From a virus (taxonomy: Duplodnaviria; Caudoviricetes): a stretch of DNA of 64,000 bases. The stretch covers positions 1 to 64,000 of the IMG/VR virus record IMGVR_UViG_3300037313_001869; one strand, 5' to 3'. The notes under the pieces were generated by a model. The model did no database searches and was not told the origin of the DNA. It worked only from the letters and a program-made list of their open reading frames with translations. Within the stretch, counting starts at the first letter, position 1, and the number at the start of each line of letters is the position of its first letter. Below are positions 1 to 64,000 of the stretch, one piece after another. A program made the translations under genes and the position numbers.

Positions 1-1
1 C

Positions 2-301
2 CTCTACCATGGACACGGGGCGAGGCTCCGTTGGGGCGTCTTCCGGGACATCGACGACGCAGGCGGAGAGACGATCACGGTCGTGTATATCGAGGCCGGC
101 GGACTCGTCTTCGGCGGAAACTTCGAGCCCTCGGTCGCCCCTACCTGGGTCTTCGTCGTCCGGATCGACGAGGACTACAGCGAGATCATGCGCGCTCTCT
201 TCGAGGTTCTGTTCTACGCCATGGGCTCGCACTTCAAGGTCTACGCCACCGAGTGGGCGAAGCACCGGATCCGGACCCCAACCCGCTTTGCGAGGGTGTG
301 A
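2..301 (+). CDS. hypothetical protein, 5'-partial, family A, C-terminal RF tag
   Basis: Frame open from window start; similar to 867-1310 (HGxRLRxG, ATEWAK); ends PTRFARV*. Confidence 0.8.
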   Translation, partial: LYHGHGARLRWGVFRDIDDAGGETITVVYIEAGGLVFGGNFEPSVAPTWVFVVRIDEDYSEIMRALFEVLFYAMGSHFKVYATEWAKHRIRTPTRFARV

Positions 302-870
302 TGCAGATCCTTCTCCCTTACCGGATGGATAACAGCGGCTCTGTCCGGGCCTATTACGCCATGGAAGGGGCACCCCTCTTCGATGTCGTGGAAGGGCGCG
401 GCATCGAGCTATGGGTACATGGGCTGCCCTCCAACCGGTGGCACCCCCCGAGCCTCGTTTTCGGCCGATCGAGCGTGACCCTTCGCCATGTGGGCGAGTC
501 CTGGGAGAGGGCCTCGGGAACGAACCTCAGCTCGGGGCTCTGGTACAAAAAAACCCTGCCCGAGTTCCCCTCTGACGCGGGCGAAGTGACGGCCGAAGTC
601 TACTACGCCGAGCGCTTTCTTCGGATCAATTTCAAGCGCCTTCCCATCCTGAGCTACACCGAGGTTCGCGACCCCCCTCCTCTGCCCGAGACGCGCTATC
701 GCTGGCTTATCGAGGTCCTACGCGGAGGGAACATGGGAGACAGCTTCTCCCTCGTGACCCATGTTTTCGTGGGCGAGCACCTGCTAGAGCCGCCGCCCCC
801 GTCGCCCCGACCCGGGCCCCCTGAGGGCCAGGCCCCCGCTGGCGGCTCCCGCTTCGAGAGGATCGAGTGA
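301..870 (+). CDS. hypothetical protein, RF tag
   Basis: TGATG coupling at 299-303; Pro-rich linker then SRFERIE*. Confidence 0.8.
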   Translation: MQILLPYRMDNSGSVRAYYAMEGAPLFDVVEGRGIELWVHGLPSNRWHPPSLVFGRSSVTLRHVGESWERASGTNLSSGLWYKKTLPEFPSDAGEVTAEVYYAERFLRINFKRLPILSYTEVRDPPPLPETRYRWLIEVLRGGNMGDSFSLVTHVFVGEHLLEPPPPSPRPGPPEGQAPAGGSRFERIE

Positions 871-1310
871 AAGTCACGTTTCATGACCTCGATCCGCCGC
901 CGTGGGTCGAGGACGTAGCCGCACAGATCGGCGTTGACCTGCGGGAGGGCCTCCCATGGCTCCCCATCGAGCGCCACGGTACGTTCTTTCTCTTCGGCCG
1001 TCACGGAATCCGTCTCAGGTACGGTCGGCTTGAGCTGTACGGCCAGGGTGGGGTCACCTTGATGCGAGAAAGCGTCTTCCGGGTCGAGGCCATCGAGGTC
1101 AACGGGGACGCGCCCTACGGTCGGGTGAGTGGTGTGGCCCAGAAGGCTTCGGACGTGACCTACACGGGCCCTCAGCACTACGGCGAGCTGTGCGAGGCGG
1201 CCTTCGAGCGCCTCTTCTTCTACGTGATGCGGTTCTCGAACCACGCGACCGAGTGGGCCAAGGGTCGGCGGTTCGTGCTCAGCCGGTTCGATCGCGGCGA
1301 GCCGGTGTAG
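867..1310 (+). CDS. hypothetical protein, family A, RF tag
   Basis: GTGA overlap; LREGLPWL; ends SRFDRGEPV*. Confidence 0.85.
   Translation: MKVTFHDLDPPPWVEDVAAQIGVDLREGLPWLPIERHGTFFLFGRHGIRLRYGRLELYGQGGVTLMRESVFRVEAIEVNGDAPYGRVSGVAQKASDVTYTGPQHYGELCEAAFERLFFYVMRFSNHATEWAKGRRFVLSRFDRGEPV
1304..1309 (+). promoter_or_regulatory. GGTGTA promoter-like motif (representative of about 28 copies)
   Basis: 9 nt before ATG 1319; same motif recurs 9-14 nt before start codons window-wide (positions listed in findings). Confidence 0.75.
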
Positions 1311-1318
1311 CTAGAGCC

Positions 1319-1882
1319 ATGACCCGATCGGCCCTGCTTTGCGAGCACGCCAACGAGATGCCGCACGAGTGCCCGTGCGACCTCGACTGTTACTGCAAGG
1401 AGCACGCCTGTGCCTCCCCGAGTCGGAACGCCAGGTACCCGGTGCCTGGCCCTAATGTAGCCGACCGCAAGGTGGGCACCTCGCCCGACCTCAGCGAAGA
1501 GGTCGTGTGGGACCGGTTTCTGGCGCAGGTCGAGAAGGACCTTCGGGTGGGCGTGCCCTACCTCCGGGTCAAGCGAGAGGACAACGTCTTTTTCTGGAAG
1601 ACGGCCTACGCAGCGTGGGGCATCCGTATCGTGCCTGAGCAGCGGCAGGGGCTCGACCTCCGGGTGGAGGAGGTCTGGCTCCGGAACGGCGGGGGGTGGG
1701 AGTGGAACCACGCGACCCCGACCTACGTTCCCTATCCCCAAGGCGCCGAGGGCTACACCTCGGTCTTCGTGGTCATCTGGGACTCGGTCTTCAACCTGCT
1801 TCGAGGGAGCATGGGCTCCATCACCCGGGCGTGGGCACACACCCGGACCATGCCCGCCCCCAACCGTTTCGATCGGATCTAG
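1319..1882 (+). CDS. hypothetical protein, Cys-rich N-terminus plus family A domain, RF tag
   Basis: CEHANEMPHECPCDLDCYCKEHAC; LRVGVPYL; ends NRFDRI*. Confidence 0.8.
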   Translation: MTRSALLCEHANEMPHECPCDLDCYCKEHACASPSRNARYPVPGPNVADRKVGTSPDLSEEVVWDRFLAQVEKDLRVGVPYLRVKREDNVFFWKTAYAAWGIRIVPEQRQGLDLRVEEVWLRNGGGWEWNHATPTYVPYPQGAEGYTSVFVVIWDSVFNLLRGSMGSITRAWAHTRTMPAPNRFDRI

Positions 1883-1885
1883 GAC

Positions 1886-1914
1886 GGAAAAGTCGAGGCT
1901 CTCTGGTCGTCTTC
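1886..1914 (+). promoter_or_regulatory. GGAAAA-N16-CGTC promoter-like element
   Basis: Intergenic; exact 16-nt spacer as at 9 other sites. Confidence 0.55.
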
Positions 1915-1961
1915 TCGGAAAGTTCTTTTGAGCCTCTCCGAAGGTAGGAGCACGACCCGTC

Positions 1962-2852
1962 ATGAGCATGGCCGAGCGCATCGCGAACAGGTGGCAGAAG
2001 AAGGCTGGCCCGAGGAAGAAGGCGCCGCCGCCTGCTCCGGCCCCTACGAGCCGGAGCGTCCCGCCGCTGCTCATCGCCTTGGTCGAGAAGTTCGTGCTCC
2101 CCCGCAAGAACGAGATCCTGAACGGCATCGCGAGCGAGTCGGAGCTGAAGAGCTGGGCCGAGGAGTGGATCGAAGAGGGCAAGAGCCCCGAAGAGGCGTA
2201 CGGGCTGATTCGCGAGCGCTGCATCGAGATCATCAACGACGACCCGGACCAGCTCGCAGGCGGCATGAACCGCGAGACCGCTGCTGAGGTTCTCTACGAC
2301 CTGCTCGCGCCGCAGTTCCCCGGCTGGTCGACGTTCGATGTCGAGATCAAGTCGTTCCGCCCGCAGAGGGACTCGATCGAGATCCGCTTCGTTGTCTGGG
2401 GCGAGGGCATCGACGGGCCGCCCGAGGCGGACAACCCCGACACGATGGCCAACGTCGCTTACGACGTGGACGAGAAGGTCAAGAAGGCGTACGGCGGCAA
2501 GATCAACTGGATGCGCGATGGGATGGAGAAGGGCACCTTCGGCGACCTGGCCTACACCTACGACACGAGTTGGGAAGGTACCTTCCCGGCCGGCGTGGTC
2601 TTCGAGCGGCTCTTCGGCAAGGACCTCGACGCCCGGCTGAAGAAGGCCGTGGGCATCCAGGCCGAGGCGGAGGCCAAGGAGGCGGCGAAGAAGCTCGCCG
2701 AGGCGGCCAAGAAGGCCCAGGAGACCCTCTCGGCGGCCCTGTCCGAGGCCGAGGGGCTCTCGGCCTCGCCTGCGGGGGCTCAGGCCCTCGCTCAGGCCAA
2801 GCAGGCAGCCGAGGCCCTTTCGGCGCTCGTCTCCCGCCTCGGTTCGGTCTGA
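1962..2852 (+). CDS. hypothetical protein, possible virion protein
   Basis: 296 aa, strong GC3 bias, AGGAG upstream, N-terminal MAERIANRWQKKA, Ala-rich helical C-terminus. Confidence 0.85.
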   Translation: MSMAERIANRWQKKAGPRKKAPPPAPAPTSRSVPPLLIALVEKFVLPRKNEILNGIASESELKSWAEEWIEEGKSPEEAYGLIRERCIEIINDDPDQLAGGMNRETAAEVLYDLLAPQFPGWSTFDVEIKSFRPQRDSIEIRFVVWGEGIDGPPEADNPDTMANVAYDVDEKVKKAYGGKINWMRDGMEKGTFGDLAYTYDTSWEGTFPAGVVFERLFGKDLDARLKKAVGIQAEAEAKEAAKKLAEAAKKAQETLSAALSEAEGLSASPAGAQALAQAKQAAEALSALVSRLGSV

Positions 2853-3562
2853 TGTACTCCTACGACCGGCGCAAGCTGGCGGGCCGGGCCATTAAGATCG
2901 ACACCCGGGCTCTCTCGGCCCTGGCCGAGCAGCTCCTCGACGAGGCCATCGAGACGCTTACGAAAAGACAAGAGCTGTCCGAGCCCATCGGCACGCACGA
3001 GGATCTGGCCGTCGGTGAGTGGGAGGGCCAGCGAGCCCGCGGGGGCGTGGTCATCGTCCGGGTCTCCATCGGCTCTCGCCCCGCAAACACTCTGAAGCGG
3101 GTGGCGGGCGGGCACTTTCAGGAAGGGACCGAGCGACGACTCCCTCGAATCGTGCTCTACCTGAACGGAGGCTGGGATCTCTCGGAGCTTGTGGACAACA
3201 AGTACGAGTTTCTCCGGCCCCTGGCGAGCAACCTCTTCCATGAGGCGACGCACGCGGCCGACGTGATCCCGGAAGGGGACTTGCACGGTTCGGACGCTCC
3301 GGCCGAGGACTACTACAACCAGCCGGTCGAGGTTCGAGCCTACGGCCGGCAGGTGCTTCAAGAGGTCCTGACCCATCTCAAGGTCCACCGGAGCACGCTG
3401 CGGGGAAAGCCCGTCGAGCTGACCGGGCCGCTCATCGAGAAGCTTCTCGCGAAGTCTGAGCGTTGGCGCGAGATCGAACCCCACCTCACCAGGCAGAGTC
3501 AAGCGGTCATCCGGCGCATGATCGCCCGGGAGCTGGAAGAGTTCCTGAAGCCCGCGGTGTAG
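2852..3562 (+). CDS. HExxH zinc metallopeptidase-like protein
   Basis: FHEATH plus downstream YYNQPVEVRAY; begins MYSYDRR; TGATG coupling. Confidence 0.7.
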   Translation: MYSYDRRKLAGRAIKIDTRALSALAEQLLDEAIETLTKRQELSEPIGTHEDLAVGEWEGQRARGGVVIVRVSIGSRPANTLKRVAGGHFQEGTERRLPRIVLYLNGGWDLSELVDNKYEFLRPLASNLFHEATHAADVIPEGDLHGSDAPAEDYYNQPVEVRAYGRQVLQEVLTHLKVHRSTLRGKPVELTGPLIEKLLAKSERWREIEPHLTRQSQAVIRRMIARELEEFLKPAV

Positions 3563-3572
3563 ACTAGGGGGC

Positions 3573-3995
3573 ATGGAGGCCCTCGGGTTTGACGCGACGG
3601 AAGAGCGGATCTGTCTTCGGGCGGTAGAGCTGCTCCGGGCGGCCTTGCCCTTCACCCAGGCCACGGCCGAGGTGAGACACGGGTGGGTGTACGTCTGGGC
3701 CTTCGAGGCCAATGTCGCTTCGGTGCGGTTCGGCTTCGTGCCCGGCCGGCGCAAGCTCATCTTCTACTCGATGCGCGAAGGCAAGGACGGCGAAGAGATC
3801 GACTCCTACTTTTACGATCTGGCCCGGCCGAGTGAGCACGTCTGGCGCATCGCCACGAAACTCCGGTCGGCGCTCTGGGCCAGCGCCCCTCCGATGCGAT
3901 GGGAGGCGTACCTCGACATGGCCATTGTCGACACGGCGAAAGAGGGCGACTTCGGATTTCGCCCCGGCACGCGCTACGACAAGGTGATCGAATGA
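3573..3995 (+). CDS. hypothetical protein, family A-like, RF tag
   Basis: GGTGTA at 3556; LRAALPF; ends TRYDKVIE*. Confidence 0.8.
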   Translation: MEALGFDATEERICLRAVELLRAALPFTQATAEVRHGWVYVWAFEANVASVRFGFVPGRRKLIFYSMREGKDGEEIDSYFYDLARPSEHVWRIATKLRSALWASAPPMRWEAYLDMAIVDTAKEGDFGFRPGTRYDKVIE

Positions 3996-4369
3996 GCCCC
4001 GAAGAGCGCGCCCAGGTCTTTCGGATCGAGGCTATCGATCGGCTCGTGCTCGGTGCCCCTTGGCTTCCTCGCGACGAGTTCTTCTGGGAAGGCGAGACGT
4101 TCCGGGTACGGGGCTCCCTTACGGGGCTCTATGTGCATTTCAGCTCCGCTACGATCGAAATCCACGAGCACCTTGCAGGTCAACGTCCCGGGCGAAATTC
4201 GCTTGTGACCATCCTCTACCGTGAACCCTGGTTCGGCGAGGTATTCGGGGATTTTTGGCGCCTATTCTGGCGCTATTACGGCAACTTCGTTGCTGAGTAT
4301 GGCTGGGGTTGGGCTCGCACTCAGGTTGTCCTGTCGAAAACCGAGGGCACGCGCTACGACAAGGTGTAA
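3992..4369 (+). CDS. hypothetical protein, family A, RF tag
   Basis: ATGA overlap; LVLGAPWL; ends TRYDKV*. Confidence 0.8.
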   Translation: MSPEERAQVFRIEAIDRLVLGAPWLPRDEFFWEGETFRVRGSLTGLYVHFSSATIEIHEHLAGQRPGRNSLVTILYREPWFGEVFGDFWRLFWRYYGNFVAEYGWGWARTQVVLSKTEGTRYDKV

Positions 4370-4377
4370 GGGGCCTC

Positions 4378-4569
4378 ATGCGCAAGAAGCCCATGTGCGT
4401 TCAGCATCGCGGGGGTTGGTGTGCTCTCGCTCCCGGGGCTCAGCTCGACCCCACCGTGACCCGTGACCCGACGCTTTGTGGCTACGTGGTCATGCTCAGG
4501 TCGGGGTCCGAGCGGCGCGATCCGACGTGCCTCGACTGCATCGCCAAGATGAAGGAGCAGACCAAATGA
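4378..4569 (+). CDS. small Cys-rich protein
   Basis: GGTGTA at 4363; TLCG...TCLDC; ATGA overlap with next gene. Confidence 0.7.
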   Translation: MRKKPMCVQHRGGWCALAPGAQLDPTVTRDPTLCGYVVMLRSGSERRDPTCLDCIAKMKEQTK

Positions 4570-5726
4570 AAATCGTCTACGCCCACGAGCCCTTTCCCGA
4601 TCAGGTCCAGAAGACCATCTTTCTCGCCGGCCCTTCCCCCCGGGGCGAGAGCGACGCCAACTGGCGCCCCGCTGCCCTCAAGATGCTCGAAGAGCTGGGC
4701 TTCGACGGCCACGTCTTCGTGCCCCTGCCCCGCGACGGCGTGTGGTCGAACAACTACGACGGGCAGGTGGCGTGGGAGGAGGAGGGCCTCCACCGGGCCG
4801 ACTGCATCGTGTTCTGGGTGCCCCGTGACCAGGAGAAGCTGCCCGGCTTCACGACCAACGACGAGTGGGGCTACTGGAAGGACTCGGGCAAGGTCGTGTG
4901 GGGGGCGCCGCCCCAGGCGCACAAGGTCCGCTACCAGAGCTACTACGCGAAGAAGTTCGGGGCCCCGGCCGAGACGACCCTGCGCGAGACCCTCTCCCGG
5001 GCCCTCACCATGATCGGCCCCGGCGCCGACCGGCAGGGCGGAGAGTGCCAGGTACCTTTGCTCATCTGGAACCACAAGACCTTCCAGGGCTGGTACCGGA
5101 GGCAGGTCGAGGCGGGCAACCGGCTCGACGGGGCACGGGTGCTCTGGACCTTCCGCGTCGGACCCACCCGTCAGATGGTCCTCGCCTTCACCCTGCGCGT
5201 GAACGTCTTCGTCGCCTCGGAGAACCGGAACAAGAAGAACGAGTTCGTCTTCGGCAGGACCGATCTCGCGGCGGCCGTGCTCTGGTCCCGGGGCTCGACG
5301 CTGGGCCTCTCCCGCATCGCCATGGTCCGGGAGTTCCGCTCCCCGGCCCGCACCTCCGACGGCATGATCCACGAGCTTCCGAGCGGCAGCAGCAAGAACA
5401 CCGAGGAGGCGACCCGCACGGTCATCGCCAAGGAGATCGAGGAAGAGCTGGGGCTCAAGGTCAACCCCGAGAACTTGCAGTTCTTCGCCGAGCGGCAGAT
5501 GGCCGGCACGCTTTCGATTCACACGGCCTCGCTCTTCTCGCTTCAGCTCTCGAACGAGGAGATGGACAAGCTCGCCACCGTGGCCAGCGAGGGCAAGTCG
5601 TTCGGCGTCGAGAGCGAGACCGAGCGCACCTACGTCGAGGTCCGGACGGTCGAGAACATCCTCGCCGACACCGAGATCGACTGGGCCACGGTCGGTATGG
5701 TTGCGTCGATCTTCTACGCCCCCTAA
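4566..5726 (+). CDS. nucleoside 2-deoxyribosyltransferase-like / NUDIX hydrolase fusion
   Basis: N-domain IFLAGP..W..WEEEGL..ADCIVFWVPR..PGFTTNDEWG; C-domain VREFRSPA..ELPSG..KEIEEELG (NUDIX-like box). Confidence 0.85.
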   Translation: MKIVYAHEPFPDQVQKTIFLAGPSPRGESDANWRPAALKMLEELGFDGHVFVPLPRDGVWSNNYDGQVAWEEEGLHRADCIVFWVPRDQEKLPGFTTNDEWGYWKDSGKVVWGAPPQAHKVRYQSYYAKKFGAPAETTLRETLSRALTMIGPGADRQGGECQVPLLIWNHKTFQGWYRRQVEAGNRLDGARVLWTFRVGPTRQMVLAFTLRVNVFVASENRNKKNEFVFGRTDLAAAVLWSRGSTLGLSRIAMVREFRSPARTSDGMIHELPSGSSKNTEEATRTVIAKEIEEELGLKVNPENLQFFAERQMAGTLSIHTASLFSLQLSNEEMDKLATVASEGKSFGVESETERTYVEVRTVENILADTEIDWATVGMVASIFYAP

Positions 5727-5735
5727 GGGCTCGTC

Positions 5736-6176
5736 ATGCGGGACGAGAACGTCCAGACGCTCTATGACCTCGTCGAGCTGATCTACGAGGCCCTGCCTTT
5801 CCTCCAGAAGGGCGACGTGACCTACCGCCCTCACGACAACGAGGAGGTGGGTGACGTTGTCCTCCGGGGCCGGACGATAGAGCTTCAGGTCAACTTCTCC
5901 GACGAGCGTGTGCTCACGGGGATCTTGGGCGTTTACGACAGCACGGGCTTCGTCCCTGCGGAGCCCGACGAGGGGAGCTTCATCATCCTACGCGACTATC
6001 GGACGCAGGCCGAGTGGTTCTGCGACCTCGTCCGCCACACGGTCGCGACCTGTCTCCTCGGCTACGCCCCGGTCATGTTCGGAGACGCGCTCCAGGCTTG
6101 GGCTCAGGCCCGTACCGCTGCCTACAGCCCTGGCCCGACCCGTCCACGCTACGACCGCCTTGGAGAGGCCCTGTGA
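5736..6176 (+). CDS. hypothetical protein, family A, RF tag
   Basis: IYEALPFL; AWAQAR; ends PRYDRLGEAL*. Confidence 0.8.
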   Translation: MRDENVQTLYDLVELIYEALPFLQKGDVTYRPHDNEEVGDVVLRGRTIELQVNFSDERVLTGILGVYDSTGFVPAEPDEGSFIILRDYRTQAEWFCDLVRHTVATCLLGYAPVMFGDALQAWAQARTAAYSPGPTRPRYDRLGEAL

Positions 6177-6685
6177 GGGTGACCTTCTGGGCGCGCGAGG
6201 ACGGATCGCCCCGCCCGCTGCGGGGCGAGGTGACGTTCGACGCGGAGTATTACCCTGAGGGGCTCGCCGTGCGGGTTGAGGTGGGACCGGACCAAATACC
6301 GGAGATCCTGTCCGATCTCTCTATCCCAGGGATCGCGCCCGGCATCGAGCAAGACCTCTTGCTCCCGCGGCCCCCTCTCTTCGAGCCGAGCCCTTCGTTT
6401 TATGGCGCCCGCATCGCAACCTTCCGGGTACCTCTGCCCGAGGGAACGGCGTTCTTTCGGCAGTACGATGTCTCTGTAGCAGGGGTTACGAGCAGCTTTA
6501 TCGTTCGCCGGACGCAAACGAGGGATGGTCGGCTCCGCTACTCGGTCGGCGTCGGCTATACCCGGGTCTTCATGCCCTTCAACTTTCCTACGATACAATC
6601 CCCGCCCGAGCTGCCCCCACCCTCCGAGCCCAGCACGGCCCCTTCGCGGTTCGAGCGTCTCTCGGAAGACGAGGAAAAAATCTAG
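6173..6685 (+). CDS. hypothetical protein, RF tag
   Basis: GTGA overlap; Pro linker; SRFERLSEDEEKI*. Confidence 0.75.
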   Translation: MRVTFWAREDGSPRPLRGEVTFDAEYYPEGLAVRVEVGPDQIPEILSDLSIPGIAPGIEQDLLLPRPPLFEPSPSFYGARIATFRVPLPEGTAFFRQYDVSVAGVTSSFIVRRTQTRDGRLRYSVGVGYTRVFMPFNFPTIQSPPELPPPSEPSTAPSRFERLSEDEEKI

Positions 6686-6706
6686 GCAACCGGTGTAGTG
6701 GGGGCC

Positions 6707-7219
6707 ATGCCGGACGATTTCATCGACGACTTCGAGCGCCCCCAAGGCGTGCTTGATCCGTCGCCTGCCCCCACCGTCTCTGACCTCGATGAGGAGTGGC
6801 AGCGGGTGCGGGGGGTCCCGGAGTATCTCTACGTGGCTCGCGCCGGCTTCAGCTTCGACGACATGCACGTTGAAAAAGTGCGGATCTTCGGCGTCCGGAA
6901 GGTGCGGGGCCGCTGGCATTATCTCTACCAGCACGAGGCGTACGTCTACAAGGGCCCGAGGTACAAGCCTTCGCCGAGTAAGGACCTCCAACAGCGGTAC
7001 ATTGGCGAGGTGAAGAGCTTCGTCCCTACGATCGAAGAGGCTCTGATCCAGGTCGAGGCGTTTCGCCAGCGGCACATCGAGTCCATGGAGAACCACCTCG
7101 CCTACACCCGCCAGCAGATCGCCAAGAGGCTGCAAGTCGTCGCTGACTGTGAGGAGCGCCTCCGGCAGTCTCGGATCATCCGGCGTGAAGACCTGCTCAC
7201 CGACAAGGACGCCCCCTGA
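6707..7219 (+). CDS. hypothetical protein
   Basis: GGTGTA at 6692; coiled-coil-like C-terminus. Confidence 0.8.
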   Translation: MPDDFIDDFERPQGVLDPSPAPTVSDLDEEWQRVRGVPEYLYVARAGFSFDDMHVEKVRIFGVRKVRGRWHYLYQHEAYVYKGPRYKPSPSKDLQQRYIGEVKSFVPTIEEALIQVEAFRQRHIESMENHLAYTRQQIAKRLQVVADCEERLRQSRIIRREDLLTDKDAP

Positions 7220-7647
7220 TGCTCGTGCGCTTCTTCTTGAAAAACTCGATCGTCTACCGGGGCGCGTGCTTCTTCTACCCCGACGAGGCGAAGGGCCGGC
7301 TCGAAGTCATCGTCAACGAGGGGCGCGAGAAGGACGAGGCCCGGGTTACGGTCTGGGTCGGGCCCGAGATCGTCTCGACGGCCACGTCCTACGTGAGCCC
7401 GAAGGGCTTTCACCGCTACCCCATCTGCCTTCCCGACTCGTCCCGGCAGGACGCGATGTTCTCGGGCTTTCAGGTGCAGGTAGCGGACCAAGGCCGCACG
7501 GGCAGCCTCATCTGCAAGCGCTTCGAGATGGACGGGTGGGTCTTCGAGGCGAAGGACAACCGGGTCTTCGTCGCCTACCACGAGCTAGAGCTGGATCTAC
7601 GCACCTCCGACGCCAAGCCCGAAACCTCTCGTTACGACAGGTTCTAG
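7219..7647 (+). CDS. hypothetical protein, RF tag
   Basis: TGATG coupling; ends SRYDRF*. Confidence 0.8.
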   Translation: MLVRFFLKNSIVYRGACFFYPDEAKGRLEVIVNEGREKDEARVTVWVGPEIVSTATSYVSPKGFHRYPICLPDSSRQDAMFSGFQVQVADQGRTGSLICKRFEMDGWVFEAKDNRVFVAYHELELDLRTSDAKPETSRYDRF

Positions 7648-7650
7648 CCC

Positions 7651-7995
7651 ATGGCAGACACCTACTTCTCCCTCGACAACCTCTTTCGGGACATGCAAGA
7701 GCACATGAGCCGGCACGACCACGAGGTGCTGGGCTACGACGATCCGAACCAAGAGATCGTGGGCTTCGGGTGCGGGGCCGACTGCGACCTCTACAAGGCG
7801 GCGTGGCGCATCAAGTTGCTCGACCTTCATCAGGTGCCAGGCAACCGCGAGTCGACGTGGTACCAAGAGATGCAGACCTCCGCGGGTCGGGTCGCGCTCG
7901 CTCACAAGCTCAACAACCAGCTTCGGTCCGGTCGTCCTTTCCCCACGTTCGGAGCCGAAACGCCTAGCCGTTTCGACCGAGAGGAGCCTATCTGA
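7651..7995 (+). CDS. family B putative Zn-binding protein, RF tag
   Basis: EH-x5-H, DD, GFGCGADC, AGR..LN; ends SRFDREEPI*. Confidence 0.85.
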   Translation: MADTYFSLDNLFRDMQEHMSRHDHEVLGYDDPNQEIVGFGCGADCDLYKAAWRIKLLDLHQVPGNRESTWYQEMQTSAGRVALAHKLNNQLRSGRPFPTFGAETPSRFDREEPI

Positions 7996-8405
7996 TGGCC
8001 ACGTACGTTTACGTTGACCTCTTGCTGGGCGAGGTTTTCGAGCACGTCTCGCGGACCGGGCACCAGATCGTTTCTTCCGACAACTACACCTCCTACGACG
8101 TTGGGTTTGCTTGCACGAGCTGCCCGAACATAGACTGGGTCATCTCCTACCGGGACGTGAAGCACGGGCCAGAGAACGAGAGGAGCATGTGGCGTAACCC
8201 CCTGCTCACGGGCGCGGGACGGAGGGAGCTTGTCAACCGCCTGAACCGCATCGATCGGGCGAAGTTGGCCAACATGACCTTCAGCCAGTACACCATTCTG
8301 GACAGGAAAGATCGGCTTCTGCCTGCCTCAGCCCGGGCAAGGACAACCCTGAGAAGGGCCGTTCGGGTCCTACCCACCCGCTTCGAGCGCGAAGATCCGG
8401 TGTAG
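7995..8405 (+). CDS. family B putative Zn-binding protein, RF tag
   Basis: EH-x5-H, GFACTSC, AGR..LN; ends TRFEREDPV*. Confidence 0.85.
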   Translation: MATYVYVDLLLGEVFEHVSRTGHQIVSSDNYTSYDVGFACTSCPNIDWVISYRDVKHGPENERSMWRNPLLTGAGRRELVNRLNRIDRAKLANMTFSQYTILDRKDRLLPASARARTTLRRAVRVLPTRFEREDPV

Positions 8406-8414
8406 GCTTTGCCC

Positions 8415-8939
8415 ATGCCCGAGTACCTGTCGATCCGAGAGATGACCTCGGCCGTTCGTCAGCACGTCTTCGACACCCGGCACGAGGTCCTTCAGGATGA
8501 TGACCTCCGATTTCAGACGATCGGCTACACCTGTGCCGACTGTGACGAGGTCAGAGAGGGCTGGTACGTCCCCCTGGCTGCCCTTCGCGTCGACACCGAC
8601 CCCATCGCCCACCAGTTCCGGTCCACGATTCTGCGTTCGGCCGCCGCGCGAGACCAGTTTCTTGCGTACCTGAACGAGGGCGCCGAGAACCGCTTCTTCG
8701 AGGGCAGGGGCACCGACGTAACCGGCTCGCTGGAGTCCTACCAGGACGATGCCGTTCCCGAGGAGATCCGCGCTCTCAGCCGGCTCTTCGACACGTCCAC
8801 GGTCGAGGCTCGCGCCAAGCACGAGAAAGAGTGGCTCGCCGGGCAGACGAGGCAGGCCGAGGAGCAGAAGAGGCAAGCCGAAGAGCAACGAAGGCGGGCC
8901 ATCCCGACCCGCTTCGACCGAGACCCCTTCGAGGAGTAG
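8415..8939 (+). CDS. family B putative Zn-binding protein, RF tag
   Basis: GGTGTA at 8399; QH-x5-H, GYTCADC; ends TRFDRDPFEE*. Confidence 0.85.
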   Translation: MPEYLSIREMTSAVRQHVFDTRHEVLQDDDLRFQTIGYTCADCDEVREGWYVPLAALRVDTDPIAHQFRSTILRSAAARDQFLAYLNEGAENRFFEGRGTDVTGSLESYQDDAVPEEIRALSRLFDTSTVEARAKHEKEWLAGQTRQAEEQKRQAEEQRRRAIPTRFDRDPFEE

Positions 8940-8945
8940 CGACCC

Positions 8946-9347
8946 ATGACCGAGCCCGAGTTTCTCGCGCTTCGCGAGGCCATCTTGAACGTCATCAAGC
9001 GGGCCTTCCCGTTCTGGACGGGCGCGTATTTCTCGTTCGACGGTATTCTGGTCGCGGGCGTCGACCGGCCTTCGCTCGTTGTTCAGCAGTGGTACGATGC
9101 GGTCCGCTTCTCCCAGTGTACCCTGCCCTCTCAGGTCGAGGTTGTCTGCACGGTTCCCATTGTGGGTGACTGGAGGGACCACCCCGAGGCGCTCGCCCGG
9201 GGGCTCTGGGATTCGCTCCAGGAGGTCTATGGAGGGCGGACTCTCACTTCCGCGACCTCCCTCGCCTGGTTCGCTTCCGAGTTCCGCAAGGAGTTCTTCG
9301 GCGCCGACGTTCCGGCCGACAACCGCTACGCGCGCCTTCGTTCCTGA
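8946..9347 (+). CDS. hypothetical protein, family A-like, RF tag
   Basis: IKRAFPFW; ends NRYARLRS*. Confidence 0.75.
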   Translation: MTEPEFLALREAILNVIKRAFPFWTGAYFSFDGILVAGVDRPSLVVQQWYDAVRFSQCTLPSQVEVVCTVPIVGDWRDHPEALARGLWDSLQEVYGGRTLTSATSLAWFASEFRKEFFGADVPADNRYARLRS

Positions 9348-9351
9348 GTTT

Positions 9352-9386
9352 GGAAAAAGCCCGGGGTCTCGGTCGTCTTCGGTGTA
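9352..9386 (+). promoter_or_regulatory. tandem GGAAAA-N16-CGTC and GGTGTA elements
   Basis: GGAAAA 9352, CGTCTTC 9374, GGTGTA 9381, ATG 9400. Confidence 0.6.
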
Positions 9387-9399
9387 GGAACCTACCCCG

Positions 9400-10203
9400 A
9401 TGCCCGACCTCGTTATCGCTCCGGAGAAGGAAGGAAAGGGCCGTAGCTTTACGGCTTCCCTGCTCTGCTCCATCAAGGCCGATGGCCTTTGGTCTGGAGG
9501 CGGCGCTACGACCGATGCGACGCGCCCGGTCTACTTCATGATCGCGACCGGGGAGGAGCAGATCCGCCCGTTCGTGACGAACCTTCAGATGGGCAAGAAA
9601 GCGATCGTCCCGACCTCGGGTTACGGGCGGCAGAAAGCCTCCTTCACGCTCGAAGTCCTGCGTTCGGCCGGCTACTCCTGGTCGTACCAGAAGACGGCGG
9701 ACGGCACGATCGCGACGGCCTACCTCGCCGATCTCTTCCGTCTCGACCCGGGCATGGTCGACCCGGACGGGATCGCGTTCGTTCTCGCCCCTCCTACGGC
9801 CTGGGTCGAGCGGTATCCTTGGGATACGCGCCCGGCGGTCGATCATGTTCTCAAGCTCGGCACCAAAGCCCAGCCCGAACAGCTCGAAAGGCTCGCCCCC
9901 CTCGCCCCTCTCTTCTGTGCCTACCTCGACAGGCGCACGCGCTGCCCTCTCTTGAAAGACGCTCGCTTCTACCTCCAGCTCATGGTGGCTTGCCTCGAAG
10001 CCGGGATCGCGAGCGTGTCAGAGGTCGAACGCTGGCACCGTCCCGAGGGCGTTGAGTGGATGATGCACTCACGCCTCGGCTACCAAGAGACGGACGTTGA
10101 AAGCGTCGGGCTCGTTCCCGGCCTCGCGTTCAAGTCTTACCACGAATCGTTCGAGCCCGTTCTTGCCGCTCAGGTCGAGCGGTTCCGCAAGGCAGGAGTC
10201 TTA
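9400..10203 (+). CDS. hypothetical protein (267 aa if TTA is a stop)
   Basis: First part of the 1539-aa ORF; in-frame TTA at 10201 lies 3 nt before an SD-preceded ATG. Confidence 0.7.
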
Positions 10204-10206
10204 CCT

Positions 10207-13200
10207 ATGGCAAGGCAAGCGAGCATCGCCGTCGCCGGCTACTACCCCTACCCGAAGCACCTGATCGCTCCGCTCGCCCGGCTCATCGAGCCCCTCGGGG
10301 GCGGGGAGCACTGCGTCTTCGACCCCTGCGCCGGGGACGGGACGGCTGCCCTTATCCTGACCGATGCCCTTTTCGACCTGAAGAACAACTACCCGCGCCC
10401 TCTCTTCTACGCGGCCGAGATGGAGGCCACGCGGGCCGACAGGCTCCAGAAGAACGTTTACGATCACCACCTCGGCGCTCGTGACAACGTGGTCTGCGGC
10501 AACGCCTTCCGGCTCCGTCTTCACCAGCGGGATAAGCAGGGGGCGACCCATCTCTTCCTGAACCCGCCCTACGAGCCGAACCGGGAGTTTGGGCGCATGG
10601 AAGAGAAGTTTCTCGTCCGCTTCGCCCCGGCTCTTCGGTCGGGCGGCGTGCTGATCTTCGTCGTGCCCTTCTACGCTCTTGCCGACTCGGCCGACACGAT
10701 CGGTCGGGAGTTCGAGAACGTGTCGTGCTTCCGCTTTCCGGGCAATGACTTCGCGGCCTTCCGTCAGGTCGTCCTGCTTGCCGTCAAGCGCCCGGGCCTC
10801 ACTGACCCCGACCCTGCGACGGCGGCCAAGGTCCGGGCGTGGTCGGCGGACTCTTCGTCGATTCCTGAGCTGCCCTTCGAGGGCAGCCCCGTTGTCTCCG
10901 TCGAGCCCGCGCCCCTTCACCGGGCGGGGTTCAATCACTTCGACATCGCCCCGATGGACCTCTCGGCCGTCCGGGGTCAGGTCCGGGCGTGGCATCAGAC
11001 GGGCCGGGACGGCCGCTTGGTGCCCGTTCCGGGCATCTTCCCTGAGGAGGGCCCGGCTGACCTCCTGGAGAGGCGCTATCCGCTCGCTGTGCCCCCGAAG
11101 CCGGCTCATATCGCCACCGGGATCGCCGCGGGCGTGTTCAACGGCGCCCGTATCGCCCCCGATGACCCGTCGTCGGGCCTCCCTGACCTGCTCGTCAAGG
11201 GCGTCTTCGATAAGGAATGGCGTAAGAAAGAAGAGAAGATCAACAAGAAAGGCGAGGTTCGGGCCATCGTCGAAGTGCAGGAGCCGAAGCTCCGCGTCAC
11301 TGTACTCAATCTGCGCACCGGTCTCTTCCATACGCTTCGGCCCGGCGTTGAAACGACGGGGGCCGATCAGGTCGCAGACTTCACGACGGCCGATCTCCTG
11401 GGCAACTACGGCAAGGGGCTGATGGACGTGCTTCTCGCTCAGTGCCCCGTTCTTCACGACCCTTCGCGGCCTGAGGATAACTTCCCCCTGCCCGCTTTCG
11501 ACCGGAAGCTCTACGCGATTCAGGAATCGGCCACCCGGGCGGCGGTCAAGCTCCTCGGAGGCGTCTCGGCCTCACGTCAGAGCCGCCGTGGCAAGGCTGC
11601 AATCCTGCTCGGCGAGACCGGGACGGGCAAGAGCACGGCGACCCTGGCCACGGCGAAGACGATCGGCGCCCGGCGTGTGCTTGTCCTCTGCCCCCCTCAC
11701 GTTGTGGCCGAGTGGGTCGGCCACCATGTGCCCGTCGTTCTGCCTGGGGTTCCGGTCATGCGCCTCGCGGACGTGGGGGACGTGCAGCGGTTCGCCGAGG
11801 ACACAACGAGCCCGATGGCCGTTGCCGTCCTCTCGCGGGAAGATGCAAAGCTCGGGCACACCTTCGAGGGTGTCACCACGGGCCGCTGCCCCCGGTGCGA
11901 CGCCCCGACCCCCTTCGAGGCTGACGATCTCGCCAAAAAGAGGGCCTGCTGCGAAGCCGTGACCCACCGCCCCGTCTCGGGGGCGAGCCGGCTCGCCTTC
12001 CGTCTCGCGTGCAAGCTCTACCCTGCTCTGCCCGAGTCGCCGGCCATTCAGCGTCTCTTCTCGGGCCGTCACCTCCGGCGCCGCCTTGCTCAGCTCGCCA
12101 CGGTCGACGGCGGGGAGAAAGCCCGGCCGGCGGCGTGGGCCCGTGTCCAGAACGACGCTGTCTTCGACGAAACGGCCGTCTACCTCTGGAACAAGCTGGT
12201 GGAGAAAGAGGACGCGAACACCGAGTCCCTCCAGCGTGCTCTCGTCCTGCTCTTCCTCGCCAACCCCGAAGCGGGAAGGCTTGCCCGGTTCTGCGTGTGG
12301 GGCTACGCCGATAGCATCCTCCGGAGCGCGAGCCCCTACGGCCCCGGGGCGAGGGCCCGCGAGACCGTGAAGGAGCTTCTCCTTCTTCTGCCCCGGGACC
12401 AGCGGCTCTCTCTCGCTTCGGAGCTTCAGGGTATGGGCGCCCAGGACGCGACCTACTGGCAGGCCACGACGTGGCGTGACTGGGCCCGGATCGAAGAGTC
12501 ACTCTCGACCGATGGCAGGGATGGTCTCGACTCCAAGGGTGAGTGGCGCGGCTGGCGCCGCGTCGGAGAAGAGATTCTGAAAGGCGCCCTCCGCCCCGGT
12601 GACCCGGCGGGCCTCTCGGAGGTGATCGACCGGCTCACGAGGATCGGCGCTTGGCAGAAAAGCGCCCCTTGCGGCGAGCCCCTCTACCAGGCCGTACCCG
12701 AGCCTCGGAAGATGCCCCTCGCCACCTACATCACCCGGCACCACAAGAACCTGTTCGATTTTCTGGTTCTTGACGAGGGGCACGAATACGCCACCGACGG
12801 CTCCGCGCAGGAAAGGGCCGCGCACCGGCTGACCTCGATGGGCGCTCCGACCATGCTTCTCTCGGGCTCCATCATGAATGGCTACGCGCAGAGCCTCTTT
12901 CCGAACCTCTGGGCCCTTCTGCCCTCGTTCCGGGAAGAGTTCGACCGGAGCGACATGCAGCGCTTCATCGACCGGTACGGCTTCCGCAAGCGCCAGGTCG
13001 AAGAGAAGGATCTGAAGACGGGTGAGGTCGTGGCCTTCGGGACCATGAGTGACCGGGTCGAGAAGACGGCGCGGCTCACCGGCAACGCGCCCGGCGTTCT
13101 GCCCCTCCTCGTGCTCAAGTACCTTCTCCGGGGCGCGATCACGATGCACAAGGAAGACCTCGCGATCGACCTGCCCCCGTGCGTCGAAAAGCAGGTTCTC

Positions 13201-14019
13201 ATCCAGCCGTCAGACGAGCAGAGGTCGCGCTTCACGACCCTTCAGACCGCGCTCGTGCGGCAGATCAAGAAAGACATGTGGGACCCTGAGCGGGTGGGCA
13301 AGCTCTGGGGCCAGCTCTCGGAGCTTCCTAGCTACTTCGACCGGGCCTCGAACGACTACGAGATCCGCTACCCCGAGAGCGTAGGCAGCGGCCTCGTGGC
13401 CAGCGTCGGGGGCCTCTCGCCCGACGAGCTTCTGCCGAAAGAGCAGTGGCTCGTCGATCTCCTCCGGAGCGAGCGTGCCGAGGGCCGCAACGTGCTCGTC
13501 TTCTCCTGGCACGTCGAGCTTCTGCCCCGCCTCCAGCGCATCGTCGAGAAGCACGCGGGCGAGAAGGGCCCGGTGCTCGACCCGGGCAAGGTACCCACGG
13601 CCAAGCGGATCGCCTGGATCAACAAGGAAGTGGTCGGCAAGGACCGCCACGTCATGTTTGTGAACCCGGTTGCGATCCAAACGGGCATCAACAATCTTAC
13701 GCACTTCCACACGATCGTCTGGATGGAGAACCCAGCGTGCAATCCGCTGGTTTACAGGCAGGCGAACGGCCGCATCCACCGGATCGGGCAGACGAAAGCC
13801 ACGCGGGTCTTCTCGCCGGTCTACGACAACACCCTGCCCCGGGCGCTCTACCAGCTTCTCCTTCACAAGGTGGGCGTCAGCCTCGCCACCGATGGCCTCG
13901 ATTCCGAGGCGGCCCTCGAAGCCGCGGGCGTGGGCGACAGCAACGTCATGACCGGCTTGTCGGTTGGCAAGCAGCTCTACGATATCTTGACGCGCGAGCC
14001 CCGGCGGCAGGCTGCCTAG
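10207..14019 (+). CDS. SAM-dependent DNA methyltransferase fused to SF2 (SNF2-like) helicase
   Basis: FDPCAGDG, LNPPY; GETGTGKS, LDEGH, LLSGS, QANGRIHRIGQ; AGGAG before MARQASIAVAGYYP. Confidence 0.85.
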   Translation: MARQASIAVAGYYPYPKHLIAPLARLIEPLGGGEHCVFDPCAGDGTAALILTDALFDLKNNYPRPLFYAAEMEATRADRLQKNVYDHHLGARDNVVCGNAFRLRLHQRDKQGATHLFLNPPYEPNREFGRMEEKFLVRFAPALRSGGVLIFVVPFYALADSADTIGREFENVSCFRFPGNDFAAFRQVVLLAVKRPGLTDPDPATAAKVRAWSADSSSIPELPFEGSPVVSVEPAPLHRAGFNHFDIAPMDLSAVRGQVRAWHQTGRDGRLVPVPGIFPEEGPADLLERRYPLAVPPKPAHIATGIAAGVFNGARIAPDDPSSGLPDLLVKGVFDKEWRKKEEKINKKGEVRAIVEVQEPKLRVTVLNLRTGLFHTLRPGVETTGADQVADFTTADLLGNYGKGLMDVLLAQCPVLHDPSRPEDNFPLPAFDRKLYAIQESATRAAVKLLGGVSASRQSRRGKAAILLGETGTGKSTATLATAKTIGARRVLVLCPPHVVAEWVGHHVPVVLPGVPVMRLADVGDVQRFAEDTTSPMAVAVLSREDAKLGHTFEGVTTGRCPRCDAPTPFEADDLAKKRACCEAVTHRPVSGASRLAFRLACKLYPALPESPAIQRLFSGRHLRRRLAQLATVDGGEKARPAAWARVQNDAVFDETAVYLWNKLVEKEDANTESLQRALVLLFLANPEAGRLARFCVWGYADSILRSASPYGPGARARETVKELLLLLPRDQRLSLASELQGMGAQDATYWQATTWRDWARIEESLSTDGRDGLDSKGEWRGWRRVGEEILKGALRPGDPAGLSEVIDRLTRIGAWQKSAPCGEPLYQAVPEPRKMPLATYITRHHKNLFDFLVLDEGHEYATDGSAQERAAHRLTSMGAPTMLLSGSIMNGYAQSLFPNLWALLPSFREEFDRSDMQRFIDRYGFRKRQVEEKDLKTGEVVAFGTMSDRVEKTARLTGNAPGVLPLLVLKYLLRGAITMHKEDLAIDLPPCVEKQVLIQPSDEQRSRFTTLQTALVRQIKKDMWDPERVGKLWGQLSELPSYFDRASNDYEIRYPESVGSGLVASVGGLSPDELLPKEQWLVDLLRSERAEGRNVLVFSWHVELLPRLQRIVEKHAGEKGPVLDPGKVPTAKRIAWINKEVVGKDRHVMFVNPVAIQTGINNLTHFHTIVWMENPACNPLVYRQANGRIHRIGQTKATRVFSPVYDNTLPRALYQLLLHKVGVSLATDGLDSEAALEAAGVGDSNVMTGLSVGKQLYDILTREPRRQAA

Positions 14020-14046
14020 CAAAATCTCGGTGTAAGGGAGTCTTGC

Positions 14047-14472
14047 ATGGACGAGACTCCCTCTCACTTCCTGCTCGCGAGCGCCGTCCAAGCCCTCTTC
14101 AACGAGGCATTCCCCTGGGCTGCGGTCACGACGGCCCGGCGTCAGGACCGGACGCACCTGTCCTTCGTTCTGGCCGGCGTGGGCTCGATCATGTACGTCG
14201 AAACCTCCCCCTCGGCTCTCTCGATCGTTGCTCGGCACGTCGACAAAGAGCCGCCCCACAACAGCGTTGACGCCATGCTCGCCACGCTGCCGAACGAGGG
14301 CGTGCTGAGGAACCTGAGAGCGGCCGTGGCCCCATCGGTCATGGCCATGCTCCTCGTCTACGGAGACAGCGGGATTCTTCGTCCCGATCACGTCATCCCG
14401 TGGCTTGAAAAGCTCGCCGTGCAAGCCAGCGCCCTCGTGAACGAGGGCTCGTCCCGCTTCGATCGCATCTAA
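14047..14472 (+). CDS. hypothetical protein, family A-like, RF tag
   Basis: GGTGTA at 14029; FNEAFPW; ends SRFDRI*. Confidence 0.8.
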   Translation: MDETPSHFLLASAVQALFNEAFPWAAVTTARRQDRTHLSFVLAGVGSIMYVETSPSALSIVARHVDKEPPHNSVDAMLATLPNEGVLRNLRAAVAPSVMAMLLVYGDSGILRPDHVIPWLEKLAVQASALVNEGSSRFDRI

Positions 14473-14489
14473 CCCCCAAGGAGGCCCTC

Positions 14490-15194
14490 ATGTCGTCCTA
14501 CGCCACGTTCAAGACCAGGCCCGAGCAAGTCCTCAACGCACTCCGGGCCCTCGCGCCAGTCATCTACATCCGGACCAAAGACGAGCTGACGATGCTTCAG
14601 ATCCTCGCGGACGCCTTGAAGAAGCACGAACCGTACTTCTTCGACCCTGCGACAGGGCCGCTCTCTGTCGGGGACTACTTCCGGCGCTACCAGTTCAACG
14701 ACCTGAAGAACGGGTTCTACGGTCCGGCGACCCACAGCCCCGACGAGGTCTTCGAGGCGATGGGCCAGCATACCCGCCAAGGGAGGATCGGTTTCGGGAT
14801 CTTCCCCGACGCCGACACCCTGCTCACAAGCTCGGACTTCTGCCGCAAGCTCCGGCACTTCGTCCACCACCGGACCTTCGACCCGCGGACGGTCGGCTGC
14901 ATCGTGCTCATCGGCTCCGACACCGACGCGATCCCCAAGTCGCTCAAGGGGTACATCGAGGTGGCCTACGACCAGGGCCCGAATGACGAGGACAAGAAGG
15001 ACTACGCGCAGAAGATCGCGAAGATGCTCCCGGACTACGGCATGTCCGAAGAGATCGAGGAGGCAGTTACCCACGCCGACTCGCTCCACCAGATCGACCG
15101 TGCCATCTCGCACTGCATCATCACGACGCGCAAGGACGGCGGGACCCCGAAGTTCGACGCCACCATCATCCGGCGCTACCTCGACCGGGACTAG
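14490..15194 (+). CDS. protein resembling the non-catalytic N-terminal region of Ycf46-type AAA proteins
   Basis: AGGAGG SD; LRALAPVIYIRTKDE..FDPATG; no Walker A. Confidence 0.55.
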   Translation: MSSYATFKTRPEQVLNALRALAPVIYIRTKDELTMLQILADALKKHEPYFFDPATGPLSVGDYFRRYQFNDLKNGFYGPATHSPDEVFEAMGQHTRQGRIGFGIFPDADTLLTSSDFCRKLRHFVHHRTFDPRTVGCIVLIGSDTDAIPKSLKGYIEVAYDQGPNDEDKKDYAQKIAKMLPDYGMSEEIEEAVTHADSLHQIDRAISHCIITTRKDGGTPKFDATIIRRYLDRD

Positions 15195-15197
15195 GCC

Positions 15198-15704
15198 ATG
15201 ATCTGCTACCGCGTTTCGACCTCGCAGCACGCCAACCTTCGGGCCACGTTCGATGTCTTCTGGTGGGATCAGGTGCCGGGCCGTACGCCGGCACCTGTTC
15301 ACCTCGCGAGCCATGACACCCGCGTTCAGGCACTCGAAGACGTGGGCCGCAGGACCGAGCGGGAGATCGGAACCAACGCCAACCTCTACCGGTCGCTCTG
15401 GGCCATCGGCCAGATGGTGGGCCCGGAGCTAGATCGGGCTGCGCCCTTCTACGAGTCGCAGAGGCTCCAGGCGTCCGCGGTCCTTCGGATGCGGATTCAG
15501 CAGATCCTCTGCGATGCGAGGGGAGAGCCTCTCGACATCTTCCGCACCATCGCCGACACCCTCATCGCCGACGCCGCTCGCGACCACCACCGGACCTTCA
15601 AGCCTGAGAATCGGTCAGGGCTCGTCGGCATCCTGGCGTTCTTCGCGAGCGGCCTCGGGTGGAAGCCGCCCCCGAACCGCTTCGAGCACGAAGAGGTCCT
15701 ATGA
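15198..15704 (+). CDS. hypothetical protein, RF tag
   Basis: ends PPNRFEHEEVL*. Confidence 0.8.
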   Translation: MICYRVSTSQHANLRATFDVFWWDQVPGRTPAPVHLASHDTRVQALEDVGRRTEREIGTNANLYRSLWAIGQMVGPELDRAAPFYESQRLQASAVLRMRIQQILCDARGEPLDIFRTIADTLIADAARDHHRTFKPENRSGLVGILAFFASGLGWKPPPNRFEHEEVL

Positions 15705-16210
15705 GTTTGTGGAGGGACTTCAACCTCATGGAGGACGGCCTGCCCACGGCGGCGGTCCCCTACTACCTCGTTGAAGGGGAAGGGCCGTTCTGGTCCTGGC
15801 TCGACGGGGCCCCGTACCAGATCAGGATGAGCGAACAGGGGCGTATCATCGTTCCCTTGACCCGCTGGCCTTCCGAGGGCGCCTTCAACCATGACTTCGG
15901 CGAGCTGGTCTTGACGATCGCCAGGTCGCAAGCGCCGATCGTCACCCTGTACGCAGATGAGCTAGACAGGTACCCTTCGCCCGGGCTCGACGCCTCGGCC
16001 ATCCCGACGCTCCCCGAGGGGTATCGGGTCTTCATCGTGAAGAGGCCCGTGGGCCCGGCCGGAGTGCTCCCTTACTGGGGGTCGCGGCCCTTCACCGACG
16101 AAACCGGGGTGTGCTTGCATCCCGGCTGGCAGTTTCGCTTGGCCCGGCTCGTCGGGAGGTTCCGTTCGCTTCCGTCTCGGTTCGACAAACTCGAAGAGGA
16201 CGTGCTCTGA
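15701..16210 (+). CDS. hypothetical protein, RF tag
   Basis: ATGA overlap; ends PSRFDKLEEDVL*. Confidence 0.8.
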   Translation: MSLWRDFNLMEDGLPTAAVPYYLVEGEGPFWSWLDGAPYQIRMSEQGRIIVPLTRWPSEGAFNHDFGELVLTIARSQAPIVTLYADELDRYPSPGLDASAIPTLPEGYRVFIVKRPVGPAGVLPYWGSRPFTDETGVCLHPGWQFRLARLVGRFRSLPSRFDKLEEDVL

Positions 16211-16446
16211 TGGCCACCAAGACGAGCCGCGACTGCCGGATCGTTCGGGACTACGAGAACCCCTACCCGCGCTACTACATCGAGCGCTTCTACACCTCGG
16301 AGGGCCGTTGGCTCACCGAGATCGGGCCGTACGTGACGCTCGGAGAGGCGAGGGCCTACGCGAAGCTCCACTACGCGGCGGGCACGGCCGTTCCCTTCTA
16401 CGACCCGAAGCCCCCGACACGGTTCGATCGCAACGAGGTGATCTGA
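16210..16446 (+). CDS. family C small protein, RF tag
   Basis: RIVRD..YYIE..W..IGPY; ends TRFDRNEVI*. Confidence 0.85.
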   Translation: MATKTSRDCRIVRDYENPYPRYYIERFYTSEGRWLTEIGPYVTLGEARAYAKLHYAAGTAVPFYDPKPPTRFDRNEVI

Positions 16447-16691
16447 TGCCTGGCCTGAGAGATGGCACGCGCCGCGTCGTAAAAGATCGGTCCCAATGGG
16501 GCGATGAGGTCTATTTCGTCCAGAGCTTCCACGCCCGCGAAGGGGTGTGGAAGGATTACCTGGGGCCGTTTCTCTCCGAAGAGTCGGCCAACGAGGCGGC
16601 TGCTTGTGCTGCGGCGCACTGGACCCCTCCGAAGAGGAAGGAGCCTCTGCCGGAGCCCAAGAACCGGTTCAACCATGACGAGGTGATCTGA
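16446..16691 (+). CDS. family C small protein, RF tag
   Basis: RVVKD..YFVQ..WKDYLGPF; ends NRFNHDEVI*. Confidence 0.85.
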   Translation: MPGLRDGTRRVVKDRSQWGDEVYFVQSFHAREGVWKDYLGPFLSEESANEAAACAAAHWTPPKRKEPLPEPKNRFNHDEVI

Positions 16692-16954
16692 TGCCTGAGC
16701 CAAGAAACGGTGAACGTCGCATCATCAGGGGCGAGTCGGCCTGGGGTGGAGAGGGGCCCGGCTACTACATCAAGCAGTACAATGCTCAGAAGCAGCGTTG
16801 GGAGGCGTACCTCGGGCCGTTCTCTTCTCGCGAGTCCGCAGCCGAAGTGGCCGCCAGCGCTCCGGTCGGGTGGCTTCCCCAGGGGCCCAAGAAGGCACAC
16901 CCGGAGCTGCCCAAACCTCGGAAGAACCGCTTCAACCACGACGACGTGATCTGA
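16691..16954 (+). CDS. family C small protein, RF tag
   Basis: RIIRG..YYIK..WEAYLGPF; ends NRFNHDDVI*. Confidence 0.85.
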   Translation: MPEPRNGERRIIRGESAWGGEGPGYYIKQYNAQKQRWEAYLGPFSSRESAAEVAASAPVGWLPQGPKKAHPELPKPRKNRFNHDDVI

Positions 16955-17190
16955 TGTCCGAAGGGCCTTACTACCGGTACTTCTTGATCAGCGTGCCCTG
17001 GTACGACGGCGGGCCCATCATCCATCGGGTTATCGACATCTCGAACCCTGACCGGCTGCTTTCCATCGTGGCCGAGTCCTGGTCCCAAGAAGAGGCCGAA
17101 GCCCTCTACGACCGGGTCTTGCGAGGCGAGAAGGTCGAATACGAGCAGCCCGGGCCCTACGACAGGTTCCGGAGAGAGGAGATCCTGTGA
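16954..17190 (+). CDS. small hypothetical protein, RF tag
   Basis: TGATG coupling; ends DRFRREEIL*. Confidence 0.8.
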   Translation: MSEGPYYRYFLISVPWYDGGPIIHRVIDISNPDRLLSIVAESWSQEEAEALYDRVLRGEKVEYEQPGPYDRFRREEIL

Positions 17191-17585
17191 CCCATCGCAT
17201 TTGTCGCCGAGACGACGGCTGGCACGTTGTTCGGTCCGACGGGGTCTCGCTGCTCGGGGCTGCGGACGTGGAGAAGGCGTGGCGGTTCGTCGCAAGCCTC
17301 TGTGACGAGGTCGAGTCGATCGCGTGCTTGCTCCGGAGGTGCAAGAGGGTCGACCTCGACCCCGGAGACCTCTTGCGCGTAACCTACGCGATCCGCGACT
17401 ACCTGAACGATCAAGGCAAGATGACGAGGGCGATGGTCGAGGGGCTCACGGCCGAGCTGGCGAAGAAGGCTACGCCCCCTCTCGATGACGAAGAGAGCTT
17501 CTCGCTCCTCTTGCTCGTCGGGGCCCTCTGCAAGGCTTGGTGCCCGGTCGAGTACAAGGGACCGACCCGGTTTCACCGGGTCTGA
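17187..17585 (+). CDS. hypothetical protein, RF tag
   Basis: GTGA overlap; ends PTRFHRV*. Confidence 0.8.
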   Translation: MTHRICRRDDGWHVVRSDGVSLLGAADVEKAWRFVASLCDEVESIACLLRRCKRVDLDPGDLLRVTYAIRDYLNDQGKMTRAMVEGLTAELAKKATPPLDDEESFSLLLLVGALCKAWCPVEYKGPTRFHRV

Positions 17586-17590
17586 TTTCG

Positions 17591-17619
17591 GGAAAAAGCC
17601 CAGGTCCCCGATCGTCTAG
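17591..17619 (+). promoter_or_regulatory. GGAAAA-N16-CGTCTAG promoter-like element
   Basis: Intergenic, 8 nt before ATG 17628. Confidence 0.7.
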
Positions 17620-17627
17620 GCCGGGCC

Positions 17628-17969
17628 ATGCAAGACTTCAAGGAAGGCGACCGGGCCGTTTCGGTCTCGCGCGACAGCGAGTTCCTCAAGGAGGGTGGGC
17701 GCATCGTGGGCGCGACTTTCCGGGTCAAGGTCTATGAGGTCCGCCGCTCGCCTAAGGGTAACCTGCGCTGGTACCTGGTCGATCGGGTGGGCCAGGGACG
17801 GTTGGTCACCTGCAAGGGGGCGAGGGACGCCAAGCCCGACAAGCTCGCCCTTGCCATGGGGAGAAACCACGCTCTGCGCCTCGGCGTGCCCTTCGTGCTG
17901 TCGATCGCGCACAACGTCAGCATCCGTCCTGATCGCTTCGCCCGGACCCTTGACGCCGATCTGGTGTAG
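17628..17969 (+). CDS. hypothetical protein, RF tag
   Basis: ends PDRFARTLDADLV*. Confidence 0.8.
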   Translation: MQDFKEGDRAVSVSRDSEFLKEGGRIVGATFRVKVYEVRRSPKGNLRWYLVDRVGQGRLVTCKGARDAKPDKLALAMGRNHALRLGVPFVLSIAHNVSIRPDRFARTLDADLV

Positions 17970-17978
17970 TGGCCCAGC

Positions 17979-18140
17979 ATGGAAGCCAAGGCCGAGCTGA
18001 ACGGACGCATCTTTCTTCTGCACGACCTGGGTGACGGCCGCGTCGCGGTCGAGGTCCTCGTCGAAGCGTTCCCGGACGGTGGCCGCACCGTCCGCTACCT
18101 GACCGAACTACGCATCAAAGACACGGGAAAATCCAAATGA
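17979..18140 (+). CDS. small hypothetical protein (53 aa)
   Basis: Not in ORF track; GGTGTA at 17963, MEAKAELNGRIFLLHD..., ATGA overlap with next gene. Confidence 0.7.
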   Translation: MEAKAELNGRIFLLHDLGDGRVAVEVLVEAFPDGGRTVRYLTELRIKDTGKSK

Positions 18141-18949
18141 CTACCGACATCACCGCTCTGATCGAGTCGTTGCCTTCCGAGTACGGCGACGACCGCGATG
18201 TCAAGCCGGAGAACGACCGCGACATGAAGCCCGCGAACGGTCGCGAGGTGTTCCGGGCGGCCTACCTGGCCGAGAGGGCGGCGACCGAGGCGGTATCGGC
18301 GTTTCGTAAGCCAGAACACCCCCTTCAGGTCGCTCTCGTCGAGGAAGTGACCGAGGCGATGCGGGCGAAGCTCGGGAAGAAGAGCCGGGGCAAGCCCGAC
18401 ATCGACAAGGCCAAGAAGGTCCTTGATGAGGCGGCCTACCAGGAGATCGTTGACCGGCACTCCAAGCCCGCGACCGAGGCGTACCAGGCCGCGGTTGCGC
18501 ACATGGAGGCGTGCCGGGAAGCCCTCTACAAGCTCGCCCCCGAGGCCGAGGTCAAGATCGAAGAGGGGGCCTGGAAGCTCCTCGATTCCCGCTGGGCCTC
18601 GACCTACCGCACGACGAACTCGGGCGAGCAATACGCCCAGTGCTCGGCGGAGTTCGTGGCCGACAGGTGCCGGGCGTTCAACGTGCCCGTCGAGGTCCGG
18701 AGGGTCGAGAGGGAGCGCGACCGGTGGCACGAGCGGCACGACGACTTCGAGATTTACGCGGCCGTGGCCGAGGATCTCGACATCGTGATCCTGAAGCACA
18801 AGAGCGACGGGATGACCTTGCGTGAGTGGGTGAAGCGCTGCTGGGCCCGTGGCTGCCAGCCCAGGGTCTTCCATCCGTTCCTCGACCCGGATTTCGAGGC
18901 CAAGAACGGCCTCGATTACTTCGGCGGCGAGAAGAAGGTGCCAGCATGA
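18137..18949 (+). CDS. hypothetical protein
   Basis: 270 aa, GC3 bias, coupled on both sides. Confidence 0.85.
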   Translation: MTTDITALIESLPSEYGDDRDVKPENDRDMKPANGREVFRAAYLAERAATEAVSAFRKPEHPLQVALVEEVTEAMRAKLGKKSRGKPDIDKAKKVLDEAAYQEIVDRHSKPATEAYQAAVAHMEACREALYKLAPEAEVKIEEGAWKLLDSRWASTYRTTNSGEQYAQCSAEFVADRCRAFNVPVEVRRVERERDRWHERHDDFEIYAAVAEDLDIVILKHKSDGMTLREWVKRCWARGCQPRVFHPFLDPDFEAKNGLDYFGGEKKVPA

Positions 18950-19206
18950 GGGTCAACCCCACAACGAAGCTCTTCGAGGACATCTCTCCCGAAGAGCGGG
19001 TCGAGCTGATGAAGTTCGCCACGGTGATCGTGCAGGAGAACCGGGTTCCCGCCCCGCTTCCGGCGTGGGTCGACGCCTGGGTCAACATAGCGCAACCCGG
19101 CGTCCCATGCCGGCTCCACGAGCTTCCCGCCTTCGGGCTTCGGCTCGTCATGTCGAGCCTCGTGCAGAAGGTGATGTACTCGCTTCTGATGGAGTCGGCG
19201 AAGTGA
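18946..19206 (+). CDS. hypothetical protein
   Basis: ATGA overlap; MRVNPTTKLFED. Confidence 0.75.
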   Translation: MRVNPTTKLFEDISPEERVELMKFATVIVQENRVPAPLPAWVDAWVNIAQPGVPCRLHELPAFGLRLVMSSLVQKVMYSLLMESAK

Positions 19207-19556
19207 AGTTCTCGCCGAAGCAGTGCAAGCAATGCCCCTTCCGGCCCGGTTCAGCCCCGGGCTGGCTCGGGGGCTACGAGGCGCCCATCAACGTCTTCCG
19301 CTCGCTCTGGCACGGTGAGCCCTTCTTCTGCCATACGGCCATCGACTACGAGAAGCCCGACTGGCTCGAACGGGCCATGAAAAAGGGCAAGCTCTGCACT
19401 GGTGGCCTCGCCTTCGCGAACCTCACCCCCATGCCCCCGTCGGGGCACGAGGCCATCCGGATCGCCCGCGAGAAGGTCAAGCTCGCCGAGGGCATCGAGG
19501 TGATGCCCCCGAACGACTTCATGGCCTACCACAACCCGAAGGAGGACTCCCCGTGA
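19203..19556 (+). CDS. Cys-rich protein (CxxCPFR..FFCH..LCxG)
   Basis: GTGA overlap; Cys/His pattern common in phage proteins. Confidence 0.75.
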   Translation: MKFSPKQCKQCPFRPGSAPGWLGGYEAPINVFRSLWHGEPFFCHTAIDYEKPDWLERAMKKGKLCTGGLAFANLTPMPPSGHEAIRIAREKVKLAEGIEVMPPNDFMAYHNPKEDSP

Positions 19557-19861
19557 TCTTGCTGCGTTTTGCTCAGACCCGCCTTCTCTACTTCGGCCGT
19601 GATCGCTGGGAGAGGCTCCTCCAGCTCGCCCCGACCCACGACCCGACGGCGGCCGTTCACGAGGTGTTCGCGCTCGACGGCATCACGCAGTGGACCTCGG
19701 TGACCTTCAAGGCCCTGGTCTACATGAACGGCCTTCACAAGCTCGGGCGGGAGCTGCGCGACCTTCAAGAAGCCGGCGACGCGGCTGGGGTGGAGGCCAA
19801 ACGGCAGGAGATCGCAAAGCTCCAGGCCGAGGCCCTCGAAGCCTACCCGACCCTCGGGTGA
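19553..19861 (+). CDS. hypothetical protein
   Basis: AGGAGG SD, GTGA overlap. Confidence 0.75.
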   Translation: MILLRFAQTRLLYFGRDRWERLLQLAPTHDPTAAVHEVFALDGITQWTSVTFKALVYMNGLHKLGRELRDLQEAGDAAGVEAKRQEIAKLQAEALEAYPTLG

Positions 19862-20400
19862 TGGGGCGAGTCGTGGTCTACGACGACGATTCCGATCGCG
19901 AATACTACGACGACTACTACGCCGAGCTGGACGCCGTGGACCCGTGGCGCGACGCGGGCCCCGAATACGGCGTCTTCGAGAGCGACATCCAGGAGAAGCT
20001 CGAAGCCCACCGGAGGGGAGATCACTTCCGGTGCTACCACGGTCCGGACTGGCGCTGGCCTGAGACGATACCCGGCTTTCTTCAGCTCGAACAGAAGCTC
20101 TCGGCCGCGCTCGCCGCCGAGGGCTTTCTCTGGGCGCACTTCGGAGAGAACGTCCAGGGCGGACTCTTCGTCGTCTACCTGAGCCTCAGCCACACCACCC
20201 GCCCCCATGTCCGGCCCCACCTCGAAGACGCGCTCATCTGCATGGAGGGTGGCTACCGCACCGAGACGACCCCGGTAGGGGTGCGAGAGTGGGACGAGCT
20301 GTTCGGGGAGATCGCCAACTTCGTACGTTGTAACTCGCTCGGGCGTTACGGACGGATTCTTAGCGAGAAGTGTCAGATCCCCACAGGAGGGACGCTCTAG
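19861..20400 (+). CDS. hypothetical protein
   Basis: TGATG coupling; acidic/Tyr-rich N-terminus. Confidence 0.7.
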   Translation: MGRVVVYDDDSDREYYDDYYAELDAVDPWRDAGPEYGVFESDIQEKLEAHRRGDHFRCYHGPDWRWPETIPGFLQLEQKLSAALAAEGFLWAHFGENVQGGLFVVYLSLSHTTRPHVRPHLEDALICMEGGYRTETTPVGVREWDELFGEIANFVRCNSLGRYGRILSEKCQIPTGGTL

Positions 20401-20405
20401 CGGCC

Positions 20406-20720
20406 ATGTTGACCAACCTCACCCCCCACGCGATCGTGTTCACCACCGGCCTCACCGTTCCGCCGAGCGGCCAGGTAGCCCGCTGCGCCCAGGTCTCCCA
20501 GCCCGCGGGCGAGGCGGACGGCGTGCCGCTCTTCCACACGGCCTACGGCGCCGTCGAGGGGCTGCCCGAGCCCGTTTCCGGTACCCTCTACATCGTCTCG
20601 GCCATGGTTCGCGCCGCCGTGCCCCACCGGCAGGACGTGGCAAGCCCCGGCGACCTGGTCCGGGACGGCGAGGGGAAGGTGACGGGCTGCAAGGGACTCG
20701 TCGTCAACCCTCCGGTGTAA
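20406..20720 (+). CDS. conserved phage protein (NLTPH-motif type)
   Basis: NLTPH..PPSG..AR..LPEP..YIVS..R.D..PG..RD.G...GC. Confidence 0.8.
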   Translation: MLTNLTPHAIVFTTGLTVPPSGQVARCAQVSQPAGEADGVPLFHTAYGAVEGLPEPVSGTLYIVSAMVRAAVPHRQDVASPGDLVRDGEGKVTGCKGLVVNPPV

Positions 20721-20729
20721 CCCGGGGAC

Positions 20730-20969
20730 ATGGACTTCGCGGCCGACCTCTGGCCCTACCACGAGCAGACGCTCACCTACCGGGAGCTTATGGGAGTGTT
20801 GGAGGCGGCCCTTCAGCGAAACAGTCACGAGCTGACCCCGGAGTTCGGGTACGAGGAGCTGGAGAGGCTCGTCTTTCGGCGAGGCTGGGTCCGGGAGACG
20901 CCCGGCGGCTTCTGCGTGACGGTGCCCTTTCCACAGACCACCCGGTACAACCGGCCCGAGCCGGTGTAG
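20730..20969 (+). CDS. small hypothetical protein, RF tag
   Basis: GGTGTA at 20714; ends TRYNRPEPV*. Confidence 0.8.
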   Translation: MDFAADLWPYHEQTLTYRELMGVLEAALQRNSHELTPEFGYEELERLVFRRGWVRETPGGFCVTVPFPQTTRYNRPEPV

Positions 20970-20978
20970 ATTGCTCTC

Positions 20979-21036
20979 GGACGCCCCCGCTACTGGCCTG
21001 ACCCTCCTGGACGGCAGCGGGGGCGTCGTCTTTTTT
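20979..21036 (+). ncRNA. candidate small hairpin RNA / intrinsic terminator
   Basis: GGTGTA at 20963 with no ORF after it; perfect 12-bp stem 20980-20991/21016-21027; loop contains CCTCCT; T6 tail. Confidence 0.5.
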
Positions 21037-21065
21037 GGAAAACCGAGCGAGTCGCGTTCGTCTAG
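21037..21065 (+). promoter_or_regulatory. GGAAAA-N16-CGTCTAG promoter-like element
   Basis: 5 nt before ATG 21071. Confidence 0.7.
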
Positions 21066-21070
21066 GGCCC

Positions 21071-21301
21071 ATGGCAACCCCCAAGACGACCTCCGACCGA
21101 TTCGCGAAGATGGCCCTCGACAAGGCCAAGGCCCGTATGGGCGTGGGCTGGGACCTGCTCTCGACCGAGATGCAGGAGGCGCTTGTCTGCCGCGAGCTGC
21201 TCTGCATCATCCGGCACCAGGAAGGCGAAAAGTGGACTGCGGCGGTCGAGGTCGCCGATACTCTCTTCTCCCTGACCGAGACCCTGTCCAAGAAGCCCTG
21301 A
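21071..21301 (+). CDS. small hypothetical protein
   Basis: MATPKTTSDRFAK; follows promoter motif. Confidence 0.75.
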   Translation: MATPKTTSDRFAKMALDKAKARMGVGWDLLSTEMQEALVCRELLCIIRHQEGEKWTAAVEVADTLFSLTETLSKKP

Positions 21302-21304
21302 GAG

Positions 21305-21595
21305 GTGCATGTGAACGACGCCGAAAAAACCAACTTTCTCCTGCAAACGTCGAACCTCCTGATGTCCACGGCGATCGGCGATCGACTGGAAATCACGTTT
21401 GCTGCCGACCACTTCCGGGCTGAACTTCCCTCGAAGGTCGCCCTCTGTCTGACCGTGAAGGGAGTCGTCACGGTCGAGGTCCCAAGCCTCACGCTTCCGG
21501 TCCGAGGCGTGCCCAAGCTCATCGAGGACCTGTCGTCCATGCACGACGTGGCCGAGTTTCTCCTTCGGTGGCTTGCTGGGCAGAAGGTCAGCTAA
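21305..21595 (+). CDS. hypothetical protein
   Basis: Fills operon gap; start 21305 or 21311. Confidence 0.7.
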   Translation: MHVNDAEKTNFLLQTSNLLMSTAIGDRLEITFAADHFRAELPSKVALCLTVKGVVTVEVPSLTLPVRGVPKLIEDLSSMHDVAEFLLRWLAGQKVS

Positions 21596-21603
21596 GGGTT
21601 TCG

Positions 21604-22053
21604 ATGGAAGTGTCGGTCGGGATGTGGCTCCGCAGGCGGGGGCTCGGCGTACATGGCTTTGCCGTGGTGGAAGACCGCGGCGCGGGCATGATCCGACTTC
21701 GCTACACGGACGGTACCTCCGAGCGGTGGAACGAGTCCTCGCTCGGAGACTTCTGGCGGCCGAACGACTCCCCGGGGCAAGGGCCAGTGCCAGGCTGGAT
21801 GGCCCCGGGGGTAACGATCTATCTCAACGAGTCGGCCCTTGAGGACCGTATGCGGATCGGGGACCAACGAAGCCAGGGCCCGGCCACCATCTTGGAGGTC
21901 CGCGAGGGGCTGGTTCGCTGGGCCTGGGTGGGAGATGGGGCCCGCTACGAGGTCTCGACGGCGGCGTTGATCGCGCGGACCTTCCGGTACGACCCGGCCA
22001 CATTGCCATTGCCGACCCACCCAAGCCGCTTTGATCGGGGCGAGGTGATCTGA
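21604..22053 (+). CDS. PxW-G beta-domain protein (family E), RF tag
   Basis: VPGWMAPG; ends PSRFDRGEVI*. Confidence 0.8.
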   Translation: MEVSVGMWLRRRGLGVHGFAVVEDRGAGMIRLRYTDGTSERWNESSLGDFWRPNDSPGQGPVPGWMAPGVTIYLNESALEDRMRIGDQRSQGPATILEVREGLVRWAWVGDGARYEVSTAALIARTFRYDPATLPLPTHPSRFDRGEVI

Positions 22054-22100
22054 GATAGGTCGAAAATCCCCGTGTTTTCTGGTGTAACCTACTACGAGCC

Positions 22101-23072
22101 ATGCACGTAGCCCACCCCCCAGCCCCGCCCGATTCCGCCGTTGAAGACGAGGCTGTGGTGGCGTCCGATGCGGAACCAGAACCGGAGTCGGAAGAAGCCG
22201 AAGAGGCCGAACCGAACCCCGAGACCGAGATCGCGGCGTTCATCGAGCAGGCGAAGCGCTTCAACCAGAAGCGCCGGTTCGTGTCGCCCTACCGCCGCTA
22301 CGACCCGACGATCTACGAGCCGCGGTTCAACGGGCTCATCGGCGACGTGTTCCCTGACCAGCGACATTACCAGGAGATGTTCATCCGGGGCGTCATCTCC
22401 CAGGATGAAGATACGAACGGGCCAATAACCCTGACGGGGGAGGTCCGGTTTGCGCAACACCACCGGGTGGCCGCCCCGTACCAGGGCGAGCCCCCGCGGA
22501 TCTCGACGATCGATTTTGGGCCCCCTACGACCCCTCGCCCCCCGATCCCGCGTCCGGCGCGCAACGAGACCCTCGCCCAGTTTCGGGCCCGGCAGGCGAA
22601 AGAGGAGAAGCGGAAGATCGTCATCCGGGGAGAGCTGCCCGAGAGCATCCGGCGCAAGACCCCCCGGAAGAAGCTCGACCTTTCGCCGCCCCCACCGACC
22701 CCTCCCCTGACCGTGAAGGAGCTTGCCTGGCTTGCGCTCCCGGTCGAGAAGCCGAAAGCCCCGGAGCCCATCGCCCCCGACCAACGGGTACCCGAGGCCC
22801 TCGTGCAAGAGGTTCTGGCCGCAATCGTTGAGAAACCGAAGCCCCCGGAGCCTCCGGCGAGCGACGTGGACCGGGCTCTTTTGCTGGTCGAGGTGCGGAG
22901 CCTTTTTGCCCGCCGCCCGGTCTGGACCGCAGACGAGGTGGGGGATGCCATCCTCGACGACTTCCCTGAGATCGTGGCCCATGTCCCATGGGCGCTCTAC
23001 GAGCTTGAGCAGCGGGGCTACCTCCGGCGCACGGCCGAGGGCTTTGCCACGGTGTACGAGGAAGAGCCATGA
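22101..23072 (+). CDS. Pro-rich protein with possible C-terminal winged helix
   Basis: GGTGTA at 22081; WTADEV..ALYELEQRGYL. Confidence 0.75.
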   Translation: MHVAHPPAPPDSAVEDEAVVASDAEPEPESEEAEEAEPNPETEIAAFIEQAKRFNQKRRFVSPYRRYDPTIYEPRFNGLIGDVFPDQRHYQEMFIRGVISQDEDTNGPITLTGEVRFAQHHRVAAPYQGEPPRISTIDFGPPTTPRPPIPRPARNETLAQFRARQAKEEKRKIVIRGELPESIRRKTPRKKLDLSPPPPTPPLTVKELAWLALPVEKPKAPEPIAPDQRVPEALVQEVLAAIVEKPKPPEPPASDVDRALLLVEVRSLFARRPVWTADEVGDAILDDFPEIVAHVPWALYELEQRGYLRRTAEGFATVYEEEP

Positions 23073-23308
23073 CCGACGAAGCGCAACCCGAAAAGTGGCT
23101 CGTTCTACACGCCGAGCTGGTCGACAGGCGTTCATACCAACGCTGGGTCGTGGTGCGCCTGTCGTTCGACTACACGCATGGCAACGGGACCGCGGGCAAG
23201 ATCGGTCTGCGTCGGGAATCGGACGGAGCTGAGCAAGAGCTTCCGATCGAAGAGATTCGGGCGCACTTCGGGCCTCCCCCTAACCGCTTCGAGCGCGAGA
23301 TCCTGTGA
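23069..23308 (+). CDS. small beta-domain protein, RF tag
   Basis: ATGA overlap; ends PNRFEREIL*. Confidence 0.8.
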   Translation: MTDEAQPEKWLVLHAELVDRRSYQRWVVVRLSFDYTHGNGTAGKIGLRRESDGAEQELPIEEIRAHFGPPPNRFEREIL

Positions 23309-23511
23309 GCGAGACCCGTTGCCCCGAGTGCAACGGCCGGATCATCTACCGGCCTTGTCCTTGCGTCACCTTGGCCCTCGAAATGGCCGTAGGCGACGGC
23401 AACCGTTTCAACCGTGCTCTCAACCTGGACCGTATCGAGCAGCTACGCCGATTCCTCACGATGATGCGCGTAAGCCTCGCCTACCCAAGGCACCATGGCC
23501 ATCACCCCTGA
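23305..23511 (+). CDS. small Cys-rich protein
   Basis: GTGA overlap; CPEC..CPC. Confidence 0.6.
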   Translation: MSETRCPECNGRIIYRPCPCVTLALEMAVGDGNRFNRALNLDRIEQLRRFLTMMRVSLAYPRHHGHHP

Positions 23512-23854
23512 ACAAGCCCGCGCCCTTACCCCCGACGACTGCAACCGCATCAAGCAGCTCGAAACCTCCATCGACTCTCAGTTGACCCAGAGGTACGATG
23601 GGGTGTCGTTCACGTTCCAGTTCTCAACCGATCCTCCTCTGAAAGAGAGGGTCGCGAAGGAGCTGGAGCGGCTCTACCGGGCGTCGAACTGGCAGGTCGA
23701 GCTGAAGCGTCACGCCAGCAACGGGACCCCCCTTGCGATCATCCTCTCCGAGCCGAAGACCGTGGCCGGGGTGAAGGTCCCGGCCCCCGGCGAGCAAACC
23801 CGGTTCGATCACAAGGACCCTCTCGAAGGCGCCGAGCGGCCCAAGCAGTCATGA
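23495..23854 (+). CDS. hypothetical protein, near-terminal RF tag
   Basis: TRFDHKDPL followed by 9 more residues. Confidence 0.8.
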   Translation: MAITPEQARALTPDDCNRIKQLETSIDSQLTQRYDGVSFTFQFSTDPPLKERVAKELERLYRASNWQVELKRHASNGTPLAIILSEPKTVAGVKVPAPGEQTRFDHKDPLEGAERPKQS

Positions 23855-24252
23855 ACGTCTCTCCCGGGCAGAAGCTCTGGAACCGCAGCAAGCCGACGGC
23901 CTTTCTCGTGGTCGACCGGGTGGTCAACGACTGCGTGTGGGTCCGCTACCCGGGAATGGAAGAGGCCGTGCCCATGCTCGCCGAGGTCTTCGAGCGGGAG
24001 TGGGAGGTGGGGGACAGGTCACCCATGGTGCCTTCGTGGATTGTCGAAGGGGCGCTCGCCCTGTCGAAGACCAAGGACGATGTCCTCCGGTACTGGGCAG
24101 CCCCTCCGTCGGTCGTCGTCATGCGCGTGAGCGGCGAGCACGTTTACTTCCCCGGACAGGGCGGCATCTTGAGGTTTCATTACGCGGATTTCCTAGAGAA
24201 CTTCTACCCGGCCTCCGCCCCAACCCGGTTCGACCGCGACGAGACCCTGTGA
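23851..24252 (+). CDS. family E protein, RF tag
   Basis: VPSWIVEG; ends PTRFDRDETL*. Confidence 0.85.
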   Translation: MNVSPGQKLWNRSKPTAFLVVDRVVNDCVWVRYPGMEEAVPMLAEVFEREWEVGDRSPMVPSWIVEGALALSKTKDDVLRYWAAPPSVVVMRVSGEHVYFPGQGGILRFHYADFLENFYPASAPTRFDRDETL

Positions 24253-24259
24253 GGCCGCC

Positions 24260-24670
24260 ATGGTGACCCTCGCGTACGCCTACCTGACCATCATGCTCAT
24301 CGGGCTCGCCGCTGCGGTTGTGTCTGTCTACCAGCACGTAGCCGAGCCCGACCCCTTGGAGAAGGGGGGCTTTTCGGTCTACGTTCTACCTTTTTTCCTC
24401 GCCCTCGTCTGGCCGATCACCCTCGTCGTGGTCTTTGCCCAGGATGCCCATGACCGGCAGAAGCAAAAGATAGAGCGCGCCCAGCGAGAGGCCGAAACGG
24501 AAGCCGCCTTCCGGGCACGGGAGGAAGAGCTTGCCCGTGCTCGGGCCGAGGGGGAGAGGCGGGCCCAAGAGTTCCGCGAGATGCTCAAGAGGAGCGCCGA
24601 GGTTCATCGGCTCATGCAGTCTATTCGGATTGAGCCCTCGACCCGGTTCGAGAGGGACGAGGTGCTCTGA
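24260..24670 (+). CDS. family D membrane protein, RF tag
   Basis: Two hydrophobic segments, LVWP, coiled coil; TRFERDEVL*. Confidence 0.85.
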   Translation: MVTLAYAYLTIMLIGLAAAVVSVYQHVAEPDPLEKGGFSVYVLPFFLALVWPITLVVVFAQDAHDRQKQKIERAQREAETEAAFRAREEELARARAEGERRAQEFREMLKRSAEVHRLMQSIRIEPSTRFERDEVL

Positions 24671-25113
24671 TGGTCGCCTGGCTCTCTGCTCATCTCCCCT
24701 CGTGGCTTCCGGTCTGGGTGCCGCTCACCTACGGCGGCATCACGCTGGTTTTCTACCTTGTCTTGCTCGTTGTTTTCATCAACGATCACGGGTTCTGGAA
24801 GGTCCTTGAAGCGGCCTTGCCACTCGCCCTCTTTGTGGTTCTCTGGCCGGTGTCTGTACCGTTCCTCATTCTCGACATTCGCCGGGACGAGCGGATCGCG
24901 GCCCAGCGGAGGATGGGAGTCGAAGAGGCCCTGCGCCGGGACGAAGAGACACGCGAGAGGCTAGAGCAGGAGCGGCGCCGGCTCGCTCAGCTTCCGCCGC
25001 CTGCCCCTGTGAACCTGCACCCGGTGGTGCCAGCCCAGCCCCCGCCCGAACCTGAACCGACCCCCAAACCCGAGCCCTTTGTGAGCCGTTACGAGAGAGA
25101 CGACGTGCTATGA
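24670..25113 (+). CDS. family D membrane protein, RF tag
   Basis: Two hydrophobic segments, VLWP, Pro linker; SRYERDDVL*. Confidence 0.85.
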   Translation: MVAWLSAHLPSWLPVWVPLTYGGITLVFYLVLLVVFINDHGFWKVLEAALPLALFVVLWPVSVPFLILDIRRDERIAAQRRMGVEEALRRDEETRERLEQERRRLAQLPPPAPVNLHPVVPAQPPPEPEPTPKPEPFVSRYERDDVL

Positions 25114-25610
25114 ACCAAAAAGTTCTTCATGCCTGGGAGTGGTTGTCGGACCACTGGTGGAAGGTCTACCTGATCGGTTTCGCGGTCGGAGTGATCTGGT
25201 TTCTTCTCGCCGTTGCGATCGACGTGTACCGCGGGAAGTACCACCACCGGGAATACGGCCCGTACATCGCCGGAGCGATCTTCTGGCCAATCGCGGTCGT
25301 GATCCTGGTGGTGGTACTTGCCTTCAAGGGCATCCCGGATTTTCTGACCAAGCTGAGCGTCCGGCAGTACCGGAAGCAGCAGGCGCTAGAAGCCATCCGG
25401 CTGGAGAATGAACGCCGGATCGCCCAGATGACCGCAGCGGCCAACCGGCCCCCAACCCCAACCCCAGTGCCCATCGTTGCGGTCTCTCCGGTTCGGGGGG
25501 ACGCGCCCCCGCTTCTGCCTCGGCCGGTACCGACCCCACCCCCGCCTCCTTCTGAGCCCTCAGAGGCGACAGGGCACACCCGCTTCGACAGGGACGAGCC
25601 GCTGCTGTGA
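25110..25610 (+). CDS. family D membrane protein, RF tag
   Basis: Two hydrophobic segments, IFWP, Pro linker; TRFDRDEPLL*. Confidence 0.85.
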   Translation: MNQKVLHAWEWLSDHWWKVYLIGFAVGVIWFLLAVAIDVYRGKYHHREYGPYIAGAIFWPIAVVILVVVLAFKGIPDFLTKLSVRQYRKQQALEAIRLENERRIAQMTAAANRPPTPTPVPIVAVSPVRGDAPPLLPRPVPTPPPPPSEPSEATGHTRFDRDEPLL

Positions 25611-25981
25611 AGGTCGGCGACTGGCTTACCGACGGGGGCTCGCGCAGAGCCGTGATCGAGAGCATCGAGGGCGACTGGGCCTCGTGCCGGGTCTCGGACT
25701 TTCCGGGCCCGTACCAGTTTTCCCTTCAAGGCAACACGACCTGGCGCTTGCTCGTCCGGCATAAGAGCCGGCATCCTTCGGTGCCCGAGTGGTTGAGGCC
25801 GGAACTTCGGTTTCGGGGCAAAGAGGGCCCTTTTTTCGTCACCGTGGTCGAGGTACGTGGCCCCTGGGTTCTCGCGAAGGGTGACCGTAAGGAAATCATT
25901 TACCTCTGGGAGGTACCTGCGTTTCTCGCGGCGTTCGAGCCCGTGCAGAGCCGGTACGACAGGATCGATGGCGTGGAGTGA
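25607..25981 (+). CDS. family E protein, RF tag
   Basis: VPEWLRP; ends SRYDRIDGVE*. Confidence 0.8.
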   Translation: MKVGDWLTDGGSRRAVIESIEGDWASCRVSDFPGPYQFSLQGNTTWRLLVRHKSRHPSVPEWLRPELRFRGKEGPFFVTVVEVRGPWVLAKGDRKEIIYLWEVPAFLAAFEPVQSRYDRIDGVE

Positions 25982-26270
25982 AGAGCGGGCGAGGGCGTGG
26001 GCGTGGGGGGTTGCGCGGGAGATGACCCAAGACGCGGTCAACGACCGGTCCGAGGCGCTGCTCTCGTCGGTTGGGGCGCTCTACGCCATGGCCGATCAGG
26101 GCTACGGCTGCGCTACCCCCCATGATTTTCAGACCTATCTCTGGCAAGTGGTCGGGTGGGATGTTGTCTCCTCCGAAGAAGAACGGATCGCCCTAGAGAC
26201 CACCCCTGACCCTCTCCCACCCCCGACTATCCCTCGCCGGAGCCGCTACAAGCGCAAGCCCGTGGTGTAA
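25968..26270 (+). CDS. hypothetical protein, variant tag
   Basis: Pro linker; ends SRYKRKPVV*. Confidence 0.7.
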   Translation: MAWSEERARAWAWGVAREMTQDAVNDRSEALLSSVGALYAMADQGYGCATPHDFQTYLWQVVGWDVVSSEEERIALETTPDPLPPPTIPRRSRYKRKPVV

Positions 26271-26318
26271 GGTATCTCCCGGACGGCGGCGCGCACCCAA
26301 GGGCTTCTCGGCCCTATC

Positions 26319-26963
26319 ATGTACTTTTGCGCCATGGAAGATACCATGACCATGCACATGACTGTCGAGGACTGGCTGGCAACACCTTCCCAAGGGCCGG
26401 CTTCGCAGACAAGGCCCAAGCGGGCCCTCCGCTACTGCGGAGTCAGCGTGGGGGTGTCGGGCCGGCCTTACCCTTTTGTGGTCCGGGACCCGGCAAAGAT
26501 CCCCGATCAGCCGGTTCTCATGGCGCAGACCTACGACGCGGCTGATGCTCCGAGGCTCGCGAAAGAGCTGGTCGCCGAGTACAAGAAGCAGACCCGGGAC
26601 GAGGTCCGAGGGGCCCCGGCCCCGAAGCCTCAGGCCCTCCCGCCGGAGTTCGCCCCCGGCGAGGTCGTCTACCACGCCGACGGCTACGGCTTTCACCCGG
26701 CCGTCCTGCTCGCCACGCGCGGCGACGAGCATCTTCTGCTCTTCCTTACCTCGAACCCCGACTGGAACCCCTTCTGCCGCCGTCTCGGGAGGGACGAGGC
26801 CGCCCTCACCGGGGTACCCATCAAGCGGGCCACGTACTTCGCTCCGGTCGTCCGCCGGGGCGACATCAGCCCGAGCGGCGTCTCTTTCCCGAGCCACCGC
26901 GTCGCCTCGCTTCTCGCCGAGTTCTTCCCCGAGCGCCGGATCGCGCAGCTCCGCTACTACTGA
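26319..26963 (+). CDS. hypothetical protein
   Basis: GC3 bias; start uncertain (26319-26358). Confidence 0.75.
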   Translation: MYFCAMEDTMTMHMTVEDWLATPSQGPASQTRPKRALRYCGVSVGVSGRPYPFVVRDPAKIPDQPVLMAQTYDAADAPRLAKELVAEYKKQTRDEVRGAPAPKPQALPPEFAPGEVVYHADGYGFHPAVLLATRGDEHLLLFLTSNPDWNPFCRRLGRDEAALTGVPIKRATYFAPVVRRGDISPSGVSFPSHRVASLLAEFFPERRIAQLRYY

Positions 26964-26982
26964 ACCGGTGTCCTAGGCTTCC

Positions 26983-27159
26983 ATGACGACACGAAAGCCT
27001 CCCGCCGGTGGGGGCCGCGAATGGAAGAAGAGGCTTGCTCGCCGCACCTGGAGGATCGCCAAGGTCACCTACGAGGTCGACTGCGGCCCCTCGTGGGGAG
27101 CGGTCTACCCGGTCACCATCACCTTCGAGAAGGGAGCGGCGCCGTGCCCCGAGAGCTGA
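26983..27159 (+). CDS. small hypothetical protein (58 aa)
   Basis: Not in ORF track; GGTGTC at 26967; MTTRKPPAGGGREWKKR. Confidence 0.55.
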   Translation: MTTRKPPAGGGREWKKRLARRTWRIAKVTYEVDCGPSWGAVYPVTITFEKGAAPCPES

Positions 27160-27479
27160 ATCCCGTTCAGGATTTCATGGACAAGGCGTACACGATTCTC
27201 GTACGTGAGGCCGGGGCTTCGGAACGAGGGCGAGAGGATTTCCTTTTTCACTGCGGCGATCTCGAAGGCTTCCGGAGCTTCCGCGAGTACCGCTTCGGCG
27301 GCTCCCTCGGCCACGGGGGCAAGTTCCGGATCGAGGAGTACCACAAGCCGCCCTTCTTCGTGACGGCCTACTCCGAAGACGAGACCAAGAAGGTCAAGGC
27401 CATGATCGAGAAGACGAACGCGGCCCTCTCGGCTCTTTTCGACGAGCACAGGCACGTTTTCGTCTCTCCGCCGGTGTAG
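27144..27479 (+). CDS. hypothetical phage protein
   Basis: EYRFGGSLGHGGKFR; start uncertain. Confidence 0.75.
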   Translation: MPRELNPVQDFMDKAYTILVREAGASERGREDFLFHCGDLEGFRSFREYRFGGSLGHGGKFRIEEYHKPPFFVTAYSEDETKKVKAMIEKTNAALSALFDEHRHVFVSPPV

Positions 27480-27488
27480 GAACGGCTC

Positions 27489-27890
27489 ATGCAGGGCAAG
27501 ATCAGAATCGACAACCAGGCGTACTTCGTGGACGAGTCCGATGGGGTGCTGCACCTTTCGACCCATGACAGCCCCGTGGCGACCTGGAACGGCTGGAAGA
27601 AGGTCGAGTGGCACATGGATCTGCCCGAGGAGCTGAAGGCTCGAATCTCGGCAGCCCAGGAGGGCCTGCGAAGGGCCGCGCGCCAGCTCACCTACGGCTA
27701 CCTCTACCAGGGGCCGGAAGCCTTCGACCAGCTCCGCAAGGTCTTTCTCTTCGACGCCAAGATCATCGATCGGCCCTACGTTCTGAAGACGCCGACCGGG
27801 ATCATCACGGCCAAGAGCCTCCGAAGCCTCGCGTGGAAGGTCTTGCGAGACAAGCTCTCTGGCCGGGAGACGAGCGAAAATCCTGGCTGA
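27489..27890 (+). CDS. hypothetical protein
   Basis: GGTGTA at 27473. Confidence 0.8.
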   Translation: MQGKIRIDNQAYFVDESDGVLHLSTHDSPVATWNGWKKVEWHMDLPEELKARISAAQEGLRRAARQLTYGYLYQGPEAFDQLRKVFLFDAKIIDRPYVLKTPTGIITAKSLRSLAWKVLRDKLSGRETSENPG

Positions 27891-27928
27891 TCCGTCAGAG
27901 CTACCCCGGCTTCGGTGTTAGAGGGATC

Positions 27929-28327
27929 ATGTTCCCGTATGTCGGAGCCTGGGTCGTCTCCAAGCAGCACAGCCCTCGGGTCCTGGGCGTTGTGATCCGT
28001 CCGACGCCCAACGGCAAAGGCTTCTGGGTGAGCAAGTCCGGCACGATCGAGAGCACGTTCTATTCCCTCGACGAGTTCCGGGACGCCTGGGACGTGATCG
28101 AGGTGGACGAGGAGGCGAAGCTGCCCGGCTGGGTCTTCGTGGGGGCCGAGTTCCGGGGGCGGCATGAGGACGCGACGGTGCTCGGCCAGATCACCGAGAT
28201 CCGCGGGAACTACCTCCGGTTCAAGGCTCGGACGCACCATAACGTCATCATCGAGGCCCGGGATTTCCTGGCCCGGTTCGCTCCGGTGGTCTGCCCCTCG
28301 CGGTTCGAGCGCGACGAGGTGCTCTAA
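27929..28327 (+). CDS. family E protein, RF tag
   Basis: LPGWVFVG; ends PSRFERDEVL*. Confidence 0.85.
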   Translation: MFPYVGAWVVSKQHSPRVLGVVIRPTPNGKGFWVSKSGTIESTFYSLDEFRDAWDVIEVDEEAKLPGWVFVGAEFRGRHEDATVLGQITEIRGNYLRFKARTHHNVIIEARDFLARFAPVVCPSRFERDEVL

Positions 28328-28348
28328 TCTTTCACTGGGCTGGACGAG

Positions 28349-29527
28349 GTGATGAACCCTACGTCCGCCGAATGGGTTGCCTGGCGCTACATGGCCCTGA
28401 AGGTTGCCGACCGGGGCGACCCGAGCAAGCTGCTCGCTCGGCTCGAAAGCGCCGTCAAGCTTCTGAAGGAGCAGGAAGGGCTCATCCCCGTGGTGATGAC
28501 GGGCGAGACGCTCATCCGGCAGAACGGCCCGGCCTACGCCTACTCGAACACGCCCGAGATGCGTGAGCACGAGCAGGCCGATCGGCAGATCGCCCAGGCC
28601 ATCCAGAAGGCTCTCGACATCGCCTCGCGCGTCGGCCGAGACCTCTACTACACGCTCCTTCAGCAGGTCCGCTTGGAGCCCTCGCTTCGCAAGAAGGTCG
28701 AGGATCTGGCCCGCTACTACAGCTCGCCGAAGAAGTTCAAGTGGAAGGCCGTTTCGTCAGGCTACCGCGAGGTCCTGACGCTTCTCGATGAGCACGTCGA
28801 GGTCGGTCGCCTCGCGCTCGTGTCGGGCGAGCCTCACGACGACGAGACGAATGACAACATCAAGGCGGGGCCCTTCCGGCTCGTCAACACCGGCGGCTTC
28901 TCGCCCAAGGTGATGAGCGAGGTCGCCACGGGCATGATCGACGCAGCCGAGGCGCTCAGCAAGATTGGCGCAAGCCGAGTCTGTTACGGCGAGGTCTACG
29001 TCACCAACACCCTGAAGAACAACACCCTCGCGTTCTACATGGGGGACCGCGACGAAATCTACGTCCGGGCCAACTTTCGGCGAGGGTCGGCCACCTTGCA
29101 CACGCTCCTTCACGAGCTGGCGCACCGGCTGCACACCAAGTTTCTGACGAGCAAAAACGGCGACATCGAGCGGATCTTCCGCACCCTTTCGCTCAACACG
29201 AAGTACGACAAGCTCGAAGCCGACCTGCCCGAGGTCGGAGACTCGGTCGAGATCAACCGACGCCAGCTCATCGTGGACGAGGTGTCGAGCCTCTACATCT
29301 ACGGCCACTTCGAGGACGAGAAGCCGAAGTCCCGGCGCTTGCCCATGAAGGGCTACCTCGCGGCCAAGAACGAGAAGGAAGGGAAGAGCGCCTACGGCGA
29401 AACGGGCTTCGTCACCCGCTACGCCGCGTCGAGCGCGGCCGAGAACTTCGCCGAAATGGTCGCCTTCTACGCCATGGGCAAGCTGCCCGAGAAGCAGGTC
29501 GAGATGCTTCGGGAGATCATCGGCTGA
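28349..29527 (+). CDS. zincin-like metallopeptidase domain protein, possible virion protein
   Basis: LLHELAH plus distal TRYA....ENFAE; N-terminal AEWVAWRYMALKVA. Confidence 0.75.
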   Translation: MMNPTSAEWVAWRYMALKVADRGDPSKLLARLESAVKLLKEQEGLIPVVMTGETLIRQNGPAYAYSNTPEMREHEQADRQIAQAIQKALDIASRVGRDLYYTLLQQVRLEPSLRKKVEDLARYYSSPKKFKWKAVSSGYREVLTLLDEHVEVGRLALVSGEPHDDETNDNIKAGPFRLVNTGGFSPKVMSEVATGMIDAAEALSKIGASRVCYGEVYVTNTLKNNTLAFYMGDRDEIYVRANFRRGSATLHTLLHELAHRLHTKFLTSKNGDIERIFRTLSLNTKYDKLEADLPEVGDSVEINRRQLIVDEVSSLYIYGHFEDEKPKSRRLPMKGYLAAKNEKEGKSAYGETGFVTRYAASSAAENFAEMVAFYAMGKLPEKQVEMLREIIG

Positions 29528-30041
29528 GCTTCTGCTTCTCTTCCAGGTACCTCTCGCCTTCGGGGTAGAGCGCGAGCGTCGTGAAAGGGGCCTGGGGCAG
29601 GTAGCTCGTGGTCGTGACCGTGAAGGTCAGCCCCTCATCCGTCTGTCTCGCCCTGAATATCTCCGAGTGGGTGGTGAGCCGTCTCTGGAGCCCCTTCGGG
29701 TCAGCTTGTCCGCCCTGGGGCTGCCAGCCGAGCAAGCGCATCCGGTCTAGCAGGGCTCGGGCCGTCATCGGCCCGTCCGTCAGGAGAACCACGACCGCAT
29801 GTTCGATCGGTACCCGCTCCCCGTTCGGGAGCAAGACCCCCTCGGGCGACCGGGGCGAGCGTGTCTTGCCCCCTTGAATGGCCGTGGAAAGGGGCGTGCT
29901 CGCCGACTGGAGGATGGTCTTGGCCACGGCGATGAGGTCGAAGTCATCGAGGCTCGGATAGAGCTTGCGCAGGCGGAAGTAGCCTCGGAGAAGCTCGGAA
30001 GCGGCCTCGATAGCCTCGTGCGTATCTTTGGAAGGGCCCAT
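29517..30041 (-). CDS. putative winged-helix DNA-binding protein
   Basis: GGTGTA upstream; N-terminus FRLRKLYPSLDD shared with 37867-39006; GPMTARALL..GW. Confidence 0.7.
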   Translation of the reverse strand: MGPSKDTHEAIEAASELLRGYFRLRKLYPSLDDFDLIAVAKTILQSASTPLSTAIQGGKTRSPRSPEGVLLPNGERVPIEHAVVVLLTDGPMTARALLDRMRLLGWQPQGGQADPKGLQRRLTTHSEIFRARQTDEGLTFTVTTTSYLPQAPFTTLALYPEGERYLEEKQKLSR

Positions 30042-30060
30042 AGGCCCTTAAACTACACCA

Positions 30061-30082
30061 GGGGGCCCCCGAAGGAGCCCCC
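30061..30082 (-). other. GC hairpin with UUCG tetraloop
   Basis: GGGGGCTCC-TTCG-GGGGCCCCC on minus strand just after the hicA TTA. Confidence 0.55.
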
Positions 30083-30090
30083 GAGCGGGG

Positions 30091-30303
30091 TAAGATGGTG
30101 AGCCCCTGCCGCCTCAGGTCGGAGGTCACGTTCTTCAGCCACCGCCCCGCGTCGGACGGCGTGCCGCTCACGATCACGATCTTGCGGCTCTTGTCGGACG
30201 GGATGAACCGTATGTGGCTCTTCTTTGTGTCCTCTACTGTCCACCCCTGCGCCTTCGCAGCGTCCACGAGCCGACGGAAATCCGAGTTGGAGTAAGCGTA
30301 CAT
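30091..30303 (-). CDS. hicA: HicA-family mRNA interferase-like protein (70 aa if TTA is a stop)
   Basis: QGWTV..KKSHIRF..GTPSD..KN..SDLRRQGL; AGGA SD; in-frame TTA at the expected end. Confidence 0.7.
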
Positions 30304-30353
30304 GAGGGCCTGTCCTTTCTTGGGGAGGGGCGCCGCCTATCAGCGCCGTGCCC

Positions 30354-30448
30354 CCAAACGAACGGCCGTCTCGCCTTTTTCTGAAATTCTCGCCCGCCCT
30401 TTCTTTTTGTTAGTCGACCTGAAAACCACCCCTTGCCTCTTCGTTTAC
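30354..30448. promoter_or_regulatory. divergent pair of GAAAA-N16-CGTT elements
   Basis: Minus 30382-30354 toward hicA; plus 30420-30448 toward ATG 30454; AT-rich intergenic. Confidence 0.55.
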
Positions 30449-30453
30449 AAGTC

Positions 30454-30669
30454 ATGCCCCCCTGCTTCAAGACGTGCTCCTGTGGCCGAGCTTTTAGCCG
30501 ACCTGAGTACCTCGCTCTCTCGCCCTTGCCCGACTGGATCTTCCCGGGGAACCGGACCATGAGCGTCCGCAACTGCCCCTCGTGCGGGAGCACCATGTGC
30601 GCCCCCATCGACGATCCGTCTCGTGAAAATGCTCGGCGCTCGTCCGCCCCTCCGCCCGCTGGTGTCTAA
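30454..30669 (+). CDS. small Zn-ribbon-like protein
   Basis: KTCSCG..RNCPSCGST. Confidence 0.7.
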   Translation: MPPCFKTCSCGRAFSRPEYLALSPLPDWIFPGNRTMSVRNCPSCGSTMCAPIDDPSRENARRSSAPPPAGV

Positions 30670-30678
30670 GAAGGGGCG

Positions 30679-31131
30679 ATGCCCCGTTACCGCGACGAAG
30701 AGACCTACACCTACCAAGGCCCGACGCCGCTTCAGCCCTGGTATCCAGACCGGGTTTCCTCAGGCCGGCCCGTGCCGCGGGAGCCGGAGCGCCTTCTCGA
30801 AGAGCTGCCCATCGGGCAGACCTGGTGGACGGTGCCTTGGCTCGTCTACCGCGACCGCGAGAACGTCATCTACCTACCAAAAACCCTGACCTTCGGTCAG
30901 CGGCGGGGTGGTACGGCTGTCTTCGGCGTCACTCGCAACGACGCCGGTTACCACTGCGAGATCCGCAACCACGTCGAGGCGTACGGCGCCGTGAGCAACT
31001 ACGGGCTCTCGGATCTGCGCCTGATCGATTCGAGCGTGCCTCAGCCGGAGTTCATCCGGGCTGAGTCGTTCAACGGTACCCTTTACCCCAAGTTCGTTCC
31101 AACCCGCTTTGCGCGGGAAGAGGTCATCTGA
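30679..31131 (+). CDS. hypothetical protein, RF tag
   Basis: ends PTRFAREEVI*. Confidence 0.8.
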   Translation: MPRYRDEETYTYQGPTPLQPWYPDRVSSGRPVPREPERLLEELPIGQTWWTVPWLVYRDRENVIYLPKTLTFGQRRGGTAVFGVTRNDAGYHCEIRNHVEAYGAVSNYGLSDLRLIDSSVPQPEFIRAESFNGTLYPKFVPTRFAREEVI

Positions 31132-32450
31132 TGGGCTCGTTCTCCTACGGCTGCGCTGTCTCTGGTCTCCCGATCCACGCGGGTGACCCGGTCCGCTTCT
31201 TCCTCCTCACCGAGAACCCCTACGACGGCGAAGAGAGCTGCTACATGCACGGGCACTGGTTCCCGCGCACCTTCCCGATCAAAGCCCGCTACAACGATTA
31301 CGGCTCGGTCGAGGACTACGAAGAAGGGCCCGAGACCCGGGCGTGGCTCGACGGCCTGAAGCTCGATCTCATCGAGCGCGGCTGGGGCGACAACAGCGTC
31401 CATGACGTGGCCGTCCGCAAGGAGATGAAGTTCGAGGAGCTGCTCGAAGCCCTCTGGGAGCGGCGCATCCTCGTCAAGCCGTCGAGCAACCACATCTTCA
31501 ACCATTCGCTCGATCTTCTGCTCGGCCGTATGACCCCCGAAGAGGTCAAGGAGGAAGAGGCACGCCGGGCCGAGTTCGACAAGACCTGGAAGAAGAGGCA
31601 GGGCGGGGTACCCAAGGGGGTCCCGACCCGCAAGCGGGTCGAGTCGATGCTCGTCAAGGCGGACCTGCCTCTCTACGGCGGACCCGACGGCAACGGTCTT
31701 GCGGTCGATGAGATCGGGTACGGCGAGATCCGCGTGCGCTGGGAGGGCTTCGGCAAGGATTACGGCAAGGACAAGGAGAAGCTCGACCTCGCCAAGAAGG
31801 CCCTGAAGGGCCGCTACGCCTCGGTCGTCTCGGCCTCGCAGAAGATCAACGACAGCGGCGACTTGCGCATCTTTCCCAAGATCGGAACGGCCAACTATCA
31901 CGGGAGCAACCGCGAGAAGAAGAAGCGTCCCTTGAAGGTCGGTGCGGCCATGATCCGGGAAGACGTGTGGCAGGCCCTCCTCACGGGCGTGGCCGGCGAC
32001 GACGACCTCACGATCGAGCAGTACCGCGAGCTGGGGCGTGAGGTCGAAAAGAAGCTCACGAAGGACGGGCTCATCGGCGTCCCGAGGTCGACCAAGAAGA
32101 GCAAGACCGCCGAGGCCAAGAACGCTTCGAGGCGCCTCTCCTGGATGATCATGCAGGATGACTGGAAGAACCCTGTCTCCCGCCTGGTCAGCAAGGACCT
32201 GATTCCGTTCCAGGTCGGCCTCCACACGCACTTCCAGCTCCTCGCCGGACGGGGTGGGAAGCTGCCCGAGGGCTTCTTCGACATGGCTTCGGAGTTCGCC
32301 TTCATCCACTTCAAGCTCATGATGGTCCGGCACATGTGGCGCGTCTCGACCAGCGCCGGGCCCCAGTTCGGAGACTGGAAATCGCACATCGACTTCCACG
32401 CGAGCATGGCCAAGATCGCGAGGGAGTGCCGCAAGAAGGACCGCGAGTGA
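31131..32450 (+). CDS. conserved hypothetical phage protein
   Basis: 439 aa; MGSF..C.VSGLPI..GD.V..F..PIKA.YNDYG. Confidence 0.85.
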   Translation: MGSFSYGCAVSGLPIHAGDPVRFFLLTENPYDGEESCYMHGHWFPRTFPIKARYNDYGSVEDYEEGPETRAWLDGLKLDLIERGWGDNSVHDVAVRKEMKFEELLEALWERRILVKPSSNHIFNHSLDLLLGRMTPEEVKEEEARRAEFDKTWKKRQGGVPKGVPTRKRVESMLVKADLPLYGGPDGNGLAVDEIGYGEIRVRWEGFGKDYGKDKEKLDLAKKALKGRYASVVSASQKINDSGDLRIFPKIGTANYHGSNREKKKRPLKVGAAMIREDVWQALLTGVAGDDDLTIEQYRELGREVEKKLTKDGLIGVPRSTKKSKTAEAKNASRRLSWMIMQDDWKNPVSRLVSKDLIPFQVGLHTHFQLLAGRGGKLPEGFFDMASEFAFIHFKLMMVRHMWRVSTSAGPQFGDWKSHIDFHASMAKIARECRKKDRE

Positions 32451-32671
32451 CCACCACCTGGGTCACGCCGGGCGCCCTCGCTCACCGGTGTGACGAGCCC
32501 GAGGTCGCCTCGTGGATCGTCACCGAGGTGTACGAACGGCAGGTCGAGATCAAGCACCTGCGCACCGGCGAGACCCTCTGCCTGAACACCCGGCATTTCT
32601 GCGAGAGATTTACCCAAGTCTCTCGCGGCGACCGGTTCGAGCGCATCGCCAACAATATGGAGATCCTCTGA
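32447..32671 (+). CDS. family E-like small protein, RF tag
   Basis: WVTPG; DRFERIANNMEIL*. Confidence 0.75.
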   Translation: MTTTWVTPGALAHRCDEPEVASWIVTEVYERQVEIKHLRTGETLCLNTRHFCERFTQVSRGDRFERIANNMEIL

Positions 32672-32673
32672 CC

Positions 32674-33015
32674 ATGCCAACCGACGAAGAAGTCTGGGCT
32701 GCCCTCGACCTCATCATGAACCCAACCTTGCCCCCGTGGGCGGTGACAGGGGCAACCGCCTACCACCGCGGGCTCAATGCGTTTTTGCGCATCACCGAGA
32801 TCGACGCTGACCGCGTGGTCTTGCAGCCGGTCAACCTCGGCCAGCGTTACTCTCGGGGGGTCGTGCTCTCGAAAAGCGACTTTCTGAGCCTGTGTTCCGA
32901 GCGCATGGAGTGCCCCCGGGGCGGGGAGCTTCTCAAGTACGAGCCCGACCTGACCGTCACCTTCCCCAAGCCCGAGCCCCTGCCGAACCGCTTCGAGCGC
33001 GAAGACCCGCTATGA
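32674..33015 (+). CDS. family E protein, RF tag
   Basis: LPPWAVTG; ends PNRFEREDPL*. Confidence 0.8.
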   Translation: MPTDEEVWAALDLIMNPTLPPWAVTGATAYHRGLNAFLRITEIDADRVVLQPVNLGQRYSRGVVLSKSDFLSLCSERMECPRGGELLKYEPDLTVTFPKPEPLPNRFEREDPL

Positions 33016-33530
33016 GCCTTGTCCGTCTTCTCACCGTCCAGGACGCCGCCCATTGGCGGCGTGCTCGGCAAACCAGGGTCCTCACCGGCGGGAGCGGCTC
33101 TCACGTCGACATCGATTGGCTTCCGGCCTACGACTGGATGCGGGGCCAGATGCGCCGCCGGCTCCCGAGCTTCTCGGGAGACTACCCCGTCTGGGCCTGG
33201 CCCGACACGACCCCCGAAGAGGTCCGCTCGCGCGGCGGGTGGGGCAACGGGGGCGAGGAGATGGTCCTTCTCACCTTGGAGGTGCCCGCCTCGCGTGTGC
33301 TCCTCTCGGACTTCCTCGCCTGGCATTCGGTTCTCAACCACACGGCCATCGGCATCGACGATGACCGGGCGACGCCAGCCGAACGCGAGGCGAGCTGGGA
33401 GCGCATCTTCTACCCGGCCAAGGTCGACTGGACCGACCGGGACGTGATCCAGGCGTGCATCGACCGGGTCTACCTGCCCGAGATCGTTTCGGAGACCTAC
33501 TTCGTCGTCGAGCCGGACGAGTCGGTGTAG
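33012..33530 (+). CDS. DUF3841-like protein
   Basis: AYDWM..QM, YPVWAW, VLLSDF..WH.VLN, SWERIF, IQA. Confidence 0.75.
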   Translation: MSLVRLLTVQDAAHWRRARQTRVLTGGSGSHVDIDWLPAYDWMRGQMRRRLPSFSGDYPVWAWPDTTPEEVRSRGGWGNGGEEMVLLTLEVPASRVLLSDFLAWHSVLNHTAIGIDDDRATPAEREASWERIFYPAKVDWTDRDVIQACIDRVYLPEIVSETYFVVEPDESV

Positions 33531-33541
33531 TAGCCGGGGCG

Positions 33542-33748
33542 ATGACCTGCCCCCACTGCGATCAGCCCCTCACCGAAGGCGTGACCCTCTACCACGAAGG
33601 CATTGCCATCGGTCGTGTGCCGTTCTGCGGGGCCTGCGTCGAGAACGCCGGGCCCGAGGCCAAAGGCGAGGTGTGGACGGTCGCCCCCGCCGTCGGCTAC
33701 AGCACGCCGCTTGCAACGGCGTTCGTGTACGCGACGATGAGGAACTAG
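33542..33748 (+). CDS. small Zn-binding protein
   Basis: GGTGTA at 33524; CPHC..CGAC. Confidence 0.7.
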   Translation: MTCPHCDQPLTEGVTLYHEGIAIGRVPFCGACVENAGPEAKGEVWTVAPAVGYSTPLATAFVYATMRN

Positions 33749-33751
33749 CCT

Positions 33752-34102
33752 ATGGCCTCGCCCATTTTCAACAAGAAGCAGGAGCAACGGGGTCTCGCCA
33801 CCAAGGAGGCGCGGAGGATCAGCCGCACTTCCGACGGGCGGTCGTATGTCCCGGTTTCGGTCGCCACGGCCGAGAACCTGTGGAAGTACGCGACCCTGTG
33901 TGTGGAGAAGAAGGAGCCCTTCTCTCTCCTGAGCAACCTCGGCCCCTGGAACAAGGAAACCGGGACTCCGGCCATCCGGCTCATCCCTCCCGACCAGGTT
34001 CCCGAAGAGGCCGTGCGGCTCGTTCGTGAGGCGTTCGAGGCGATCGGCGCGGAGGTCCTCGAAGGACCTCCGGACCGGTTCGACCGCGAGGACGTGCTCT
34101 AA
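33752..34102 (+). CDS. hypothetical protein, RF tag
   Basis: ends PDRFDREDVL*. Confidence 0.8.
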   Translation: MASPIFNKKQEQRGLATKEARRISRTSDGRSYVPVSVATAENLWKYATLCVEKKEPFSLLSNLGPWNKETGTPAIRLIPPDQVPEEAVRLVREAFEAIGAEVLEGPPDRFDREDVL

Positions 34103-34642
34103 GAGCGCCATCCACTCGATCTTGGCGAACGAGAGGCCGAGCGCGAGGGCCTCGGCCGCCGTGATGACGAGCCCGTCCTTGCCCTCGGCCTTGACCCGGG
34201 AGGGCATGATGGGCTCGCCCGGGTGGAAGGTGAAGACCACCTCCTTGCCGTCGTCCTCGCCGAGGATGGCCACGGTGAAGGGAGCGACCTTGGCTTCGGC
34301 AGGGCGAAGGGCGACGCACGCCTCGACGAAGCCCGTCTTCTTCGGGTCGCGCAGGACCACGGGCGTCTCGGGGGGCAGGTCGGCGAGAGCCGAGAGCCCC
34401 TCGAAGCCCGGAAGCTCGGCCCGGAAAGCCGTGCAACCCTTCATCACGGCCGGGTGCTCGTAGGGGGCCCACGAGGCCGAGAAGAGCGCCGTCTCGATGG
34501 CCGACGGTTCGAGGTCGTAGCCGCTGCCGGCCGCTGCCGGAGAGAGCCGGGAGCGCATGGCAAGGCAGCTCGCGAAGTAGGCCGAGAGGGCCGAGCGGGT
34601 GGTGGAGAAAGCGACGAGAACGCGGGCGGTCGAGTTGGTCAT
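34100..34642 (-). CDS. hypothetical protein (180 aa if TTA is a stop)
   Basis: GC3 bias up to FAKIEWMAL; in-frame TTA is the complement of the convergent gene's TAA. Confidence 0.75.
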
Positions 34643-34686
34643 GCCCCCTCGATGCGCGACCCCTCCGGTATCTGACACGGTGTAGA

Positions 34687-35685
34687 ATGCTTCTCGTGAC
34701 CGACCTCCGAAACAAGATCCTGCTCGGTTCGTGCGAAGACCTCATCTGGCAGGTCCCCGACGGGTTTCTGCCGGCGCTCGTCACGGACCCGCCGTATGGA
34801 CTCGGTAACCGAGAGCCCTCGGCCCGCGAGATCGACGCCTACCTCGAAGGAGGGCGGCTGAACCTCGGCGGCGACTTCATGAACAAGAAGTGGGACATTC
34901 CCTCGGTCGCGTTCTGGAGAGAGTGCTACCGGGCCCTCGAAGACGGCGCCTACCTCGTCTCGTTCGGAGGGACCCGAACCTACGATCTCATCGGCGCCGG
35001 GCTTCTCGCGGCGGGCTTTCGGTGGGTCGCGAAGCGATACTGGGTTCAGTCTCAGGGGATGCCGAAGGGCGGGACCATCGGCAAGAAGATCGACCAGAAG
35101 GCCGGCGCTACGCGAAAGGTCGTCGGCCTGAAGAAGCTGAACGAGCGAGACACGAAGACCTACTACCCGAAGGCCGAGGGCGGCTACGGCGGCATGGACC
35201 CGGCGAACCGTCCGGCAAGCATGTTGATCACCGAGCCGGCCACCGAAGAGGCCGAGCTGTGGGAAGGCTGGGGCTCGACGCTCAAGCCCGCGTGGGAGCC
35301 CATCTACGTCGTCTCGAAGGGCGAGCCTCGCCGGCCCCTCGACCTCGATACGTTCCTCTACTGCGCCAAGGCCACGAAGAGCGAGACCACGCTCCGGGGC
35401 GAGATCGAGAACGATCACCCGACCAAAAAGCCGGTCGAGCTGATGCGCTGGCTTGTGCGTGCTGTCGCTCGACCCGGGGACCTCGTGCTCGACCCCTACG
35501 TGGGCTCAGGGTCAACGGCCGAGGCGCTCGTTCACGAGGGCATGGCCTACCTCGGCTTCGAGCGAGACCCGGCCTTTCACAAGATCGCCGACACCCGCGC
35601 AAGCATCGTGCTCGCAGAGCGCCAGGAGTTCGATGGGCATCGAAATGCTTTCGACCTGGCCATGTCCCTCGGAGACGACGAATGA
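34687..35685 (+). CDS. site-specific DNA methyltransferase (N4-C/N6-A, beta-class order)
   Basis: VTDPPYG, HPTKKP, LDPYVGSGST; start may be GTG 34696 by promoter spacing. Confidence 0.9.
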   Translation: MLLVTDLRNKILLGSCEDLIWQVPDGFLPALVTDPPYGLGNREPSAREIDAYLEGGRLNLGGDFMNKKWDIPSVAFWRECYRALEDGAYLVSFGGTRTYDLIGAGLLAAGFRWVAKRYWVQSQGMPKGGTIGKKIDQKAGATRKVVGLKKLNERDTKTYYPKAEGGYGGMDPANRPASMLITEPATEEAELWEGWGSTLKPAWEPIYVVSKGEPRRPLDLDTFLYCAKATKSETTLRGEIENDHPTKKPVELMRWLVRAVARPGDLVLDPYVGSGSTAEALVHEGMAYLGFERDPAFHKIADTRASIVLAERQEFDGHRNAFDLAMSLGDDE

Positions 35686-36452
35686 ACGCAGCCGCTCTCA
35701 TCCTCTCTGACGCCTTCGAGACCCGAGACGAGTGGGAGGTCCTCCTCTCTTCGGTTCTACCGGGGGCACACGTTGTTCTCGTCGAGGAGGGGCTCTTTCT
35801 CCGCTCCCTTCAGGCGAGGCGAGCGGGCTTTCACCTTCGCGACACGATCGCGTGCCTCTACCCGGGCGACCGGTCGAAGCTAGCCTACCTCTTCCGGGCG
35901 CCGATGAGCGAGAAGTCGCTGACGGACAACATCCTGAGGCACGGTACCGGGGGCCTGCACATCGACGCTTGCCGGGTCCAGACGAGCGACAAGCTCGGCG
36001 GAGGGGCCGAGAAGCGCTGCACCTTCGAGGACTCGGAAGGGTGGTCCCGCCCCTGGATGAAGGACCCCGAAGCCCAGGCGGCCTACGCGGCTCGGGCCCA
36101 GGCGGCCGTAGCACGGGCCGAGCAGCTCGGGAGGTGGCCCGCAAACCTGCTCCTCGTCCACGACCCTTCCTGTGGCCCCTCGTGCGCCCCTCTCTGCCCC
36201 GCGGCCCGTATCGGGGTTCAGAGCGGGCGACGGCCGGCCACCCTTACGGGGAGGGCCGACGGACCCCAGGAGAACCCCGCCACGGCCCGCCCCGACGCCT
36301 TCTTCGGCAACCTGAAGGGCGGTATTGGCGTGGTCTACGCCGACGACGGGGATGCGTCGCGGTACTTCCCCCAGTTCCGCAACGAAGAGGAGCTGTTCTC
36401 CTGGCTCGAACGGCTGGTGACGCCCGAGGGCAAAGCGTGCCTTCGCTTGTAA
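35682..36452 (+). CDS. non-catalytic DNA methyltransferase-related protein
   Basis: GFHLRDTI, HGTGGLHIDACRV, GRWPAN, ASRYF; no DPPY or SAM motif. Confidence 0.7.
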   Translation: MNAAALILSDAFETRDEWEVLLSSVLPGAHVVLVEEGLFLRSLQARRAGFHLRDTIACLYPGDRSKLAYLFRAPMSEKSLTDNILRHGTGGLHIDACRVQTSDKLGGGAEKRCTFEDSEGWSRPWMKDPEAQAAYAARAQAAVARAEQLGRWPANLLLVHDPSCGPSCAPLCPAARIGVQSGRRPATLTGRADGPQENPATARPDAFFGNLKGGIGVVYADDGDASRYFPQFRNEEELFSWLERLVTPEGKACLRL

Positions 36453-36473
36453 AACCTCGGTGTAAAGAGGGGC

Positions 36474-36884
36474 ATGACGCTCCCCATTTTGATACAGGCT
36501 TCGGACGGCCAGGTCGACTACCGCGACCGCGACATCAAGGCCCGCCTTCTGCTTCTCATGAGCGTGCCTGTTGGCCGCTACGACGCGAGCGAGGGCGGGA
36601 AGTACAAGAGCCGTTCCCTGGAGAACTACTGGCTTCAGATCGCGGCCTGGTACGTCTTCGGGCTCGGGGTGCTCGACGTGAGCTTCTCGCTCACAGGTAG
36701 CGACTCCCCGCCCGAGGAGCTGAAAAAGGCGATGCCTCGTGTGCTTTTGCCGATCGCCGACTGCTCGGCGGCGACACAGCAGGCGGTCGAGATCATCCGG
36801 GAGCAGTCGGCCCGGTGGTTCGCGGAGGCCGAACCGGTTCTCTCGAAGCTGTCGTTCTTCACGCTGGCGAGCAAGACGCCATGA
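36474..36884 (+). CDS. hypothetical protein
   Basis: GGTGTA at 36459. Confidence 0.75.
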   Translation: MTLPILIQASDGQVDYRDRDIKARLLLLMSVPVGRYDASEGGKYKSRSLENYWLQIAAWYVFGLGVLDVSFSLTGSDSPPEELKKAMPRVLLPIADCSAATQQAVEIIREQSARWFAEAEPVLSKLSFFTLASKTP

Positions 36885-37570
36885 AGCCGATCATCTTCTG
36901 GCACTCGCCCGAGACCATCCCCGCCGAACTCTACGCGGAGTTCGGCGGCTCGTGCGGCTGTGACGGGGCCCTCGACGACGGCTGCCCGCTCTGCACCAAA
37001 GAGAAGAAGGCCGAGTGGCTCGCCCAGCGGGAGGCAAAGGCCCGGTGGGGGGAGCACGGCCACGCCCGGGACCGGGGAGATCGGGCCTCGCTGCTCAACC
37101 CCCGCTTCATTGTGGGGGAGCTGGACCCGGGCATCAACAACATGCTCGTCCTTGGCGAGTCGAACGTGTCGTGGGAGGGGGCGTTCTTGGATGCAGCCTT
37201 CCGGCAGATGCGTTCGGGAAAGGACGTGCTGCCCCTTCCGATCCGGGCAGGGACCATGAGCCCTGAGGTCGACCTCTGGGTACCCAACGCCTTCACCGAC
37301 GACTGGGAAGAGCTGCGGCCCGCGACACGCATCATCCAGGTCGGTACCCGCGAGGCATTCATAGTCGGTTCGGTCAACGACTACGAAAGCGTCGCCAAGG
37401 TCGCGAGGGTCTCGGCCATCAACCTTTTGCCCCGGCCGGTTCACGCGGACAAGGTGCCCTACGAGCCCTTCCGCTTTCGTGAGCACGCCATGCACGAATG
37501 GCGTTACCTCTGCGCCTACGCCGGGTCCGGGTTTCGGCCGGCCCGCTTCGACAGGGAGCCCCCGCTATGA
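36881..37570 (+). CDS. hypothetical protein, RF tag
   Basis: CGC..CPLC near N-terminus; ends PARFDREPPL*. Confidence 0.8.
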   Translation: MKPIIFWHSPETIPAELYAEFGGSCGCDGALDDGCPLCTKEKKAEWLAQREAKARWGEHGHARDRGDRASLLNPRFIVGELDPGINNMLVLGESNVSWEGAFLDAAFRQMRSGKDVLPLPIRAGTMSPEVDLWVPNAFTDDWEELRPATRIIQVGTREAFIVGSVNDYESVAKVARVSAINLLPRPVHADKVPYEPFRFREHAMHEWRYLCAYAGSGFRPARFDREPPL

Positions 37571-37791
37571 CCTCGTTTCAGGACGCTATCCGCCGGGGCC
37601 ATGTCCGCCCAGGCGACGTGGTCACTGTCTCGCACGCCCTGCCTTACACGGCCCGCCGGGTCGTTCTCTCGGGAGTGCAGTTCAAGGAAGCCAACGACGC
37701 CGGGGCGTGGGTCTCGTCCTCCTGGGGCTCCGAGTGGGTGAGTTTTCGTCTCCGGTGGGAGCTTCACGACGAAGCCGCTGCTCTGATCTGA
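37567..37791 (+). CDS. small hypothetical protein
   Basis: ATGA overlap; precedes terminator. Confidence 0.7.
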   Translation: MTSFQDAIRRGHVRPGDVVTVSHALPYTARRVVLSGVQFKEANDAGAWVSSSWGSEWVSFRLRWELHDEAAALI

Positions 37792-37810
37792 ACTTCCCTT
37801 CCGAAATGCA

Positions 37811-37850
37811 CGAAGGCCCGGGAGAGCGAACTCTCTCGGGCCTTCGTTTT
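37811..37850 (+). terminator. intrinsic terminator
   Basis: CGAAGGCCCGGGAGAG-CGAA-CTCTCTCGGGCCTTCG-TTTT at a convergent junction. Confidence 0.85.
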
Positions 37851-37866
37851 GGGGCTTCCCTCGGGC

Positions 37867-39006
37867 CTAGTTCAGGTGTGAGGTCTCGGCGGGCTTCTCG
37901 GTGGTCGAGGTGGGGACCTGCCAGAGAGCCACCGGGATGTTCTTGCCGTCGTAGAGGCGGGAAGTGGTGCCGACCTTGACGAGCAGGTGCCTCTCCCGGG
38001 CGGCCCGCAGGAGCCCGACGAGGGAGAACGCCGACCGCTGGAGGGTCTCGCCGAGATCCTGGGCCGAGAACGACCGCAGCCCGAAGTGCTGACGCACCGA
38101 ATCCATCATGGTCTCGACCGTGATGGATTTCAGCTCGGGCTTCTCGGGCTTCTGCTTCTTCTTGGCAGCCTTGGTCTCGGGCTTCTTCTTGGCGGTCTTG
38201 GTCTCGGGCTTCTTCGCCGCCGGTTCGGTCTTGCCGGGCTGCTTCAGGTAGAAGTACCCGGTTTTGGTCCCCTCCTTGCGGACGTACTGGACGTTCGGCT
38301 GACGCAAGAGGTAGCGCCGGAGCTGATCCCGCTTGGCCTGCGCCTCGGGCAGGATCTTCCAGCCACGCCGGGCCATCGACTTCTCGATCTCGGTGAGGGT
38401 CACCTCCCGCCCTCCGAAGAGGTGGTGGAGGAACTTCTCCGGGTCGAGCGGCTGACCGACCGGGTTCGCGAGCCAGGTCCGCTCGGCGGCGTGGGGATCT
38501 TCGGCCTTCGGCTCGGCTTTCTTGCCCTTGCCCTTCTTCGGAGCCTCCTCCTCGGGGCTGCTCAGGCTCCCCACGAAGTAGCGCCCTCCGTCCATGGGAT
38601 GGAAGATGCCAGGGTGGTTGCGGAGTGCCCGGCGGAGCGAGCCTTCCGGGTCCCGGAGGCGTGCCGGAAGGAGGCTCTCGGTCACCATGGTGTCGTACAT
38701 GTCCTTGAACGACAGAGAGAGGCCGGCGAAACGGTCGTAGGCGATCTCGTGCAAGAACCGGAACTTGGCCTCGGGCTCTGTGGCCGGTGGGGGCGTAGGG
38801 GCCGGCTTGGCCGCCGGGGGTACCGGGGCTGCCGCCTTTGGCCCGGCCTTCACCTCGGGCTGACCGAGCGAGGCGGCCTGGGTGATGACCTCGGCGAGCG
38901 AGACCAGCTCGGTATCGTCGAGGCTCGGGTAAAAGCCCCGTAGGCGGAAGCGCGCCTTGGTGAAGTCCAGGGCGGCGTCGATCACTTCCTTGTTCGGTCC
39001 GGGCAT
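37867..39006 (-). CDS. multi-domain putative DNA-binding protein
   Basis: N-terminus FRLRGFYPSLDD; several wHTH-like blocks; Lys/Ala/Pro-rich linkers (KKPETK repeats). Confidence 0.8.
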   Translation of the reverse strand: MPGPNKEVIDAALDFTKARFRLRGFYPSLDDTELVSLAEVITQAASLGQPEVKAGPKAAAPVPPAAKPAPTPPPATEPEAKFRFLHEIAYDRFAGLSLSFKDMYDTMVTESLLPARLRDPEGSLRRALRNHPGIFHPMDGGRYFVGSLSSPEEEAPKKGKGKKAEPKAEDPHAAERTWLANPVGQPLDPEKFLHHLFGGREVTLTEIEKSMARRGWKILPEAQAKRDQLRRYLLRQPNVQYVRKEGTKTGYFYLKQPGKTEPAAKKPETKTAKKKPETKAAKKKQKPEKPELKSITVETMMDSVRQHFGLRSFSAQDLGETLQRSAFSLVGLLRAARERHLLVKVGTTSRLYDGKNIPVALWQVPTSTTEKPAETSHLN

Positions 39007-39009
39007 GGG

Positions 39010-39558
39010 TCAGTCTCCGTTCTCGGCGCGGGGAACGCGCCGCAGCGGGGGGATGGCGATCTTGTGCTTGCCCAGCTCCTTCTTGAGCGTGGCAACGTTC
39101 AGGCGAAGAACTTCGACCTCTTCGCGCAGCTCCTTGACGGTTGGGCCCTGCTTCTTTTTCTCGGATTTCGGGATCAGATCGCTGACGTGCTTGGCGATGA
39201 GCTGGTAGGTCGGGGGCATGTTCGAGAGCGCGATCCACGACCTCGTCTGCTTGATGATCTGCTGCCGAAACTGGGCCGGGACGCGGGCGATGAGGGCCGA
39301 GGCGTAGACGCCGAAGCGCTCGATGTCCTGGTCGGAGAGCAGGGTCGTGGCCTTCTCGAACGCCCGGTAGTGCGCCGGTGTGCAGAGGGACTCTTGCCGC
39401 AGCATGTCGTCCCAGTTCTGGTAGGGGCCCTTCTGCCAGACGCGCGTGAGGGGGCGCATCTCGACGAGGAGCTTCATCATCTTCAGGCGGTAGCTCTCGC
39501 CCCGCGTGGCGTAGCTCTTGACGTTGCGGATAAACGACTCGTACTCGTTGTTCGACAT
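39010..39558 (-). CDS. hypothetical protein with C-terminal coiled coil
   Basis: GGTGTA 12 nt before ATG. Confidence 0.8.
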   Translation of the reverse strand: MSNNEYESFIRNVKSYATRGESYRLKMMKLLVEMRPLTRVWQKGPYQNWDDMLRQESLCTPAHYRAFEKATTLLSDQDIERFGVYASALIARVPAQFRQQIIKQTRSWIALSNMPPTYQLIAKHVSDLIPKSEKKKQGPTVKELREEVEVLRLNVATLKKELGKHKIAIPPLRRVPRAENGD

Positions 39559-39625
39559 GGCCCAGCTCTCTACACCAGCCTCGCCGGTTGCCCTGACGAT
39601 TTGCTCGCTCGGTGTAAAGGAAGCC

Positions 39626-40138
39626 ATGGCGACAAGCTACATCAAAGATCCGTACGTCTACCTCGCGGCCCAGCTTTTCGGCGTGAAAGACGAAGAGGTG
39701 ACGTTCGACATGCGCGAGGCCATGAGGCGCGCGGTCAGCTACGCGGCCGAATCCGGCGCCCCTGCCAAGGTCCGGTTCTCGCTGCTTCGGCAGCACCTCA
39801 ACGGCCTGGGAAACCACCTCGACGGCATCAAGCTCCCGTTCACGCTGACCTGTGACCAGGGGAACATCGAGGCGCTTCTCGACTACTTCGCGACGCCGAA
39901 GACCGGTCCGTCCGAAGTCTCGCCGGGCCTCTACGAGCACTTCAAGGGCACGCGCTACCGGGTCCTTCTTGTCTCCCGCGACTCCGAGAGCCGGGAGAAG
40001 CGCGCCATCTACACCCCCCTGACGCCCGAGGAAGGGTGGGACGGGGTGCCGTGGGACCGTCCGGTCGGCATGTGGGGCGACCTTGTGAGGTGGCCCGACG
40101 GCAAGTACCGTACGCGCTTCGCCCGCGTGAGCGACTAA
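39626..40138 (+). CDS. DUF1653-like domain protein with PolA-like N-terminal fragment
   Basis: PGLYEHFKG.RY.V..DSES..W.RP..MW..RF; N-terminal DPY..AAQLFGVK.EEVT..R. Confidence 0.75.
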   Translation: MATSYIKDPYVYLAAQLFGVKDEEVTFDMREAMRRAVSYAAESGAPAKVRFSLLRQHLNGLGNHLDGIKLPFTLTCDQGNIEALLDYFATPKTGPSEVSPGLYEHFKGTRYRVLLVSRDSESREKRAIYTPLTPEEGWDGVPWDRPVGMWGDLVRWPDGKYRTRFARVSD

Positions 40139-40585
40139 GGCATCGACCAAGAGGTACCGCAGATTCATGCGCGTATCCTGATCGCGGATCTTCCGGAACC
40201 CCGGGCCCAGCTCGTCGGCGAGCGGCTCGGGGAACTGGATCACGGTCGAGAGCTGATCCTGCTGCCGGCAGTAGCAGACGAGGCCAAGCAAGCTCGTCGT
40301 CGGGTCGTCGCAGCGGTAGAGGCGGTGGGCCAGGTGCTCGCAGAAGAGCGAGAAGAACACTTCGGCGTTCGCCGCTTGGTAGTAGACCGGTTCGAGCCTC
40401 CGGCCCCAGGGGTACCAGAGCAGCCGCCGCATTCTCTCCCGGCCCCGCAGCGATTTGCTGGCCAGGAAAGCGAACTCGGCGTGAGCCGGATCGTCGTGGT
40501 GGGTGACATGCCAGCCGCAGGCGGCCAGCTCGCCGGCCTCGTCGATGGCCGCTTGCAGGGTGGGGTAAGGGCCGTACGTCTTCAC
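40136..40585 (-). CDS. family B-related protein (149 aa if TTA is a stop)
   Basis: EHLAH..DDP..LGLVCYC; in-frame TTA is the complement of the convergent TAA; otherwise runs into a 990-aa antisense ORF. Confidence 0.65.
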
Positions 40586-40634
40586 CTCTTCTGTCAGACC
40601 ACAAGTGCTTTTTCGTCCGGTGTACCTGAAACCC

Positions 40635-41045
40635 ATGGACTTCGACTCACTCATTGGACGGGAAGTGGACTTTTACGGGGTCGACAACAATCGCTTTCGG
40701 TTGGGTGTGACCGCCAGTGAGAGCGTGACGTTCGAGGCCATCGAAGACCCGAACGACGGCTACCGATCCATGATGGAAGAGATCCGCGTCGTGACCGACG
40801 GCTCCGGCATCTTCTTTCGCTACCCCATCGCTCGCGTCCGGATCGAGCGAGTCCAGGATTCGTTCGCGGGCTACCTCTTGCGGGACGTGGCGCGTGACCA
40901 TGTTTGGCTCAAGGTCGGGACCAGCAACACGGGCGACTACTATCCCTACTTCACGTTCGATTACACGGTCTGTGAGAACTTCGTCCATGACGACAACCCC
41001 GAGCCGACGGGCTCGCCGCGGTACGATCGCGAGGACGTGCTGTGA
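40635..41045 (+). CDS. conserved phage protein, RF tag
   Basis: GGTGTA at 40619; FYGVDNNRF..EDPNDGYRS..GT.N..DYYP.F; PRYDREDVL*. Confidence 0.85.
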   Translation: MDFDSLIGREVDFYGVDNNRFRLGVTASESVTFEAIEDPNDGYRSMMEEIRVVTDGSGIFFRYPIARVRIERVQDSFAGYLLRDVARDHVWLKVGTSNTGDYYPYFTFDYTVCENFVHDDNPEPTGSPRYDREDVL

Positions 41046-41314
41046 GCTACTGCCGCATGAACGGCCGCGACTCGGACGTGTACGCCTACCACGATGCACG
41101 GGGAAAGCTCGTGTGCTGTGGCTGCTCGATCAGCCCCCACGATCCCGACACGGTAGGGTACGAAGAAACCTCGTACGCCGCGTTCGTAGCGCACCTCCGG
41201 GCGCACCAAGAACGCGGCGACAGGGTTCCTGAACGAGCCTTCCAGCGCCTCGAAGCCGAAGCGCTGGAAGAGGGCGATCTCGTTCAGCCGTTCAGTACAT
41301 CGACGGATCGATGA
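41042..41314 (+). CDS. small Cys/His protein
   Basis: MSYCR..SDVY..CCGC..HL.AH..GD.VP. Confidence 0.75.
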   Translation: MSYCRMNGRDSDVYAYHDARGKLVCCGCSISPHDPDTVGYEETSYAAFVAHLRAHQERGDRVPERAFQRLEAEALEEGDLVQPFSTSTDR

Positions 41315-42281
41315 GGACCCAGCCCGCGGGCTTCTCCGGGTCGAGCAGGATCGCCCGGTTGCCGTTCGGGTCGTCCTTCCGATCGTTCAGGCTGTGCTGG
41401 ACGTTCAGCCAGAAGCGGATCTTCATCTTCGGTTTGTAGTGCAGCACCCAGAGCTTGCGCGTCCAGCCGTCCTCGCACACCTCCTGCCGCATCACCTGGT
41501 TGCCGGCGATGTGAAAGAGGATGTCCTCGGGCAGGTGGTAGATGTGCCGGTGCTCGCGCCCGTCAGCCTTCACCTTGAAGGCCACGGTGCCCTTCTTGCC
41601 CTTGTGCGGCCCCGAGCGGAAGGTGCCTTCCATCGTGAGCACCACGAGGAACTTCGCACCATCGTGCTCGACGACCTCGGCGAAGGGGTGCGCCCTCGTC
41701 GCCACGGCCTTCTTCATCAGCTCGGCGATCGGCCCGTCCTCACGAAGGAACGGGTGGACCTCGAAGCCCGTGGGGGGCTGAAGGAGGAAGTCATCGGGCA
41801 GAAGCTCTTCGGACGCGGAGGGCTTCGGGTTTTCGTGTGCCTGCGTCAGGAAGTCTTCGGGCGTGCCCAAGGCCGGCGGGGGCGGAGCGTCGGGCGGCGA
41901 CCGGTCGATCATCACGCCGTCGTCTTCGGGCAGCTCCCGCAGGAGACTCCGCACGAGGATCTGCGGCTCGCCGATGGCCGCGAGAGCCTCGTTGATCGTC
42001 TGGAGGGCCCGGAGCATCTGGCCGTCGAGGTTCTCTCGGCCCTTCTCGCCCACGGCGGGGGACTGTCCGGCCGTCGTGCAGCGCTGCCGGTACTGGGCGA
42101 GGAACTTGCGGAACGACTCGCGAGCCTTGTCTTTGTCGAGTCCCACCATGTCCTGGTAGAACGAGGAGACGAGGCACTGGAGCAAGAGCCGCACGCTCTG
42201 AGACTGGGTGCCGGCCGATCGCGAGGGTCGGGAAGCGCCGGAAGGGGCGTCTTCCCTGCTGGAAACAGGGGAGGTCTGCAT
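41292..42281 (-). CDS. hypothetical protein
   Basis: 329 aa, GC3 bias on minus strand. Confidence 0.8.
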   Translation of the reverse strand: MQTSPVSSREDAPSGASRPSRSAGTQSQSVRLLLQCLVSSFYQDMVGLDKDKARESFRKFLAQYRQRCTTAGQSPAVGEKGRENLDGQMLRALQTINEALAAIGEPQILVRSLLRELPEDDGVMIDRSPPDAPPPPALGTPEDFLTQAHENPKPSASEELLPDDFLLQPPTGFEVHPFLREDGPIAELMKKAVATRAHPFAEVVEHDGAKFLVVLTMEGTFRSGPHKGKKGTVAFKVKADGREHRHIYHLPEDILFHIAGNQVMRQEVCEDGWTRKLWVLHYKPKMKIRFWLNVQHSLNDRKDDPNGNRAILLDPEKPAGWVLIDPSMY

Positions 42282-42421
42282 GGTACGCGAGCTATCCTTG
42301 TGGTTCGCGGTGCAAGCGAGGGGCGGCGTGGAACCACGGTCACGCGCCCTGACCCCTACCTTGACACCGGTTGGGCCCAGGGCGCAAGGAGGATCGCTCG
42401 GGCGCGGTGTCTATCGTTCCA

Positions 42422-42988
42422 ATGCCAGACTTCTACCCAGGGGGAATCGTCTTCGAGCGCGGCACGGGTGCGCGGGGGTTCGTCCTCGACTCGATCGACA
42501 GGGACACGAGCAACCCCGAGGCCGAAATGCGGGTTTGCTACACCTCCGGGGACCGGCCGATCTACCGGCACGTTCGGGTCTCGAACTGGGAGATGGCCCC
42601 TCGGTCCCGCTACGACCGGCTCCTCGAACCCGATGGCCCCGATGGGTGCTGGCACGGGGTGCGGCCGAAGTGGTTTCTCTGGCAGGGGCCCCAGGGCTTC
42701 TACCCGATCAACGTCACGTCCGACCTCCCTTTGCAGAAGGTGGCTGGTAAGGGGGACTTCTGGGCCTTCCGGGCCCCGCGTGGCTTCTTTCGGGTGAAGA
42801 CCCTGTGCAAGAAGTCGGTCTACCGGATAGGCTACGTCCGTCTTATCGAGCCCAACTACTACGCCGTCTGGCCCGTGGGGCCTCAGGCTACCCCTGGGGC
42901 AAAATGGAAGAGCTGGGTAACCCGGGCGCTCTCGCGCGTCGGTGTAAAGACGGTACCCTATGCCTACCACCTGGAATCTGCACTTTGA
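42422..42988 (+). CDS. hypothetical protein with internal RF-tag-like motif
   Basis: PRSRYDRLLE between two apparent domains. Confidence 0.7.
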   Translation: MPDFYPGGIVFERGTGARGFVLDSIDRDTSNPEAEMRVCYTSGDRPIYRHVRVSNWEMAPRSRYDRLLEPDGPDGCWHGVRPKWFLWQGPQGFYPINVTSDLPLQKVAGKGDFWAFRAPRGFFRVKTLCKKSVYRIGYVRLIEPNYYAVWPVGPQATPGAKWKSWVTRALSRVGVKTVPYAYHLESAL

Positions 42989-43859
42989 CGGCGAGACGCT
43001 CAACGAGCGGATCGAGTGTCGAGGCGAGGTCGAGCACCTTCGAGGCCACCCCGACGTAGAAGGCGTCGAGGTCGAGGCCCGTGAGGCGTGCTTCCACCTG
43101 ACCGTGACCTTTCGAGAAGGGGTCGAGCCGAAGCCCCGACTTCGACAGCGTTACGACCGCAGGTTCTCGACCGAATGCACTCGGTACGTTCCGCGACCGT
43201 GGCGGTCTCCTACGGATCGACAACGAGACGGCATCATCCGTCGAGCGCTTGCTACTCCCGAGGGTAGACAGCGACTCGCCGCGTCCATGGTCAATCCGAT
43301 CCGAACGCGGATCGACTACCAGAGCGTTGCCCGGCGAGCTTTCCTGGTCGAGCCGCTCCAGACCGGGGCTCTGCCCACGTACGATCGGGACCAGGAGCTA
43401 AACAGCTACGACCTCGGGACGGCACCCAGGCGCGTCCAGGTCCCGAATTTCGAGCTGGCCGCGAACCCGACGGTCCAACTGGCTGACATCCGGGAGCGCC
43501 GCTTCAACCTCATCGACCGGGCCACGTCCCGGACCGTCCAGCAGATCCAGGCGACCGAGGATCAGGAAGTCTTCTCGGCCCTCGACACGGCGACGCAAGA
43601 CCTGGTGGTCGAGCCGTTCCAGCAGCTCACGCGCGAGGCCCTCGAAGAGGTGCAGGCCCTCATCAACGCGCAGAGCATCCCCTCTTCGTCGCTCTTCATG
43701 GCAGGCGTTGACCACGGCGATCTGATCAGGTCCCTTCGGCTCCCGAACGAATACCTGCCTCCGGAGAACCCTTGCGCCGAGCAGGCTCTCGAAGCTTCCG
43801 GCCCGGAGCTTCCCCCGGTCCCGAGCCGGTTCGATCGGGTGCTGGAAATGGCGGCCTGA
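42960..43859 (+). CDS. truncated major-capsid-like protein, RF tag
   Basis: GR.RLA.SM.NPIR.RIDY....RR.FLVE.L..GALP.YD.D, VP.FELA.NP, RRFNLIDR, IQA.ED..F; ends PSRFDRVLEMAA*. Confidence 0.6.
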   Translation: MPTTWNLHFDGETLNERIECRGEVEHLRGHPDVEGVEVEAREACFHLTVTFREGVEPKPRLRQRYDRRFSTECTRYVPRPWRSPTDRQRDGIIRRALATPEGRQRLAASMVNPIRTRIDYQSVARRAFLVEPLQTGALPTYDRDQELNSYDLGTAPRRVQVPNFELAANPTVQLADIRERRFNLIDRATSRTVQQIQATEDQEVFSALDTATQDLVVEPFQQLTREALEEVQALINAQSIPSSSLFMAGVDHGDLIRSLRLPNEYLPPENPCAEQALEASGPELPPVPSRFDRVLEMAA

Positions 43860-43865
43860 AACGCC

Positions 43866-43890
43866 GAAGGGGCCCATCGGGCCCCTTCTT
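43866..43890. terminator. hairpin terminator at convergent junction
   Basis: GAAGGGGCCC-ATC-GGGCCCCTTC. Confidence 0.75.
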
Positions 43891-43891
43891 C

Positions 43892-45187
43892 TCAGCTTGC
43901 AAGCTGCGGCGTTTCTTGGAGCTGGACCTCGCCGCTCGGGGCCGCGACCACCTTCGGTTTGCGGGTGCGCTTGGGCTTCGGGGTCTCGGTCTTGGTGGGG
44001 TCCACGGCCCCTTCCTTGGCGAGGGTGTCCTTGACGGCAGGCTTGGTGCCCGTGGCTTCGCCCTTGATCTCGTGCATCTCGTCGATGGCTGCGAGCACCT
44101 CGGCGAACGAGTCGTAGTTGAGCTGCTCGGCCGCCTCACGCAGGTAGTCCTGCGACATGCCCTCGGTCTTCTCGACCAGGAGGTTCAGCTCCTTATCCGA
44201 GAGCTTGCCCTCGGGGAGGTAGCCGGAGAGCACGACCCTGCGCTCGGCCGGCGTCGGAAGCTTGAAGCGCCGCACGAGAAGCCGGCCCGGCCGGACGAAG
44301 CCAGGGTCCATGCCCTTGGCCGAGTTGGCCGTGAGGATGATGGTCGTCTCGGGGTGCGTCGCCTTGACCCGTTCGAGGATCTCCAGGATGGTCGGCATGA
44401 CCTTGGCAAGATCGGCCTTGTCCACGTCGTCGAGGATCATCACGTCCGGGGCGAGCTGGGTCAGAAGGTCGCCGAACTCCTTCGCCCGGACATGCAGGAG
44501 CGAGGTCGCGTCCATCTTGCAGGTCCGGTAGCCAAGAGCCTCGGCGAACCGGAGCGCGAAGGTCGTCTTGCCCGTGCCCGGAGCGCCGAGAAAGAGGTAC
44601 GTCTTGGCGACGTTGTCCTTCAGGTACCGGAGGTGGCGGATCTGAAACGCCTTCAGGTCGCCCTGGGCCTTGCCGTAGAGCGGGTTGGCGCTCCGAGGGA
44701 ACGTCTCGTACTCGGTCTTCGTCCGCCACCCGTAGGACGAGACCGAGACATGAACCCGACCCTCGTGCTCGCCCCAGAAGCGCGCCATCACGGGTCCGAA
44801 CTGGAGGCCGGACGAGTAGTAGTAGTTCTCGTCGACCTCGCCGTTGCACGCGCTGAAGTAGAGGGTGCCCGAGCCGTCGAGCGCCGTCGCCTCGATCACC
44901 GTCTCGTACGGGGTGAGTGCGTAGCGCCGGGTCGAGAAGGAAGCGCCGAGCGGGGTCTTGAAGAAGAGGGTGACGAACTGCTCGCTCCGCCGGGGCTCGA
45001 AGCCCCGGTCGCGGGCCATTTCAGCGAGGCTTGTGTAGGAACCCATGCCGATCGAATGCACCGACTCGGCGATGGCTACAGCCTTGACGACCACCGCCAG
45101 CGGTCCGTCGTCCTTGGTCGGGAGCTTCTGGACGACATCGCTGGCGATCCTCAGAACTTTGCGGAGCTTGAGCGGGAGAATGAGCAT
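43892..45187 (-). CDS. AAA+ ATPase
   Basis: GAPGTGKT, ILDDVD, TAN, RPGR; GGTGTA 10 nt before ATG. Confidence 0.9.
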   Translation of the reverse strand: MLILPLKLRKVLRIASDVVQKLPTKDDGPLAVVVKAVAIAESVHSIGMGSYTSLAEMARDRGFEPRRSEQFVTLFFKTPLGASFSTRRYALTPYETVIEATALDGSGTLYFSACNGEVDENYYYSSGLQFGPVMARFWGEHEGRVHVSVSSYGWRTKTEYETFPRSANPLYGKAQGDLKAFQIRHLRYLKDNVAKTYLFLGAPGTGKTTFALRFAEALGYRTCKMDATSLLHVRAKEFGDLLTQLAPDVMILDDVDKADLAKVMPTILEILERVKATHPETTIILTANSAKGMDPGFVRPGRLLVRRFKLPTPAERRVVLSGYLPEGKLSDKELNLLVEKTEGMSQDYLREAAEQLNYDSFAEVLAAIDEMHEIKGEATGTKPAVKDTLAKEGAVDPTKTETPKPKRTRKPKVVAAPSGEVQLQETPQLAS

Positions 45188-45217
45188 GGCCCGGTACTAC
45201 ACCGGGCCGAAGGGTCG

Positions 45218-46036
45218 CTACTTGCGCTTCCCTCCCTTTCTCAGGGCAGGGGGAAGGGTGAGCTGACGTGCGGCGTTCCGCTCGGCATCTTCCTTCTTCC
45301 ATTGCTCCCGCTGGGCCTTCGACTCGACCTCCCGCTGGCGCTCCTTCTCCCACTGCTTCTCGATGTACGCCTTGGTTTCGGCCTGCCGCCGGATGCGCTT
45401 GGTCTCCTCGGCGAACCGGTCCTTGAAGGCTTCGAGTGTGAAGCTCGGGTCGTGGGCGCGGACTTCCTCGGCGAGCTTGGCGAGCTTCTCCTCGTCCCCG
45501 AAACGGGCCGCGTCCCAGAGCGACAGCTCCCGCGAGAGCAGGGTCTCGACCTTGCTGATCTCTTCGCGAGTGTGGACGACCCCGCCTGTGTTGAAGTCGA
45601 GGTACCATTGGAGCACCTCGGCCCGGGTCTTCAGGTCGTTGACGTGCCACCGGATGCTGTGGTCGAAGGTGTGGAGCTTGTCCGTGAAGTCACCATAGAA
45701 GCTCCCGCCGAAGACCGAGACCTCGTTACGAAGGAAGGCACGGATCGCCGTGAGCCGCTGCTTGCCGTCCACGAGCACGTAGTCCGACCTGCCACCTGAG
45801 TTCCAGTCGGGGCAGTTGGTCTGGATGGCCCGGCCGGTCAGCCCGCCGCGGAGGCAGAACTCGATGTAGGCCGACTGTTGATCGCCGGTCCAGACGTGAG
45901 CACGCTGGAAATCGGGGTCGAGGTTGAGGCCGTTCTCGACTTGATGGTTCAGGTGCTCTTCGAGGTACGACCAGGGGATGTCGACGCCGTAGTTCGCCTG
46001 GCGCGTGAACTTCGGGATATCTTGGAAGCGGGGCAT
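45218..46036 (-). CDS. DUF262 (ParB-like) domain protein
   Basis: PDFQRAHVW, VDGKQRLT, FNTGG. Confidence 0.85.
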   Translation of the reverse strand: MPRFQDIPKFTRQANYGVDIPWSYLEEHLNHQVENGLNLDPDFQRAHVWTGDQQSAYIEFCLRGGLTGRAIQTNCPDWNSGGRSDYVLVDGKQRLTAIRAFLRNEVSVFGGSFYGDFTDKLHTFDHSIRWHVNDLKTRAEVLQWYLDFNTGGVVHTREEISKVETLLSRELSLWDAARFGDEEKLAKLAEEVRAHDPSFTLEAFKDRFAEETKRIRRQAETKAYIEKQWEKERQREVESKAQREQWKKEDAERNAARQLTLPPALRKGGKRK

Positions 46037-46038
46037 GG

Positions 46039-46389
46039 TTAGTTGCTCGGCCAGCGGGGCAGGTTGTGGGGCCGTGGTTCGTGCGTGATTGCAGCCTTTA
46101 TGTAGTCGTCGCCCTCTTTCCCGAGGAGCCCAGCGCCCCCGAAGGCGCAGGGCGTGGCCTCGTGGTTGAGGACCTCGGTGAGCCAGGCGATCGGGCTCAA
46201 GTTTTCGAGCCAGGGGTCGGGCAAGTAAGGGTTGACCTCGGGCCAGAGCATGTTTGCGATCTCGGCCGCCGTCGCCCGCCCCTCCCGGATCTCTCCGAAG
46301 ATCAACGTGTGACGAGGCGCCTCGCTGACGAGCCACCGAAGCTCTTTCGGCCCGGGCTTGTAGTTACCCGGTTCGCGCCGGGGGCTCAT
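46039..46389 (-). CDS. hypothetical protein
   Basis: ATGA overlap in minus operon. Confidence 0.7.
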   Translation of the reverse strand: MSPRREPGNYKPGPKELRWLVSEAPRHTLIFGEIREGRATAAEIANMLWPEVNPYLPDPWLENLSPIAWLTEVLNHEATPCAFGGAGLLGKEGDDYIKAAITHEPRPHNLPRWPSN

Positions 46390-47102
46390 GGGAGCCTCGG
46401 TAGCCGGACGTTCCAGCGCTTGCGGTCGCTCTCGGAGATCCGCTCGAAGAGCGTCCTGGCCTCGTCGATGGCCAGGCCCGCCTTCACACGGATCGTGGCG
46501 ATTTCGGTCTCCCTCGTGGTGATGGCCTCGGCGGTCAGCTCGCCCCGCAGGTTGTCGAGCGCCGTTTGCTTCGGGCCGATCATCGCGATGAGCTTGTTGG
46601 CCGCGTCGATCTTCGCGTTGCCTTCCCTCACGTTGGCCATGACCGCGGCCCGGGCCACCTGCATTTCCTTGAGGGACTTCTCCCAGGTCTCTTGCTCGGC
46701 CGAGACGAGCGGACGCTCGAAGGTCGGGTCACCGAACCAGAAGTGATCTTCGCCCTCGTTCTTGGCGACGTACTCGGCCATGGCCGAGAGAGTGTCGAAC
46801 GTGACGTACTCGGTCCGCCGGTCGCCACGGCAGCAGCCCCTCATGCAGCCCTCTTCGCCCGTCTTTGTTTCCAGCTTGTACTGGGCGCTCGTGTTGTAGG
46901 GGTCGAGAACGGCGTTCAGGTGCGTGACGATCTGCTCGGCTTCCTGTTCGGAGTCGGGCCAGACGACGGCCTTGGTCTCTTCCGAGAAGACCGTGGCGAC
47001 CATCACGGTGCAACGGCCTTCCTCGTTCTTCTCGTAGAAGAAGACGGCGCGGTTCTCGCTGTCGGCTTCCTGGCGGGCATCGGCGGGGGTCCTGCTTGGC
47101 AT
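46386..47102 (-). CDS. hypothetical coiled-coil protein
   Basis: TGATG coupling; GAGGAG SD. Confidence 0.8.
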   Translation of the reverse strand: MPSRTPADARQEADSENRAVFFYEKNEEGRCTVMVATVFSEETKAVVWPDSEQEAEQIVTHLNAVLDPYNTSAQYKLETKTGEEGCMRGCCRGDRRTEYVTFDTLSAMAEYVAKNEGEDHFWFGDPTFERPLVSAEQETWEKSLKEMQVARAAVMANVREGNAKIDAANKLIAMIGPKQTALDNLRGELTAEAITTRETEIATIRVKAGLAIDEARTLFERISESDRKRWNVRLPRLP

Positions 47103-47320
47103 CACGTCTCCTCGGGGGTCTCGGGGCTGATGAAGATACAGAGGCAGTTGTCCGGGTTTCCTAGCTCGGCCCGCGTCTTCGCGGAAACGACGAGAAAGCC
47201 GCCCCGAAGGGCCACCCACCGACCCTGAAACCAGTGGCCGTAGTGGGCAGCCCAGCGTGTATTGGCGTGGAAGTCCCCCCGCCCCGACAAGGGGCGGAGG
47301 GACACGTTCGGTTTGCTCAT
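47102..47320 (-). CDS. small hypothetical protein
   Basis: Fills operon gap; MSKPNVSLRP. Confidence 0.65.
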   Translation of the reverse strand: MSKPNVSLRPLSGRGDFHANTRWAAHYGHWFQGRWVALRGGFLVVSAKTRAELGNPDNCLCIFISPETPEET

Positions 47321-47322
47321 GC

Positions 47323-49458
47323 TCACTCCGGGCCGTTGCCGACCTGCCGGTGGTACTTGCGGCAGATGAGAGCGGCCAGCTCCCACTGCTTCTCGGTCCA
47401 CCCGTACACCGAGTCGGCCGCGAGCCGGTGACCGCGGATCGTGTCGCCGCCGTCGAAACCCATGTCGTTCTTGGTGCCGGCGTGGTCGGGGTCGAGGTGG
47501 GCGAGGAGGCGGAGCGACTCGACCATCCACATCTCGCGGGGGTTCTGCGGAGCACGGCGGACAGGCACGTCCGCCGACGGGGCCGACGACACCTCGGGGG
47601 TGAGGAACTCGCCCCGGGCCCGCTTCGCCTCGAAGAAGCGGCGGCGCTCTTCGGCCTCGGCCCTCGCCTTGTCGGCTGCCGCTGCCTGCTCCTCGGCCGC
47701 CCGGGCGAGCGCCTCGAAGTCGATCTCGGGCACCGACGCCGTGGGCATCACATTGGTGGCGCTGTCGACCGAGGCCGCGATGAGCGCCTGCTTCTGGGTG
47801 AGAAGCTCCGAGACCCTCTCATCGATCGGGTGATCAGCGACCAGGTTGTAGACCACGACGCCGTTGGTCTGGCCGATGCGGCAGCAGCGGTCTTCCGCCT
47901 GGCTGTTGAGGGCCGGAGTCCACTCGCGGTCGACGAAGATTTCGATGTGAGCCCTCGTGAGGGTGATCGCGACGCCCATCGCCTTGATGGTGCCGGCGAC
48001 GCCCCGGAGCCTGCCGTTCTGGAAGGCTTCCTCGATCGCCGTCCGCTCTTCGGGCTTGGTGTCGCCCGTGATGACGGCCCAGCCCTCACGGCCCTTGAAC
48101 ATGTCGACCGGCTCCCGGTGCGCCGAGAAGACCACGATGGGCTCGTCCTGCTCCTCGTAGCCCTCGACCATTTCGAGCAGGGCGCCCATCTTGCACTTGG
48201 CGAGGGCCGCCCGCATGGCGGACATTTGCTCGAAGGCCGCCATGGTCTTCGGCAGGCCCTTCGAGAGGTCGATGCCCATCTCGGCGAGAGCCTTCGCGGT
48301 CTTCTCGCAGAGCTTCCGGGTCTTGGAGTCGATCTCGACCGTGATCGTGCTCCAGCTCTTCGTCGGCAGCTCGGGCAGGACCTCCGAACGGAGCCTGCGG
48401 AGAATGACCCGGCGGAGCCTGTCGGCCACCTCGGGCTTGGGCGTGCCCCAGACCATGCCGCCCCACGAGTCCTGGTGGCCGTTGAACAGCTCGACGAACT
48501 GCCGGTAGGAGCCGAACGCCTCGCGGGCGAGGTCCCCGGCCTGGAGGATGTTCCACAGCTCTTGCGGCTTGTTCAGCATGGGCGTGGCCGTGAGCATCCA
48601 CACCCGGCCGCCGGCCTCCCTCGCTGCCTCCGACAGGGCCCGGAAGCGGATCGTGCGCTGGGTCTTCGAGCCCTTGATGACGTGGGACTCGTCCGAGAGC
48701 AGGCAGAGGCCCGCGGGGGCCGGGCCCACCTCGGTCGGGAGGATGTCGTAGTTGATGATGACCAGCTCGCCCGGCTCGGGGTGGCGGTAGCTACCGCGGC
48801 CTGAGAGGACCGTGACGCGGAAGTCGGGGCGCCACTTCTGGGCCTCGCGGGCCCAGACGCCCTTCGCGACAGCCGGAGCCACGACCACGACCGGTACGCC
48901 CTCGGGCAAGCTGGTGAGGGCCTGGATCGTCTTACCGAGACCCATCTCGTCGCTCAGCATCGCGCCCGAACGGCCGGCGAGCCAGGCGATGCCCTTCTTC
49001 TGGAAGGGGAAGAGGGCGAGGTTACGGGCCCGGAGCCTCGCGTCGACCTCGGCCGCCCTCTCGTAGGCGCTCTCGACCGACTCGCGCATCGATTCGACCG
49101 TGGCCGAGAGGGTCGCGGCGAGTGACGGGGGCATGTCCACCACGAAGCCGGCCTCGTGCAGCTTGGCCACGATCGCCGGGGTCTTGGCGAGGGGCGCGAC
49201 CTGGCACTTGCGAATGCCGTCGTATTTAGCCCCCTCGCACGCCGCCCGGTAGGCGTCGAACTGGTCGTTCAGGTAGCCCGTCGGCTTGATGACGACGTTC
49301 GCCCCCTCCTGGGTGAGCTGGATCTTGACGGCCGGGGCTTCGCCCGAGCACTTCTGGCACGTCACCTTCCAGGCGCCGTTCTCCTTGGCGAGCGAGCCCT
49401 CGCCAGCGGCGACGTTGTTTCCACAGACCTTGCAGGGGGCAGGCATACGGTTCTTCAT
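47323..49458 (-). CDS. SNF2-family (SMARCAL1/HARP-like) helicase
   Basis: DEMGLGKT, DESH, LTATP, QAEDRCCRIGQ; N-terminal CxxC..CxxC; own promoter motif and SD. Confidence 0.9.
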   Translation of the reverse strand: MKNRMPAPCKVCGNNVAAGEGSLAKENGAWKVTCQKCSGEAPAVKIQLTQEGANVVIKPTGYLNDQFDAYRAACEGAKYDGIRKCQVAPLAKTPAIVAKLHEAGFVVDMPPSLAATLSATVESMRESVESAYERAAEVDARLRARNLALFPFQKKGIAWLAGRSGAMLSDEMGLGKTIQALTSLPEGVPVVVVAPAVAKGVWAREAQKWRPDFRVTVLSGRGSYRHPEPGELVIINYDILPTEVGPAPAGLCLLSDESHVIKGSKTQRTIRFRALSEAAREAGGRVWMLTATPMLNKPQELWNILQAGDLAREAFGSYRQFVELFNGHQDSWGGMVWGTPKPEVADRLRRVILRRLRSEVLPELPTKSWSTITVEIDSKTRKLCEKTAKALAEMGIDLSKGLPKTMAAFEQMSAMRAALAKCKMGALLEMVEGYEEQDEPIVVFSAHREPVDMFKGREGWAVITGDTKPEERTAIEEAFQNGRLRGVAGTIKAMGVAITLTRAHIEIFVDREWTPALNSQAEDRCCRIGQTNGVVVYNLVADHPIDERVSELLTQKQALIAASVDSATNVMPTASVPEIDFEALARAAEEQAAAADKARAEAEERRRFFEAKRARGEFLTPEVSSAPSADVPVRRAPQNPREMWMVESLRLLAHLDPDHAGTKNDMGFDGGDTIRGHRLAADSVYGWTEKQWELAALICRKYHRQVGNGPE

Positions 49459-49466
49459 GGTTTCCT

Positions 49467-49495
49467 CTGGACGATCGAGCGGACCGTCTTTTTCC
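49467..49495 (-). promoter_or_regulatory. GGAAAA-N16-CGTCCAG promoter-like element
   Basis: 8 nt before helicase ATG; lies downstream of the TTA at 49527. Confidence 0.7.
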
Positions 49496-49524
49496 AAGAA
49501 TGCGAAGCCGTCTCCGTTCTGACG

Positions 49525-49809
49525 TAACTTCGGGTCGTCCTGGTCGATCAGGTCTTCGAGGATCGCGATGACCATGCGTTCGTATCGGCCGACCTCCTCC
49601 CGATGCAGCAGCTCGATCACCGGGAGCTTGCGCTTGCGCTCCTCGATCGTGTCGCGGGCCGTGAACGAGAGGAGGGGGTTTGGGCTGTAGTCGGCCGTCG
49701 GGGTCGTGACGGCCAGGATCTCAGCCTCGCCCGACTCGACGAACATGCCGAGGGAAGAGCAGGCGTCCTTCAGGTGCCAGAACAGCTCGGATGCCTCGGC
49801 CTTGGTCAC
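49525..49809 (-). CDS. hypothetical protein (94 aa if TTA is a stop)
   Basis: GTGA overlap; in-frame TTA after DQDDPK. Confidence 0.7.
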
Positions 49810-50012
49810 TTGGTGACCTCGGAAGAGGGGGCGGCCCCCTTCTCCTTCTCAAGCACCTCTTTCAGGTGCCAACGGTACTCCTGCCGGACCATGGCTTGGG
49901 TCGAGCACGACTCTTCCCAGCCGCACTCACAACGGCCGGTCGACGACCGCTCCGAGAGCTTGCGCTCTGTCCCGGGGGTCAGGTCGAGTTTGTGGCCTTT
50001 CAGGCGCATCAC
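49806..50012 (-). CDS. small Zn-finger-like protein
   Basis: GH..CECGW..HL. Confidence 0.7.
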   Translation of the reverse strand: MMRLKGHKLDLTPGTERKLSERSSTGRCECGWEESCSTQAMVRQEYRWHLKEVLEKEKGAAPSSEVTK

Positions 50013-50200
50013 TTCATCCCCCAGCGCTTGCGCACCTCGGCCGGCGTGGCCCGGCCCGCGTGCAGGTCTTCGATGTCCTGGGGAGGGCCGCTGGCGACGA
50101 CCACGCTTCCCACCATCTCCCCGTCCCAGATCACCTCGACGATCAGCCGGGCCTTGTGCTCGCTCAGGCGGTCGACTTTCGTGTTTGTCGTGACGTTCAT
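50009..50200 (-). CDS. small hypothetical protein
   Basis: Coupled in minus operon. Confidence 0.7.
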   Translation of the reverse strand: MNVTTNTKVDRLSEHKARLIVEVIWDGEMVGSVVVASGPPQDIEDLHAGRATPAEVRKRWGMK

Positions 50201-50211
50201 GACGTAGCCTT

Positions 50212-50697
50212 TCAGTTGGTGAAGACGAAGCCGAGATCGGCCAGGTCGTCGAAATCGACGGGTTCGCTCGCCTTCAGGAGAGCGAGGTCTTCCTGGGCCT
50301 CTTTCACCGTGGCGTAGAACTTCGAGTAGCTCACGTCGTCGTTGCCGCAGAGGTAGAGGCAGACAGGCGTAGCCGAGGTGACAGCGTGGATGCCCGTGGG
50401 GGCCGAATGCCGGGCCTTGCGCTTCTTGCCGGGGGTATCCCGGTAGATGCTGCGCCGGGCCCGATCGGCGCTCTTGCGGTAGTAGTCGTCGTTCCGCCGG
50501 GGCAGGTCGGTACCCGTGTAGTCCGTCAGCTTGAAGAAGGCGTAGTCCCCCGGGAAGGGCCCGCCCCAGCTCGCAGCGCCCTCGCCGAAGCGGAGCATTC
50601 CGGTCTCGATGACGCCCTTTCCGTAGGTGAGACCGAGCCTCGTCAGGTAGTCCCGGTACTCATCGCCGTGGGCTTGGAGGTATTCGAGGATCGTCAT
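50212..50697 (-). CDS. hypothetical protein
   Basis: GNDD.SYSK..LGF.FTN. Confidence 0.8.
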   Translation of the reverse strand: MTILEYLQAHGDEYRDYLTRLGLTYGKGVIETGMLRFGEGAASWGGPFPGDYAFFKLTDYTGTDLPRRNDDYYRKSADRARRSIYRDTPGKKRKARHSAPTGIHAVTSATPVCLYLCGNDDVSYSKFYATVKEAQEDLALLKASEPVDFDDLADLGFVFTN

Positions 50698-50700
50698 GGG

Positions 50701-51012
50701 TCAGCCCATCCCGAAGCAAAGGACGCCCTTGGCCCACTCGGGGGCCTCATCGAGCGCCGTGATCGTGTAGTTTCCGTCCGGGTCTTCCTCGGCCTTGAAC
50801 CACCACGCCTCGGCCTCGGGCAGGATGCCGGCCATGATGCCGGGCGGCACCTTCTCGATGACCGCGTGGGTGTAGGTGTTCGACTCGAAGAAGAGGTCGG
50901 CGCCCTCGCCGCTGATGGCCGCAACGGCCTCTTCTTTCGTGGGGTACCAGCCCCAGCAGCGCGTATCGGCAGCCGTGTTGAGGGCCGTGACCGTGTAGAT
51001 GGCTGAGATCAT
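50701..51012 (-). CDS. hypothetical phage protein
   Basis: RCWGWY..DLFFE..Y..AVIEK..PG; ATGA overlap. Confidence 0.8.
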   Translation of the reverse strand: MISAIYTVTALNTAADTRCWGWYPTKEEAVAAISGEGADLFFESNTYTHAVIEKVPPGIMAGILPEAEAWWFKAEEDPDGNYTITALDEAPEWAKGVLCFGMG

Positions 51013-51314
51013 GGTTTCTGTTGTTCCCGCTCTTCTTCGAGGATGGCTTCGTGCTCGGCAGCCCGGCGTTCCACGTCCGCAACCTCTTCGGGCGACTTGG
51101 GCCAGGCGATCATGGGGTGTCCGGCCGCCTCGTTGGCGGCCCAGTACCGGCGGATCTCGTAGGCGTCGACCAGCGCCCGGCTGTACGTGTAGGCGTTCCA
51201 GGGGCAGTAGCGGCACGAGAGACCGTCGAGACCCCTCGCTCGCAGGTGATGACGTACGCCCTTCTTCTTGCAATCGGGGCATACGTCGTAGGGCCGGTGA
51301 TGGTAGGCGGTCAC
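51009..51314 (-). CDS. Zn-ribbon-like protein
   Basis: CPDC..CRYC; GTGA overlap. Confidence 0.75.
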   Translation of the reverse strand: MTAYHHRPYDVCPDCKKKGVRHHLRARGLDGLSCRYCPWNAYTYSRALVDAYEIRRYWAANEAAGHPMIAWPKSPEEVADVERRAAEHEAILEEEREQQKP

Positions 51315-51526
51315 GCCCGCTCCTTGCGCCACTTGCGGAAGTCCTTCAGCCGGTCGAGGTTCAGGATCGTCTCTTTGCGGGCTAGGAAGAAGTCCCGGCC
51401 CCGGGCGAAGAGGTAGGGCAGAGCCGCCTCGGTTTGCGCGATCATCGCGTCCAGCTCCTCGTCGGTGAGCCCGTCGCCCCTTCCGAACTTCTCCCATGCT
51501 TCGTTCATCTGCGTTTCGGTCAGCAT
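51311..51526 (-). CDS. small hypothetical protein
   Basis: GAGGAG SD; promoter motif upstream. Confidence 0.8.
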   Translation of the reverse strand: MLTETQMNEAWEKFGRGDGLTDEELDAMIAQTEAALPYLFARGRDFFLARKETILNLDRLKDFRKWRKERA

Positions 51527-51546
51527 TTCGTTTCTCCTCTCGCAGC

Positions 51547-51575
51547 CTAGACGTTTCAGGTCTTCTCTTTTTTCC
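51547..51575 (-). promoter_or_regulatory. GGAAAA-N16-CGTCTAG promoter-like element
   Basis: Exact 16-nt spacer. Confidence 0.65.
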
Positions 51576-51903
51576 CGCGACGGTGCCGAGGAACGTACGG
51601 GCCCCCAGGCAAGAGCTTGGCGAGCACCTCCGGGGCAAGCTCAACGCTGCCCGGGCGCCGTTCGAGGTTGAGCTTTCCCTCGGCCGCCGTGCAGCGCAGG
51701 CAGTCGACCGGATCGGCCAGCCCTTCGGCCGAAACGAGCGACTTGACGCCGCAGAGGGTCCGGGTCTCGCCCAGCACGAGCGAGCGGTTGCGGGTCGGGA
51801 CGACGGCCAGGTGGATGACCTCACCCCCGACCGTCGAGACCTTGGCGAGGTAGCCCTTGGCTTCGGTGTTTTCGCGATCGAGGGGTTTAGGAGAGGGGGT
51901 CAT
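51556..51903 (-). CDS. small Cys/His protein
   Basis: H..TLCG..CLRC; GGTGTC upstream. Confidence 0.75.
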   Translation of the reverse strand: MTPSPKPLDRENTEAKGYLAKVSTVGGEVIHLAVVPTRNRSLVLGETRTLCGVKSLVSAEGLADPVDCLRCTAAEGKLNLERRPGSVELAPEVLAKLLPGGPYVPRHRRGKKEKT

Positions 51904-51926
51904 GGCCCCCTCTCAGACACCGCGCC

Positions 51927-52775
51927 TCACCAGTGCAGGTGGATGTTGCCGTTCGAGAAGGTGTCGCCGATCCCGAGGAGCTTGACGACATCGGCAAGAT
52001 TCTGCGCCTTGAAGACTTCGAGCGTGCCGTAGTAGTTCGGCGAGTTGCGGATCTTCTTGGAGAGCTTGTAGGCCGCCTCACGCTGGGCCGGCGTGAGCTT
52101 GCCGCCCTCGACCTGCGCGGCCAGCTTCTTCAGGTCCTCGGCGAAGCCCTCGGCCATGGCCTTGTACTTGGCTTCCCTGGCGTCCTTCTTGGCCTGCTTG
52201 GCGTCCCGCTTGGCCTTCGCCTCGGCCGCCTTCGCGTCCCTCTTCGCCTGAGCCTCGGCCTTGGTCTGGGCGATGACCTCTTCGGTCACCTCGCGCAGAG
52301 GGCGAAGCTCCCACTTGGCCACGAGACCGTCGAGGCGCTCGACCTCGCGCCGCTGGCTCTTGGCGCTCCACTCGACCTGACGAATGGCCGATTCGAGTTC
52401 CCTGGCGTACTCCCAGTTCTCGTTGCCGGCCGCGTCGAACCGAGGCAGCTCGACATCGATCATCTCGGGGTCGCGAGCCCACACCTTCTCGCCCGGGGCC
52501 CGGCGCTTGACCGTGAGCGTCGCAGGACGGGCCTGGAGCTTGGCGAGCACCTCTTCCGTGTGCTTGAGAACCTGGACCATCATGGCCCGGTACTCATTCG
52601 TCGCCGTGAGCGACCGCTCGTAGGGTTCGTAGCCCACGGCGTAGCAGTCGCCCTCGATGGAGCCGTGGCCCGGGCGACGGTAGCCGTGGTGGACGAGCCG
52701 GCCGTCCTGGATCTTGTGATCCTGCTCGCACACGCCGCACATCCCGAGGGTCCCGATCCGAAGTTTGGTTGCCAT
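51927..52775 (-). CDS. hypothetical protein with N-terminal Zn-binding motif and coiled coil
   Basis: CGVC..HHGY.RPG..C..PYE; Ala/Lys-rich helix. Confidence 0.85.
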   Translation of the reverse strand: MATKLRIGTLGMCGVCEQDHKIQDGRLVHHGYRRPGHGSIEGDCYAVGYEPYERSLTATNEYRAMMVQVLKHTEEVLAKLQARPATLTVKRRAPGEKVWARDPEMIDVELPRFDAAGNENWEYARELESAIRQVEWSAKSQRREVERLDGLVAKWELRPLREVTEEVIAQTKAEAQAKRDAKAAEAKAKRDAKQAKKDAREAKYKAMAEGFAEDLKKLAAQVEGGKLTPAQREAAYKLSKKIRNSPNYYGTLEVFKAQNLADVVKLLGIGDTFSNGNIHLHW

Positions 52776-52780
52776 GGGCG

Positions 52781-52809
52781 CTAGACGATCGAGAGCGGGC
52801 GGATTTTCC
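52781..52809 (-). promoter_or_regulatory. GGAAAA-N16-CGTCTAG promoter-like element
   Basis: 5 nt before ATG 52775. Confidence 0.7.
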
Positions 52810-52817
52810 GAAAAAGC

Positions 52818-53063
52818 TCAGAGGGCTTCGGGGCGGTCGAACCGGGCCGGCACGGGCTCGAACTGGTAGACCTCGTGAAAGCCGAACCTCAACCACTTCT
52901 CCCGGCCGGGCTCCCGCACATGGAACGTCTCGGCCTCGGGGTCGACCCGGGCGACGAAGAGCCGCCGATCCGGCGAGTCCCTCCAACGCAGCTCGTTGTC
53001 GAGGACAAGCCAGGTCGGCGGCTTCCAGTCAGGGAAGGCTTCGCGTAGGGGCCTACGCGACAT
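52818..53063 (-). CDS. family E small protein, RF tag
   Basis: PPTWL; ends PARFDRPEAL*. Confidence 0.8.
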   Translation of the reverse strand: MSRRPLREAFPDWKPPTWLVLDNELRWRDSPDRRLFVARVDPEAETFHVREPGREKWLRFGFHEVYQFEPVPARFDRPEAL

Positions 53064-53065
53064 CG

Positions 53066-53284
53066 CTAGTTCATCCGGCGCCGGGCGGCGGCGGCGGTCT
53101 CTTTGATATGTGCCTCGAACTGATCGAGCAGCTCGGTCGAGGGCTTCTGGCCATCGAGCCGGAGCACGATTCCGTTCGGGACCAAGAAGACCTCGACCCG
53201 GTAGGGGGCGACGCCCCAGACCTTGGCGGCTTGCTTGCGACAGGCTTCTTGCTTCGCGATCAGGATTTCCTGGGTGTTCGACAT
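53066..53284 (-). CDS. small hypothetical protein
   Basis: GGAGG SD; GGAAAA-N16-CGTCC at 53323-53295. Confidence 0.75.
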   Translation of the reverse strand: MSNTQEILIAKQEACRKQAAKVWGVAPYRVEVFLVPNGIVLRLDGQKPSTELLDQFEAHIKETAAAARRRMN

Positions 53285-53333
53285 GGTTACCTCCAAGGAC
53301 GGTTGAGAGGCCGTCGATTTTCCGGCAAGATAA

Positions 53334-53867
53334 TCACTCCTGCTCGATGTACGTACCCCAGCGGGTGATGCGGGAGAAGACCACGTTGTGGAGGTACCGG
53401 GCGGCGACCTCGGGCTTTTTCTCGGCAAAAGCCCGCCGGATGGCGCTGCTCGACACGTCGCCGATACGGTTGACGAAGTGTGGGGTGGCGACCTCGCACA
53501 GCTCCTTCCACCCCTCCCACCGTGGGGCGGAGTCCCGGAGGTCGGAGCCGAGAAGGAAGAGAAACTCCGCTCCTGCGTAGCTCGGCTGAGCCCTCAGGTG
53601 CCGGACCACCCGGTGCGAAAGATGGGCCCCCGGTACCTCTGATTCGACACTCGAAACGGTTGTGAGCGGGAGGCTGTCGAAGGCCAACTTACACATGACC
53701 ATCCGATCGAAGAACGGCGAGAGCGTCTTCTTTTCGGCGTGCTCGAAGCAGGGCACGACAAGAACTTCGGTTACTGAAGGCTCGTTCAGTAGAAGCTGGG
53801 TGACCACGGCCGTGTGACCGAGGTGGGGGGGATCGAAGCTGCCTCCGTAGATCGCGATCTTGCGCAT
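53334..53867 (-). CDS. nadD: nicotinate/nicotinamide mononucleotide adenylyltransferase
   Basis: YGGSFDPPHLGH, R..M..LA, FLLGSD..W, VSSSAIR. Confidence 0.85.
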   Translation of the reverse strand: MRKIAIYGGSFDPPHLGHTAVVTQLLLNEPSVTEVLVVPCFEHAEKKTLSPFFDRMVMCKLAFDSLPLTTVSSVESEVPGAHLSHRVVRHLRAQPSYAGAEFLFLLGSDLRDSAPRWEGWKELCEVATPHFVNRIGDVSSSAIRRAFAEKKPEVAARYLHNVVFSRITRWGTYIEQE

Positions 53868-53920
53868 GGCCTTGGAGTACACCTCTCGTGAAGAGCTTGC
53901 AGAAAGGTTCGTGAGTAGGT

Positions 53921-54397
53921 ATGGTCCGAACCGACGCTCGACTGGCCCAGACTGGCCGTCTCCGTCCTGAAAAAACCATGCGGATTTACTACCCCGTCGA
54001 GGGGCCGGGGTGCCGCGTTGTCGTGAGCCAAGGCTTCATCGAGGGCTTTTGCGACGACCACCCCGGCTCCAGGCTCCAAGGTCTCGAAGGTATGCAGGTC
54101 TTCTTTGACGGCGATCTGCACATCACGAAGCTCCAGTTCCGTAACGGCACCCTTCGCCAGTGGGAGGGCCCGGACCTGGTCAGCCTCGTCAAGATGGCCC
54201 GGGAGATGGCGAGCGAACAGCCGAAGAAGGCGTCGGGCGAGCGGCCCGCGATCCGGCTCGAACCGGAGGCGCCTGCGGCCCCTCCCGAGGCTTCGTTGCC
54301 CCCGCTGCCCCCTCCGGTTGCGACGGCCCCCAAGACCGAGAGTGTCGGCCGCTACGTGGTCATCCGGAGGCGGGCAGGGTCATCGACTCGCGCGTGA
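53921..54397 (+). CDS. hypothetical protein
   Basis: GC3 bias; start 53921 or 53978. Confidence 0.7.
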   Translation: MVRTDARLAQTGRLRPEKTMRIYYPVEGPGCRVVVSQGFIEGFCDDHPGSRLQGLEGMQVFFDGDLHITKLQFRNGTLRQWEGPDLVSLVKMAREMASEQPKKASGERPAIRLEPEAPAAPPEASLPPLPPPVATAPKTESVGRYVVIRRRAGSSTRA

Positions 54398-54890
54398 CCT
54401 CGGTAGCTTCGGGGGTCAGGAGCTTTTGCAATGCCAGGAGCACGTCCTTGTCCCTTGCGCCCCGTACGTGCCAGAGCCGTGAAGAGAGGCTCTTGCCGCG
54501 CCAGGTTGCGGTCTTGACGGGGTCGGACCACGTAAGGCGCGCTTCGTAGCTGTGACCGAAGCGAAGGACTTCGAGGCGGGCTCCCTGGGCGAGGTACCGT
54601 TCGAGGTCTCCGCCCTCCCCGCCAATCCGGCTTGGCTCCCCATCGGAGAGGGCCGAGAGCCCGTTTGCGATCGTGCTCGCGGTGGCCGTCCGCATGGGCA
54701 GCTTCTCGGCGCTTGTGAGCGTCAGGAGAAGCTGCCCCTCGTGCTGGACGACCTCGACCCTACCCGCCTGGTCAAGAGCCTCGTAGAGCCCTTCTAGCTC
54801 GCGCCGGTAGAGGCGCTCGAACCGGTCTGGGCTCGTGGACGGCCCTGGCAAGTCGATGTCGAGATCGTGGTCGTAGCGGTTCTCGGGCAC
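54360..54890 (-). CDS. hypothetical protein with two N-terminal tag-like motifs
   Basis: ENRYDHD and PDRFERL in first 27 aa; GGTGTC upstream. Confidence 0.7.
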   Translation of the reverse strand: MPENRYDHDLDIDLPGPSTSPDRFERLYRRELEGLYEALDQAGRVEVVQHEGQLLLTLTSAEKLPMRTATASTIANGLSALSDGEPSRIGGEGGDLERYLAQGARLEVLRFGHSYEARLTWSDPVKTATWRGKSLSSRLWHVRGARDKDVLLALQKLLTPEATEVTRESMTLPASG

Positions 54891-54897
54891 GCCGATC

Positions 54898-55362
54898 TAA
54901 GACACCGCCTTCGTCGTCGTCCTCTTCACCCTCGGCGCTGGCTTCGCCCTCTTCGCCCTCACTTCCGCTGTTCTCGCCGGCCATGTTGAGATCGTCGAGG
55001 TCTTGCAGAAGTTCGAGAACGTGTCCGACGCCCTGCTCGTCTCGCCACATGCCCACCCACCCGACGAGGGGCACGTCGCCGCAGTCGCACTCACACATGA
55101 CGTTCTCGTCGAGGGCGAACTCGGTCTCGGCCCGGACGAAGAGAAAGGTACGGACGAGGTTGCCGTGCTTGCCGTCCTGGCAAGGCAGCATGGCCCAGAG
55201 AACGATTTTGCCCGGCTTCGACTTGTCGTCGATGTTGAAGATTTGAGCCCCGAAGGGCAGCTCCATGATCACGCGCTGGGTATCGAGGCCGACTTCGATC
55301 CCCTTGATGATGTAGCGGGGAGGGGCGAACGGGAGGTGCTCGATCGAGTGGTTGTCGCTCAC
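54898..55362 (-). CDS. hypothetical protein with acidic tail (154 aa if TTA is a stop)
   Basis: LPFGAQI..LWA..R.F; acidic tail followed by in-frame TTA; next gene starts 7 nt later. Confidence 0.75.
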
Positions 55363-55476
55363 GGATGGGCGCTCCTTGGTCTACCGAGAGCCCGGGCAAA
55401 GGAGCATTCTCGATGGGCGAGGGTCGGGCTTGCTGGCAGGCGGACCCGCGAAGATCCGGTGTAGTACGCGATCACC

Positions 55477-56415
55477 ATGCCCCGTCCGACCAACATGCCC
55501 TGCTGGGCTGTCGAAGGCGCTACCATCGAGCCGGCCTCGAACCAGGCTCAACTTCGGAACGACCACGGCCGGATCGTCTCGGCCAAACTCTATGCCGCCG
55601 AGCATCCTGGGATGGCCCTCGTGATCGACGCGGTTACCGACGAAAACCTCATCGTCCGCGTGGGCTCAAAGACCTTCACGGTGGCTTACGACACCGCCTT
55701 CTCGACGAGCTGGCGGCTCGTGGGGACCGTGCCCGAGCGGGTCCAGCCCCCGAGCTGGCTTCGCACCGGGATGGCCATTCGCTACCAGGGGGCGGCCGAG
55801 GGGCCCGCTGTCTTGCACAACGTGGGCGAGATTCGCTTGCGGGGCACGTTCCGTAACCGCTTCGGGGTCGAGCGGATCACCCGGCAGTACGTCGAGGTGA
55901 TCAACGCCGACATCGCTGGCAGTCTGCGGGCCCCTCTGACGGCCGATTTCGCGGTCAACTGGGGCCCCTGCGTCGGAGACGGTACCGCCCCGGCCCCTGC
56001 CTGGCTCCAGGAGGGCTCGTACGTGCGGCCGAAGGACAACGACGGCCAGCCGCTCAACACCTACTCGTTCCTGGTCACCGAGGTGGCGACCACGTTCTTC
56101 CGGGCGCAGCCGGTCTACAACCACGGCGTACTCGGTCCGGCCATTCAGTTCCCCATGGGGACGGCCGAGGATGCTTGGGTGCTCGCTCCCGACGACCCGA
56201 AGACGCGCCGCGACTACAAGCCTGGCATGGTCCTGCGTAGCCGGCGGACCGGGGAACTCGTCGAGATCAAGACCATCGACCCCGGCACGGGCGCCTTTAC
56301 CGTGGGCAGTCTCCGCCAGCAAATCCGTACACTTACTCCTGGGGAAGGGGAGTTCGTCCTTCAGGAGGACCAACCGGTGGAGAACGTGCCCGACCGCTTC
56401 GGGAGGATCGAGTAG
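55477..56415 (+). CDS. family E multi-repeat protein, RF tag
   Basis: PCWAVEG, PSWLRTG, PAWLQEG repeats; PDRFGRIE*. Confidence 0.85.
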   Translation: MPRPTNMPCWAVEGATIEPASNQAQLRNDHGRIVSAKLYAAEHPGMALVIDAVTDENLIVRVGSKTFTVAYDTAFSTSWRLVGTVPERVQPPSWLRTGMAIRYQGAAEGPAVLHNVGEIRLRGTFRNRFGVERITRQYVEVINADIAGSLRAPLTADFAVNWGPCVGDGTAPAPAWLQEGSYVRPKDNDGQPLNTYSFLVTEVATTFFRAQPVYNHGVLGPAIQFPMGTAEDAWVLAPDDPKTRRDYKPGMVLRSRRTGELVEIKTIDPGTGAFTVGSLRQQIRTLTPGEGEFVLQEDQPVENVPDRFGRIE

Positions 56416-57572
56416 TGCCCCCGCTTGGGTCCTGGGTTTATGAAGGGGTGTATGCCATCTCCCCCGAGGGCGCCGTTCGGTGCATCGTCAACGTCCGAGA
56501 CGACCGGTTCACCTCGGCGCCTCCGCTGACGTTCAGCTACGACCGTCGAACGCACCCGATGCTGGAGGCGGCCCGCTGGACGCCGCTCACCGCTTTCGAG
56601 GCCGAGGTCATTCGGGGCCTGTCATTTGGGCGGCATGTTCACTACAGCAACATGCCCCAAGGGGTGGGAGCCACCTTCGATCCGGTCGCTCGGATCGAGG
56701 GGGAGCTTCCGCCCTGGTACGTCGTCGGTGGCCGGTGCAGGGTGCGCGGCGACAGCCTGATGACCTACACCCTCTTCGATGCCGGTCGATCCCAGATGGC
56801 CTTTCGAGAGAACGCTGGGCCCGGGCGACTCTTTCAGTGCTCGGCGCCGGGGGCCATCCGGCTGTTCGAGGCGGTACCTGGCCCCTGGGAACGTCCCGCT
56901 ACCGAGCCCCTCTACGCGATCTCTTGGCAGAGGACTCCGCCCCCGCCCGACCCTCCGCCTGCAAACGAGCTTCTCCGGGTTGCCGACGAGGTCACCCATG
57001 TGACGAGGAAGATCCGCGTGGCGTTTGGGGTCGGGGACGACGAGAAAGAGGGGGTCACGTTGGAAGCCGAAACCGTAGCCCCGCATCCGAACTCGCCCTT
57101 TTTCAAGGGGGCGATTGTGCTAAACGACAAGGGCTACGCCTACAAGGTCGAAAACGTCGAGGTCGAGAATGGCACGCCTTCGGCCATTCTCATGTGGGAC
57201 CTCGACCGGTCTTCACTGCCCCATGCCCGGCCCTACTCGCGTCGCTACCCAATCCCTGTCCCGCTCACCTGGGCTGCGGACATGCCCGTTCCCGCGGGGC
57301 TGACCGAGGAAGACTGCTCGCTCTTCGACGAGTTGAAGACGGGGCAGGTTCTCGTGGACCTCGACTCGCGGCGTATTCTCGTGGTCGTCGGATTCCTGGT
57401 GACGGGTGACGAGAACCGGAAGACGCATTTTCTGATCGAGGAGGCAACGAAGGGCCCCGGAGAATCCAATCCCTTTCAGGTGGCCTCTGAGCCGGTTCGT
57501 TCCCGGTGGGTCGCACTTGGGCCCCATCGCAAGCCCCCGTCTCGGTTCGACCGCCTTGGGGAAGACCTCTGA
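56415..57572 (+). CDS. family E multi-domain protein, RF tag
   Basis: LPPWYVVG; ends PSRFDRLGEDL*. Confidence 0.8.
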   Translation: MPPLGSWVYEGVYAISPEGAVRCIVNVRDDRFTSAPPLTFSYDRRTHPMLEAARWTPLTAFEAEVIRGLSFGRHVHYSNMPQGVGATFDPVARIEGELPPWYVVGGRCRVRGDSLMTYTLFDAGRSQMAFRENAGPGRLFQCSAPGAIRLFEAVPGPWERPATEPLYAISWQRTPPPPDPPPANELLRVADEVTHVTRKIRVAFGVGDDEKEGVTLEAETVAPHPNSPFFKGAIVLNDKGYAYKVENVEVENGTPSAILMWDLDRSSLPHARPYSRRYPIPVPLTWAADMPVPAGLTEEDCSLFDELKTGQVLVDLDSRRILVVVGFLVTGDENRKTHFLIEEATKGPGESNPFQVASEPVRSRWVALGPHRKPPSRFDRLGEDL

Positions 57573-57955
57573 TGGAGACCCCGCTCCGTATCGGTTCGCT
57601 TCTCAAGCACAAGCAGTCCGGCGATGCCTACCTTGTGAAGGCCATCTCTGGCGTGGGTAGCTACCAGGTCGAGCGGCAAGACCCGATGCGGACGCGCTAC
57701 TGGTACCAAGTATCCCAGATCCCCGAATACTTCGAGATCATCCCCGACCCGCCTCCGTGGCTCAAGACCGGGGCGAAGATCATCGACCAGAGCAACAACC
57801 TCTTCGTGGTGAACGCGGTTCTCGGGCGACGGGTCGTTCTGCGAAGGTCTGCCGGGCGAGACGGACTTGGGGAGCTTGTCGAGACTACGCTCGACGATGT
57901 GGTGAAGGACTGCCGGCCCGTCGACTTCCGCCCTACCCGTTTCGATCGCATCTAG
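57572..57955 (+). CDS. family E protein, RF tag
   Basis: PPPWLKTG; ends PTRFDRI*. Confidence 0.85.
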   Translation: METPLRIGSLLKHKQSGDAYLVKAISGVGSYQVERQDPMRTRYWYQVSQIPEYFEIIPDPPPWLKTGAKIIDQSNNLFVVNAVLGRRVVLRRSAGRDGLGELVETTLDDVVKDCRPVDFRPTRFDRI

Positions 57956-57981
57956 CCGCTTTTGGTGTAGAGAGCTGGGCT

Positions 57982-59166
57982 ATGACACAACCGGCTACCA
58001 AGCAAAAAGCTCTCACCCCTGCTCCTCCCTGGTGGAATCACTCGCTTCTGCCGAGGCAGAACGTGATGAAGACCGGTCCCCTCGCCATGCTCCTTGGCTT
58101 CGCCGTCGCCCGCGGCGAGACGGTCTACACGGGCTCGTGCCGCGGGGTGCTCGAAGACAGTGATGAGGAGGGGCAGAAGGCGTTTCAGGACGACCTCTGC
58201 AAGATCGCAAAGGACTCCTCGGTCGTGCTCGTGGGCGGCCCGCTCTTCGGCCGTGGGGCCTACGAGACGTGGATCACCTGGGAGCGGGGCGCCATCACCC
58301 TCGAACTCGGGATGGACGGCAAGGTCAACCTGAACCTCGCGACGCTCGACGAGGACATCTACATGAAGCTCGCCGAGACCATCGGAGAGCACATGCTCCC
58401 CGAGGCGACGCGGCAGCCGGTCTACACGCTCGCGCAGGTCAACGGCGAGATGACCGTGGCCGAGCTGGGGCTCGCGGGGGCTCCGCTCGAAGCGGGTAAC
58501 TACGCCCCCGAAATCGTCGAAGACTTCAATTTCATCGTGCAGGACCTCGGCGAGAGCGTGCCGACCGGGCGCCTCGTGATCCTCGACGGCCCGCCGGGGA
58601 CGGGCAAGACCTACCTCATCCGGGGCCTCATCAACGAGGTGCTCGACGCGGTCTTCGTCGTCGTCCCGCCGCACTTCCTCCACCAGCTCACCGACCCCTC
58701 GTTCGTGCCGATGCTCCTCAAAGCCCGGGCGAACGCCGGCTCGGACAAGCCCATCGTGCTCATCCTCGAAGACGCCGATGACGCCATCCGGCTTCGCAAG
58801 GACCGCGGCAAGAACAACCAGATCGCGGCGCTCCTGAACCTCTCCGACGGCCTCATCGGCCAGGCGCTCGATCTCCGCATCGTGGCCTCGACCAACCGCA
58901 GCGTCGCCGAGATCGACCCTGCCCTTCGCCGCCCGGGGCGGCTTCTGCGGCACATGATCGTGGGCCCTCTCTCGCCCGAGCAGGCGAGCGAGGTCTACGA
59001 GCGGATCTCCGAGGGCGAAGAGGTCGAGTTCGAGGGCCCGACCACCCTCGCTCAGGTCTACGCCCACTTCAAGGGCCTCCAGCTTCTCGACGACCAGGAG
59101 GACGAAGACGAGGAGGACCTCGACGAAGATGAGGACGACGAAGATGAGGACGACGAGGACGACTTA
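57982..59166 (+). CDS. AAA+ ATPase with acidic tail (ends at TTA)
   Basis: GPPGTGKT, ILEDAD, STN, RPGR; poly-D/E tail then TTA GCC ATG. Confidence 0.85.
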
Positions 59167-59169
59167 GCC

Positions 59170-59562
59170 ATGGCGTCGTACACGGTCGCGCAGGTCTACA
59201 CGCACGAGGTAGCCGCCTGGGTCACCCTCCTTACGGCCCAGGCCGTCCCGGGGCTGCTCGAAGGGCTTCTCAAGAAGGACTACGAAGTTGCCTCCCTCTC
59301 CGAGACCCTGACCCTTCGGAGTGAGGTGAGCGCGGTCGTGGGCTTGTGGATCAAGCGTAAGGAGTCGACTGCCACGCTCGACCCCTACAAGGTCCGGGAC
59401 GATATCCAGCAAGTCTTGAATGAGGCCCGCTCGACCTTCTTCTCGATCGTCGTGGCGCACATTGGAGGGGCCGGCTGGACCGGGTCGAACCTCATCCTGC
59501 TCAAAGAGGCCCCACCCCCTCCTCCGGACGAAGACGAAGAGCCCCCGCCCCAGCTTCACTGA
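59170..59562 (+). CDS. hypothetical protein
   Basis: ATG 3 nt after TTA, GAGGA upstream; fused to the ATPase only under the standard code. Confidence 0.7.
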   Translation: MASYTVAQVYTHEVAAWVTLLTAQAVPGLLEGLLKKDYEVASLSETLTLRSEVSAVVGLWIKRKESTATLDPYKVRDDIQQVLNEARSTFFSIVVAHIGGAGWTGSNLILLKEAPPPPPDEDEEPPPQLH

Positions 59563-59840
59563 TGCGCCCCCTTAGTCCCTTTGCGATCGGACGGCGCTGG
59601 TACTCCGAACGGCCGCCCGAGGAGCGGAAACCCAACTTCGAGTTTGTGATCGTCGGTCCGGGATCGAAGCTTTACACGAAGCTCTGCCGGATCGAGATCA
59701 GCGACGAGGAGATGGCCCGCTTCCCCGAGTATTACACAGGGCAAAACGGCAACGGCACGGTCCAGGAGTATTCCCACAAGCACCTGCGGAAGTACGCAAG
59801 GCTCGTCCGGGACCGGTTCGAGAGGGTCGACGACGAATAG
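59562..59840 (+). CDS. hypothetical protein, RF tag
   Basis: TGATG coupling; DRFERVDDE*. Confidence 0.8.
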   Translation: MRPLSPFAIGRRWYSERPPEERKPNFEFVIVGPGSKLYTKLCRIEISDEEMARFPEYYTGQNGNGTVQEYSHKHLRKYARLVRDRFERVDDE

Positions 59841-59877
59841 AAAAGGCCCCGAGCGTTCTAGCGCCCGGGGCCTTTTC
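59840..59877. terminator. bidirectional intrinsic terminator
   Basis: GAAAAGGCCCCG..CGGGGCCTTTTC between convergent genes. Confidence 0.8.
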
Positions 59878-59896
59878 GCGTCTCTCGGAGAGAGGC

Positions 59897-60970
59897 TCAG
59901 TCGTTGACCAGGAAGGTCACCTTCTTGACGGCCATCCACTTGGTGCCCGGCCGGCCCGTCTCGGGGTTGCCCTTGCACACGAGCGAGGTCATGTCCCCCT
60001 CGACTTCCCGGCCCATGTTCTGATCGAGCTGCCGGCGCATGTTGAAGTCGTTCTTCACGGCGAAGGTGAGCTGCACCACGGTACCCGCCTTGGTGCGGAC
60101 CGGCAGGTCCATCTCCCCGGCCACGGTCTTGCCCATGCCGCCCCGCGCACGTTCGACGGCCGCCTTGATCTTGCCCACGATCTGGGTCATCGACAGGTCC
60201 ACGCCCTTGTCCATCGACGACTCGAACGAGACGAGCGCGTTGAGGATCTCCTTCGGCCCCACCTTCTTGGCCGGGGCGCCGCTCTTCACCGTGGCCGACC
60301 GGATCGCGTCCTGGAGGCTGATGCAGCCGTTCATCAGGTTGGTCACGAACGGGCGCAGGGGCCAGGAGTCGGGGTGCTTGCCCATGATGAGCTTGTGCGT
60401 CTTCACCGCCACGGCGAGCGCGTCCCTGTCATCCGACGACTGGGCGAGCTGCCTCAGGGTGATGAGGGTCTGGTCGAGACCGCGCTGCATCGACTTCACG
60501 AGGTCCGCCGGGAAGTCCTTGCGGAACTCTTCGAGGTCGTCGATGGCTTCGTCGAGGTCGCTGCTGTCGACGAGGAAGATCCGGCCCGGGGTCGTCCGGG
60601 TCTCCTGGAACACCTTGTCTCGCAGACCCATGAGGTACTGAAGCTCGACCGAGACCGTCTCGATGTCGTCGAACGTGAACATCTCCGACGACTCGATCCG
60701 AGACCCCAGCTCCGCCGCTTGCGATTGCAGAAGAAGAGCCTTCGGAGGCACTTCGTTGCCCCTGTCCTGGTGGTCTTCGACCTCGTCGGTGAGGGTGCTC
60801 AGGAAGCGCTTGTAGCTCTTTTCGAGGTTGTCCAGATGGGTGAAGAGCTTCGCGACGCTCTCGCACTGCTTCTGGATGTTCATGAGCGAGAGCATCACCT
60901 GTCGGGCTTCGCCCCCTTCTTGGAAGGACCGAACCGAGCGAGAAGACGTGCGATCGTAGCTGTAGGCCAT
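59897..60970 (-). CDS. hypothetical helical protein, possible virion protein
   Basis: 357 aa; begins MAYSYDRT. Confidence 0.85.
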   Translation of the reverse strand: MAYSYDRTSSRSVRSFQEGGEARQVMLSLMNIQKQCESVAKLFTHLDNLEKSYKRFLSTLTDEVEDHQDRGNEVPPKALLLQSQAAELGSRIESSEMFTFDDIETVSVELQYLMGLRDKVFQETRTTPGRIFLVDSSDLDEAIDDLEEFRKDFPADLVKSMQRGLDQTLITLRQLAQSSDDRDALAVAVKTHKLIMGKHPDSWPLRPFVTNLMNGCISLQDAIRSATVKSGAPAKKVGPKEILNALVSFESSMDKGVDLSMTQIVGKIKAAVERARGGMGKTVAGEMDLPVRTKAGTVVQLTFAVKNDFNMRRQLDQNMGREVEGDMTSLVCKGNPETGRPGTKWMAVKKVTFLVND

Positions 60971-61029
60971 CGGGTTCCTGAGCGCAGGGGGGAAGGTCTA
61001 GGTACCCAGGCCCGGTGTATAAGAAGCCT

Positions 61030-61413
61030 ATGGCAAACGCCCAAACCTCCCATCAAGAGTGCATCGCCCTCCTCAACCTTCTTCGGGACGCAATCCACGA
61101 CAACGCCCGAGCCAAGGGCTTTCAGGACCCGCCCCAGGACCTTCAGACGATGGGCATGAACACCATCGGCGAGATCCTGGAGCAGTGGGAGTCGTACCGG
61201 GCCGGCACGCTCGACCAACCGTGCGACAAGACCGAGAAGATGATGGCCCTCTTCGGCGAGACCCTGACCAACCAGGAAGAAGAGGCGGCCGATCAGCTCA
61301 TCCGAGTGCTCGACATGTGCGGCCGGTTCGGCATCGACATCAGCCGAGCCGTTCGGGTGAAGATGGCCTACAACAGCACCCGACCTCAGCGCCACGGGGG
61401 CAAGCGAGCCTGA
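61030..61413 (+). CDS. MazG-like nucleotide pyrophosphohydrolase
   Basis: GEILE..E, EEEAAD..IRVLD, KMAYN..RP..HGGK. Confidence 0.8.
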   Translation: MANAQTSHQECIALLNLLRDAIHDNARAKGFQDPPQDLQTMGMNTIGEILEQWESYRAGTLDQPCDKTEKMMALFGETLTNQEEEAADQLIRVLDMCGRFGIDISRAVRVKMAYNSTRPQRHGGKRA

Positions 61414-61432
61414 CTCCGGTGTAGAAGAGCGG

Positions 61433-61545
61433 GACGGCCCGCGAGTAAGCCCTCCGGGTTAGGGACCACTGTGCTCACCTCTGTGGATGGTCCCCTGGGG
61501 GTCGGCCGGCTGGCCCGGAGGGCTTTTTCGCGGGCCGTCTTGTTT
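61433..61545 (+). ncRNA. candidate structured small RNA (~110 nt)
   Basis: GGTGTA at 61418 with no ORF; nested perfect stems 61433-44/61528-39, 61447-58/61514-25, 61462-68/61488-94. Confidence 0.6.
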
Positions 61546-61852
61546 AGAACGGCACGTCGGCAAGATCGTAGGAACCGTCGGACCGAGCCTCCGCGGGGCC
61601 CTCGTTCATGATGGCCTCGCGCTCGTCCCGGTCCACCCGCCAGTCGGGACCGTACATGTAATCCCAGAACTTCTCGATGCTCCCACACCGTCCCGATCCG
61701 CGACGGTGTGGGAAGTGGTACCGGGAGCAGAAGCACGGTTTGCGGTCTTCCCGGACTTTCCGCATCCACCGGCAGAGAGGCCGCGCCGGCCGGCAGCCTG
61801 AGACGTGCTTCGTGGGTCGGCAGAGTATCCGGGAGATCGGGCGGCGAGCCAT
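61544..61852 (-). CDS. Cys/His-rich phage protein
   Basis: CFC..YHFPHR.GSG.C. Confidence 0.7.
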   Translation of the reverse strand: MARRPISRILCRPTKHVSGCRPARPLCRWMRKVREDRKPCFCSRYHFPHRRGSGRCGSIEKFWDYMYGPDWRVDRDEREAIMNEGPAEARSDGSYDLADVPF

Positions 61853-61892
61853 GCTTACTAGACCCCGAAAAGAACTCTCGCGAGGAGAAAAC

Positions 61893-62240
61893 ATGTTCGA
61901 CGAAGAACCCGAAGTGCGGACGTTCCTTCCGAGCGCCGAGGTCAAGGCCGAGGTCCTGCGCCAGCTCGCCGAGTTCGAGGCGCTCTACCGGACCCCGAAT
62001 CCTTGGATGAAAGAGGGCCAGCCGGTCCGGCACAAGCTCTATGAGCGTTACGGCGTCATCGCGGCCGTGGGCAACCTCGGATGCCGGATCGACAAGCTCG
62101 TCTACCGGGGAGAGAGGGGGCTTTTCGATCCGCCCTTTGCTCTCTCCGTCTCGCTCGCCGAGGTAGCTATCTGCTGGGAGCCCTACGACCCTTCGGAGCT
62201 GGGCTCGCGGTTCGACAAAGCCTGCCGCGACGGCCTCTTA
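61893..62240 (+). CDS. family E protein, RF tag (ends at TTA)
   Basis: GAGGAG SD; NPWMKEG; SRFDKACRDGL then TTA, complement of the convergent TAA. Confidence 0.75.
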
Positions 62241-62492
62241 GTCCTTGCGGCCGGCCAGGTACTCGAACGCTTCGCGCGAGAAGTCGATCATCTTGGCGAT
62301 GGCCTCGACCCGGGCCTCGTCCGAAGGTGGCTGGGTCTGCCAAGAGGCAAAGAGCCCAGCGAGGGCAAGAGCCCGGCCAGCGAGGTAATCCCCTCGGGCT
62401 GAGTGACGATCGCTCAGCCGATGGGCCAGCTCCTCGGCGCTCGTCCGAAAGAGATCGAACGAACGAGATGGTCGGTTCGAGTCCACGTTCAC
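62238..62492 (-). CDS. small hypothetical protein
   Basis: Ends TAA; start uncertain. Confidence 0.6.
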   Translation of the reverse strand: MNVDSNRPSRSFDLFRTSAEELAHRLSDRHSARGDYLAGRALALAGLFASWQTQPPSDEARVEAIAKMIDFSREAFEYLAGRKD

Positions 62493-62529
62493 CTGAACTG
62501 CATGAGTGCTTTCGGTGTAAGCACCTCTC

Positions 62530-62823
62530 GTGCCCCCCACCGATCGATCCAAGCTCTCCGCCCTTCTCGACTCGCAAAAGCTGACGCCCGACGAGGAGCG
62601 GGCGTTTCGCGACATGATGGACCAGCTTGAAGCTGGCGGCGTGGCGCGGCTCTCGACCAAACAGCGGGAGTGGGTCGACCGCGTCTACCACAAGCTCCAG
62701 CTCGACGCCGAGGAGGGGTCAGCGAACCTCTTCTCCTCGGGCAAGGTCAAGAAGACCGGCAAGGAGACGGTCTACCCCTGGGAAACGGGGCCCAAGCCGC
62801 TCAAGCCGCCGGGCCGGTCTTGA
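62530..62823 (+). CDS. hypothetical phage protein
   Basis: GGTGTA at 62514; E..AF..M..LS.KQ..W..PLKPPG. Confidence 0.8.
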   Translation: MPPTDRSKLSALLDSQKLTPDEERAFRDMMDQLEAGGVARLSTKQREWVDRVYHKLQLDAEEGSANLFSSGKVKKTGKETVYPWETGPKPLKPPGRS

Positions 62824-63031
62824 TCGCCTGCATCATGCGCTGGGACATGCTCTCGATCCGCTTGGTCAGGGCAGCCATGACCCCGTCGAGATCCCCTTCC
62901 GCCTCGGCGAGCACCACCCCCGCGACCTGAACCGACCCCGTGTAGAGCCCGCCCTCCTTGCCATGGAGCCGAAGTTCTGCTTGCGGGGTGATGGCTCGGA
63001 TGGCTTCGCACAGGCGTGAGAGAGAGTACAT
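62801..63031 (-). CDS. small hypothetical protein
   Basis: AAGGAG SD; MYSLSRLCEAIR. Confidence 0.7.
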   Translation of the reverse strand: MYSLSRLCEAIRAITPQAELRLHGKEGGLYTGSVQVAGVVLAEAEGDLDGVMAALTKRIESMSQRMMQAIKTGPAA

Positions 63032-63101
63032 GCTTGCTCCTTTTCCCGGGGGTCTGCTGATAAGTGCCTTCCCCGCCGGGAAAACCCTACCATCTTGACA
63101 A

Positions 63102-63542
63102 ATGGAAGTCATGCCTGACTCGAACTCTCCCCCAGCGCCCCCGACGGTACCCCTGGACGAGCCCATCGAAGCATCGTGGGCCACGGCCAAGCAGAGCAAG
63201 GTTCCGCACCTCGACCGTGAGGCGCTGAAGAAGTTCGTGCTCGACTTTCTCGACGGGCGCATCTTCGTGAGCGCGGAAGTCCGGGAGATGTCGCTCTTGC
63301 CGAACATCTTCATGCCCATTGCCTTCGGTGCCCTCGCGGGCTTTACCGAGGAGGACACGAAGGAGGTGGGACTGATCTGGGAGTACCTCGACCGGGCCGG
63401 ACCCCGGGCCATCAACGGCTACCCGATCTTCTCGTCGTGCCGCATCATGCACCGGGACGACTGGGAGAAAGCACACGCAGCCATCAGCAAGGAGATCGAC
63501 CGGCGCAAGGCCGCCGAGGCATCGATCCTGGAGGACCTTTTA
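63102..63542 (+). CDS. conserved hypothetical protein (ends at TTA 63540 or TGA 63560)
   Basis: IFMP..FG, WEY..AGPRAINGYPIF.S. Confidence 0.8.
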
Positions 63543-64000
63543 TGCTCGTACAAGCCATGACTCCGCGGCTCGTCTGGAACATGCAGGCGTTCCCGCGCAA
63601 CGTCGTCATCCTCACCGAATCCATGCCCGGCGTCTCACGGGGCCGGGTAATGGTCGGCTATACGACCGACTTTCAAGCGGGCCTCGCCGAGACGGCGGCC
63701 ATCGAGCCTCTGCGAGACATTTCGATCCGGGGCTCGGATGCGGTCGTCCACGAGTACGTGGTGCCCTTTCACCTGATCACCGACCTCCGAGGTCGCCTCG
63801 GTTCGACCGACGGCTTCCGGGTCACGGTCGAGTCGGCGCACCGGGGCGAACGAGCTACGTCGGGCTGGCTCGAACGGCGGGTCTCGTTCCTCCACCGCTT
63901 CCCCATCGAGGGTGGGGGCATCGTGCGAATGCGGATCGGGGACATGGAGATGGACTTCGCCAACCCCCACTTCGACCCCAAGGCGGAGCCGCCCGAAATC
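63542..64000 (+). CDS. hypothetical protein, 3'-partial
   Basis: Frame open from ATG 63542 (or 63557) to window end. Confidence 0.65.
   Translation, partial: MLVQAMTPRLVWNMQAFPRNVVILTESMPGVSRGRVMVGYTTDFQAGLAETAAIEPLRDISIRGSDAVVHEYVVPFHLITDLRGRLGSTDGFRVTVESAHRGERATSGWLERRVSFLHRFPIEGGGIVRMRIGDMEMDFANPHFDPKAEPPEI

Follow-up and report, generated by a model that had tools for sequence, protein, structure and literature searches.

UUA as a probable fourth stop codon in a complete 435-kb phage genome from soil

A complete phage genome of 435,218 bp from soil (65% GC) carries, within its first 64 kb (here called the window), nine in-frame TTA codons in probable genes, all of them located where a gene would be expected to end, which raises the question of whether this phage still reads UUA as leucine. 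A sequence-only reading of the window had proposed that TTA serves as a terminator in addition to TAA, TAG and TGA, and this proposal is supported by coding potential, gene density, the ends of orthologs, the starts of homologs and the tag encoded by the phage tmRNA. TTA is absent from coding interiors, lies at the stop positions of orthologs and stands between genes that are not fused in homologs, which argues for a fourth stop. Based on these sequence comparisons, UUA in infected cells very probably signals the end of a protein and not leucine, interchangeably with the three canonical stops.

A listing of every TTA and TAA in the window retrieved all nine codons at gene ends, and a home-made, self-trained hexamer gene caller run with TTA as an additional stop returned exactly the same nine sites. 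Genes called in the window under table 11 hold no other in-frame TTA, in agreement with the earlier statement that none occurs mid-gene. On the plus strand, TTA 10201..10203 ends a 267-aa gene (9400-10203), and a DUF6094 methyltransferase-SNF2 helicase gene starts in the same frame two codons past it, at ATG 10207. The database copy of this protein has 1539 aa vs. an expected length of about 1270 aa; the length of more than 100 homologs is about 1250-1300 aa, not 1539, in one homolog, P0004 (47% identity, 1273 aa), Met1 falls opposite residue 270 of the table-11 ORF, which is encoded by ATG 10207, and the Pfam matches of that ORF begin past the TTA. A similar arrangement is found on the minus strand, where TTA 49525..49527 ends a 94-aa gene (49525-49809) and is followed by a low-coding spacer and then, in the same frame, by an SNF2 helicase gene; the fused table-11 ORF carries SNF2 and Helicase_C domains from residue 269 onward. 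TTA 59164..59166 (plus strand) ends the gene of an AAA ATPase (58063-59166; 367 aa, acidic tail, AAA domain at residues 172-300 according to Pfam), past which GCC ATG opens a 130-aa gene in the same frame.

Three further sites in the window are convergent TTA/TAA overlaps, as had been noticed before. TTA 34100..34102 (minus strand) ends a 180-aa gene (34100-34642), and its bases double as the TAA of ORF 33752-34102, which converges on it from the plus strand; coding potential in frame falls from 0.81 upstream to 0.28 downstream, a stretch in which the frame is antisense to that convergent gene. TTA 40136..40138 (minus strand) ends a 149-aa gene (40136-40585) and at the same time supplies the TAA of gene 39626-40138 on the plus strand; the table-11 frame across this codon is a 990-aa ORF (37682-40654) without Pfam match. 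TTA 62238..62240 (plus strand) ends a 115-aa gene (61893-62240) and coincides with the TAA of ORF 62238-62660 on the minus strand, with in-frame coding potential of 0.32 upstream and -0.34 downstream. Across the entire genome, this exact TTA/TAA overlap is found in 15 convergent gene pairs. The remaining window sites are TTA 54898..54900 (minus strand), which ends a 154-aa gene (54898-55362) with the next gene starting at 54890, TTA 30091..30093 (minus strand), which ends a 70-aa HicA-like gene (30091-30303), and TTA 63540..63542 (plus strand), which ends a 146-aa gene (63102-63542). Under table 11, the first of these genes overlaps its neighbor by 118 nt and is hence dropped by the table-11 caller. 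The HicA-like gene was called as TTA-ended, and its match to Pfam HicA_toxin (residues 10-50, E 4e-4) is under Pfam's own cut-off. At 63540, TTATG forms a stop/start overlap and coding potential past the TTA shifts frame (f0 -1.12, f2 +0.22); we agree that this is the weakest single site, given the TGA located 6 codons downstream.

Genome-wide, 49 in-frame TTA codons occur under table 11 at a median relative position of 0.90. Twenty-six of them (53%) are no more than 40 codons away from the table-11 stop vs. a baseline of 18.5%, whereas TTA in the other two frames remained at baseline (20-22% near the stop). The genome-wide position test suggested by the sequence-only reading therefore yields a bias toward 3' ends that is restricted to the reading frame and far beyond chance. 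In a control bacterial genome of 62% GC analyzed with the same pipeline, 72 in-frame TTA codons were evenly spread, with 12/72 near the stop. Past each TTA of the phage, coding potential either collapses or resumes from an ATG no more than ten codons away; around the 71 genes that end in TTA when it is treated as a stop, the average is 0.49 before and -0.57 after the codon, comparable to the values past canonical stops (TGA -0.75, TAG -0.55, TAA -0.42). At least 26 sense TTA codons would be expected, as derived from the lowest A/G third-base ratio among codon pairs, and none was found flanked by continuous coding sequence. Likewise, no Pfam domain spans a TTA and no TTA lies within a conserved coding interior. 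AGA is also somewhat enriched at gene ends (35% within 40 codons), probably due to ribosome-binding sites of the GGAGA type that belong to the following gene; it was not taken as a signal. The base following the 71 terminal TTA codons is G in 41%, C in 37%, T in 18% and A in 4% of cases; this composition rejects a +1 slip onto TAG or TAA, in line with the earlier argument that slippage cannot account for all sites.

Callable coding density was 0.847 under table 11 and 0.885 once TTA was added as a stop, with a gain of about 3,700 in the summed score, while none of four control codons (CTA, ATA, AGA or TCA) brought a density gain when used in the same way, so that the proposed comparison of table 11 with table 11 plus a TTA stop comes out in favor of the latter. 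TTA then ends 71 genes, about 11% of the total, vs. 65 for TAA. The canonical stops remain in use alongside it, as had been claimed, since coding potential drops past each of them. Recoding of TAG to sense was considered and rejected: past TAG, coding potential falls or an ATG restarts, and the TAG of the portal gene lies opposite stops in relatives. For annotation, the consequence is that about 70 proteins are mis-predicted under table 11 as fused, extended or missing, and that about 4% more coding sequence is recovered with TTA as a stop.

These gene ends were also compared with dozens of related phage contigs. Opposite the terminal TTA, orthologs carry a canonical stop in 70/82 cases (TGA 48, TAA 14, TAG 8), compared with 78% for control TGA-ended genes. 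For three genes, stops at offset 0 were found in 39/39, 19/22 and 4/4 relatives, the 39/39 belonging to a 189-aa head-module gene. In the case of a 1284-aa gene, relatives carry a stop at the TTA position followed by the same overlapping ATG, and the match to DUF4419 homologs is confined to the downstream side of TTA 328911. TTA thus occurs only where the coding sequence of homologs ends. The nearest relatives (≤64% identity) have internal TTA codons that encode leucine and align to L in this phage; the trait appears to be young because these nearest sampled relatives still read TTA as leucine. No closer relatives with the same code were found in viral, metagenome or protein collections, and small high-GC relatives contain too few TTA codons for a judgement on their code.

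The translation genes of the phage point in the same direction. Its tmRNA, near which a phage ClpP gene is located, encodes the tag ANDNFAASPALAA-TTA with TTA in the stop position, while among bacterial tags of the ANDNFA...ALAA type, 80/80 end in TAA or TGA and none in TTA. The near-complete set of 46 phage tRNAs (44 detected by ARAGORN and 2 by Rfam) lacks tRNA-Leu(UAA), and a lax ARAGORN run returned only noise. A tRNA-Leu(CAA), which reads UUG but not UUA, is present; this combination fits a code in which TTA is a stop, and TTG is an ordinary leucine codon with about 548 evenly placed uses. As TTA closes the tmRNA tag, true termination is favored over rescue. Termination at UUA would accordingly be genuine and of the release-factor type, because the tag frame cannot itself rely on ribosome rescue. 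The phage genome contains no release factor, ArfB, eRF1, Pth or SmpB and no GGQHVN-type motif. With no recognizable class I release factor encoded by the phage, the terminating factor would most likely derive from a high-GC soil host that no longer decodes UUA as leucine. By analogy, organelle precedents point to an altered RF2.

Searches for such a host covered several markers. A RecA query against species genomes returned no relative, and searches with ClpP and the head protease found only other huge phages (≤64% identity) and no host lead. For the DUF4419 gene, the closest homologs in bacteria belong mostly to Planctomycetota, and at ≤48% identity they are too distant for naming a host. The 3' end of the tmRNA matched sequences in many phyla without a host lead, and when the tmRNA was compared by BLAST with 300 Alphaproteobacteria and 300 Planctomycetota, only short matches emerged. 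The ANDNFA...ALAA tag type is alphaproteobacterial, which is no more than a hint toward the host. Replacement of the serine in the SPF motif of RF2 by Ala or Gly was limited to 2 singletons among about 186,000 species genomes, one of which still has TTA as a sense codon; no bacterium with a TTA-stop code was found.

Alternatively, UUA could be an unassigned ("hungry") codon that lacks a tRNA, so that the ribosome stalls and is released via ArfA/RF2, ArfB, drop-off plus Pth, or slow near-cognate action of ordinary RF2, with no release factor having changed its specificity. The absence of both tRNA-Leu(UAA) and a release factor from the phage would agree with this, as would the fact that our search revealed no bacterial clade in which the SPF motif of RF2 is altered, and unassigned codons have been described in Micrococcus luteus and Mycoplasma capricolum. 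However, TTA ends 11/23 genes of the head module (200-220 kb), presumably highly expressed, where slow rescue would be costly, and rescue by tmRNA would be circular for a tag that itself ends in TTA and would mark the products for degradation. Considering also that the stop-like statistics of TTA are on par with those of canonical stops, a hungry codon is an unlikely explanation.

Stop usage differs between genome regions, and a constitutive host code does not predict the uneven spread of TTA stops. Compared with the head module, TTA ends only 1 of ~97 genes at 360-402 kb. More broadly, 22/109 genes are TTA-ended in the virion-side block (120-262 kb) vs. 9/210 in the small-gene blocks (360-435 kb plus 1-30 kb; Fisher p 1e-5), and TAG shows the opposite trend (6/109 vs. 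43/210, p 3e-4), leaving virion-side genes with TGA, TAA and TTA almost exclusively, a set that an RF2 with relaxed reading of the second base could serve. The phage also encodes an amber-suppressor-type tRNA(CUA) (genome positions 331929-332021) with a long variable arm and A73, and virion-side genes may avoid TAG, which this tRNA would read through. Together with the near-complete tRNA set, these patterns lend some support to a scenario in which the phage imposes the rule while infecting a standard-code host: a phage factor would block or remove tRNA-Leu(UAA) and enable release at UUA, with middle and late genes using TTA and early genes avoiding it. Yet the early-like blocks also lack sense TTA, which would be harmless under a standard-code host, no candidate factor was found in the phage, and the early/late assignment derives from gene size and position only. 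Taken by itself, we regard imposition by the phage as rather doubtful. It is a tentative but real possibility, which we stop short of favoring, that either a hitherto undescribed soil bacterium with four stops and an altered release factor exists, or the phage rewires termination during infection.

That TTA is simply a very rare leucine codon, with the extensions and fusions being real or subject to bldA-like conditional read-through, is highly improbable. TTA is rare in any genome of 65% GC, the nearest relatives read it as leucine, and some of the tails comprise just 1-6 codons. Nevertheless, none of the expected interior sense codons was found, fifteen genes would extend by 50-300 codons antisense through a convergent gene, homologs are unfused with ortholog stops exactly at the TTA, the tmRNA tag would no longer end in LAA, and TTA is evenly spread in the bacterial control. 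This reading is close to refuted, and conditional read-through, previously raised as an alternative, is poorly supported with zero TTA codons within coding regions. A sequencing or assembly artefact in which TAA or TGA was miscalled as TTA finds no supporting point and is practically out of the question, given that an error process cannot see the reading frame, yet out-of-frame TTA is unbiased, and that contigs from two soil metagenome runs (depth of ~31 and 9) match window positions 49001-64000 identically without variant letters, including TTA 49525..49527 and 59164..59166, with the second run covering 49379-53380 and 57429-64000; the two runs are possibly the source samples, so that they exclude a one-off assembly error but do not constitute independent support.

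If UUA ends one gene in nine, as these data suggest, a bacterial-type ribosome would terminate efficiently at a leucine codon in soil. The earlier impression that no phage or bacterial case of TTA as stop is on record appears to be correct, as we found no report in the literature: code changes reported for phages all convert a stop into an amino acid, and sense-to-stop changes on record are all found in organelles, including a plastid case from 2025 (PMC12574857). A four-stop soil bacterium, if it exists, would represent the first free-living cell with a sense codon reassigned to stop. Three questions become testable with this phage: by what route a release factor comes to accept a pyrimidine in the second position of a codon, whether there are bacteria that use such a code, and whether incompatible codes restrict the range of hosts and the exchange of genes.

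Among known systems, the closest are the mitochondria of Labyrinthulea/Thraustochytrium (NCBI table 23) and the plastids of peDinoflagellates, in which, as stated in the plastid report, UUA is a stop (PMC12574857, citing Zihala et al. 2020); that report presents the plastid as the first sense-to-stop change outside mitochondria (PMC12574857). The same codon has changed from leucine to stop in these organelles and in the phage, canonical stops are kept, TTA occurs only at coding 3' ends where homologs stop, apparent fusions are resolved, and no cognate tRNA gene is present in the organelles or among the 46 tRNAs of the phage itself. In contrast, organelle genomes are small and rely on an RF2 (mtRF2a, pRF2) with a Ser204 substitution (PMC12574857), whereas the phage has 435 kb of high-GC DNA without a release factor and must use a bacterial translation system. 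In the mitochondria of Pycnococcus (Pseudoscourfieldia) and Marsupiomonadales, UUA and UUG are stops, which has been attributed to an altered mtRF1a (PMC12574857). The kind of evidence and the change of a leucine codon to a stop are the same there, but UUG remains leucine in the phage. Recoded phages, in which TAG encodes Gln or TGA encodes Trp (10.1101/2021.08.26.457843; PMC9523058), share with this genome a non-standard code, many phage tRNAs including a suppressor-type tRNA, and unlike stop usage between early-like and late-like regions. However, their change is from stop to sense and ours from sense to stop; in this phage, TAG is still a stop, conserved genes contain no in-frame canonical stops and a release-factor gene is lacking. 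Streptomyces carries TTA within regulatory genes, where it is translated as leucine conditional on the bldA tRNA, and in the high-GC Micrococcus luteus as well as for CGG in Mycoplasma capricolum, unassigned codons are avoided and not used as gene ends, a codon without tRNA halting translation. The likeness is that UUA at high GC is very rare and dependent on one tRNA. Unlike in these systems, no subset of genes in the phage carries TTA inside its ORFs, and TTA is instead positively used 71 times at positions where orthologs stop.

In-frame TTA codons gather at gene ends throughout this phage genome, where TTA very probably acts as a terminator, a conclusion that we consider strongly supported. 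The record, of which the window (64–66% GC all along) forms bases 1–64,000, is 435,218 bp long with direct terminal repeats, and the analysis covered all of it, i.e., seven times the sequence available to the sequence-only reading. Using a self-trained, in-frame hexamer-based gene caller under table 11 (the standard bacterial code), we found 49 in-frame TTA in ~125,000 codons, with 26 of the 49 within 40 codons of the canonical ORF stop (baseline 18.5%) and a median relative position of 0.90. TTA in the two other frames of the same genes stayed at baseline (20–22%), and the rare codons ATA, CTA, TCA, and AGT were spread normally along genes. When the same pipeline was applied to 209 kb of a bacterial genome with 62% GC, 72 in-frame TTA were evenly spread, 12 of them within 40 codons of a stop. 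The coding score upstream was positive for nearly every in-frame TTA; downstream, it was negative, moved to another frame (including five TTATG overlaps), or resumed only after an ATG at most 10 codons on, usually preceded by GGAG. Terminator-like hairpins directly follow some TTA (103237, 355074).

Adding TTA as a fourth stop raised callable coding density from 0.847 under table 11 to 0.885, a comparison that favors the TTA stop, and increased the summed score by ~3,700 with ~50 extra genes called; CTA, ATA, AGA, or TCA as a stop instead brought no density gain. Gene ends under this four-stop model are TGA (403), TAG (90), TTA (71), and TAA (65), and the mean coding score past the stop is −0.57 for TTA, −0.75 for TGA, −0.55 for TAG, and −0.42 for TAA. 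Exactly nine window genes end in TTA, the same nine that had been picked out by eye, and the observation of TTA at gene ends is confirmed by position bias and gene calling. One of them, a minus-strand gene at 30091–30303 proposed as a 70-aa HicA ending at 30093, has the stated length; its identity as a HicA-like toxin is tentative, the Pfam match being weak and below cut-off.

Fifteen convergent gene pairs, ~29% of convergent junctions, overlap by exactly three bases that read as TTA for one gene and, on the opposite strand, as TAA for its partner. Three of these overlaps lie in the window (34100–34102, 40136–40138, and 62238–62240), as had been claimed for the TTA at 34102, 40138, and 62238, and 12 lie elsewhere in the genome. 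Such a reverse-complement stop pair would exist only with TTA as a stop; the codon-aligned antisense frame is nearly stop-free at high GC, so that under table 11 the ORFs run on for 50–300 codons.

Dozens of related huge-phage contigs (protein identity 38–69%, GC 47–65%) provided homologs for comparison. TTA is internal to genes of these relatives, and the aligned residue in this phage is Leu. Opposite the terminal TTA of this phage, homolog C-termini carry a canonical stop in 85% of 82 alignments (TGA 48, TAA 14, TAG 8), compared with 78% for controls. For four head-module genes, the first stop of the relatives falls at offset 0 from TTA in 39/39, 19/22, 8/15, and 4/4 cases, and TGA-ended control genes behave the same. 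The ortholog of a 1284-aa gene has a canonical stop aligned to the TTA, followed by the same overlapping ATG, and relatives' sequence BLAST-aligned past that TTA position is riddled with stops. Across TTA 10201, table 11 yields a 1539-aa ORF that matches >100 DUF6094 methyltransferase-helicases of ~1250–1300 aa, only 3' of the TTA; Met1 of a 47%-identical homolog (MARPEAVAVGGYY) aligns with the ATG at 10207 (MARQASIAVAGYY), in agreement with the proposal that the gene starts after this TTA. Matches to bacterial DUF4419 proteins are confined to the part 3' of TTA 328911. Some DUF6094 homologs (P0005, P0040, P0054, P0061, P0074, and P0093) are 300–400 aa longer and contain intein/Hint domains; the methyltransferase-helicase of this phage has none.

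A further TTA site is independent of protein-gene calling. The genome encodes an oversized one-piece tmRNA of 528 nt (genome 269,912–270,439, minus strand, L011:12912–13439; Rfam tmRNA, 78.8 bits, E = 2e-29), missed by ARAGORN run on the whole genome. Its tag frame, GCG AAC GAC AAC TTC GCC GCC TCG CCG GCC CTC GCG GCC TTA, encodes the peptide ANDNFAASPALAA and then reaches TTA; under table 11, an extension LEDTRPG would bury the C-terminal LAA. A search through ~186,000 species genomes for ANDNFA...ALAA with TAA, TGA, or TTA as the next codon returned 80 loci, nearly all in Alphaproteobacteria; TAA or TGA closes all 80, TTA none. Apart from this phage, the tag type is alphaproteobacterial. Because the tag frame cannot use tmRNA for its own release, true termination is favored over stalling and rescue at TTA. 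At a distance of 3.6 kb from the tmRNA is a ClpP protease gene (genome 273,998–274,615, plus strand, L120:1998–2612; Pfam CLP_protease, E = 5e-27), and the phage may bring the two as its own tag-and-degrade pair. The phage sequence is present in two soil metagenome runs, and a one-off assembly slip is excluded by Logan contigs from two runs (depths ~31 and ~9) with zero differences from window positions 49001–64000, although these runs, which may be the source samples, do not represent independent biology.

The genome also contains a portal gene, a head-maturation-protease-like gene, a putative major capsid gene assigned via synteny with a relative, RecA, and holB. Stop usage varies along it: TTA ends 11 of 23 genes at 200–220 kb (head module), ~1 of 97 at 360–402 kb, and 1 of ~55 in the first 30 kb. 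At 120–262 kb, 22 of 109 genes end in TTA vs. 9 of 210 in small-gene regions (p = 1e-5), and TAG shows the reverse trend (6/109 vs. 43/210, p = 3e-4), its share in 20-kb bins being 20–30% in small-gene regions (1–20 kb, 360–400 kb) and ~6% in the virion-side block at 120–262 kb. An amber-suppressor-type tRNA with anticodon CUA (genome 331,929–332,021, minus strand, L013:5929–6021; Rfam tRNA, 58 bits) has U33, A37, a long variable arm, A73, and an encoded CCA, and is Leu- or Tyr-like; despite its presence, TAG behaves like a stop genome-wide. With regions labeled early or late from gene size and content, the unevenness might reflect a temporal rule, by which late genes would end only in TGA, TAA, and TTA, codons servable by an RF2-type factor, and would avoid TAG because the suppressor tRNA would read it through.

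Phage tRNA-Leu anticodons are CAA, GAG, and CAG, and no tRNA-Leu with UAA or UAG was found in the phage genome; the C34 Leu tRNA among them is what reading UUG without touching UUA requires. The total of 46 tRNA genes includes two detected by Rfam and missed by ARAGORN, a type-II Ser(GCU) tRNA (L121:14106–14190, minus strand) and a Val(UAC)-like tRNA with loop CCUACAA and C33 instead of U33 (L120:3963–4034, minus strand). Inside the tRNA gene array are genes for a SET-domain protein (L121:13493–13981, plus strand) and an AlkB-like 2OG-Fe(II) oxygenase (L121:8130–8753, minus strand).

The closest relatives anywhere (≤64% identity) have TTA mid-gene and end genes with canonical stops only, which confines the trait, as far as sampled, to the lineage of this phage. 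In line with the earlier remark that no bacterial or phage case was known, our literature search found no paper describing a phage or bacterium in which a sense codon has become a stop. In organelles, termination at UUA has been ascribed to an RF2 whose conserved Ser204 is changed to Ala, Gly, or Cys, and UUR termination to an altered mtRF1a (PMC12574857). When ~186,000 species genomes were scanned by DNA pattern for Ala or Gly replacing the SPF serine of bacterial RF2, only two species were found, Pseudomonas sp. 286 (GPF) and an Oscillospiraceae MAG (APF), with the replacement in the invariant SPF codon-reading motif (L338:914–970 and L339:1402–1458). TTA is an ordinary sense codon in the Oscillospiraceae MAG, so this Ala/Gly scan provides no bacterial lineage changed in the manner of the organelles. 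Within the phage genome, searches for RF-1/PCRF, eRF1, Pth, SmpB, and RtcB domains and for a GGQHVN-type motif found none. Whereas this phage has no detected RF domain, organelles with a UUA stop have an RF2 altered at Ser204; as a kind, sense-to-stop change is already known from organelles.

Follow-up and report, generated by a model that had tools for sequence, protein, structure and literature searches.

Reassignment of a sense codon to termination is, to our knowledge, documented only in a few mitochondria. In the mitochondrial code of Thraustochytrium (NCBI table 23), TTA is a stop codon; we know of no description of shared TAA/TTA stops in that mitochondrion or in that of Pycnococcus provasolii, where UUR has become a stop. 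For AGA/AGG in human mitochondria, a +1 frameshift was once proposed. The Pycnococcus change is accompanied by unusual residues in mtRF1a, and both the UCA-to-stop change of Scenedesminia (table 22) and that of AGA/AGG are explained by the disappearance of a rare codon and its later capture by an altered release factor (PMC6821328). In phages, recoding of stops (TAG to Gln, TGA to Trp, and suppressor tRNAs) is well documented (PMC11210395, PMC10879173). Surveys of the code of bacteria and phages rely on tools blind to changes from sense to stop, since predictors of the Codetta type cannot detect them (PMC9825746).

Here we examine a complete phage genome of 435 kb with 65% G+C and a set of 559 genes, together with a window of it, which is the whole stretch of 64,000 nucleotides that was analyzed. 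About 65 of the 559 genes terminate at TTA, and not one internal TTA was found across ~124,000 codons of coding regions. From sequence evidence, it is very likely that TTA, a leucine codon, acts in this phage as a fourth stop besides UAA, UAG, and UGA. No two stops of the standard code are reverse complements of each other, and a common stop triplet in register is therefore impossible for two genes. TTA, by contrast, is the reverse complement of TAA, so that a single triplet can end both of two converging genes. Thraustochytrium and Pycnococcus share with the phage both the codon and the direction of the change, from leucine to termination, but theirs are organelle genomes served by a dedicated nuclear-encoded release factor, whereas the phage genome is 435 kb, has a bacterial host, and carries no such factor of its own. 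In table 22 of Scenedesminia, TCA and TGA are likewise reverse complements, although the codon is different and the genome is that of an organelle. The recoded phages resemble the present one in having a nonstandard code and many tRNAs, which here include one with a CUA anticodon; however, they turn a stop into sense, and the present phage does the opposite. Ordinary convergent overlaps (CTAA/TTAG or longer tail-to-tail overlaps) also have 3' bases in common but never one stop triplet in register, as the phage has, for which the only neutral change is a swap of the central A and T.

Table 1. Gene ends in the window at which TTA is read as a putative stop, and the genes that meet at shared triplets
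Feature	Positions	Strand	Remarks
TTA gene end, nonconvergent	10201..10203	+	next standard stop 1272 codons away
TTA gene end	30091..30093	-	end of a - gene
116-aa gene	33752..34102	+	end ...PDRFDREDVL-TAA, recurrent C-terminal tag; coding score 42, tail 0
Shared stop triplet	34100..34102	both	TAA stops + gene, TTA stops - gene, one register
181-aa gene, widespread unnamed family	34100..34645	-	end ...AKIEWMAL-TTA; coding score 75
Gene with C-terminal DUF1653 domain	39518..40138	+	TAA end; start codon uncertain, coding signal from 39533
Shared stop triplet	40136..40138	both	TAA for + gene, TTA for - gene
172-aa orphan gene	40136..40654	-	end ...RYLLVDA-TTA
TTA gene end	49525..49527	-	next standard stop 734 codons off; following gene soon starts in same frame
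TTA gene end, acidic protein tail	54898..54900	-	end of a - gene
TTA end of AAA ATPase gene (57757-59166)	59164..59166	+	followed by gcc ATG of next + gene
115-aa gene, C-terminally tagged set	61893..62240	+	end ...GSRFDKACRDGL-TTA; score 42, tail 0
Shared stop triplet, mirror orientation	62238..62240	both	TTA for + gene, TAA for - ORF
Short gene (probable), start undefined, support weak	62238..62500	-	end ...EYLAGRKD-TAA
TTA end overlapping next start codon (TTATG)	63540..63542	+	end of a + gene

The sequence-only reading had proposed that three convergent gene pairs in the window have a TAA/TTA triplet in common, and the sequence at all three is as it described (Table 1), with weak support for the minus-strand gene at 62238. 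It had further held that such junctions function only if TTA terminates, and this core inference is supported by those of that reading's own checks that were run, such as homolog lengths. Most of the junction genes in the window received no Pfam or PHROG family assignment. At 34100, the context is ctc TAA gag on the plus strand and ctc TTA gag on the minus strand, and both genes keep their coding signal as far as the triplet. The next standard stop in the minus frame lies 201 antisense codons past TTA, which would give a product of 381 aa. A Pfam search with the minus-strand gene gave no match; its 492 homologs are typically 170 to 185 aa long, lack the antisense extension, and stop 2 to 5 residues past a conserved AK[VI] motif, exactly at the position of TTA. 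At 40136, the DUF1653 Pfam profile (positions 1 to 61 of 62) finishes 4 aa ahead of the TAA of the plus-strand gene. The minus frame runs on past TTA for 818 further open codons of R/P/G-rich antisense junk; a homolog search with the minus-strand gene found none, and its translation under NCBI table 23 terminates at its TTA. At 62238, the plus-strand gene terminates in ...SRFDKACRDGL-TTA, with the next standard stop 54 codons farther. The opposite frame has a coding score of just +16 over 62241 to 62400, which makes it the weakest partner among the three sites, yet it is the sole positive frame there. The claim that a TTA stop gives this gene a C-terminal SRFDK like that of other tagged proteins also held: xR[FY][DE]R occurs within 15 residues of the end in 76 proteins, and TTA defines five of these ends, one of them RFDREGPL-TTA at 402930. 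A further TAA/TTA coincidence, at 59164, was rejected as a convergent shared stop, as the minus-strand ORF is antisense junk and the next plus-strand gene follows.

Across the genome, exact sharing far exceeds chance, as a count of the kind suggested by the earlier reading bears out. A stop-to-stop gap of -3, that is, the same triplet, occurs at 11 of the 44 convergent junctions in the automated gene set (12 including 62238), against an expectation of ~0.24 junctions per single gap value (Poisson P of ~3e-15 for the spike), and every other gap value was seen at most twice. The stop is shared at 12 of the 15 convergent junctions with a TTA-ended gene (62238 counted), where register alone predicts at most one-third (P = 3e-4). 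Orientation is symmetric, with TAA on the plus strand at 5 shared sites and TTA at 7. At the 11 automated junctions, tails are 0 to 4 codons on both sides, except for a single partner each at 64307 (15) and 402930 (10); an independent two-sided scan recovered 10 of the 11 and added 3 candidates. Ordinary convergent overlaps of 4 to 107 nt are also present in the genome. No conserved sequence or hairpin was found around the shared triplets, and a CTNAG motif was rejected as the cause of their C-TAA-G context, the number of CTAAG plus CTTAG (66 sites) not being unusual. The TTA-ended partner is an aspartate carbamoyltransferase gene at the 82362 junction and an RNase HII gene at the 101218 junction. 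At the latter, the related phage contig L100 has a 143-nt spacer with the RNase HII end unchanged, and the partner gene seems ~44 aa longer here than in L100 in a pairwise alignment that is weak. The sequence-only reading had called these overlaps selected: selection is only partly shown. The excess is real, but purifying selection acting on a triplet in double use, together with a neutral ratchet, accounts for it no less well than compaction favored by positive selection.

Coding statistics agree with termination at TTA. Among 55 in-frame TTAs with an upstream coding signal, 41 (75%) lose that signal downstream, compared with 8 to 28% for most control codons, and what lies downstream of each TTA is junk, the start of the next gene, or a converging gene. 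When TTA was added to the stop set, genes with a tail of at most 5 codons rose from 260 to 303 and long tails fell from 67 to 31; the cost was 44 of 45,911 score units, compared with 1,539 for a CTA control. The coding signal also stops at each of TAG, TGA, and TAA, and in the few cases of continuation the next gene starts in the same frame; in-frame TAG or TGA, as expected of stop-to-sense recoding, was not found inside conserved genes, and removing TAG from the stop set made gene ends worse. The base after TTA at gene ends is G in 28 cases, C in 22, T in 13, and A in 2.

Homologs place the ends of these proteins at the same positions. Alignment of the 1284-aa structural protein (L001) reaches the last residue of four homologs and is followed by TTA, and homologs of ClpX also stop exactly at TTA. 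Aligned with solved chains, aspartate carbamoyltransferase comes within 3 aa of their C termini before it meets TTA, and full-length Pfam profiles of DUF4419, volactin, and OTCace finish 3 to 6 aa ahead of it. RNase HII, which ends like its solved homologs, terminates in ...VERD-TTA here versus ...VERD-TAA in a relative. In the standard-code relatives L024 and L026, TAA is the counterpart of the phage TTA within an equivalent TAATG/TTATG overlap. Two homologous stops are TAA in standard-code relatives, with the register preserved (e.g., ACG TAA TGC versus CAG TTA TGC), and indels are therefore not needed. TTA is used in standard-code relatives as a leucine codon aligned to Leu, at 5 of 7,323 codons in L024, 35 of 6,051 in L026, and 8 of 6,235 in L096.

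TTA is confined to gene ends in two phage contigs from other samples, L095 (458 kb) and L100 (454 kb; within a MAG), and these ends match those of homologs for ClpX, CxxCxxCC, CN_hydrolase, and a methyltransferase. A shared triplet is also present in L095, at 11790 to 11792. It seems likely that there is a lineage of ~450-kb jumbo phages in which UUA was captured as a stop, and their bacterial hosts may have the same code. In a ClpX tree, the standard-code L096 is the sister of our phage within the group containing L095 and L100, so a single origin of the TTA stop is not evident. Close relatives were found neither by tblastn of L001 against deposited phages nor by an exact-peptide scan of IMG/VR, and the 51 loci found by a profile scan were distant and lacked the TTA-stop signal.

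The phage encodes a bacterial-type tmRNA, RecA, and ClpX. The tmRNA scores 78.8 bits with Rfam, and its tag reads ANDNFAASPALAA-TTA, that is, ...ALAA-TTA. A single scan of genome contigs for a tmRNA tag of the form NDNFA...AA-TTA gave eight matches, none of them a tmRNA and four of them an acidobacterial repeat. The 44 phage tRNAs include Leu anticodons CAA, GAG, and CAG; a phage tRNA with anticodon UAA was absent even at permissive ARAGORN settings. A 93-nt tRNA at genome positions 331929 to 332021 carries a CUA anticodon of the suppressor type, and alignment with the class II tRNAs of the phage gave it no clear identity. Genes for RF-1, PCRF, Pth, and SmpB were not found in the phage.

The lack of a tRNA-Leu(UAA) and of a release factor gene in the phage, along with its tmRNA and ClpX, could also fit stalling of ribosomes at UUA for want of a tRNA, followed by codon-independent release through tmRNA, that of the phage included, through ArfB-like hydrolysis, or through peptidyl-tRNA drop-off. 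We consider this unlikely. Rescue by tmRNA would have no end point, because the tag frame is itself closed by TTA, and tagging would degrade 12% of the proteome, large structural proteins included; moreover, tmRNA is inefficient on ribosomes that have a long stretch of mRNA ahead of them. Neither Pth nor SmpB nor an RF-1-domain (ArfB-type) gene is encoded by the phage, and the TTATG stop-start overlaps suggest normal termination with reinitiation. Another account of an unassigned UUA is that the ribosome stalls at this hungry codon and slips +1 to the UAG of TTAG, in which case the shared junctions would be ordinary CTAA/TTAG two-base stop overlaps. Homolog lengths cannot separate this account from termination at TTA, since the frameshift product has the same C terminus. 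That all three window sites read TTAG on their TTA strand, as the sequence-only reading had pointed out, is confirmed; 11 of the 12 shared sites do so and leave room for a +1 shift, and the ends of the tmRNA tag, ClpX, aspartate carbamoyltransferase, and RNase HII are also TTAG. However, about 35 of the 65 TTA ends are TTAC (22) or TTAT (13), and none of these has a stop in the +1 frame. The shift would thus not lead to a standard stop at every site, which excludes slippage onto TAG as a general mechanism; for the same sites, the frameshift account of AGA/AGG, also a change from sense to stop in vertebrate mitochondria, fails here. The best-supported ends, those of L001 and L002 (TTATG) and of DUF4419 and volactin (TTACCC), lack TTAG. 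At shared sites, the G after TTA corresponds to the C-ending last codon of the partner (C is the final base in 21 of 24 such codons), and the P-site codons CTC, GAC, and GCC would be unable to re-pair after a +1 slip. Frameshifting is accordingly quite improbable as an explanation.

The record comes from one metagenomic assembly, and miscalling of TAA as TTA, or 1-nt indels beside TAG, might be suspected. Such an artifact is very improbable: the pattern recurs at ~65 sites with zero internal TTA, it is found again in L095 and L100 from different samples and assemblers, and alignment with relatives requires no indel. The argument of the sequence-only reading that a single error cannot produce a shared stop also stands, as mending the stop of one strand destroys that of the other. 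A reading in which TTA is simply leucine and the proteins truly carry long C-terminal extensions has nothing in its favor beyond the standard code and is scarcely credible, given that the extensions are neighboring genes read antisense or out of frame, with junk composition, that homologs lack them, and that the ...LAA degron of the tmRNA tag would no longer be exposed at the end but buried.

If UUA terminates translation, as we prefer to read the data, plus- and minus-strand genes meeting in register would end at one triplet, with neither a spacer nor an overlap of sense codons between them. We propose a model in which this shared state is an evolutionary trap. At 65% G+C, the antisense frame in register with a gene would be almost free of stops, and a converging gene that lost its own stop would survive only by reaching the TAA or TTA of its partner. 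Thereafter only the central A-to-T or T-to-A transversion would be tolerated; because any other change would let one of the genes run on over hundreds of codons, shared triplets would be frozen, whereas unshared TAA and TTA stops might drift to TGA under G+C pressure. This ratchet could account for the excess of shared junctions. The infected cell would have no tRNA decoding UUA, and the codon would be read by a host release factor of widened specificity or by an unrecognized phage factor. Such recognition, which we purely infer, would be the kind of release-factor change seen in Pycnococcus mtRF1a.

If this reading is true, the phage would represent the first sense-to-stop reassignment outside organelles; it would imply a release activity, of bacterial or phage origin, that tolerates U as the second base of the codon, and would point to a novel mode of UUA recognition for peptide release. 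About 12% of its genes would be misannotated in public databases, fused to antisense junk (e.g., 1431 aa for 1284, 381 for 181, and 484 for 446). The shared triplets would be the most compact internal proof of the change, as no sequencing error or standard-code reading satisfies both strands, and in them a single codon would be under a dual constraint that is new in kind. The reassignment would have made the bidirectional TAA/TTA stop possible as a matter of structure, and selection would then have locked this stop in at convergent junctions; the phage would offer a natural test of codon-capture theory in a high-G+C system.

The window covers the first 64 kb of a jumbo bacteriophage genome, represented in IMG/VR by a single contig of 435,218 bp (64.8% G+C; direct terminal repeats; completeness, 100%). 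Its 44 tRNA genes form one block, and the contig also has a tmRNA and genes for RecA, ClpX, aspartate carbamoyltransferase, and RNase HII along with many orphan genes. Because the high G+C content makes raw ORF lists useless, coding potential was assessed in all six frames with a codon log-odds model, for which 139 long, high-GC3 ORFs served as the training set. A home-made, greedy caller returned 559 genes, with TGA (361), TAG (78), TTA (65), and TAA (54) as stops. Stop usage also varies regionally (Fisher P = 1.4e-4): in the structural-gene region, genome positions 140000 to 260000, stops are nearly all TGA (62) and TTA (20), with four each of TAA and TAG, versus 299 TGA, 74 TAG, 50 TAA, and 45 TTA elsewhere, and from about 199 to 250 kb TTA occupies all 16 consecutive TAA-or-TTA stops. 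This pattern suggests that stop choice is linked to gene class or expression phase.

Codon composition supports TTA as a stop. Of the 55 in-frame TTAs that have 40 coding codons upstream, 41 have noncoding sequence downstream, and such a drop in coding signal is far rarer after control codons; wherever a TTA has any positive downstream score, either the next gene starts in that frame or a converging gene accounts for it. In the downstream coding-score test, TTA was indistinguishable from the three standard stops, and TAG and TGA still act as stops in this phage. When TTA was added to the set of stops, 43 genes went from having no stop near the end of their coding signal to having one at most 5 codons away, and long tails were halved with almost no loss of coding score, versus a 35-fold-higher loss with the control codon CTA. 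At five gene ends, TTA overlaps the start codon of the following gene as TTATG.

Homology places protein ends at the same codon. Pfam profiles reach their last position 3 to 6 residues ahead of TTA for DUF4419 (303/303), volactin (321/321), and OTCace (156/157), and the next standard stop in the DUF4419 gene lies 396 codons past its TTA. The carbamoyltransferase aligns to within 3 residues of the C termini of solved aspartate carbamoyltransferases, and the end of RNase HII falls within the normal range. A structural protein of 1,284 aa (1,431 aa in its standard-code database version) aligns with four metagenomic homologs of 1,165 to 1,235 aa through to their final residue, where TTA follows. 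The tmRNA, which adjoins tRNA-Leu(CAA), has a canonical tag, ANDNFAASPALAA, that ends in ALAA and then TTA; the next standard stop is six codons further on and would bury the LAA degron. ARAGORN did not call this tmRNA, presumably because its tag ends in TTA instead of a standard stop. A pattern scan for tmRNA tags gave a chance match to a conserved element in four acidobacterial genomes (MAG contigs L087, L088, L091, and L092), in which TTAGCGCG repeats come after an inverted repeat, GTTGTCGT...ACGACAAC; Rfam rejected it as a tmRNA.

The sequence-only reading had described three convergent gene pairs in the window as ending on one shared TAA/TTA triplet, and the bases at all three sites are as it described. 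At 34100 and 40136, the coding score stays positive up to the triplet in both genes, and the minus frames beyond TTA run for 201 and 818 codons, respectively, without a standard stop, as antisense junk. At 62238, where the roles are reversed, the minus-strand partner is short and weakly scoring, and yet it is the sole positive frame there. The comparison of homolog lengths that had been proposed favors termination at TTA: for the minus-strand gene at 34100, 492 homologs were found in a library of 1.8 billion proteins, and most are 170 to 185 aa long and stop 2 to 5 residues past a conserved AK[VI] motif, which is the position of TTA, versus 381 aa under the standard code. A further TAA/TTA coincidence at 59164 was rejected as convergent, as the gcc ATG of the next plus-strand gene comes after the TTA. 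Separately, 76 proteins, mostly of 75 to 250 aa and mostly plus-strand encoded, carry a C-terminal motif, approximately P-x-R-[FY]-[DE]-R-[DEG]-x-[VP]-[LIV]-stop, that usually ends exactly 4 residues before the C terminus; the proteome holds only 27 other matches, and the motif might serve as a tag for targeting or recognition.

Features discussed in the text, in genome coordinates unless marked otherwise (L021 and L023 are stretches of the phage genome)
Feature	Position	Strand	Description
Shared triplet	34100-34102 (window)		TAA on +, TTA on -
Shared triplet	40136-40138 (window)		TAA on +, TTA on -
Shared triplet	62238-62240 (window)		TTA on +, TAA on -
Shared triplet	64307		LigT-like phosphoesterase, partner ending in TAA
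Shared triplet	82362		Aspartate carbamoyltransferase, partner ending in TTA
Shared triplet	86521		Transglycosylase, partner ending in TAA
Shared triplet	101218		RNase HII, partner ending in TTA
"Pre-shared" junction	66590-66601 (just past window end)		TGA of + gene, six bases, then in-frame TAA complementary to the TTA stop of the - gene
tmRNA	269912-270439 (L021:5912-6439)	-	528 nt; Rfam 78.8 bits, full length
Class II tRNA	331929-332021 (L023:6929-7021)	-	93 nt; anticodon CUA; discriminator A; CCA encoded
C-terminal motif loci	868-62240 (window), e.g., 14470, 28325, 34100, 41043; 386074-402930; 432258-434974		

Shared triplets exceed chance expectation genome-wide. Both stops fall on one triplet at 11 of 44 convergent junctions (Poisson P of about 3e-15), and any other spacing occurs at most twice. 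Among the 15 convergent junctions with a TTA-ended gene, 12 are shared (62238 included), where register alone allows at most one-third (P = 3e-4). An independent two-sided scan gave 13 shared sites, comprising 10 of the automated set and 3 further candidates. The plus strand reads TAA at five shared sites and TTA at seven, a split as expected if the central A/T swap is neutral in either direction. At 101218, the RNase HII C terminus is kept, with VERD followed by TTA in this phage and by TAA in the TTA-stop phage contig L100, where the counterpart junction includes a spacer of 143 nt and the partner gene is shorter; on the basis of a weak partner alignment, the partner in our phage appears to have been extended as far as the RNase HII stop. 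A shared triplet also occurs in a second TTA-stop phage contig, L095, at a nonhomologous junction. Of the 24 sense codons directly before the stops at shared sites, 21 have C as their third base, versus a 49% background (P = 9e-5). This bias creates a C-TAA-G context with G after both stops; a strong termination context may have been selected at these sites, where read-through costs the most.

Why shared triplets are so frequent may be explained by a ratchet. In-register antisense stops need the sense codons TTA, CTA, or TCA, and these are absent or rare here, so that the in-register antisense frame can run on for hundreds of codons uninterrupted. Loss of its stop would then be tolerable for a converging gene only if its partner lay in register and had TAA or TTA as its stop, and a shared triplet, once formed, would be unable to follow G+C drift to TGA. 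As the relatives are TAA rich, an ancestor would have offered many such partners. This model fits the 21 of 44 convergent junctions that are in register, the 12 of these that are shared, and the "pre-shared" junction at 66590/66599, where one mutation would make another shared triplet. Alternatively, positive selection for compactness may lie behind the excess. To our knowledge, the in-register shared stop is an undescribed consequence of TTA acting as a stop.

In two syntenic contigs (60% and 52% G+C), TTA is an ordinary sense codon. These relatives have TAA at two stops homologous to TTA stops of the phage, with the same stop-start overlap (TAATG/TTATG), and the correspondence involves no indel. 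Nine TAA stops in a relative's syntenic module correspond in the phage to four TGA, two TAG, two TTA, and one TAA. A ClpX search led to two closer jumbo-phage contigs from other samples, L095 (JGI 3300081839 Ga0672874_0000004; 458 kb; 62.5% G+C) and L100 (GCA_040384025.1 JAWVHG010000027.1, an NCBI MAG contig; 454 kb; 57% G+C). In both, genes called under the standard code contain TTA only close to the 3' end, at positions where homologs stop, and junk follows it. TTA-ended genes encode ClpX (437 aa; homolog, 428) and a CxxCxxCC protein (215 aa; homolog, 216) in L095 and a CxxCxxCC protein (213 aa; homolog, 216), a CN_hydrolase (263 aa; homolog, 261), and a methyltransferase (278 aa; homolog, 273) in L100. 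In public annotation, the gene calls of all three TTA-stop phages run on into junk tails, and the recurrence of the pattern in three independent assemblies rules out an assembly artifact. The history of the trait is not simple, since phage L096 (56% G+C), in which TTA encodes conserved leucines, uses the standard code and yet groups as the sister of our phage in a tree built from ClpX. The trait is accordingly patchy, whether by reversion, by more than one gain, by dependence on the host, or by transfer of ClpX.

As to how translation ends at UUA, a +1 slip could reach a stop only at the 28 TTAG sites (TAG) and the 2 TTAA sites (TAA), and it is excluded as a general rule by 35 TTAC/TTAT sites, among them the ends of the best-supported genes. 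Nor is tmRNA rescue a likely route, given that the tmRNA frame itself terminates in TTA. Genes for RF-1 or PCRF, Pth, and SmpB are absent from the phage, and its tRNAs include no tRNA-Leu(UAA). The most economical reading, by analogy with mitochondrial sense-to-stop changes, for which a release factor of widened specificity has been proposed (PMC6821328), is that UUA would be unassigned in the infected cell and read by such a factor, which would be host encoded or an unrecognized phage protein. Separately, the class II tRNA with anticodon CUA is of the amber suppressor type, and yet TAG is the stop of about 78 genes and in-frame TAG was seen in none.

TTA is likewise a stop in the Thraustochytrium mitochondrial code (NCBI table 23), and UUR-to-stop and UCA-to-stop changes are known from the mitochondria of Pycnococcus and Scenedesminia, respectively (PMC6821328), whereas known phage recoding runs in the opposite direction, from stop to sense (PMC11210395, PMC10879173). 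In full-text literature searches, no report turned up of bacteria or phages that use UUA/TTA as a stop; Codetta, used in a large prokaryotic survey, is blind to sense-to-stop changes (PMC9825746). With precedents that are mitochondrial, phage recoding of the opposite kind, and no bacterial or phage report found, we therefore class TTA termination in this phage as a variant of the genetic code in a biological context that is new.

What the first reader, a model, noticed from the sequence alone, without database searches (positions are those of the whole stretch)
42960..43859. Stand-alone truncated major-capsid-like gene carrying the RF tag
Seen: residues about 88-230 match the pattern I recall from N-terminal halves of large-phage major capsid proteins. 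It has an unrelated N-terminal extension, no C-terminal half, its own GGTGTA motif, the tag, and no structural neighbours. Inference: a repurposed capsid fragment, such as a decoy for capsid-sensing immunity (CapRel-type sensing is known) or an assembly interference factor.
Basis: inference. Interest (0 to 1): 0.7.

Follow-up and report, generated by a model that had tools for sequence, protein, structure and literature searches.

The report
Tagged capsid-protein fragment in giant phage
A 435-kb phage keeps, far from its head genes, an intact gene that fuses a small new domain to the front two-thirds of its capsid protein and ends in the phage's own address-tag peptide. The same design recurs in related phages that use such tags, so it is a working capsid mimic tied to the tag system, not a gene remnant.

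Summary
ORF 42960-43859 (+), 299 aa, matches G-type HK97 major capsid proteins over residues 86-260 (PHROG 2522 E 6e-26; phage G gp27, PDB 6WKK, E 2e-28). It lacks the last ~95 capsid residues. It has an 85-residue N-terminal extension, its own GGTGTA motif and the R[FY][DE]R C-terminal tag. The true capsid gene lies 172 kb away in a normal head module.

It is not a decaying copy. At least 23 sequence clusters from metagenomes share the design: ferredoxin-like N-domain, capsid N-arm, variable middle, tag. The N-arm stretch is the best conserved part (56% against 21-33% elsewhere).

The tag follows the genome. Ours has 64 RFDR-tagged genes. A relative has 15 LWERL-tagged ORFs, and its family member ends in LWERL. 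A tag-free relative with a similar capsid protein has neither tags nor this gene.

Two further capsid-protein fragments sit in other non-structural genes of this phage.

Best reading (about 35%): an adaptor that links the tagged proteins to the capsid or its assembly partners through capsid-arm mimicry. Main rival (about 20%): a bait for host capsid sensors. Neither function was tested here. The tag itself had already been noted in this scan, on another part of the same genome.

The parts
42941..42946 (+). GGTGTA motif, 13 nt upstream of the ATG. It is a promoter-class or start-site signal of the non-structural genome regions.
   Evidence: Read directly from the sequence. 54 genes carry it 6-16 nt before their start. 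All lie at 0-116 kb or 245-435 kb, and none lies in the 116-245 kb block that holds the head module.
42960..43859 (+). Whole gene (P0001, 299 aa plus TGA stop).
42960..43163 (+). N-domain, residues 1-68: beta-alpha-beta-beta-alpha, ferredoxin/ACT-like. It is specific to this protein family and occurs once per genome.
   Evidence: AF2 pLDDT 89-97. Best fold matches are an S6 permutant, ACT and HMA domains at Z 6-7, which is generic. A family HMM finds it once in G000, once in G001 and never in W01.
43164..43214 (+). Arg-rich, low-confidence linker, residues 69-85. The tag-like RYDR at residues 63-66 lies in the N-domain's last helix, just before this linker.
43215..43745 (+). Capsid-derived region, residues 86-262. 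It holds the N-arm helices, an E-loop 9 residues shorter than in the capsid protein, the spine helix and the first A-domain helices. It corresponds to capsid residues ~6-195 of 292.
43221..43397 (+). The conserved core of the family, residues 88-146: N-arm helices plus the first strand (GR.RLAASM..P.R.R.DYQ..AR....V..L..GALP.YD).
   Evidence: Mean pairwise identity is 56% among the 23 family members, against 21-33% in all other segments. All capsid-invariant residues are kept.
43746..43817 (+). Pro-rich linker, residues 263-286, with the family's conserved Pro-Cys element.
43818..43856 (+). C-terminal tag, residues 287-299 (VPSRFDRVLEMAA). The core R290-F-D-R293 is followed by 6 residues.
43866..43888 (.). 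Perfect 9-bp GC-rich hairpin between this gene and the convergent AAA ATPase gene (43892-45187, minus strand). It is a likely two-way terminator.
   Evidence: Read directly from the sequence. The consensus scan did not list it, because it lacks a long T run.

Best explanation
P0001 is a functional chimeric protein and a member of an apparently undescribed family. It has four parts: a ferredoxin-like N-domain, the front two-thirds of a phage-G-type HK97 capsid protein, a Pro-rich linker, and the genome's own C-terminal tag.

Shown here:
- The family is conserved.
- It occurs once in each of the two tag-bearing genomes examined and is absent from a tag-free relative.
- It carries the tag dialect of its genome.
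- Its only strongly constrained part is the capsid N-arm and first strand.

Inferred: the N-arm segment mimics the arm of the real capsid protein, and so binds whatever that arm binds in the procapsid. Candidates are a neighbouring capsid subunit, the scaffold or the decoration protein. The tag plugs the protein into the network formed by the 64 tagged proteins. The protein would then be an adaptor that couples tagged proteins to the capsid or to capsid assembly. In logic it is a cargo-loading or tethering device like encapsulin targeting peptides or the T4 capsid-targeting sequence, but with a capsid fragment supplied in trans.

The N-domain is a candidate tag-binding or oligomerisation module. 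That point rests on weak evidence only.
For: - Homology to G-type capsid proteins is decisive at sequence level.
- The gene is intact, its start is fixed and its codon bias is normal.
- The family holds 23 clusters with one architecture, every one ending in a tag-like peptide.
- The N-arm is 56% identical within the family, against 28% for the N-domain and 21-33% elsewhere. All capsid-invariant N-arm residues are retained although the rest of the fold is dispensable; most members replace it with a PxWxxxG beta-module.
- On a weakly resolved 59-column tree, most family members group together and away from the genome's own capsid protein, so this does not look like a recent duplicate.
- Co-occurrence and dialect. 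G000 has 64 RFDR-tagged genes, and P0001 ends in RFDR. G001 has 15 ORFs ending in LWERL, and its member P0155 ends in LWERL. W01 has a closely similar capsid protein but no tags, no N-domain and no second N-arm.
- P0001 and P0162 are the only tagged proteins with any recognisable homology, and both match the capsid protein.
- Other capsid fragments sit in non-structural genes of the same phage, P0162 and P0163.
- As an analogy, encapsulin C-terminal targeting peptides bind the N-helix plus P-domain of an HK97-fold shell protein (PMC11664910).
Against: - No binding, virion or expression data exist.
- Three of the 64 tagged proteins are two-pass membrane proteins. They cannot be capsid cargo.
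- The gene belongs to the GGTGTA promoter class, which is absent from the head-module block. It may therefore be made at a different time from the capsid protein.
- If the protein is the adaptor, the reason it carries a tag itself is unexplained.
- The AF2 deletion test for docking of the tag on the N-domain is confounded by a register shift in the alignment.
- Covariation between the N-domain and the tag dialect is not significant once relatedness is allowed for.
- Co-occurrence rests on three genomes, one of them only 38% complete.
- The predicted fragment does not superpose convincingly on solved HK97 structures.
Confidence: 0.35

Rival explanations
1. Bait or decoy for host capsid-sensing immunity. 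The N-arm segment, like the other capsid fragments, copies epitopes that host sensors recognise on unassembled capsid protein. Sensors of this kind include Avs7/Dsr1, CapRel and Lit. The protein is made before the real capsid protein. It would soak up the sensor, or use the tag to hand it to whatever the tag recruits.
For: - The gene belongs to the non-structural promoter class and lies among DNA-metabolism and defence-like genes.
- Only the capsid-invariant N-arm is constrained. That is what mimicry of a sensed, conserved epitope predicts.
- Several different capsid fragments sit in separate small proteins, one of them tagged.
- The tagged proteins are small, hypervariable and not shared between relatives, like an arms-race arsenal.
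- Sensing of capsid proteins by bacterial immunity is established (bioRxiv 10.64898/2026.01.04.697583).
Against: - The family's N-arms resemble each other more than they resemble capsid proteins (56% against 44%). P0001 is 47% identical to its own capsid N-arm and up to 71% to another family member. It does not track its cognate capsid protein.
- A mimic of an activating ligand risks triggering the sensor.
- My literature search found no phage-encoded capsid decoy.
- The host and its defences are unknown.
Confidence: 0.2
2. Regulator or minor component of head assembly. It would co-assemble with, cap or nucleate the real capsid protein through its N-arm, E-loop and spine helix. Possible roles are setting the timing, place or size of assembly, excluding a competing phage, or serving at a special vertex.
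For: - P0001 keeps the N-arm, E-loop and spine helix, the inter-subunit elements of the HK97 fold.
- Capsid-protein homologues that redirect assembly are known, for example SaPIbov5 Ccm (PMC8569155).
- Tagged membrane proteins could anchor such a factor.
Against: - Most family members have lost the E-loop return strand and the spine helix and keep only about 55 capsid residues. Co-assembly into a lattice is therefore unlikely for the family as a whole.
- The gene lies 172 kb from the head module and has a different promoter class.
- The tag-free relative builds its head with a closely similar capsid protein and no such gene.
Confidence: 0.15
3. An ordinary member of the tagged protein set. The capsid-derived stretch serves only as a stable helical or oligomerisation module, with no link to the capsid.
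For:
- The predicted fragment is mostly helical and does not look like a closed HK97 fold.
Against: - Every residue that is invariant in real capsid proteins is also invariant here.
- It is the only tagged protein conserved between the two tag-bearing phages.
- Further capsid fragments occur in the genome.
Confidence: 0.15
4. A decaying duplicate of the capsid gene with no function.
For: The capsid fold is truncated. GC3 dips to 0.56-0.62 over residues 51-100.
Against: - The frame is intact and the start is fixed.
- The family is conserved, with a constant architecture in at least 23 clusters.
- The N-arm shows selective constraint.
- The tag is matched to the genome.
Confidence: 0.02

Closest known systems
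Phage G gp27-type HK97 major capsid protein (PDB 6WKK; PHROG 2522), including this genome's own capsid protein at 215185-216063
   Same: Clear homology over the N-arm, E-loop, spine helix and first A-domain helices (E 1e-26 to 1e-28). All invariant N-arm residues are kept.
   Different: It lacks the last ~95 residues (the rest of the A-domain and the P-domain strands). It has an extra N-domain and a tag, lies outside the head module, and belongs to a separate and apparently older lineage.
Encapsulin Family 1 cargo loading: a short C-terminal targeting peptide bound by the N-helix plus P-domain of an HK97-fold shell protein (PMC11664910)
   Same: Short C-terminal peptides behind flexible linkers on many unrelated proteins. 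The part of the HK97 fold kept in P0001 (N-helix and P-domain helix) is the part that forms the peptide-binding site in encapsulins.
   Different: No binding has been shown here. The tag dialects differ between phages whose capsid proteins are closely similar, so the capsid protein itself is an unlikely receptor. Some tagged proteins are membrane proteins.
T4 capsid-targeting sequence on internal proteins (IPI-III, Alt) (own knowledge)
   Same: A shared short peptide on many fast-evolving small proteins of a large phage.
   Different: The T4 signal is N-terminal, binds the scaffolding core and is cut off by the prohead protease. Here the peptide is C-terminal, no cleavage is known, and a capsid-fragment protein is part of the set.
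SaPIbov5 Ccm, a capsid-protein homologue that redirects helper-phage capsid assembly (PMC8569155, PMC5052747)
   Same: A capsid-protein paralogue encoded outside the head module that acts on assembly.
   Different: Ccm is described there as a homologue of the helper phage's capsid protein, encoded by a satellite; that it is a complete HK97-fold protein which co-assembles into shells is my own recollection. P0001 is truncated and chimeric, and the phage itself encodes it.
Encapsulin Family 4: heavily truncated HK97 fold, A-domain only (PMC11664910)
   Same: A stand-alone fragment of the HK97 fold kept as a functional protein.
   Different: The opposite part of the fold is retained: the N-arm, E-loop and spine helix rather than the A-domain.
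Capsid-sensing bacterial immunity: Avs7/Dsr1 (bioRxiv 10.64898/2026.01.04.697583); CapRel and the Lit/Gol peptide (own knowledge)
   Same: These show that short or partial capsid-protein surfaces are biologically 'read' inside infected cells.
   Different: They are host sensors. A phage-encoded capsid mimic that counters them has not been described, and none was tested here.

Membership tests
G-type HK97 major capsid protein (PHROG 2522 / 6WKK) | Significant sequence similarity to family members | tested here: met
   PHROG 2522 E 5.6e-26. 6WKK E 1.7e-28. Own capsid protein 46% identical over 128 aa.
G-type HK97 major capsid protein (PHROG 2522 / 6WKK) | Complete fold, including the C-terminal A-domain sheet and P-domain strands (capsid residues ~196-292) | tested here: not met
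   The alignment ends near residue 260. A profile of the capsid C-terminal third does not hit P0001, whereas it hits the three true capsid proteins at about 1e-38.
G-type HK97 major capsid protein (PHROG 2522 / 6WKK) | Encoded in the head module next to the protease, scaffold and decoration genes | tested here: not met
   The head module lies at 216-220 kb, with the capsid gene at 215185-216063. P0001 lies at 43 kb among non-structural genes.
G-type HK97 major capsid protein (PHROG 2522 / 6WKK) | Predicted structure superposes on solved HK97 capsid proteins | tested here: inconclusive
   Foldseek found no match. VIA-align lists the 80alpha, phi29, lambda and S6 capsid proteins and T. maritima encapsulin with 143-166 aligned residues, but only at Z 3.4-4.5.
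P0001-like family ('class C': N-domain + capsid N-arm + tag) | N-terminal MP..W.L.F...LDERI..R beta-alpha-beta-beta-alpha domain | tested here: met
   Alignment A3. Family HMM E 3.8e-22 on P0001. AF2 pLDDT 89-97.
P0001-like family ('class C': N-domain + capsid N-arm + tag) | Capsid N-arm and first strand placed about 80-150 residues from the N-terminus | tested here: met
P0001-like family ('class C': N-domain + capsid N-arm + tag) | PxWxxxG beta-module between the N-arm and the tag | tested here: not met
   P0001 keeps capsid sequence (spine helix to residue 262) where most of the other members carry the module. Several of them (e.g. P0143, P0155) keep part of the spine helix as well. P0001 is therefore an atypical member, the most capsid-like of the family.
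P0001-like family ('class C': N-domain + capsid N-arm + tag) | C-terminal aromatic-acidic-Arg tag in the dialect of the host genome | tested here: met
   P0001 ends in RFDR in the RFDR genome. P0155 ends in LWERL in the LWERL genome.
R[FY][DE]R C-terminal tag set of this phage | Core motif within the last 14 residues, behind a Pro-rich stretch | tested here: met
   The core sits at residues 290-293 and 6 residues follow it (range in the set 1-8). Four Pro residues lie in the 12 residues before the core, against a genome mean of 0.81.
Encapsulin-type cargo loading | Targeting peptide binds the N-helix/P-domain pocket of the shell protein | not testable with these tools
   No complex prediction was available. 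Only monomer AF2 could be run.
T4-type capsid-targeting sequence | N-terminal peptide removed by the prohead protease | tested here: not met
   The tag is C-terminal. Cleavage was not testable.

The most novel reading that the evidence does not exclude
A lineage of giant phages runs a private protein-addressing system. Dozens of fast-evolving proteins carry a genome-specific C-terminal peptide. One conserved protein, built from a fragment of the capsid protein, is the system's link to the capsid, and possibly its receptor. It would load or tether the whole tagged set to the giant head. Further capsid 'shards' in other proteins (P0162, P0163) would work as additional docking or mimicry elements.
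Probability: 0.3. Interest if true: 0.85.

Novelty: new variant of a known kind. Interest (0 to 1): 0.7.

Why it matters
The C-terminal tag on about one in nine proteins of this phage had no reader, no partner and no link to any known process. P0001 and the shorter P0162 are the only tagged proteins with recognisable ancestry, and that ancestry is the capsid protein. P0001's family is also the only tagged protein conserved between tag-bearing phages, and it follows the local tag dialect.

This gives an experimental handle on the tag system: one protein to delete, pull down or co-fold.

It also shows that pieces of the HK97 capsid fold (N-arm, P-domain strands) can be reused as stand-alone modules in non-structural proteins. 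Such reuse would be of interest for three fields: how giant capsids are loaded, capsid mimicry against host immunity, and engineering of cargo loading into phage heads.

Tried and rejected
1. AF2 deletion test. Without the N-domain, the tag region falls from pLDDT 67-76 (a helix) to 34-43. In the re-made alignment, however, the homologues' tags sit two columns out of register with P0001's tag. The drop therefore cannot be put down to loss of the N-domain. I count it as no more than a hint.

2. Covariation of N-domain positions 23 and 47 with the tag dialect. The raw tables are striking: a W tag goes with an aliphatic residue at position 47 in 9 of 9 cases, and an F/Y tag with an aromatic residue in 8 of 12. 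Only two independent pairs lie on supported branches, so the result is not significant.

3. Fold searches. Foldseek found no HK97 match for either model. VIA-align found only weak ones. The N-domain gives only generic ferredoxin/ACT/HMA-like matches, and the ESM Atlas gave nothing useful.

4. Conserved neighbourhood. The convergent AAA ATPase is not near the family member in G001, so it is no evident partner.

5. Capsid protein as the tag receptor. This is unlikely. The G000 and G001 capsid proteins look about 90% identical by eye in the printed sequences (not computed), while the tag dialects differ completely.

Scans for P0143, P0068 and P0044 found nothing. IMG/VR scans with the family alignment returned only true capsid genes.

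7. A shared N-terminal leader on genes near other capsid genes: none found.

8. Three-way gene-content comparison to find the tag reader. It left 32 candidates, too many to be useful.

9. dN/dS. The nearest family members are only about 40% identical overall, so synonymous sites are saturated.

Full report
**What is there.** The window is the first 64 kb of a 435,218-bp viral record with direct terminal repeats. ORF 42960-43859 (+) encodes 299 aa (P0001).
- An in-frame TAA at 42945-47 lies inside the GGTGTA(A) motif, so the ATG at 42960 is the first possible start.
- The frame holds no stop and no TTA. Earlier notes of this scan read TTA as a fourth stop codon in this phage.
- GC3 is 0.78, within the range of this genome's genes.
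- A perfect 9-bp GC hairpin (43866-43888) separates the gene from a convergent AAA ATPase gene.

**Capsid similarity.**
- PHROG 2522 'major head protein' matches residues 88-258 (profile 42-225 of 318) at E 5.6e-26.
- The solved Bacillus phage G capsid protein gp27 (6WKK) matches residues 86-213 (chain 6-142 of 280) at E 1.7e-28.
- Pfam gives nothing above threshold.
- The genome holds a second match at 215185-216063 (-), a 292-aa full-length G-type capsid protein (P0002). It is 46% identical to P0001 over 128 residues.
- P0002 sits in a canonical head module: protease, Q-rich scaffold-like gene, decoration-like gene, capsid gene.
- A profile of capsid residues 140-200 still hits P0001 residues 219-264 (E 2e-5). 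A profile of the last third (196-292) does not.

P0001 therefore carries capsid residues ~6-195, with the E-loop 9 residues shorter. The last ~95 residues are replaced by a Pro-rich linker and the tag.

**Neighbours.** They are non-structural: DUF1653, an AAA ATPase, a DUF262/GmrSD_N protein, an SNF2 helicase, DNA methyltransferases and unknowns.

**A family, not a relic.** An exhaustive HMMER search gave 742 hits. They fall into three groups.
- Group A: true capsid proteins of 280-370 aa.
- Group B: about 48 clusters of 130-230-aa 'half capsid' proteins from AT-rich phages. These were not followed up.
- Group C: the P0001-like family, at least 23 clusters.

Most Group C members begin with the same MP..W.L.F...LDERI domain and carry the capsid N-arm about 80-150 residues in; two short ones (P0010, P0034) lack most of the domain. 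All end in an aromatic-acidic-Arg peptide behind a conserved Pro-Cys and Pro-rich stretch. About half keep the E-loop return strand. All but P0001 have a PxWxxxG beta-module where P0001 keeps capsid sequence through residue 262 (P0143 and P0155 also keep part of the spine helix). P0001 is thus the most capsid-like member.

Mean pairwise identity within the family is 56% for the N-arm plus first strand (residues 88-146). It is 28% for the N-domain, 33% for the tag and 21-29% elsewhere. Every residue invariant in real capsid proteins is also invariant here: G102, R103, L106, A107, M110, P113, R115, D119, Y120, R125, V130, L133, G136, A137, P139 and Y141.

On a weakly resolved 59-column tree, 16 of the 23 members group together. 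P0001's nearest row is another family member (71% identity), not its own capsid protein (47%).

**The tag, and the link between the family and the tag.** In this genome 64 of 597 called genes have R[FY][DE]R in their last 14 residues. The internal frequency predicts about 0.9, and a control window gave 1.
- One to eight residues follow the core (mode 4; P0001 has 6).
- Pro is enriched threefold before the core.
- All tagged genes lie at 0-100 kb or 250-435 kb.

I fetched two relatives whole.
- G001 (IMG/VR 3300028920_000027; 182 kb, 38% complete) has a closely similar capsid protein. It has no RFDR tags, but 15 ORFs end in ..P[ST]LWERL.. (control 0). Its single family member, P0155, ends in PPTLWERLSAA. 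That gene lies 86 kb from the capsid gene.
- W01 (LR745208.1; 485 kb) has a similar capsid protein but no tag enrichment, no N-domain and no second N-arm.

So the family occurs with the tag system and uses the local dialect, on three genomes. The capsid proteins stay nearly constant while the dialects differ, so the capsid protein is an unlikely tag receptor.

None of ten tagged proteins in the window has a Pfam match. Of all 64 tagged proteins, only P0001 and P0162 find anything in G001 or W01, and both find the capsid protein.

**Promoter class.** GGTGTA is only mildly over-represented overall (229 sites against about 170 expected). It peaks sharply 10 nt before start codons. The 54 such genes all lie at 0-116 kb or 245-435 kb, and none lies in the 116-245 kb block that holds the head module. 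P0001 and the AAA ATPase gene each have their own copy. P0001 is therefore transcribed with the non-structural genes. That these are early or middle genes is an inference.

**More capsid fragments.** The profile of the capsid C-terminal third finds two further genes in this phage, besides the three true capsid proteins, among 15,532 six-frame ORFs.
- P0162 (289724-290209, minus strand; 161 aa) has both a GGTGTA motif and a tag. Its residues 92-121 resemble capsid residues 225-253 (profile E 1.3e-6). PHROG 2522 and 6WKK are also its top, weak hits.
- P0163 (330577-330939, plus strand; 120 aa) is untagged and has a normal ribosome-binding site. Its residues 2-36 are 47% identical to capsid residues 241-276.

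W01 has neither. Capsid 'shards' in non-structural proteins are thus a wider feature of this phage.

**Structure.** AF2 on a 68-row alignment gave mean pLDDT 76.9.
- Residues 1-68: a confident beta-alpha-beta-beta-alpha domain.
- Residues 86-127: N-arm helices.
- The E-loop: low confidence.
- Residues 184-213: the spine helix.
- Two further helices, then a tag helix at 290-298 with pLDDT about 76.

The N-domain gives only generic ferredoxin/ACT/HMA matches. The capsid part alone finds no HK97 structure by Foldseek and only weak ones by VIA-align (Z 3.4-4.5 over 143-166 residues). The homology rests on sequence, and the fragment is not predicted to close into an HK97 fold by itself. The deletion test and the covariation test for an N-domain/tag contact are both inconclusive.

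**Interpretation.** Four things are shown: the family is conserved, it is tied to the tag system, its constraint is concentrated on the capsid arm, and it lies outside the head module. The rest is inferred. The arm keeps the residues that matter in a real capsid protein although the rest of the fold is dispensable. It most likely engages a partner of the real arm.
- I favour an adaptor between the tagged set and the capsid or its assembly partners (0.35).
- The bait-for-host-sensors reading explains the promoter class and the several shards equally well. It fits less well with the arm not tracking its own capsid protein (0.2).
- Assembly regulator: 0.15.
- Ordinary tagged protein: 0.15.
- Decaying duplicate: effectively excluded.

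Three two-pass membrane proteins carry the tag. The tag is therefore a general docking peptide, not purely a capsid-cargo signal.

**Novelty.** Literature searches found capsid paralogues that redirect assembly (Ccm), truncated HK97 proteins (encapsulin Family 4), terminal cargo peptides (encapsulins) and host sensing of capsid proteins. They found no N-terminal capsid fragment fused to a new domain and a proteome-wide tag. The tag itself was noted earlier in this scan, on another part of the same genome.

Noticed in passing
G000 289724-290209 (-) = L135:724-1209 (-), protein P0162: A second tagged, GGTGTA-driven protein with a capsid fragment. Residues 92-121 resemble capsid residues 225-253 (profile E 1.3e-6; PHROG 2522 E 0.004; 6WKK E 0.04). 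It also has the PN.NGD.FP motif seen in linkers of the P0001-like family.
   Followed up: partly
G000 330577-330939 (+) = L136:577-939, protein P0163: An untagged 120-aa protein whose first 36 residues are 47% identical to capsid residues 241-276 (the LTVLSADDPK...GF strand). Its start is coupled to the upstream gene's stop, and a GGGAGG ribosome-binding site precedes it.
   Followed up: partly
Metagenomic proteins P0016, P0022-P0026, P0044, P0063 and about 40 more: A large set of 130-230-aa 'half capsid' proteins from AT-rich phages. They start MEHP.II.S.GK, carry the N-arm, the E-loop (often with an insert) and the spine helix, and end just after ..ED..IF.ALD... They could be a separate truncated-capsid family or first exons of split genes. 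Their genomic context could not be retrieved.
   Followed up: partly
Metagenomic capsid proteins P0005, P0014, P0017, P0027, P0084, P0112, P0122, P0123 and others: Many G-type capsid proteins of other lineages begin M[DN]R[YF][SDE]I.LGK.PPP plus a Lys/Pro-rich leader. Some also end in ..NR[YF]Q[IL]LR... These are short Arg-aromatic peptides on flexible linkers attached to the capsid protein itself. Any relation to the RFDR tag is open.
   Followed up: no
G000 72003-72770 (-) and 319266-320123 (-); G001 113064-113846: Two papain-like (Peptidase_C1) genes are shared by the two tag-bearing phages and absent from the tag-free relative. In G001 the peptidase lies about 1 kb from the P0001-like gene. 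The tag core, aromatic-acidic-Arg, would suit a papain-type P2 preference. This is one of 32 genes with that presence pattern, so it is a lead only.
   Followed up: partly
window 24260-25610 (+): Three adjacent tagged proteins each have two hydrophobic 19-residue segments, a charged coiled-coil-like stretch, a Pro-rich linker and the tag.
   Followed up: yes
Whole genome; window sites include 42941, 14029, 36459 and 55458: GGTGTA followed by about 10 nt and a start codon precedes 54 genes and is absent from 116-245 kb. The spacing leaves almost no room for a leader or a Shine-Dalgarno site, which suggests leaderless or very short-leader mRNAs for this gene class.
   Followed up: partly
G000 216101-216727 (-) and 216833-218101 (-): The decoration-like and scaffold-like head genes are among those that end at TTA when TTA is read as a stop. 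Read by table 11, the decoration ORF would run 185 nt into the capsid gene. This agrees with the earlier TTA-as-stop notes.
   Followed up: partly
G000 409506-409793 (-): A 96-aa ORF starts with a weak look-alike of the capsid N-arm helix (..KQKEDLIVHYLSYPEGRDKLAQS..; N-arm profile E 0.0012). This is borderline.
   Followed up: no
window 42371-42988 (+): The upstream gene overlaps P0001 by 29 nt, contains the GGTGTA motif in its 3' end, and has an internal tag-like SRYDRLL.
   Followed up: no
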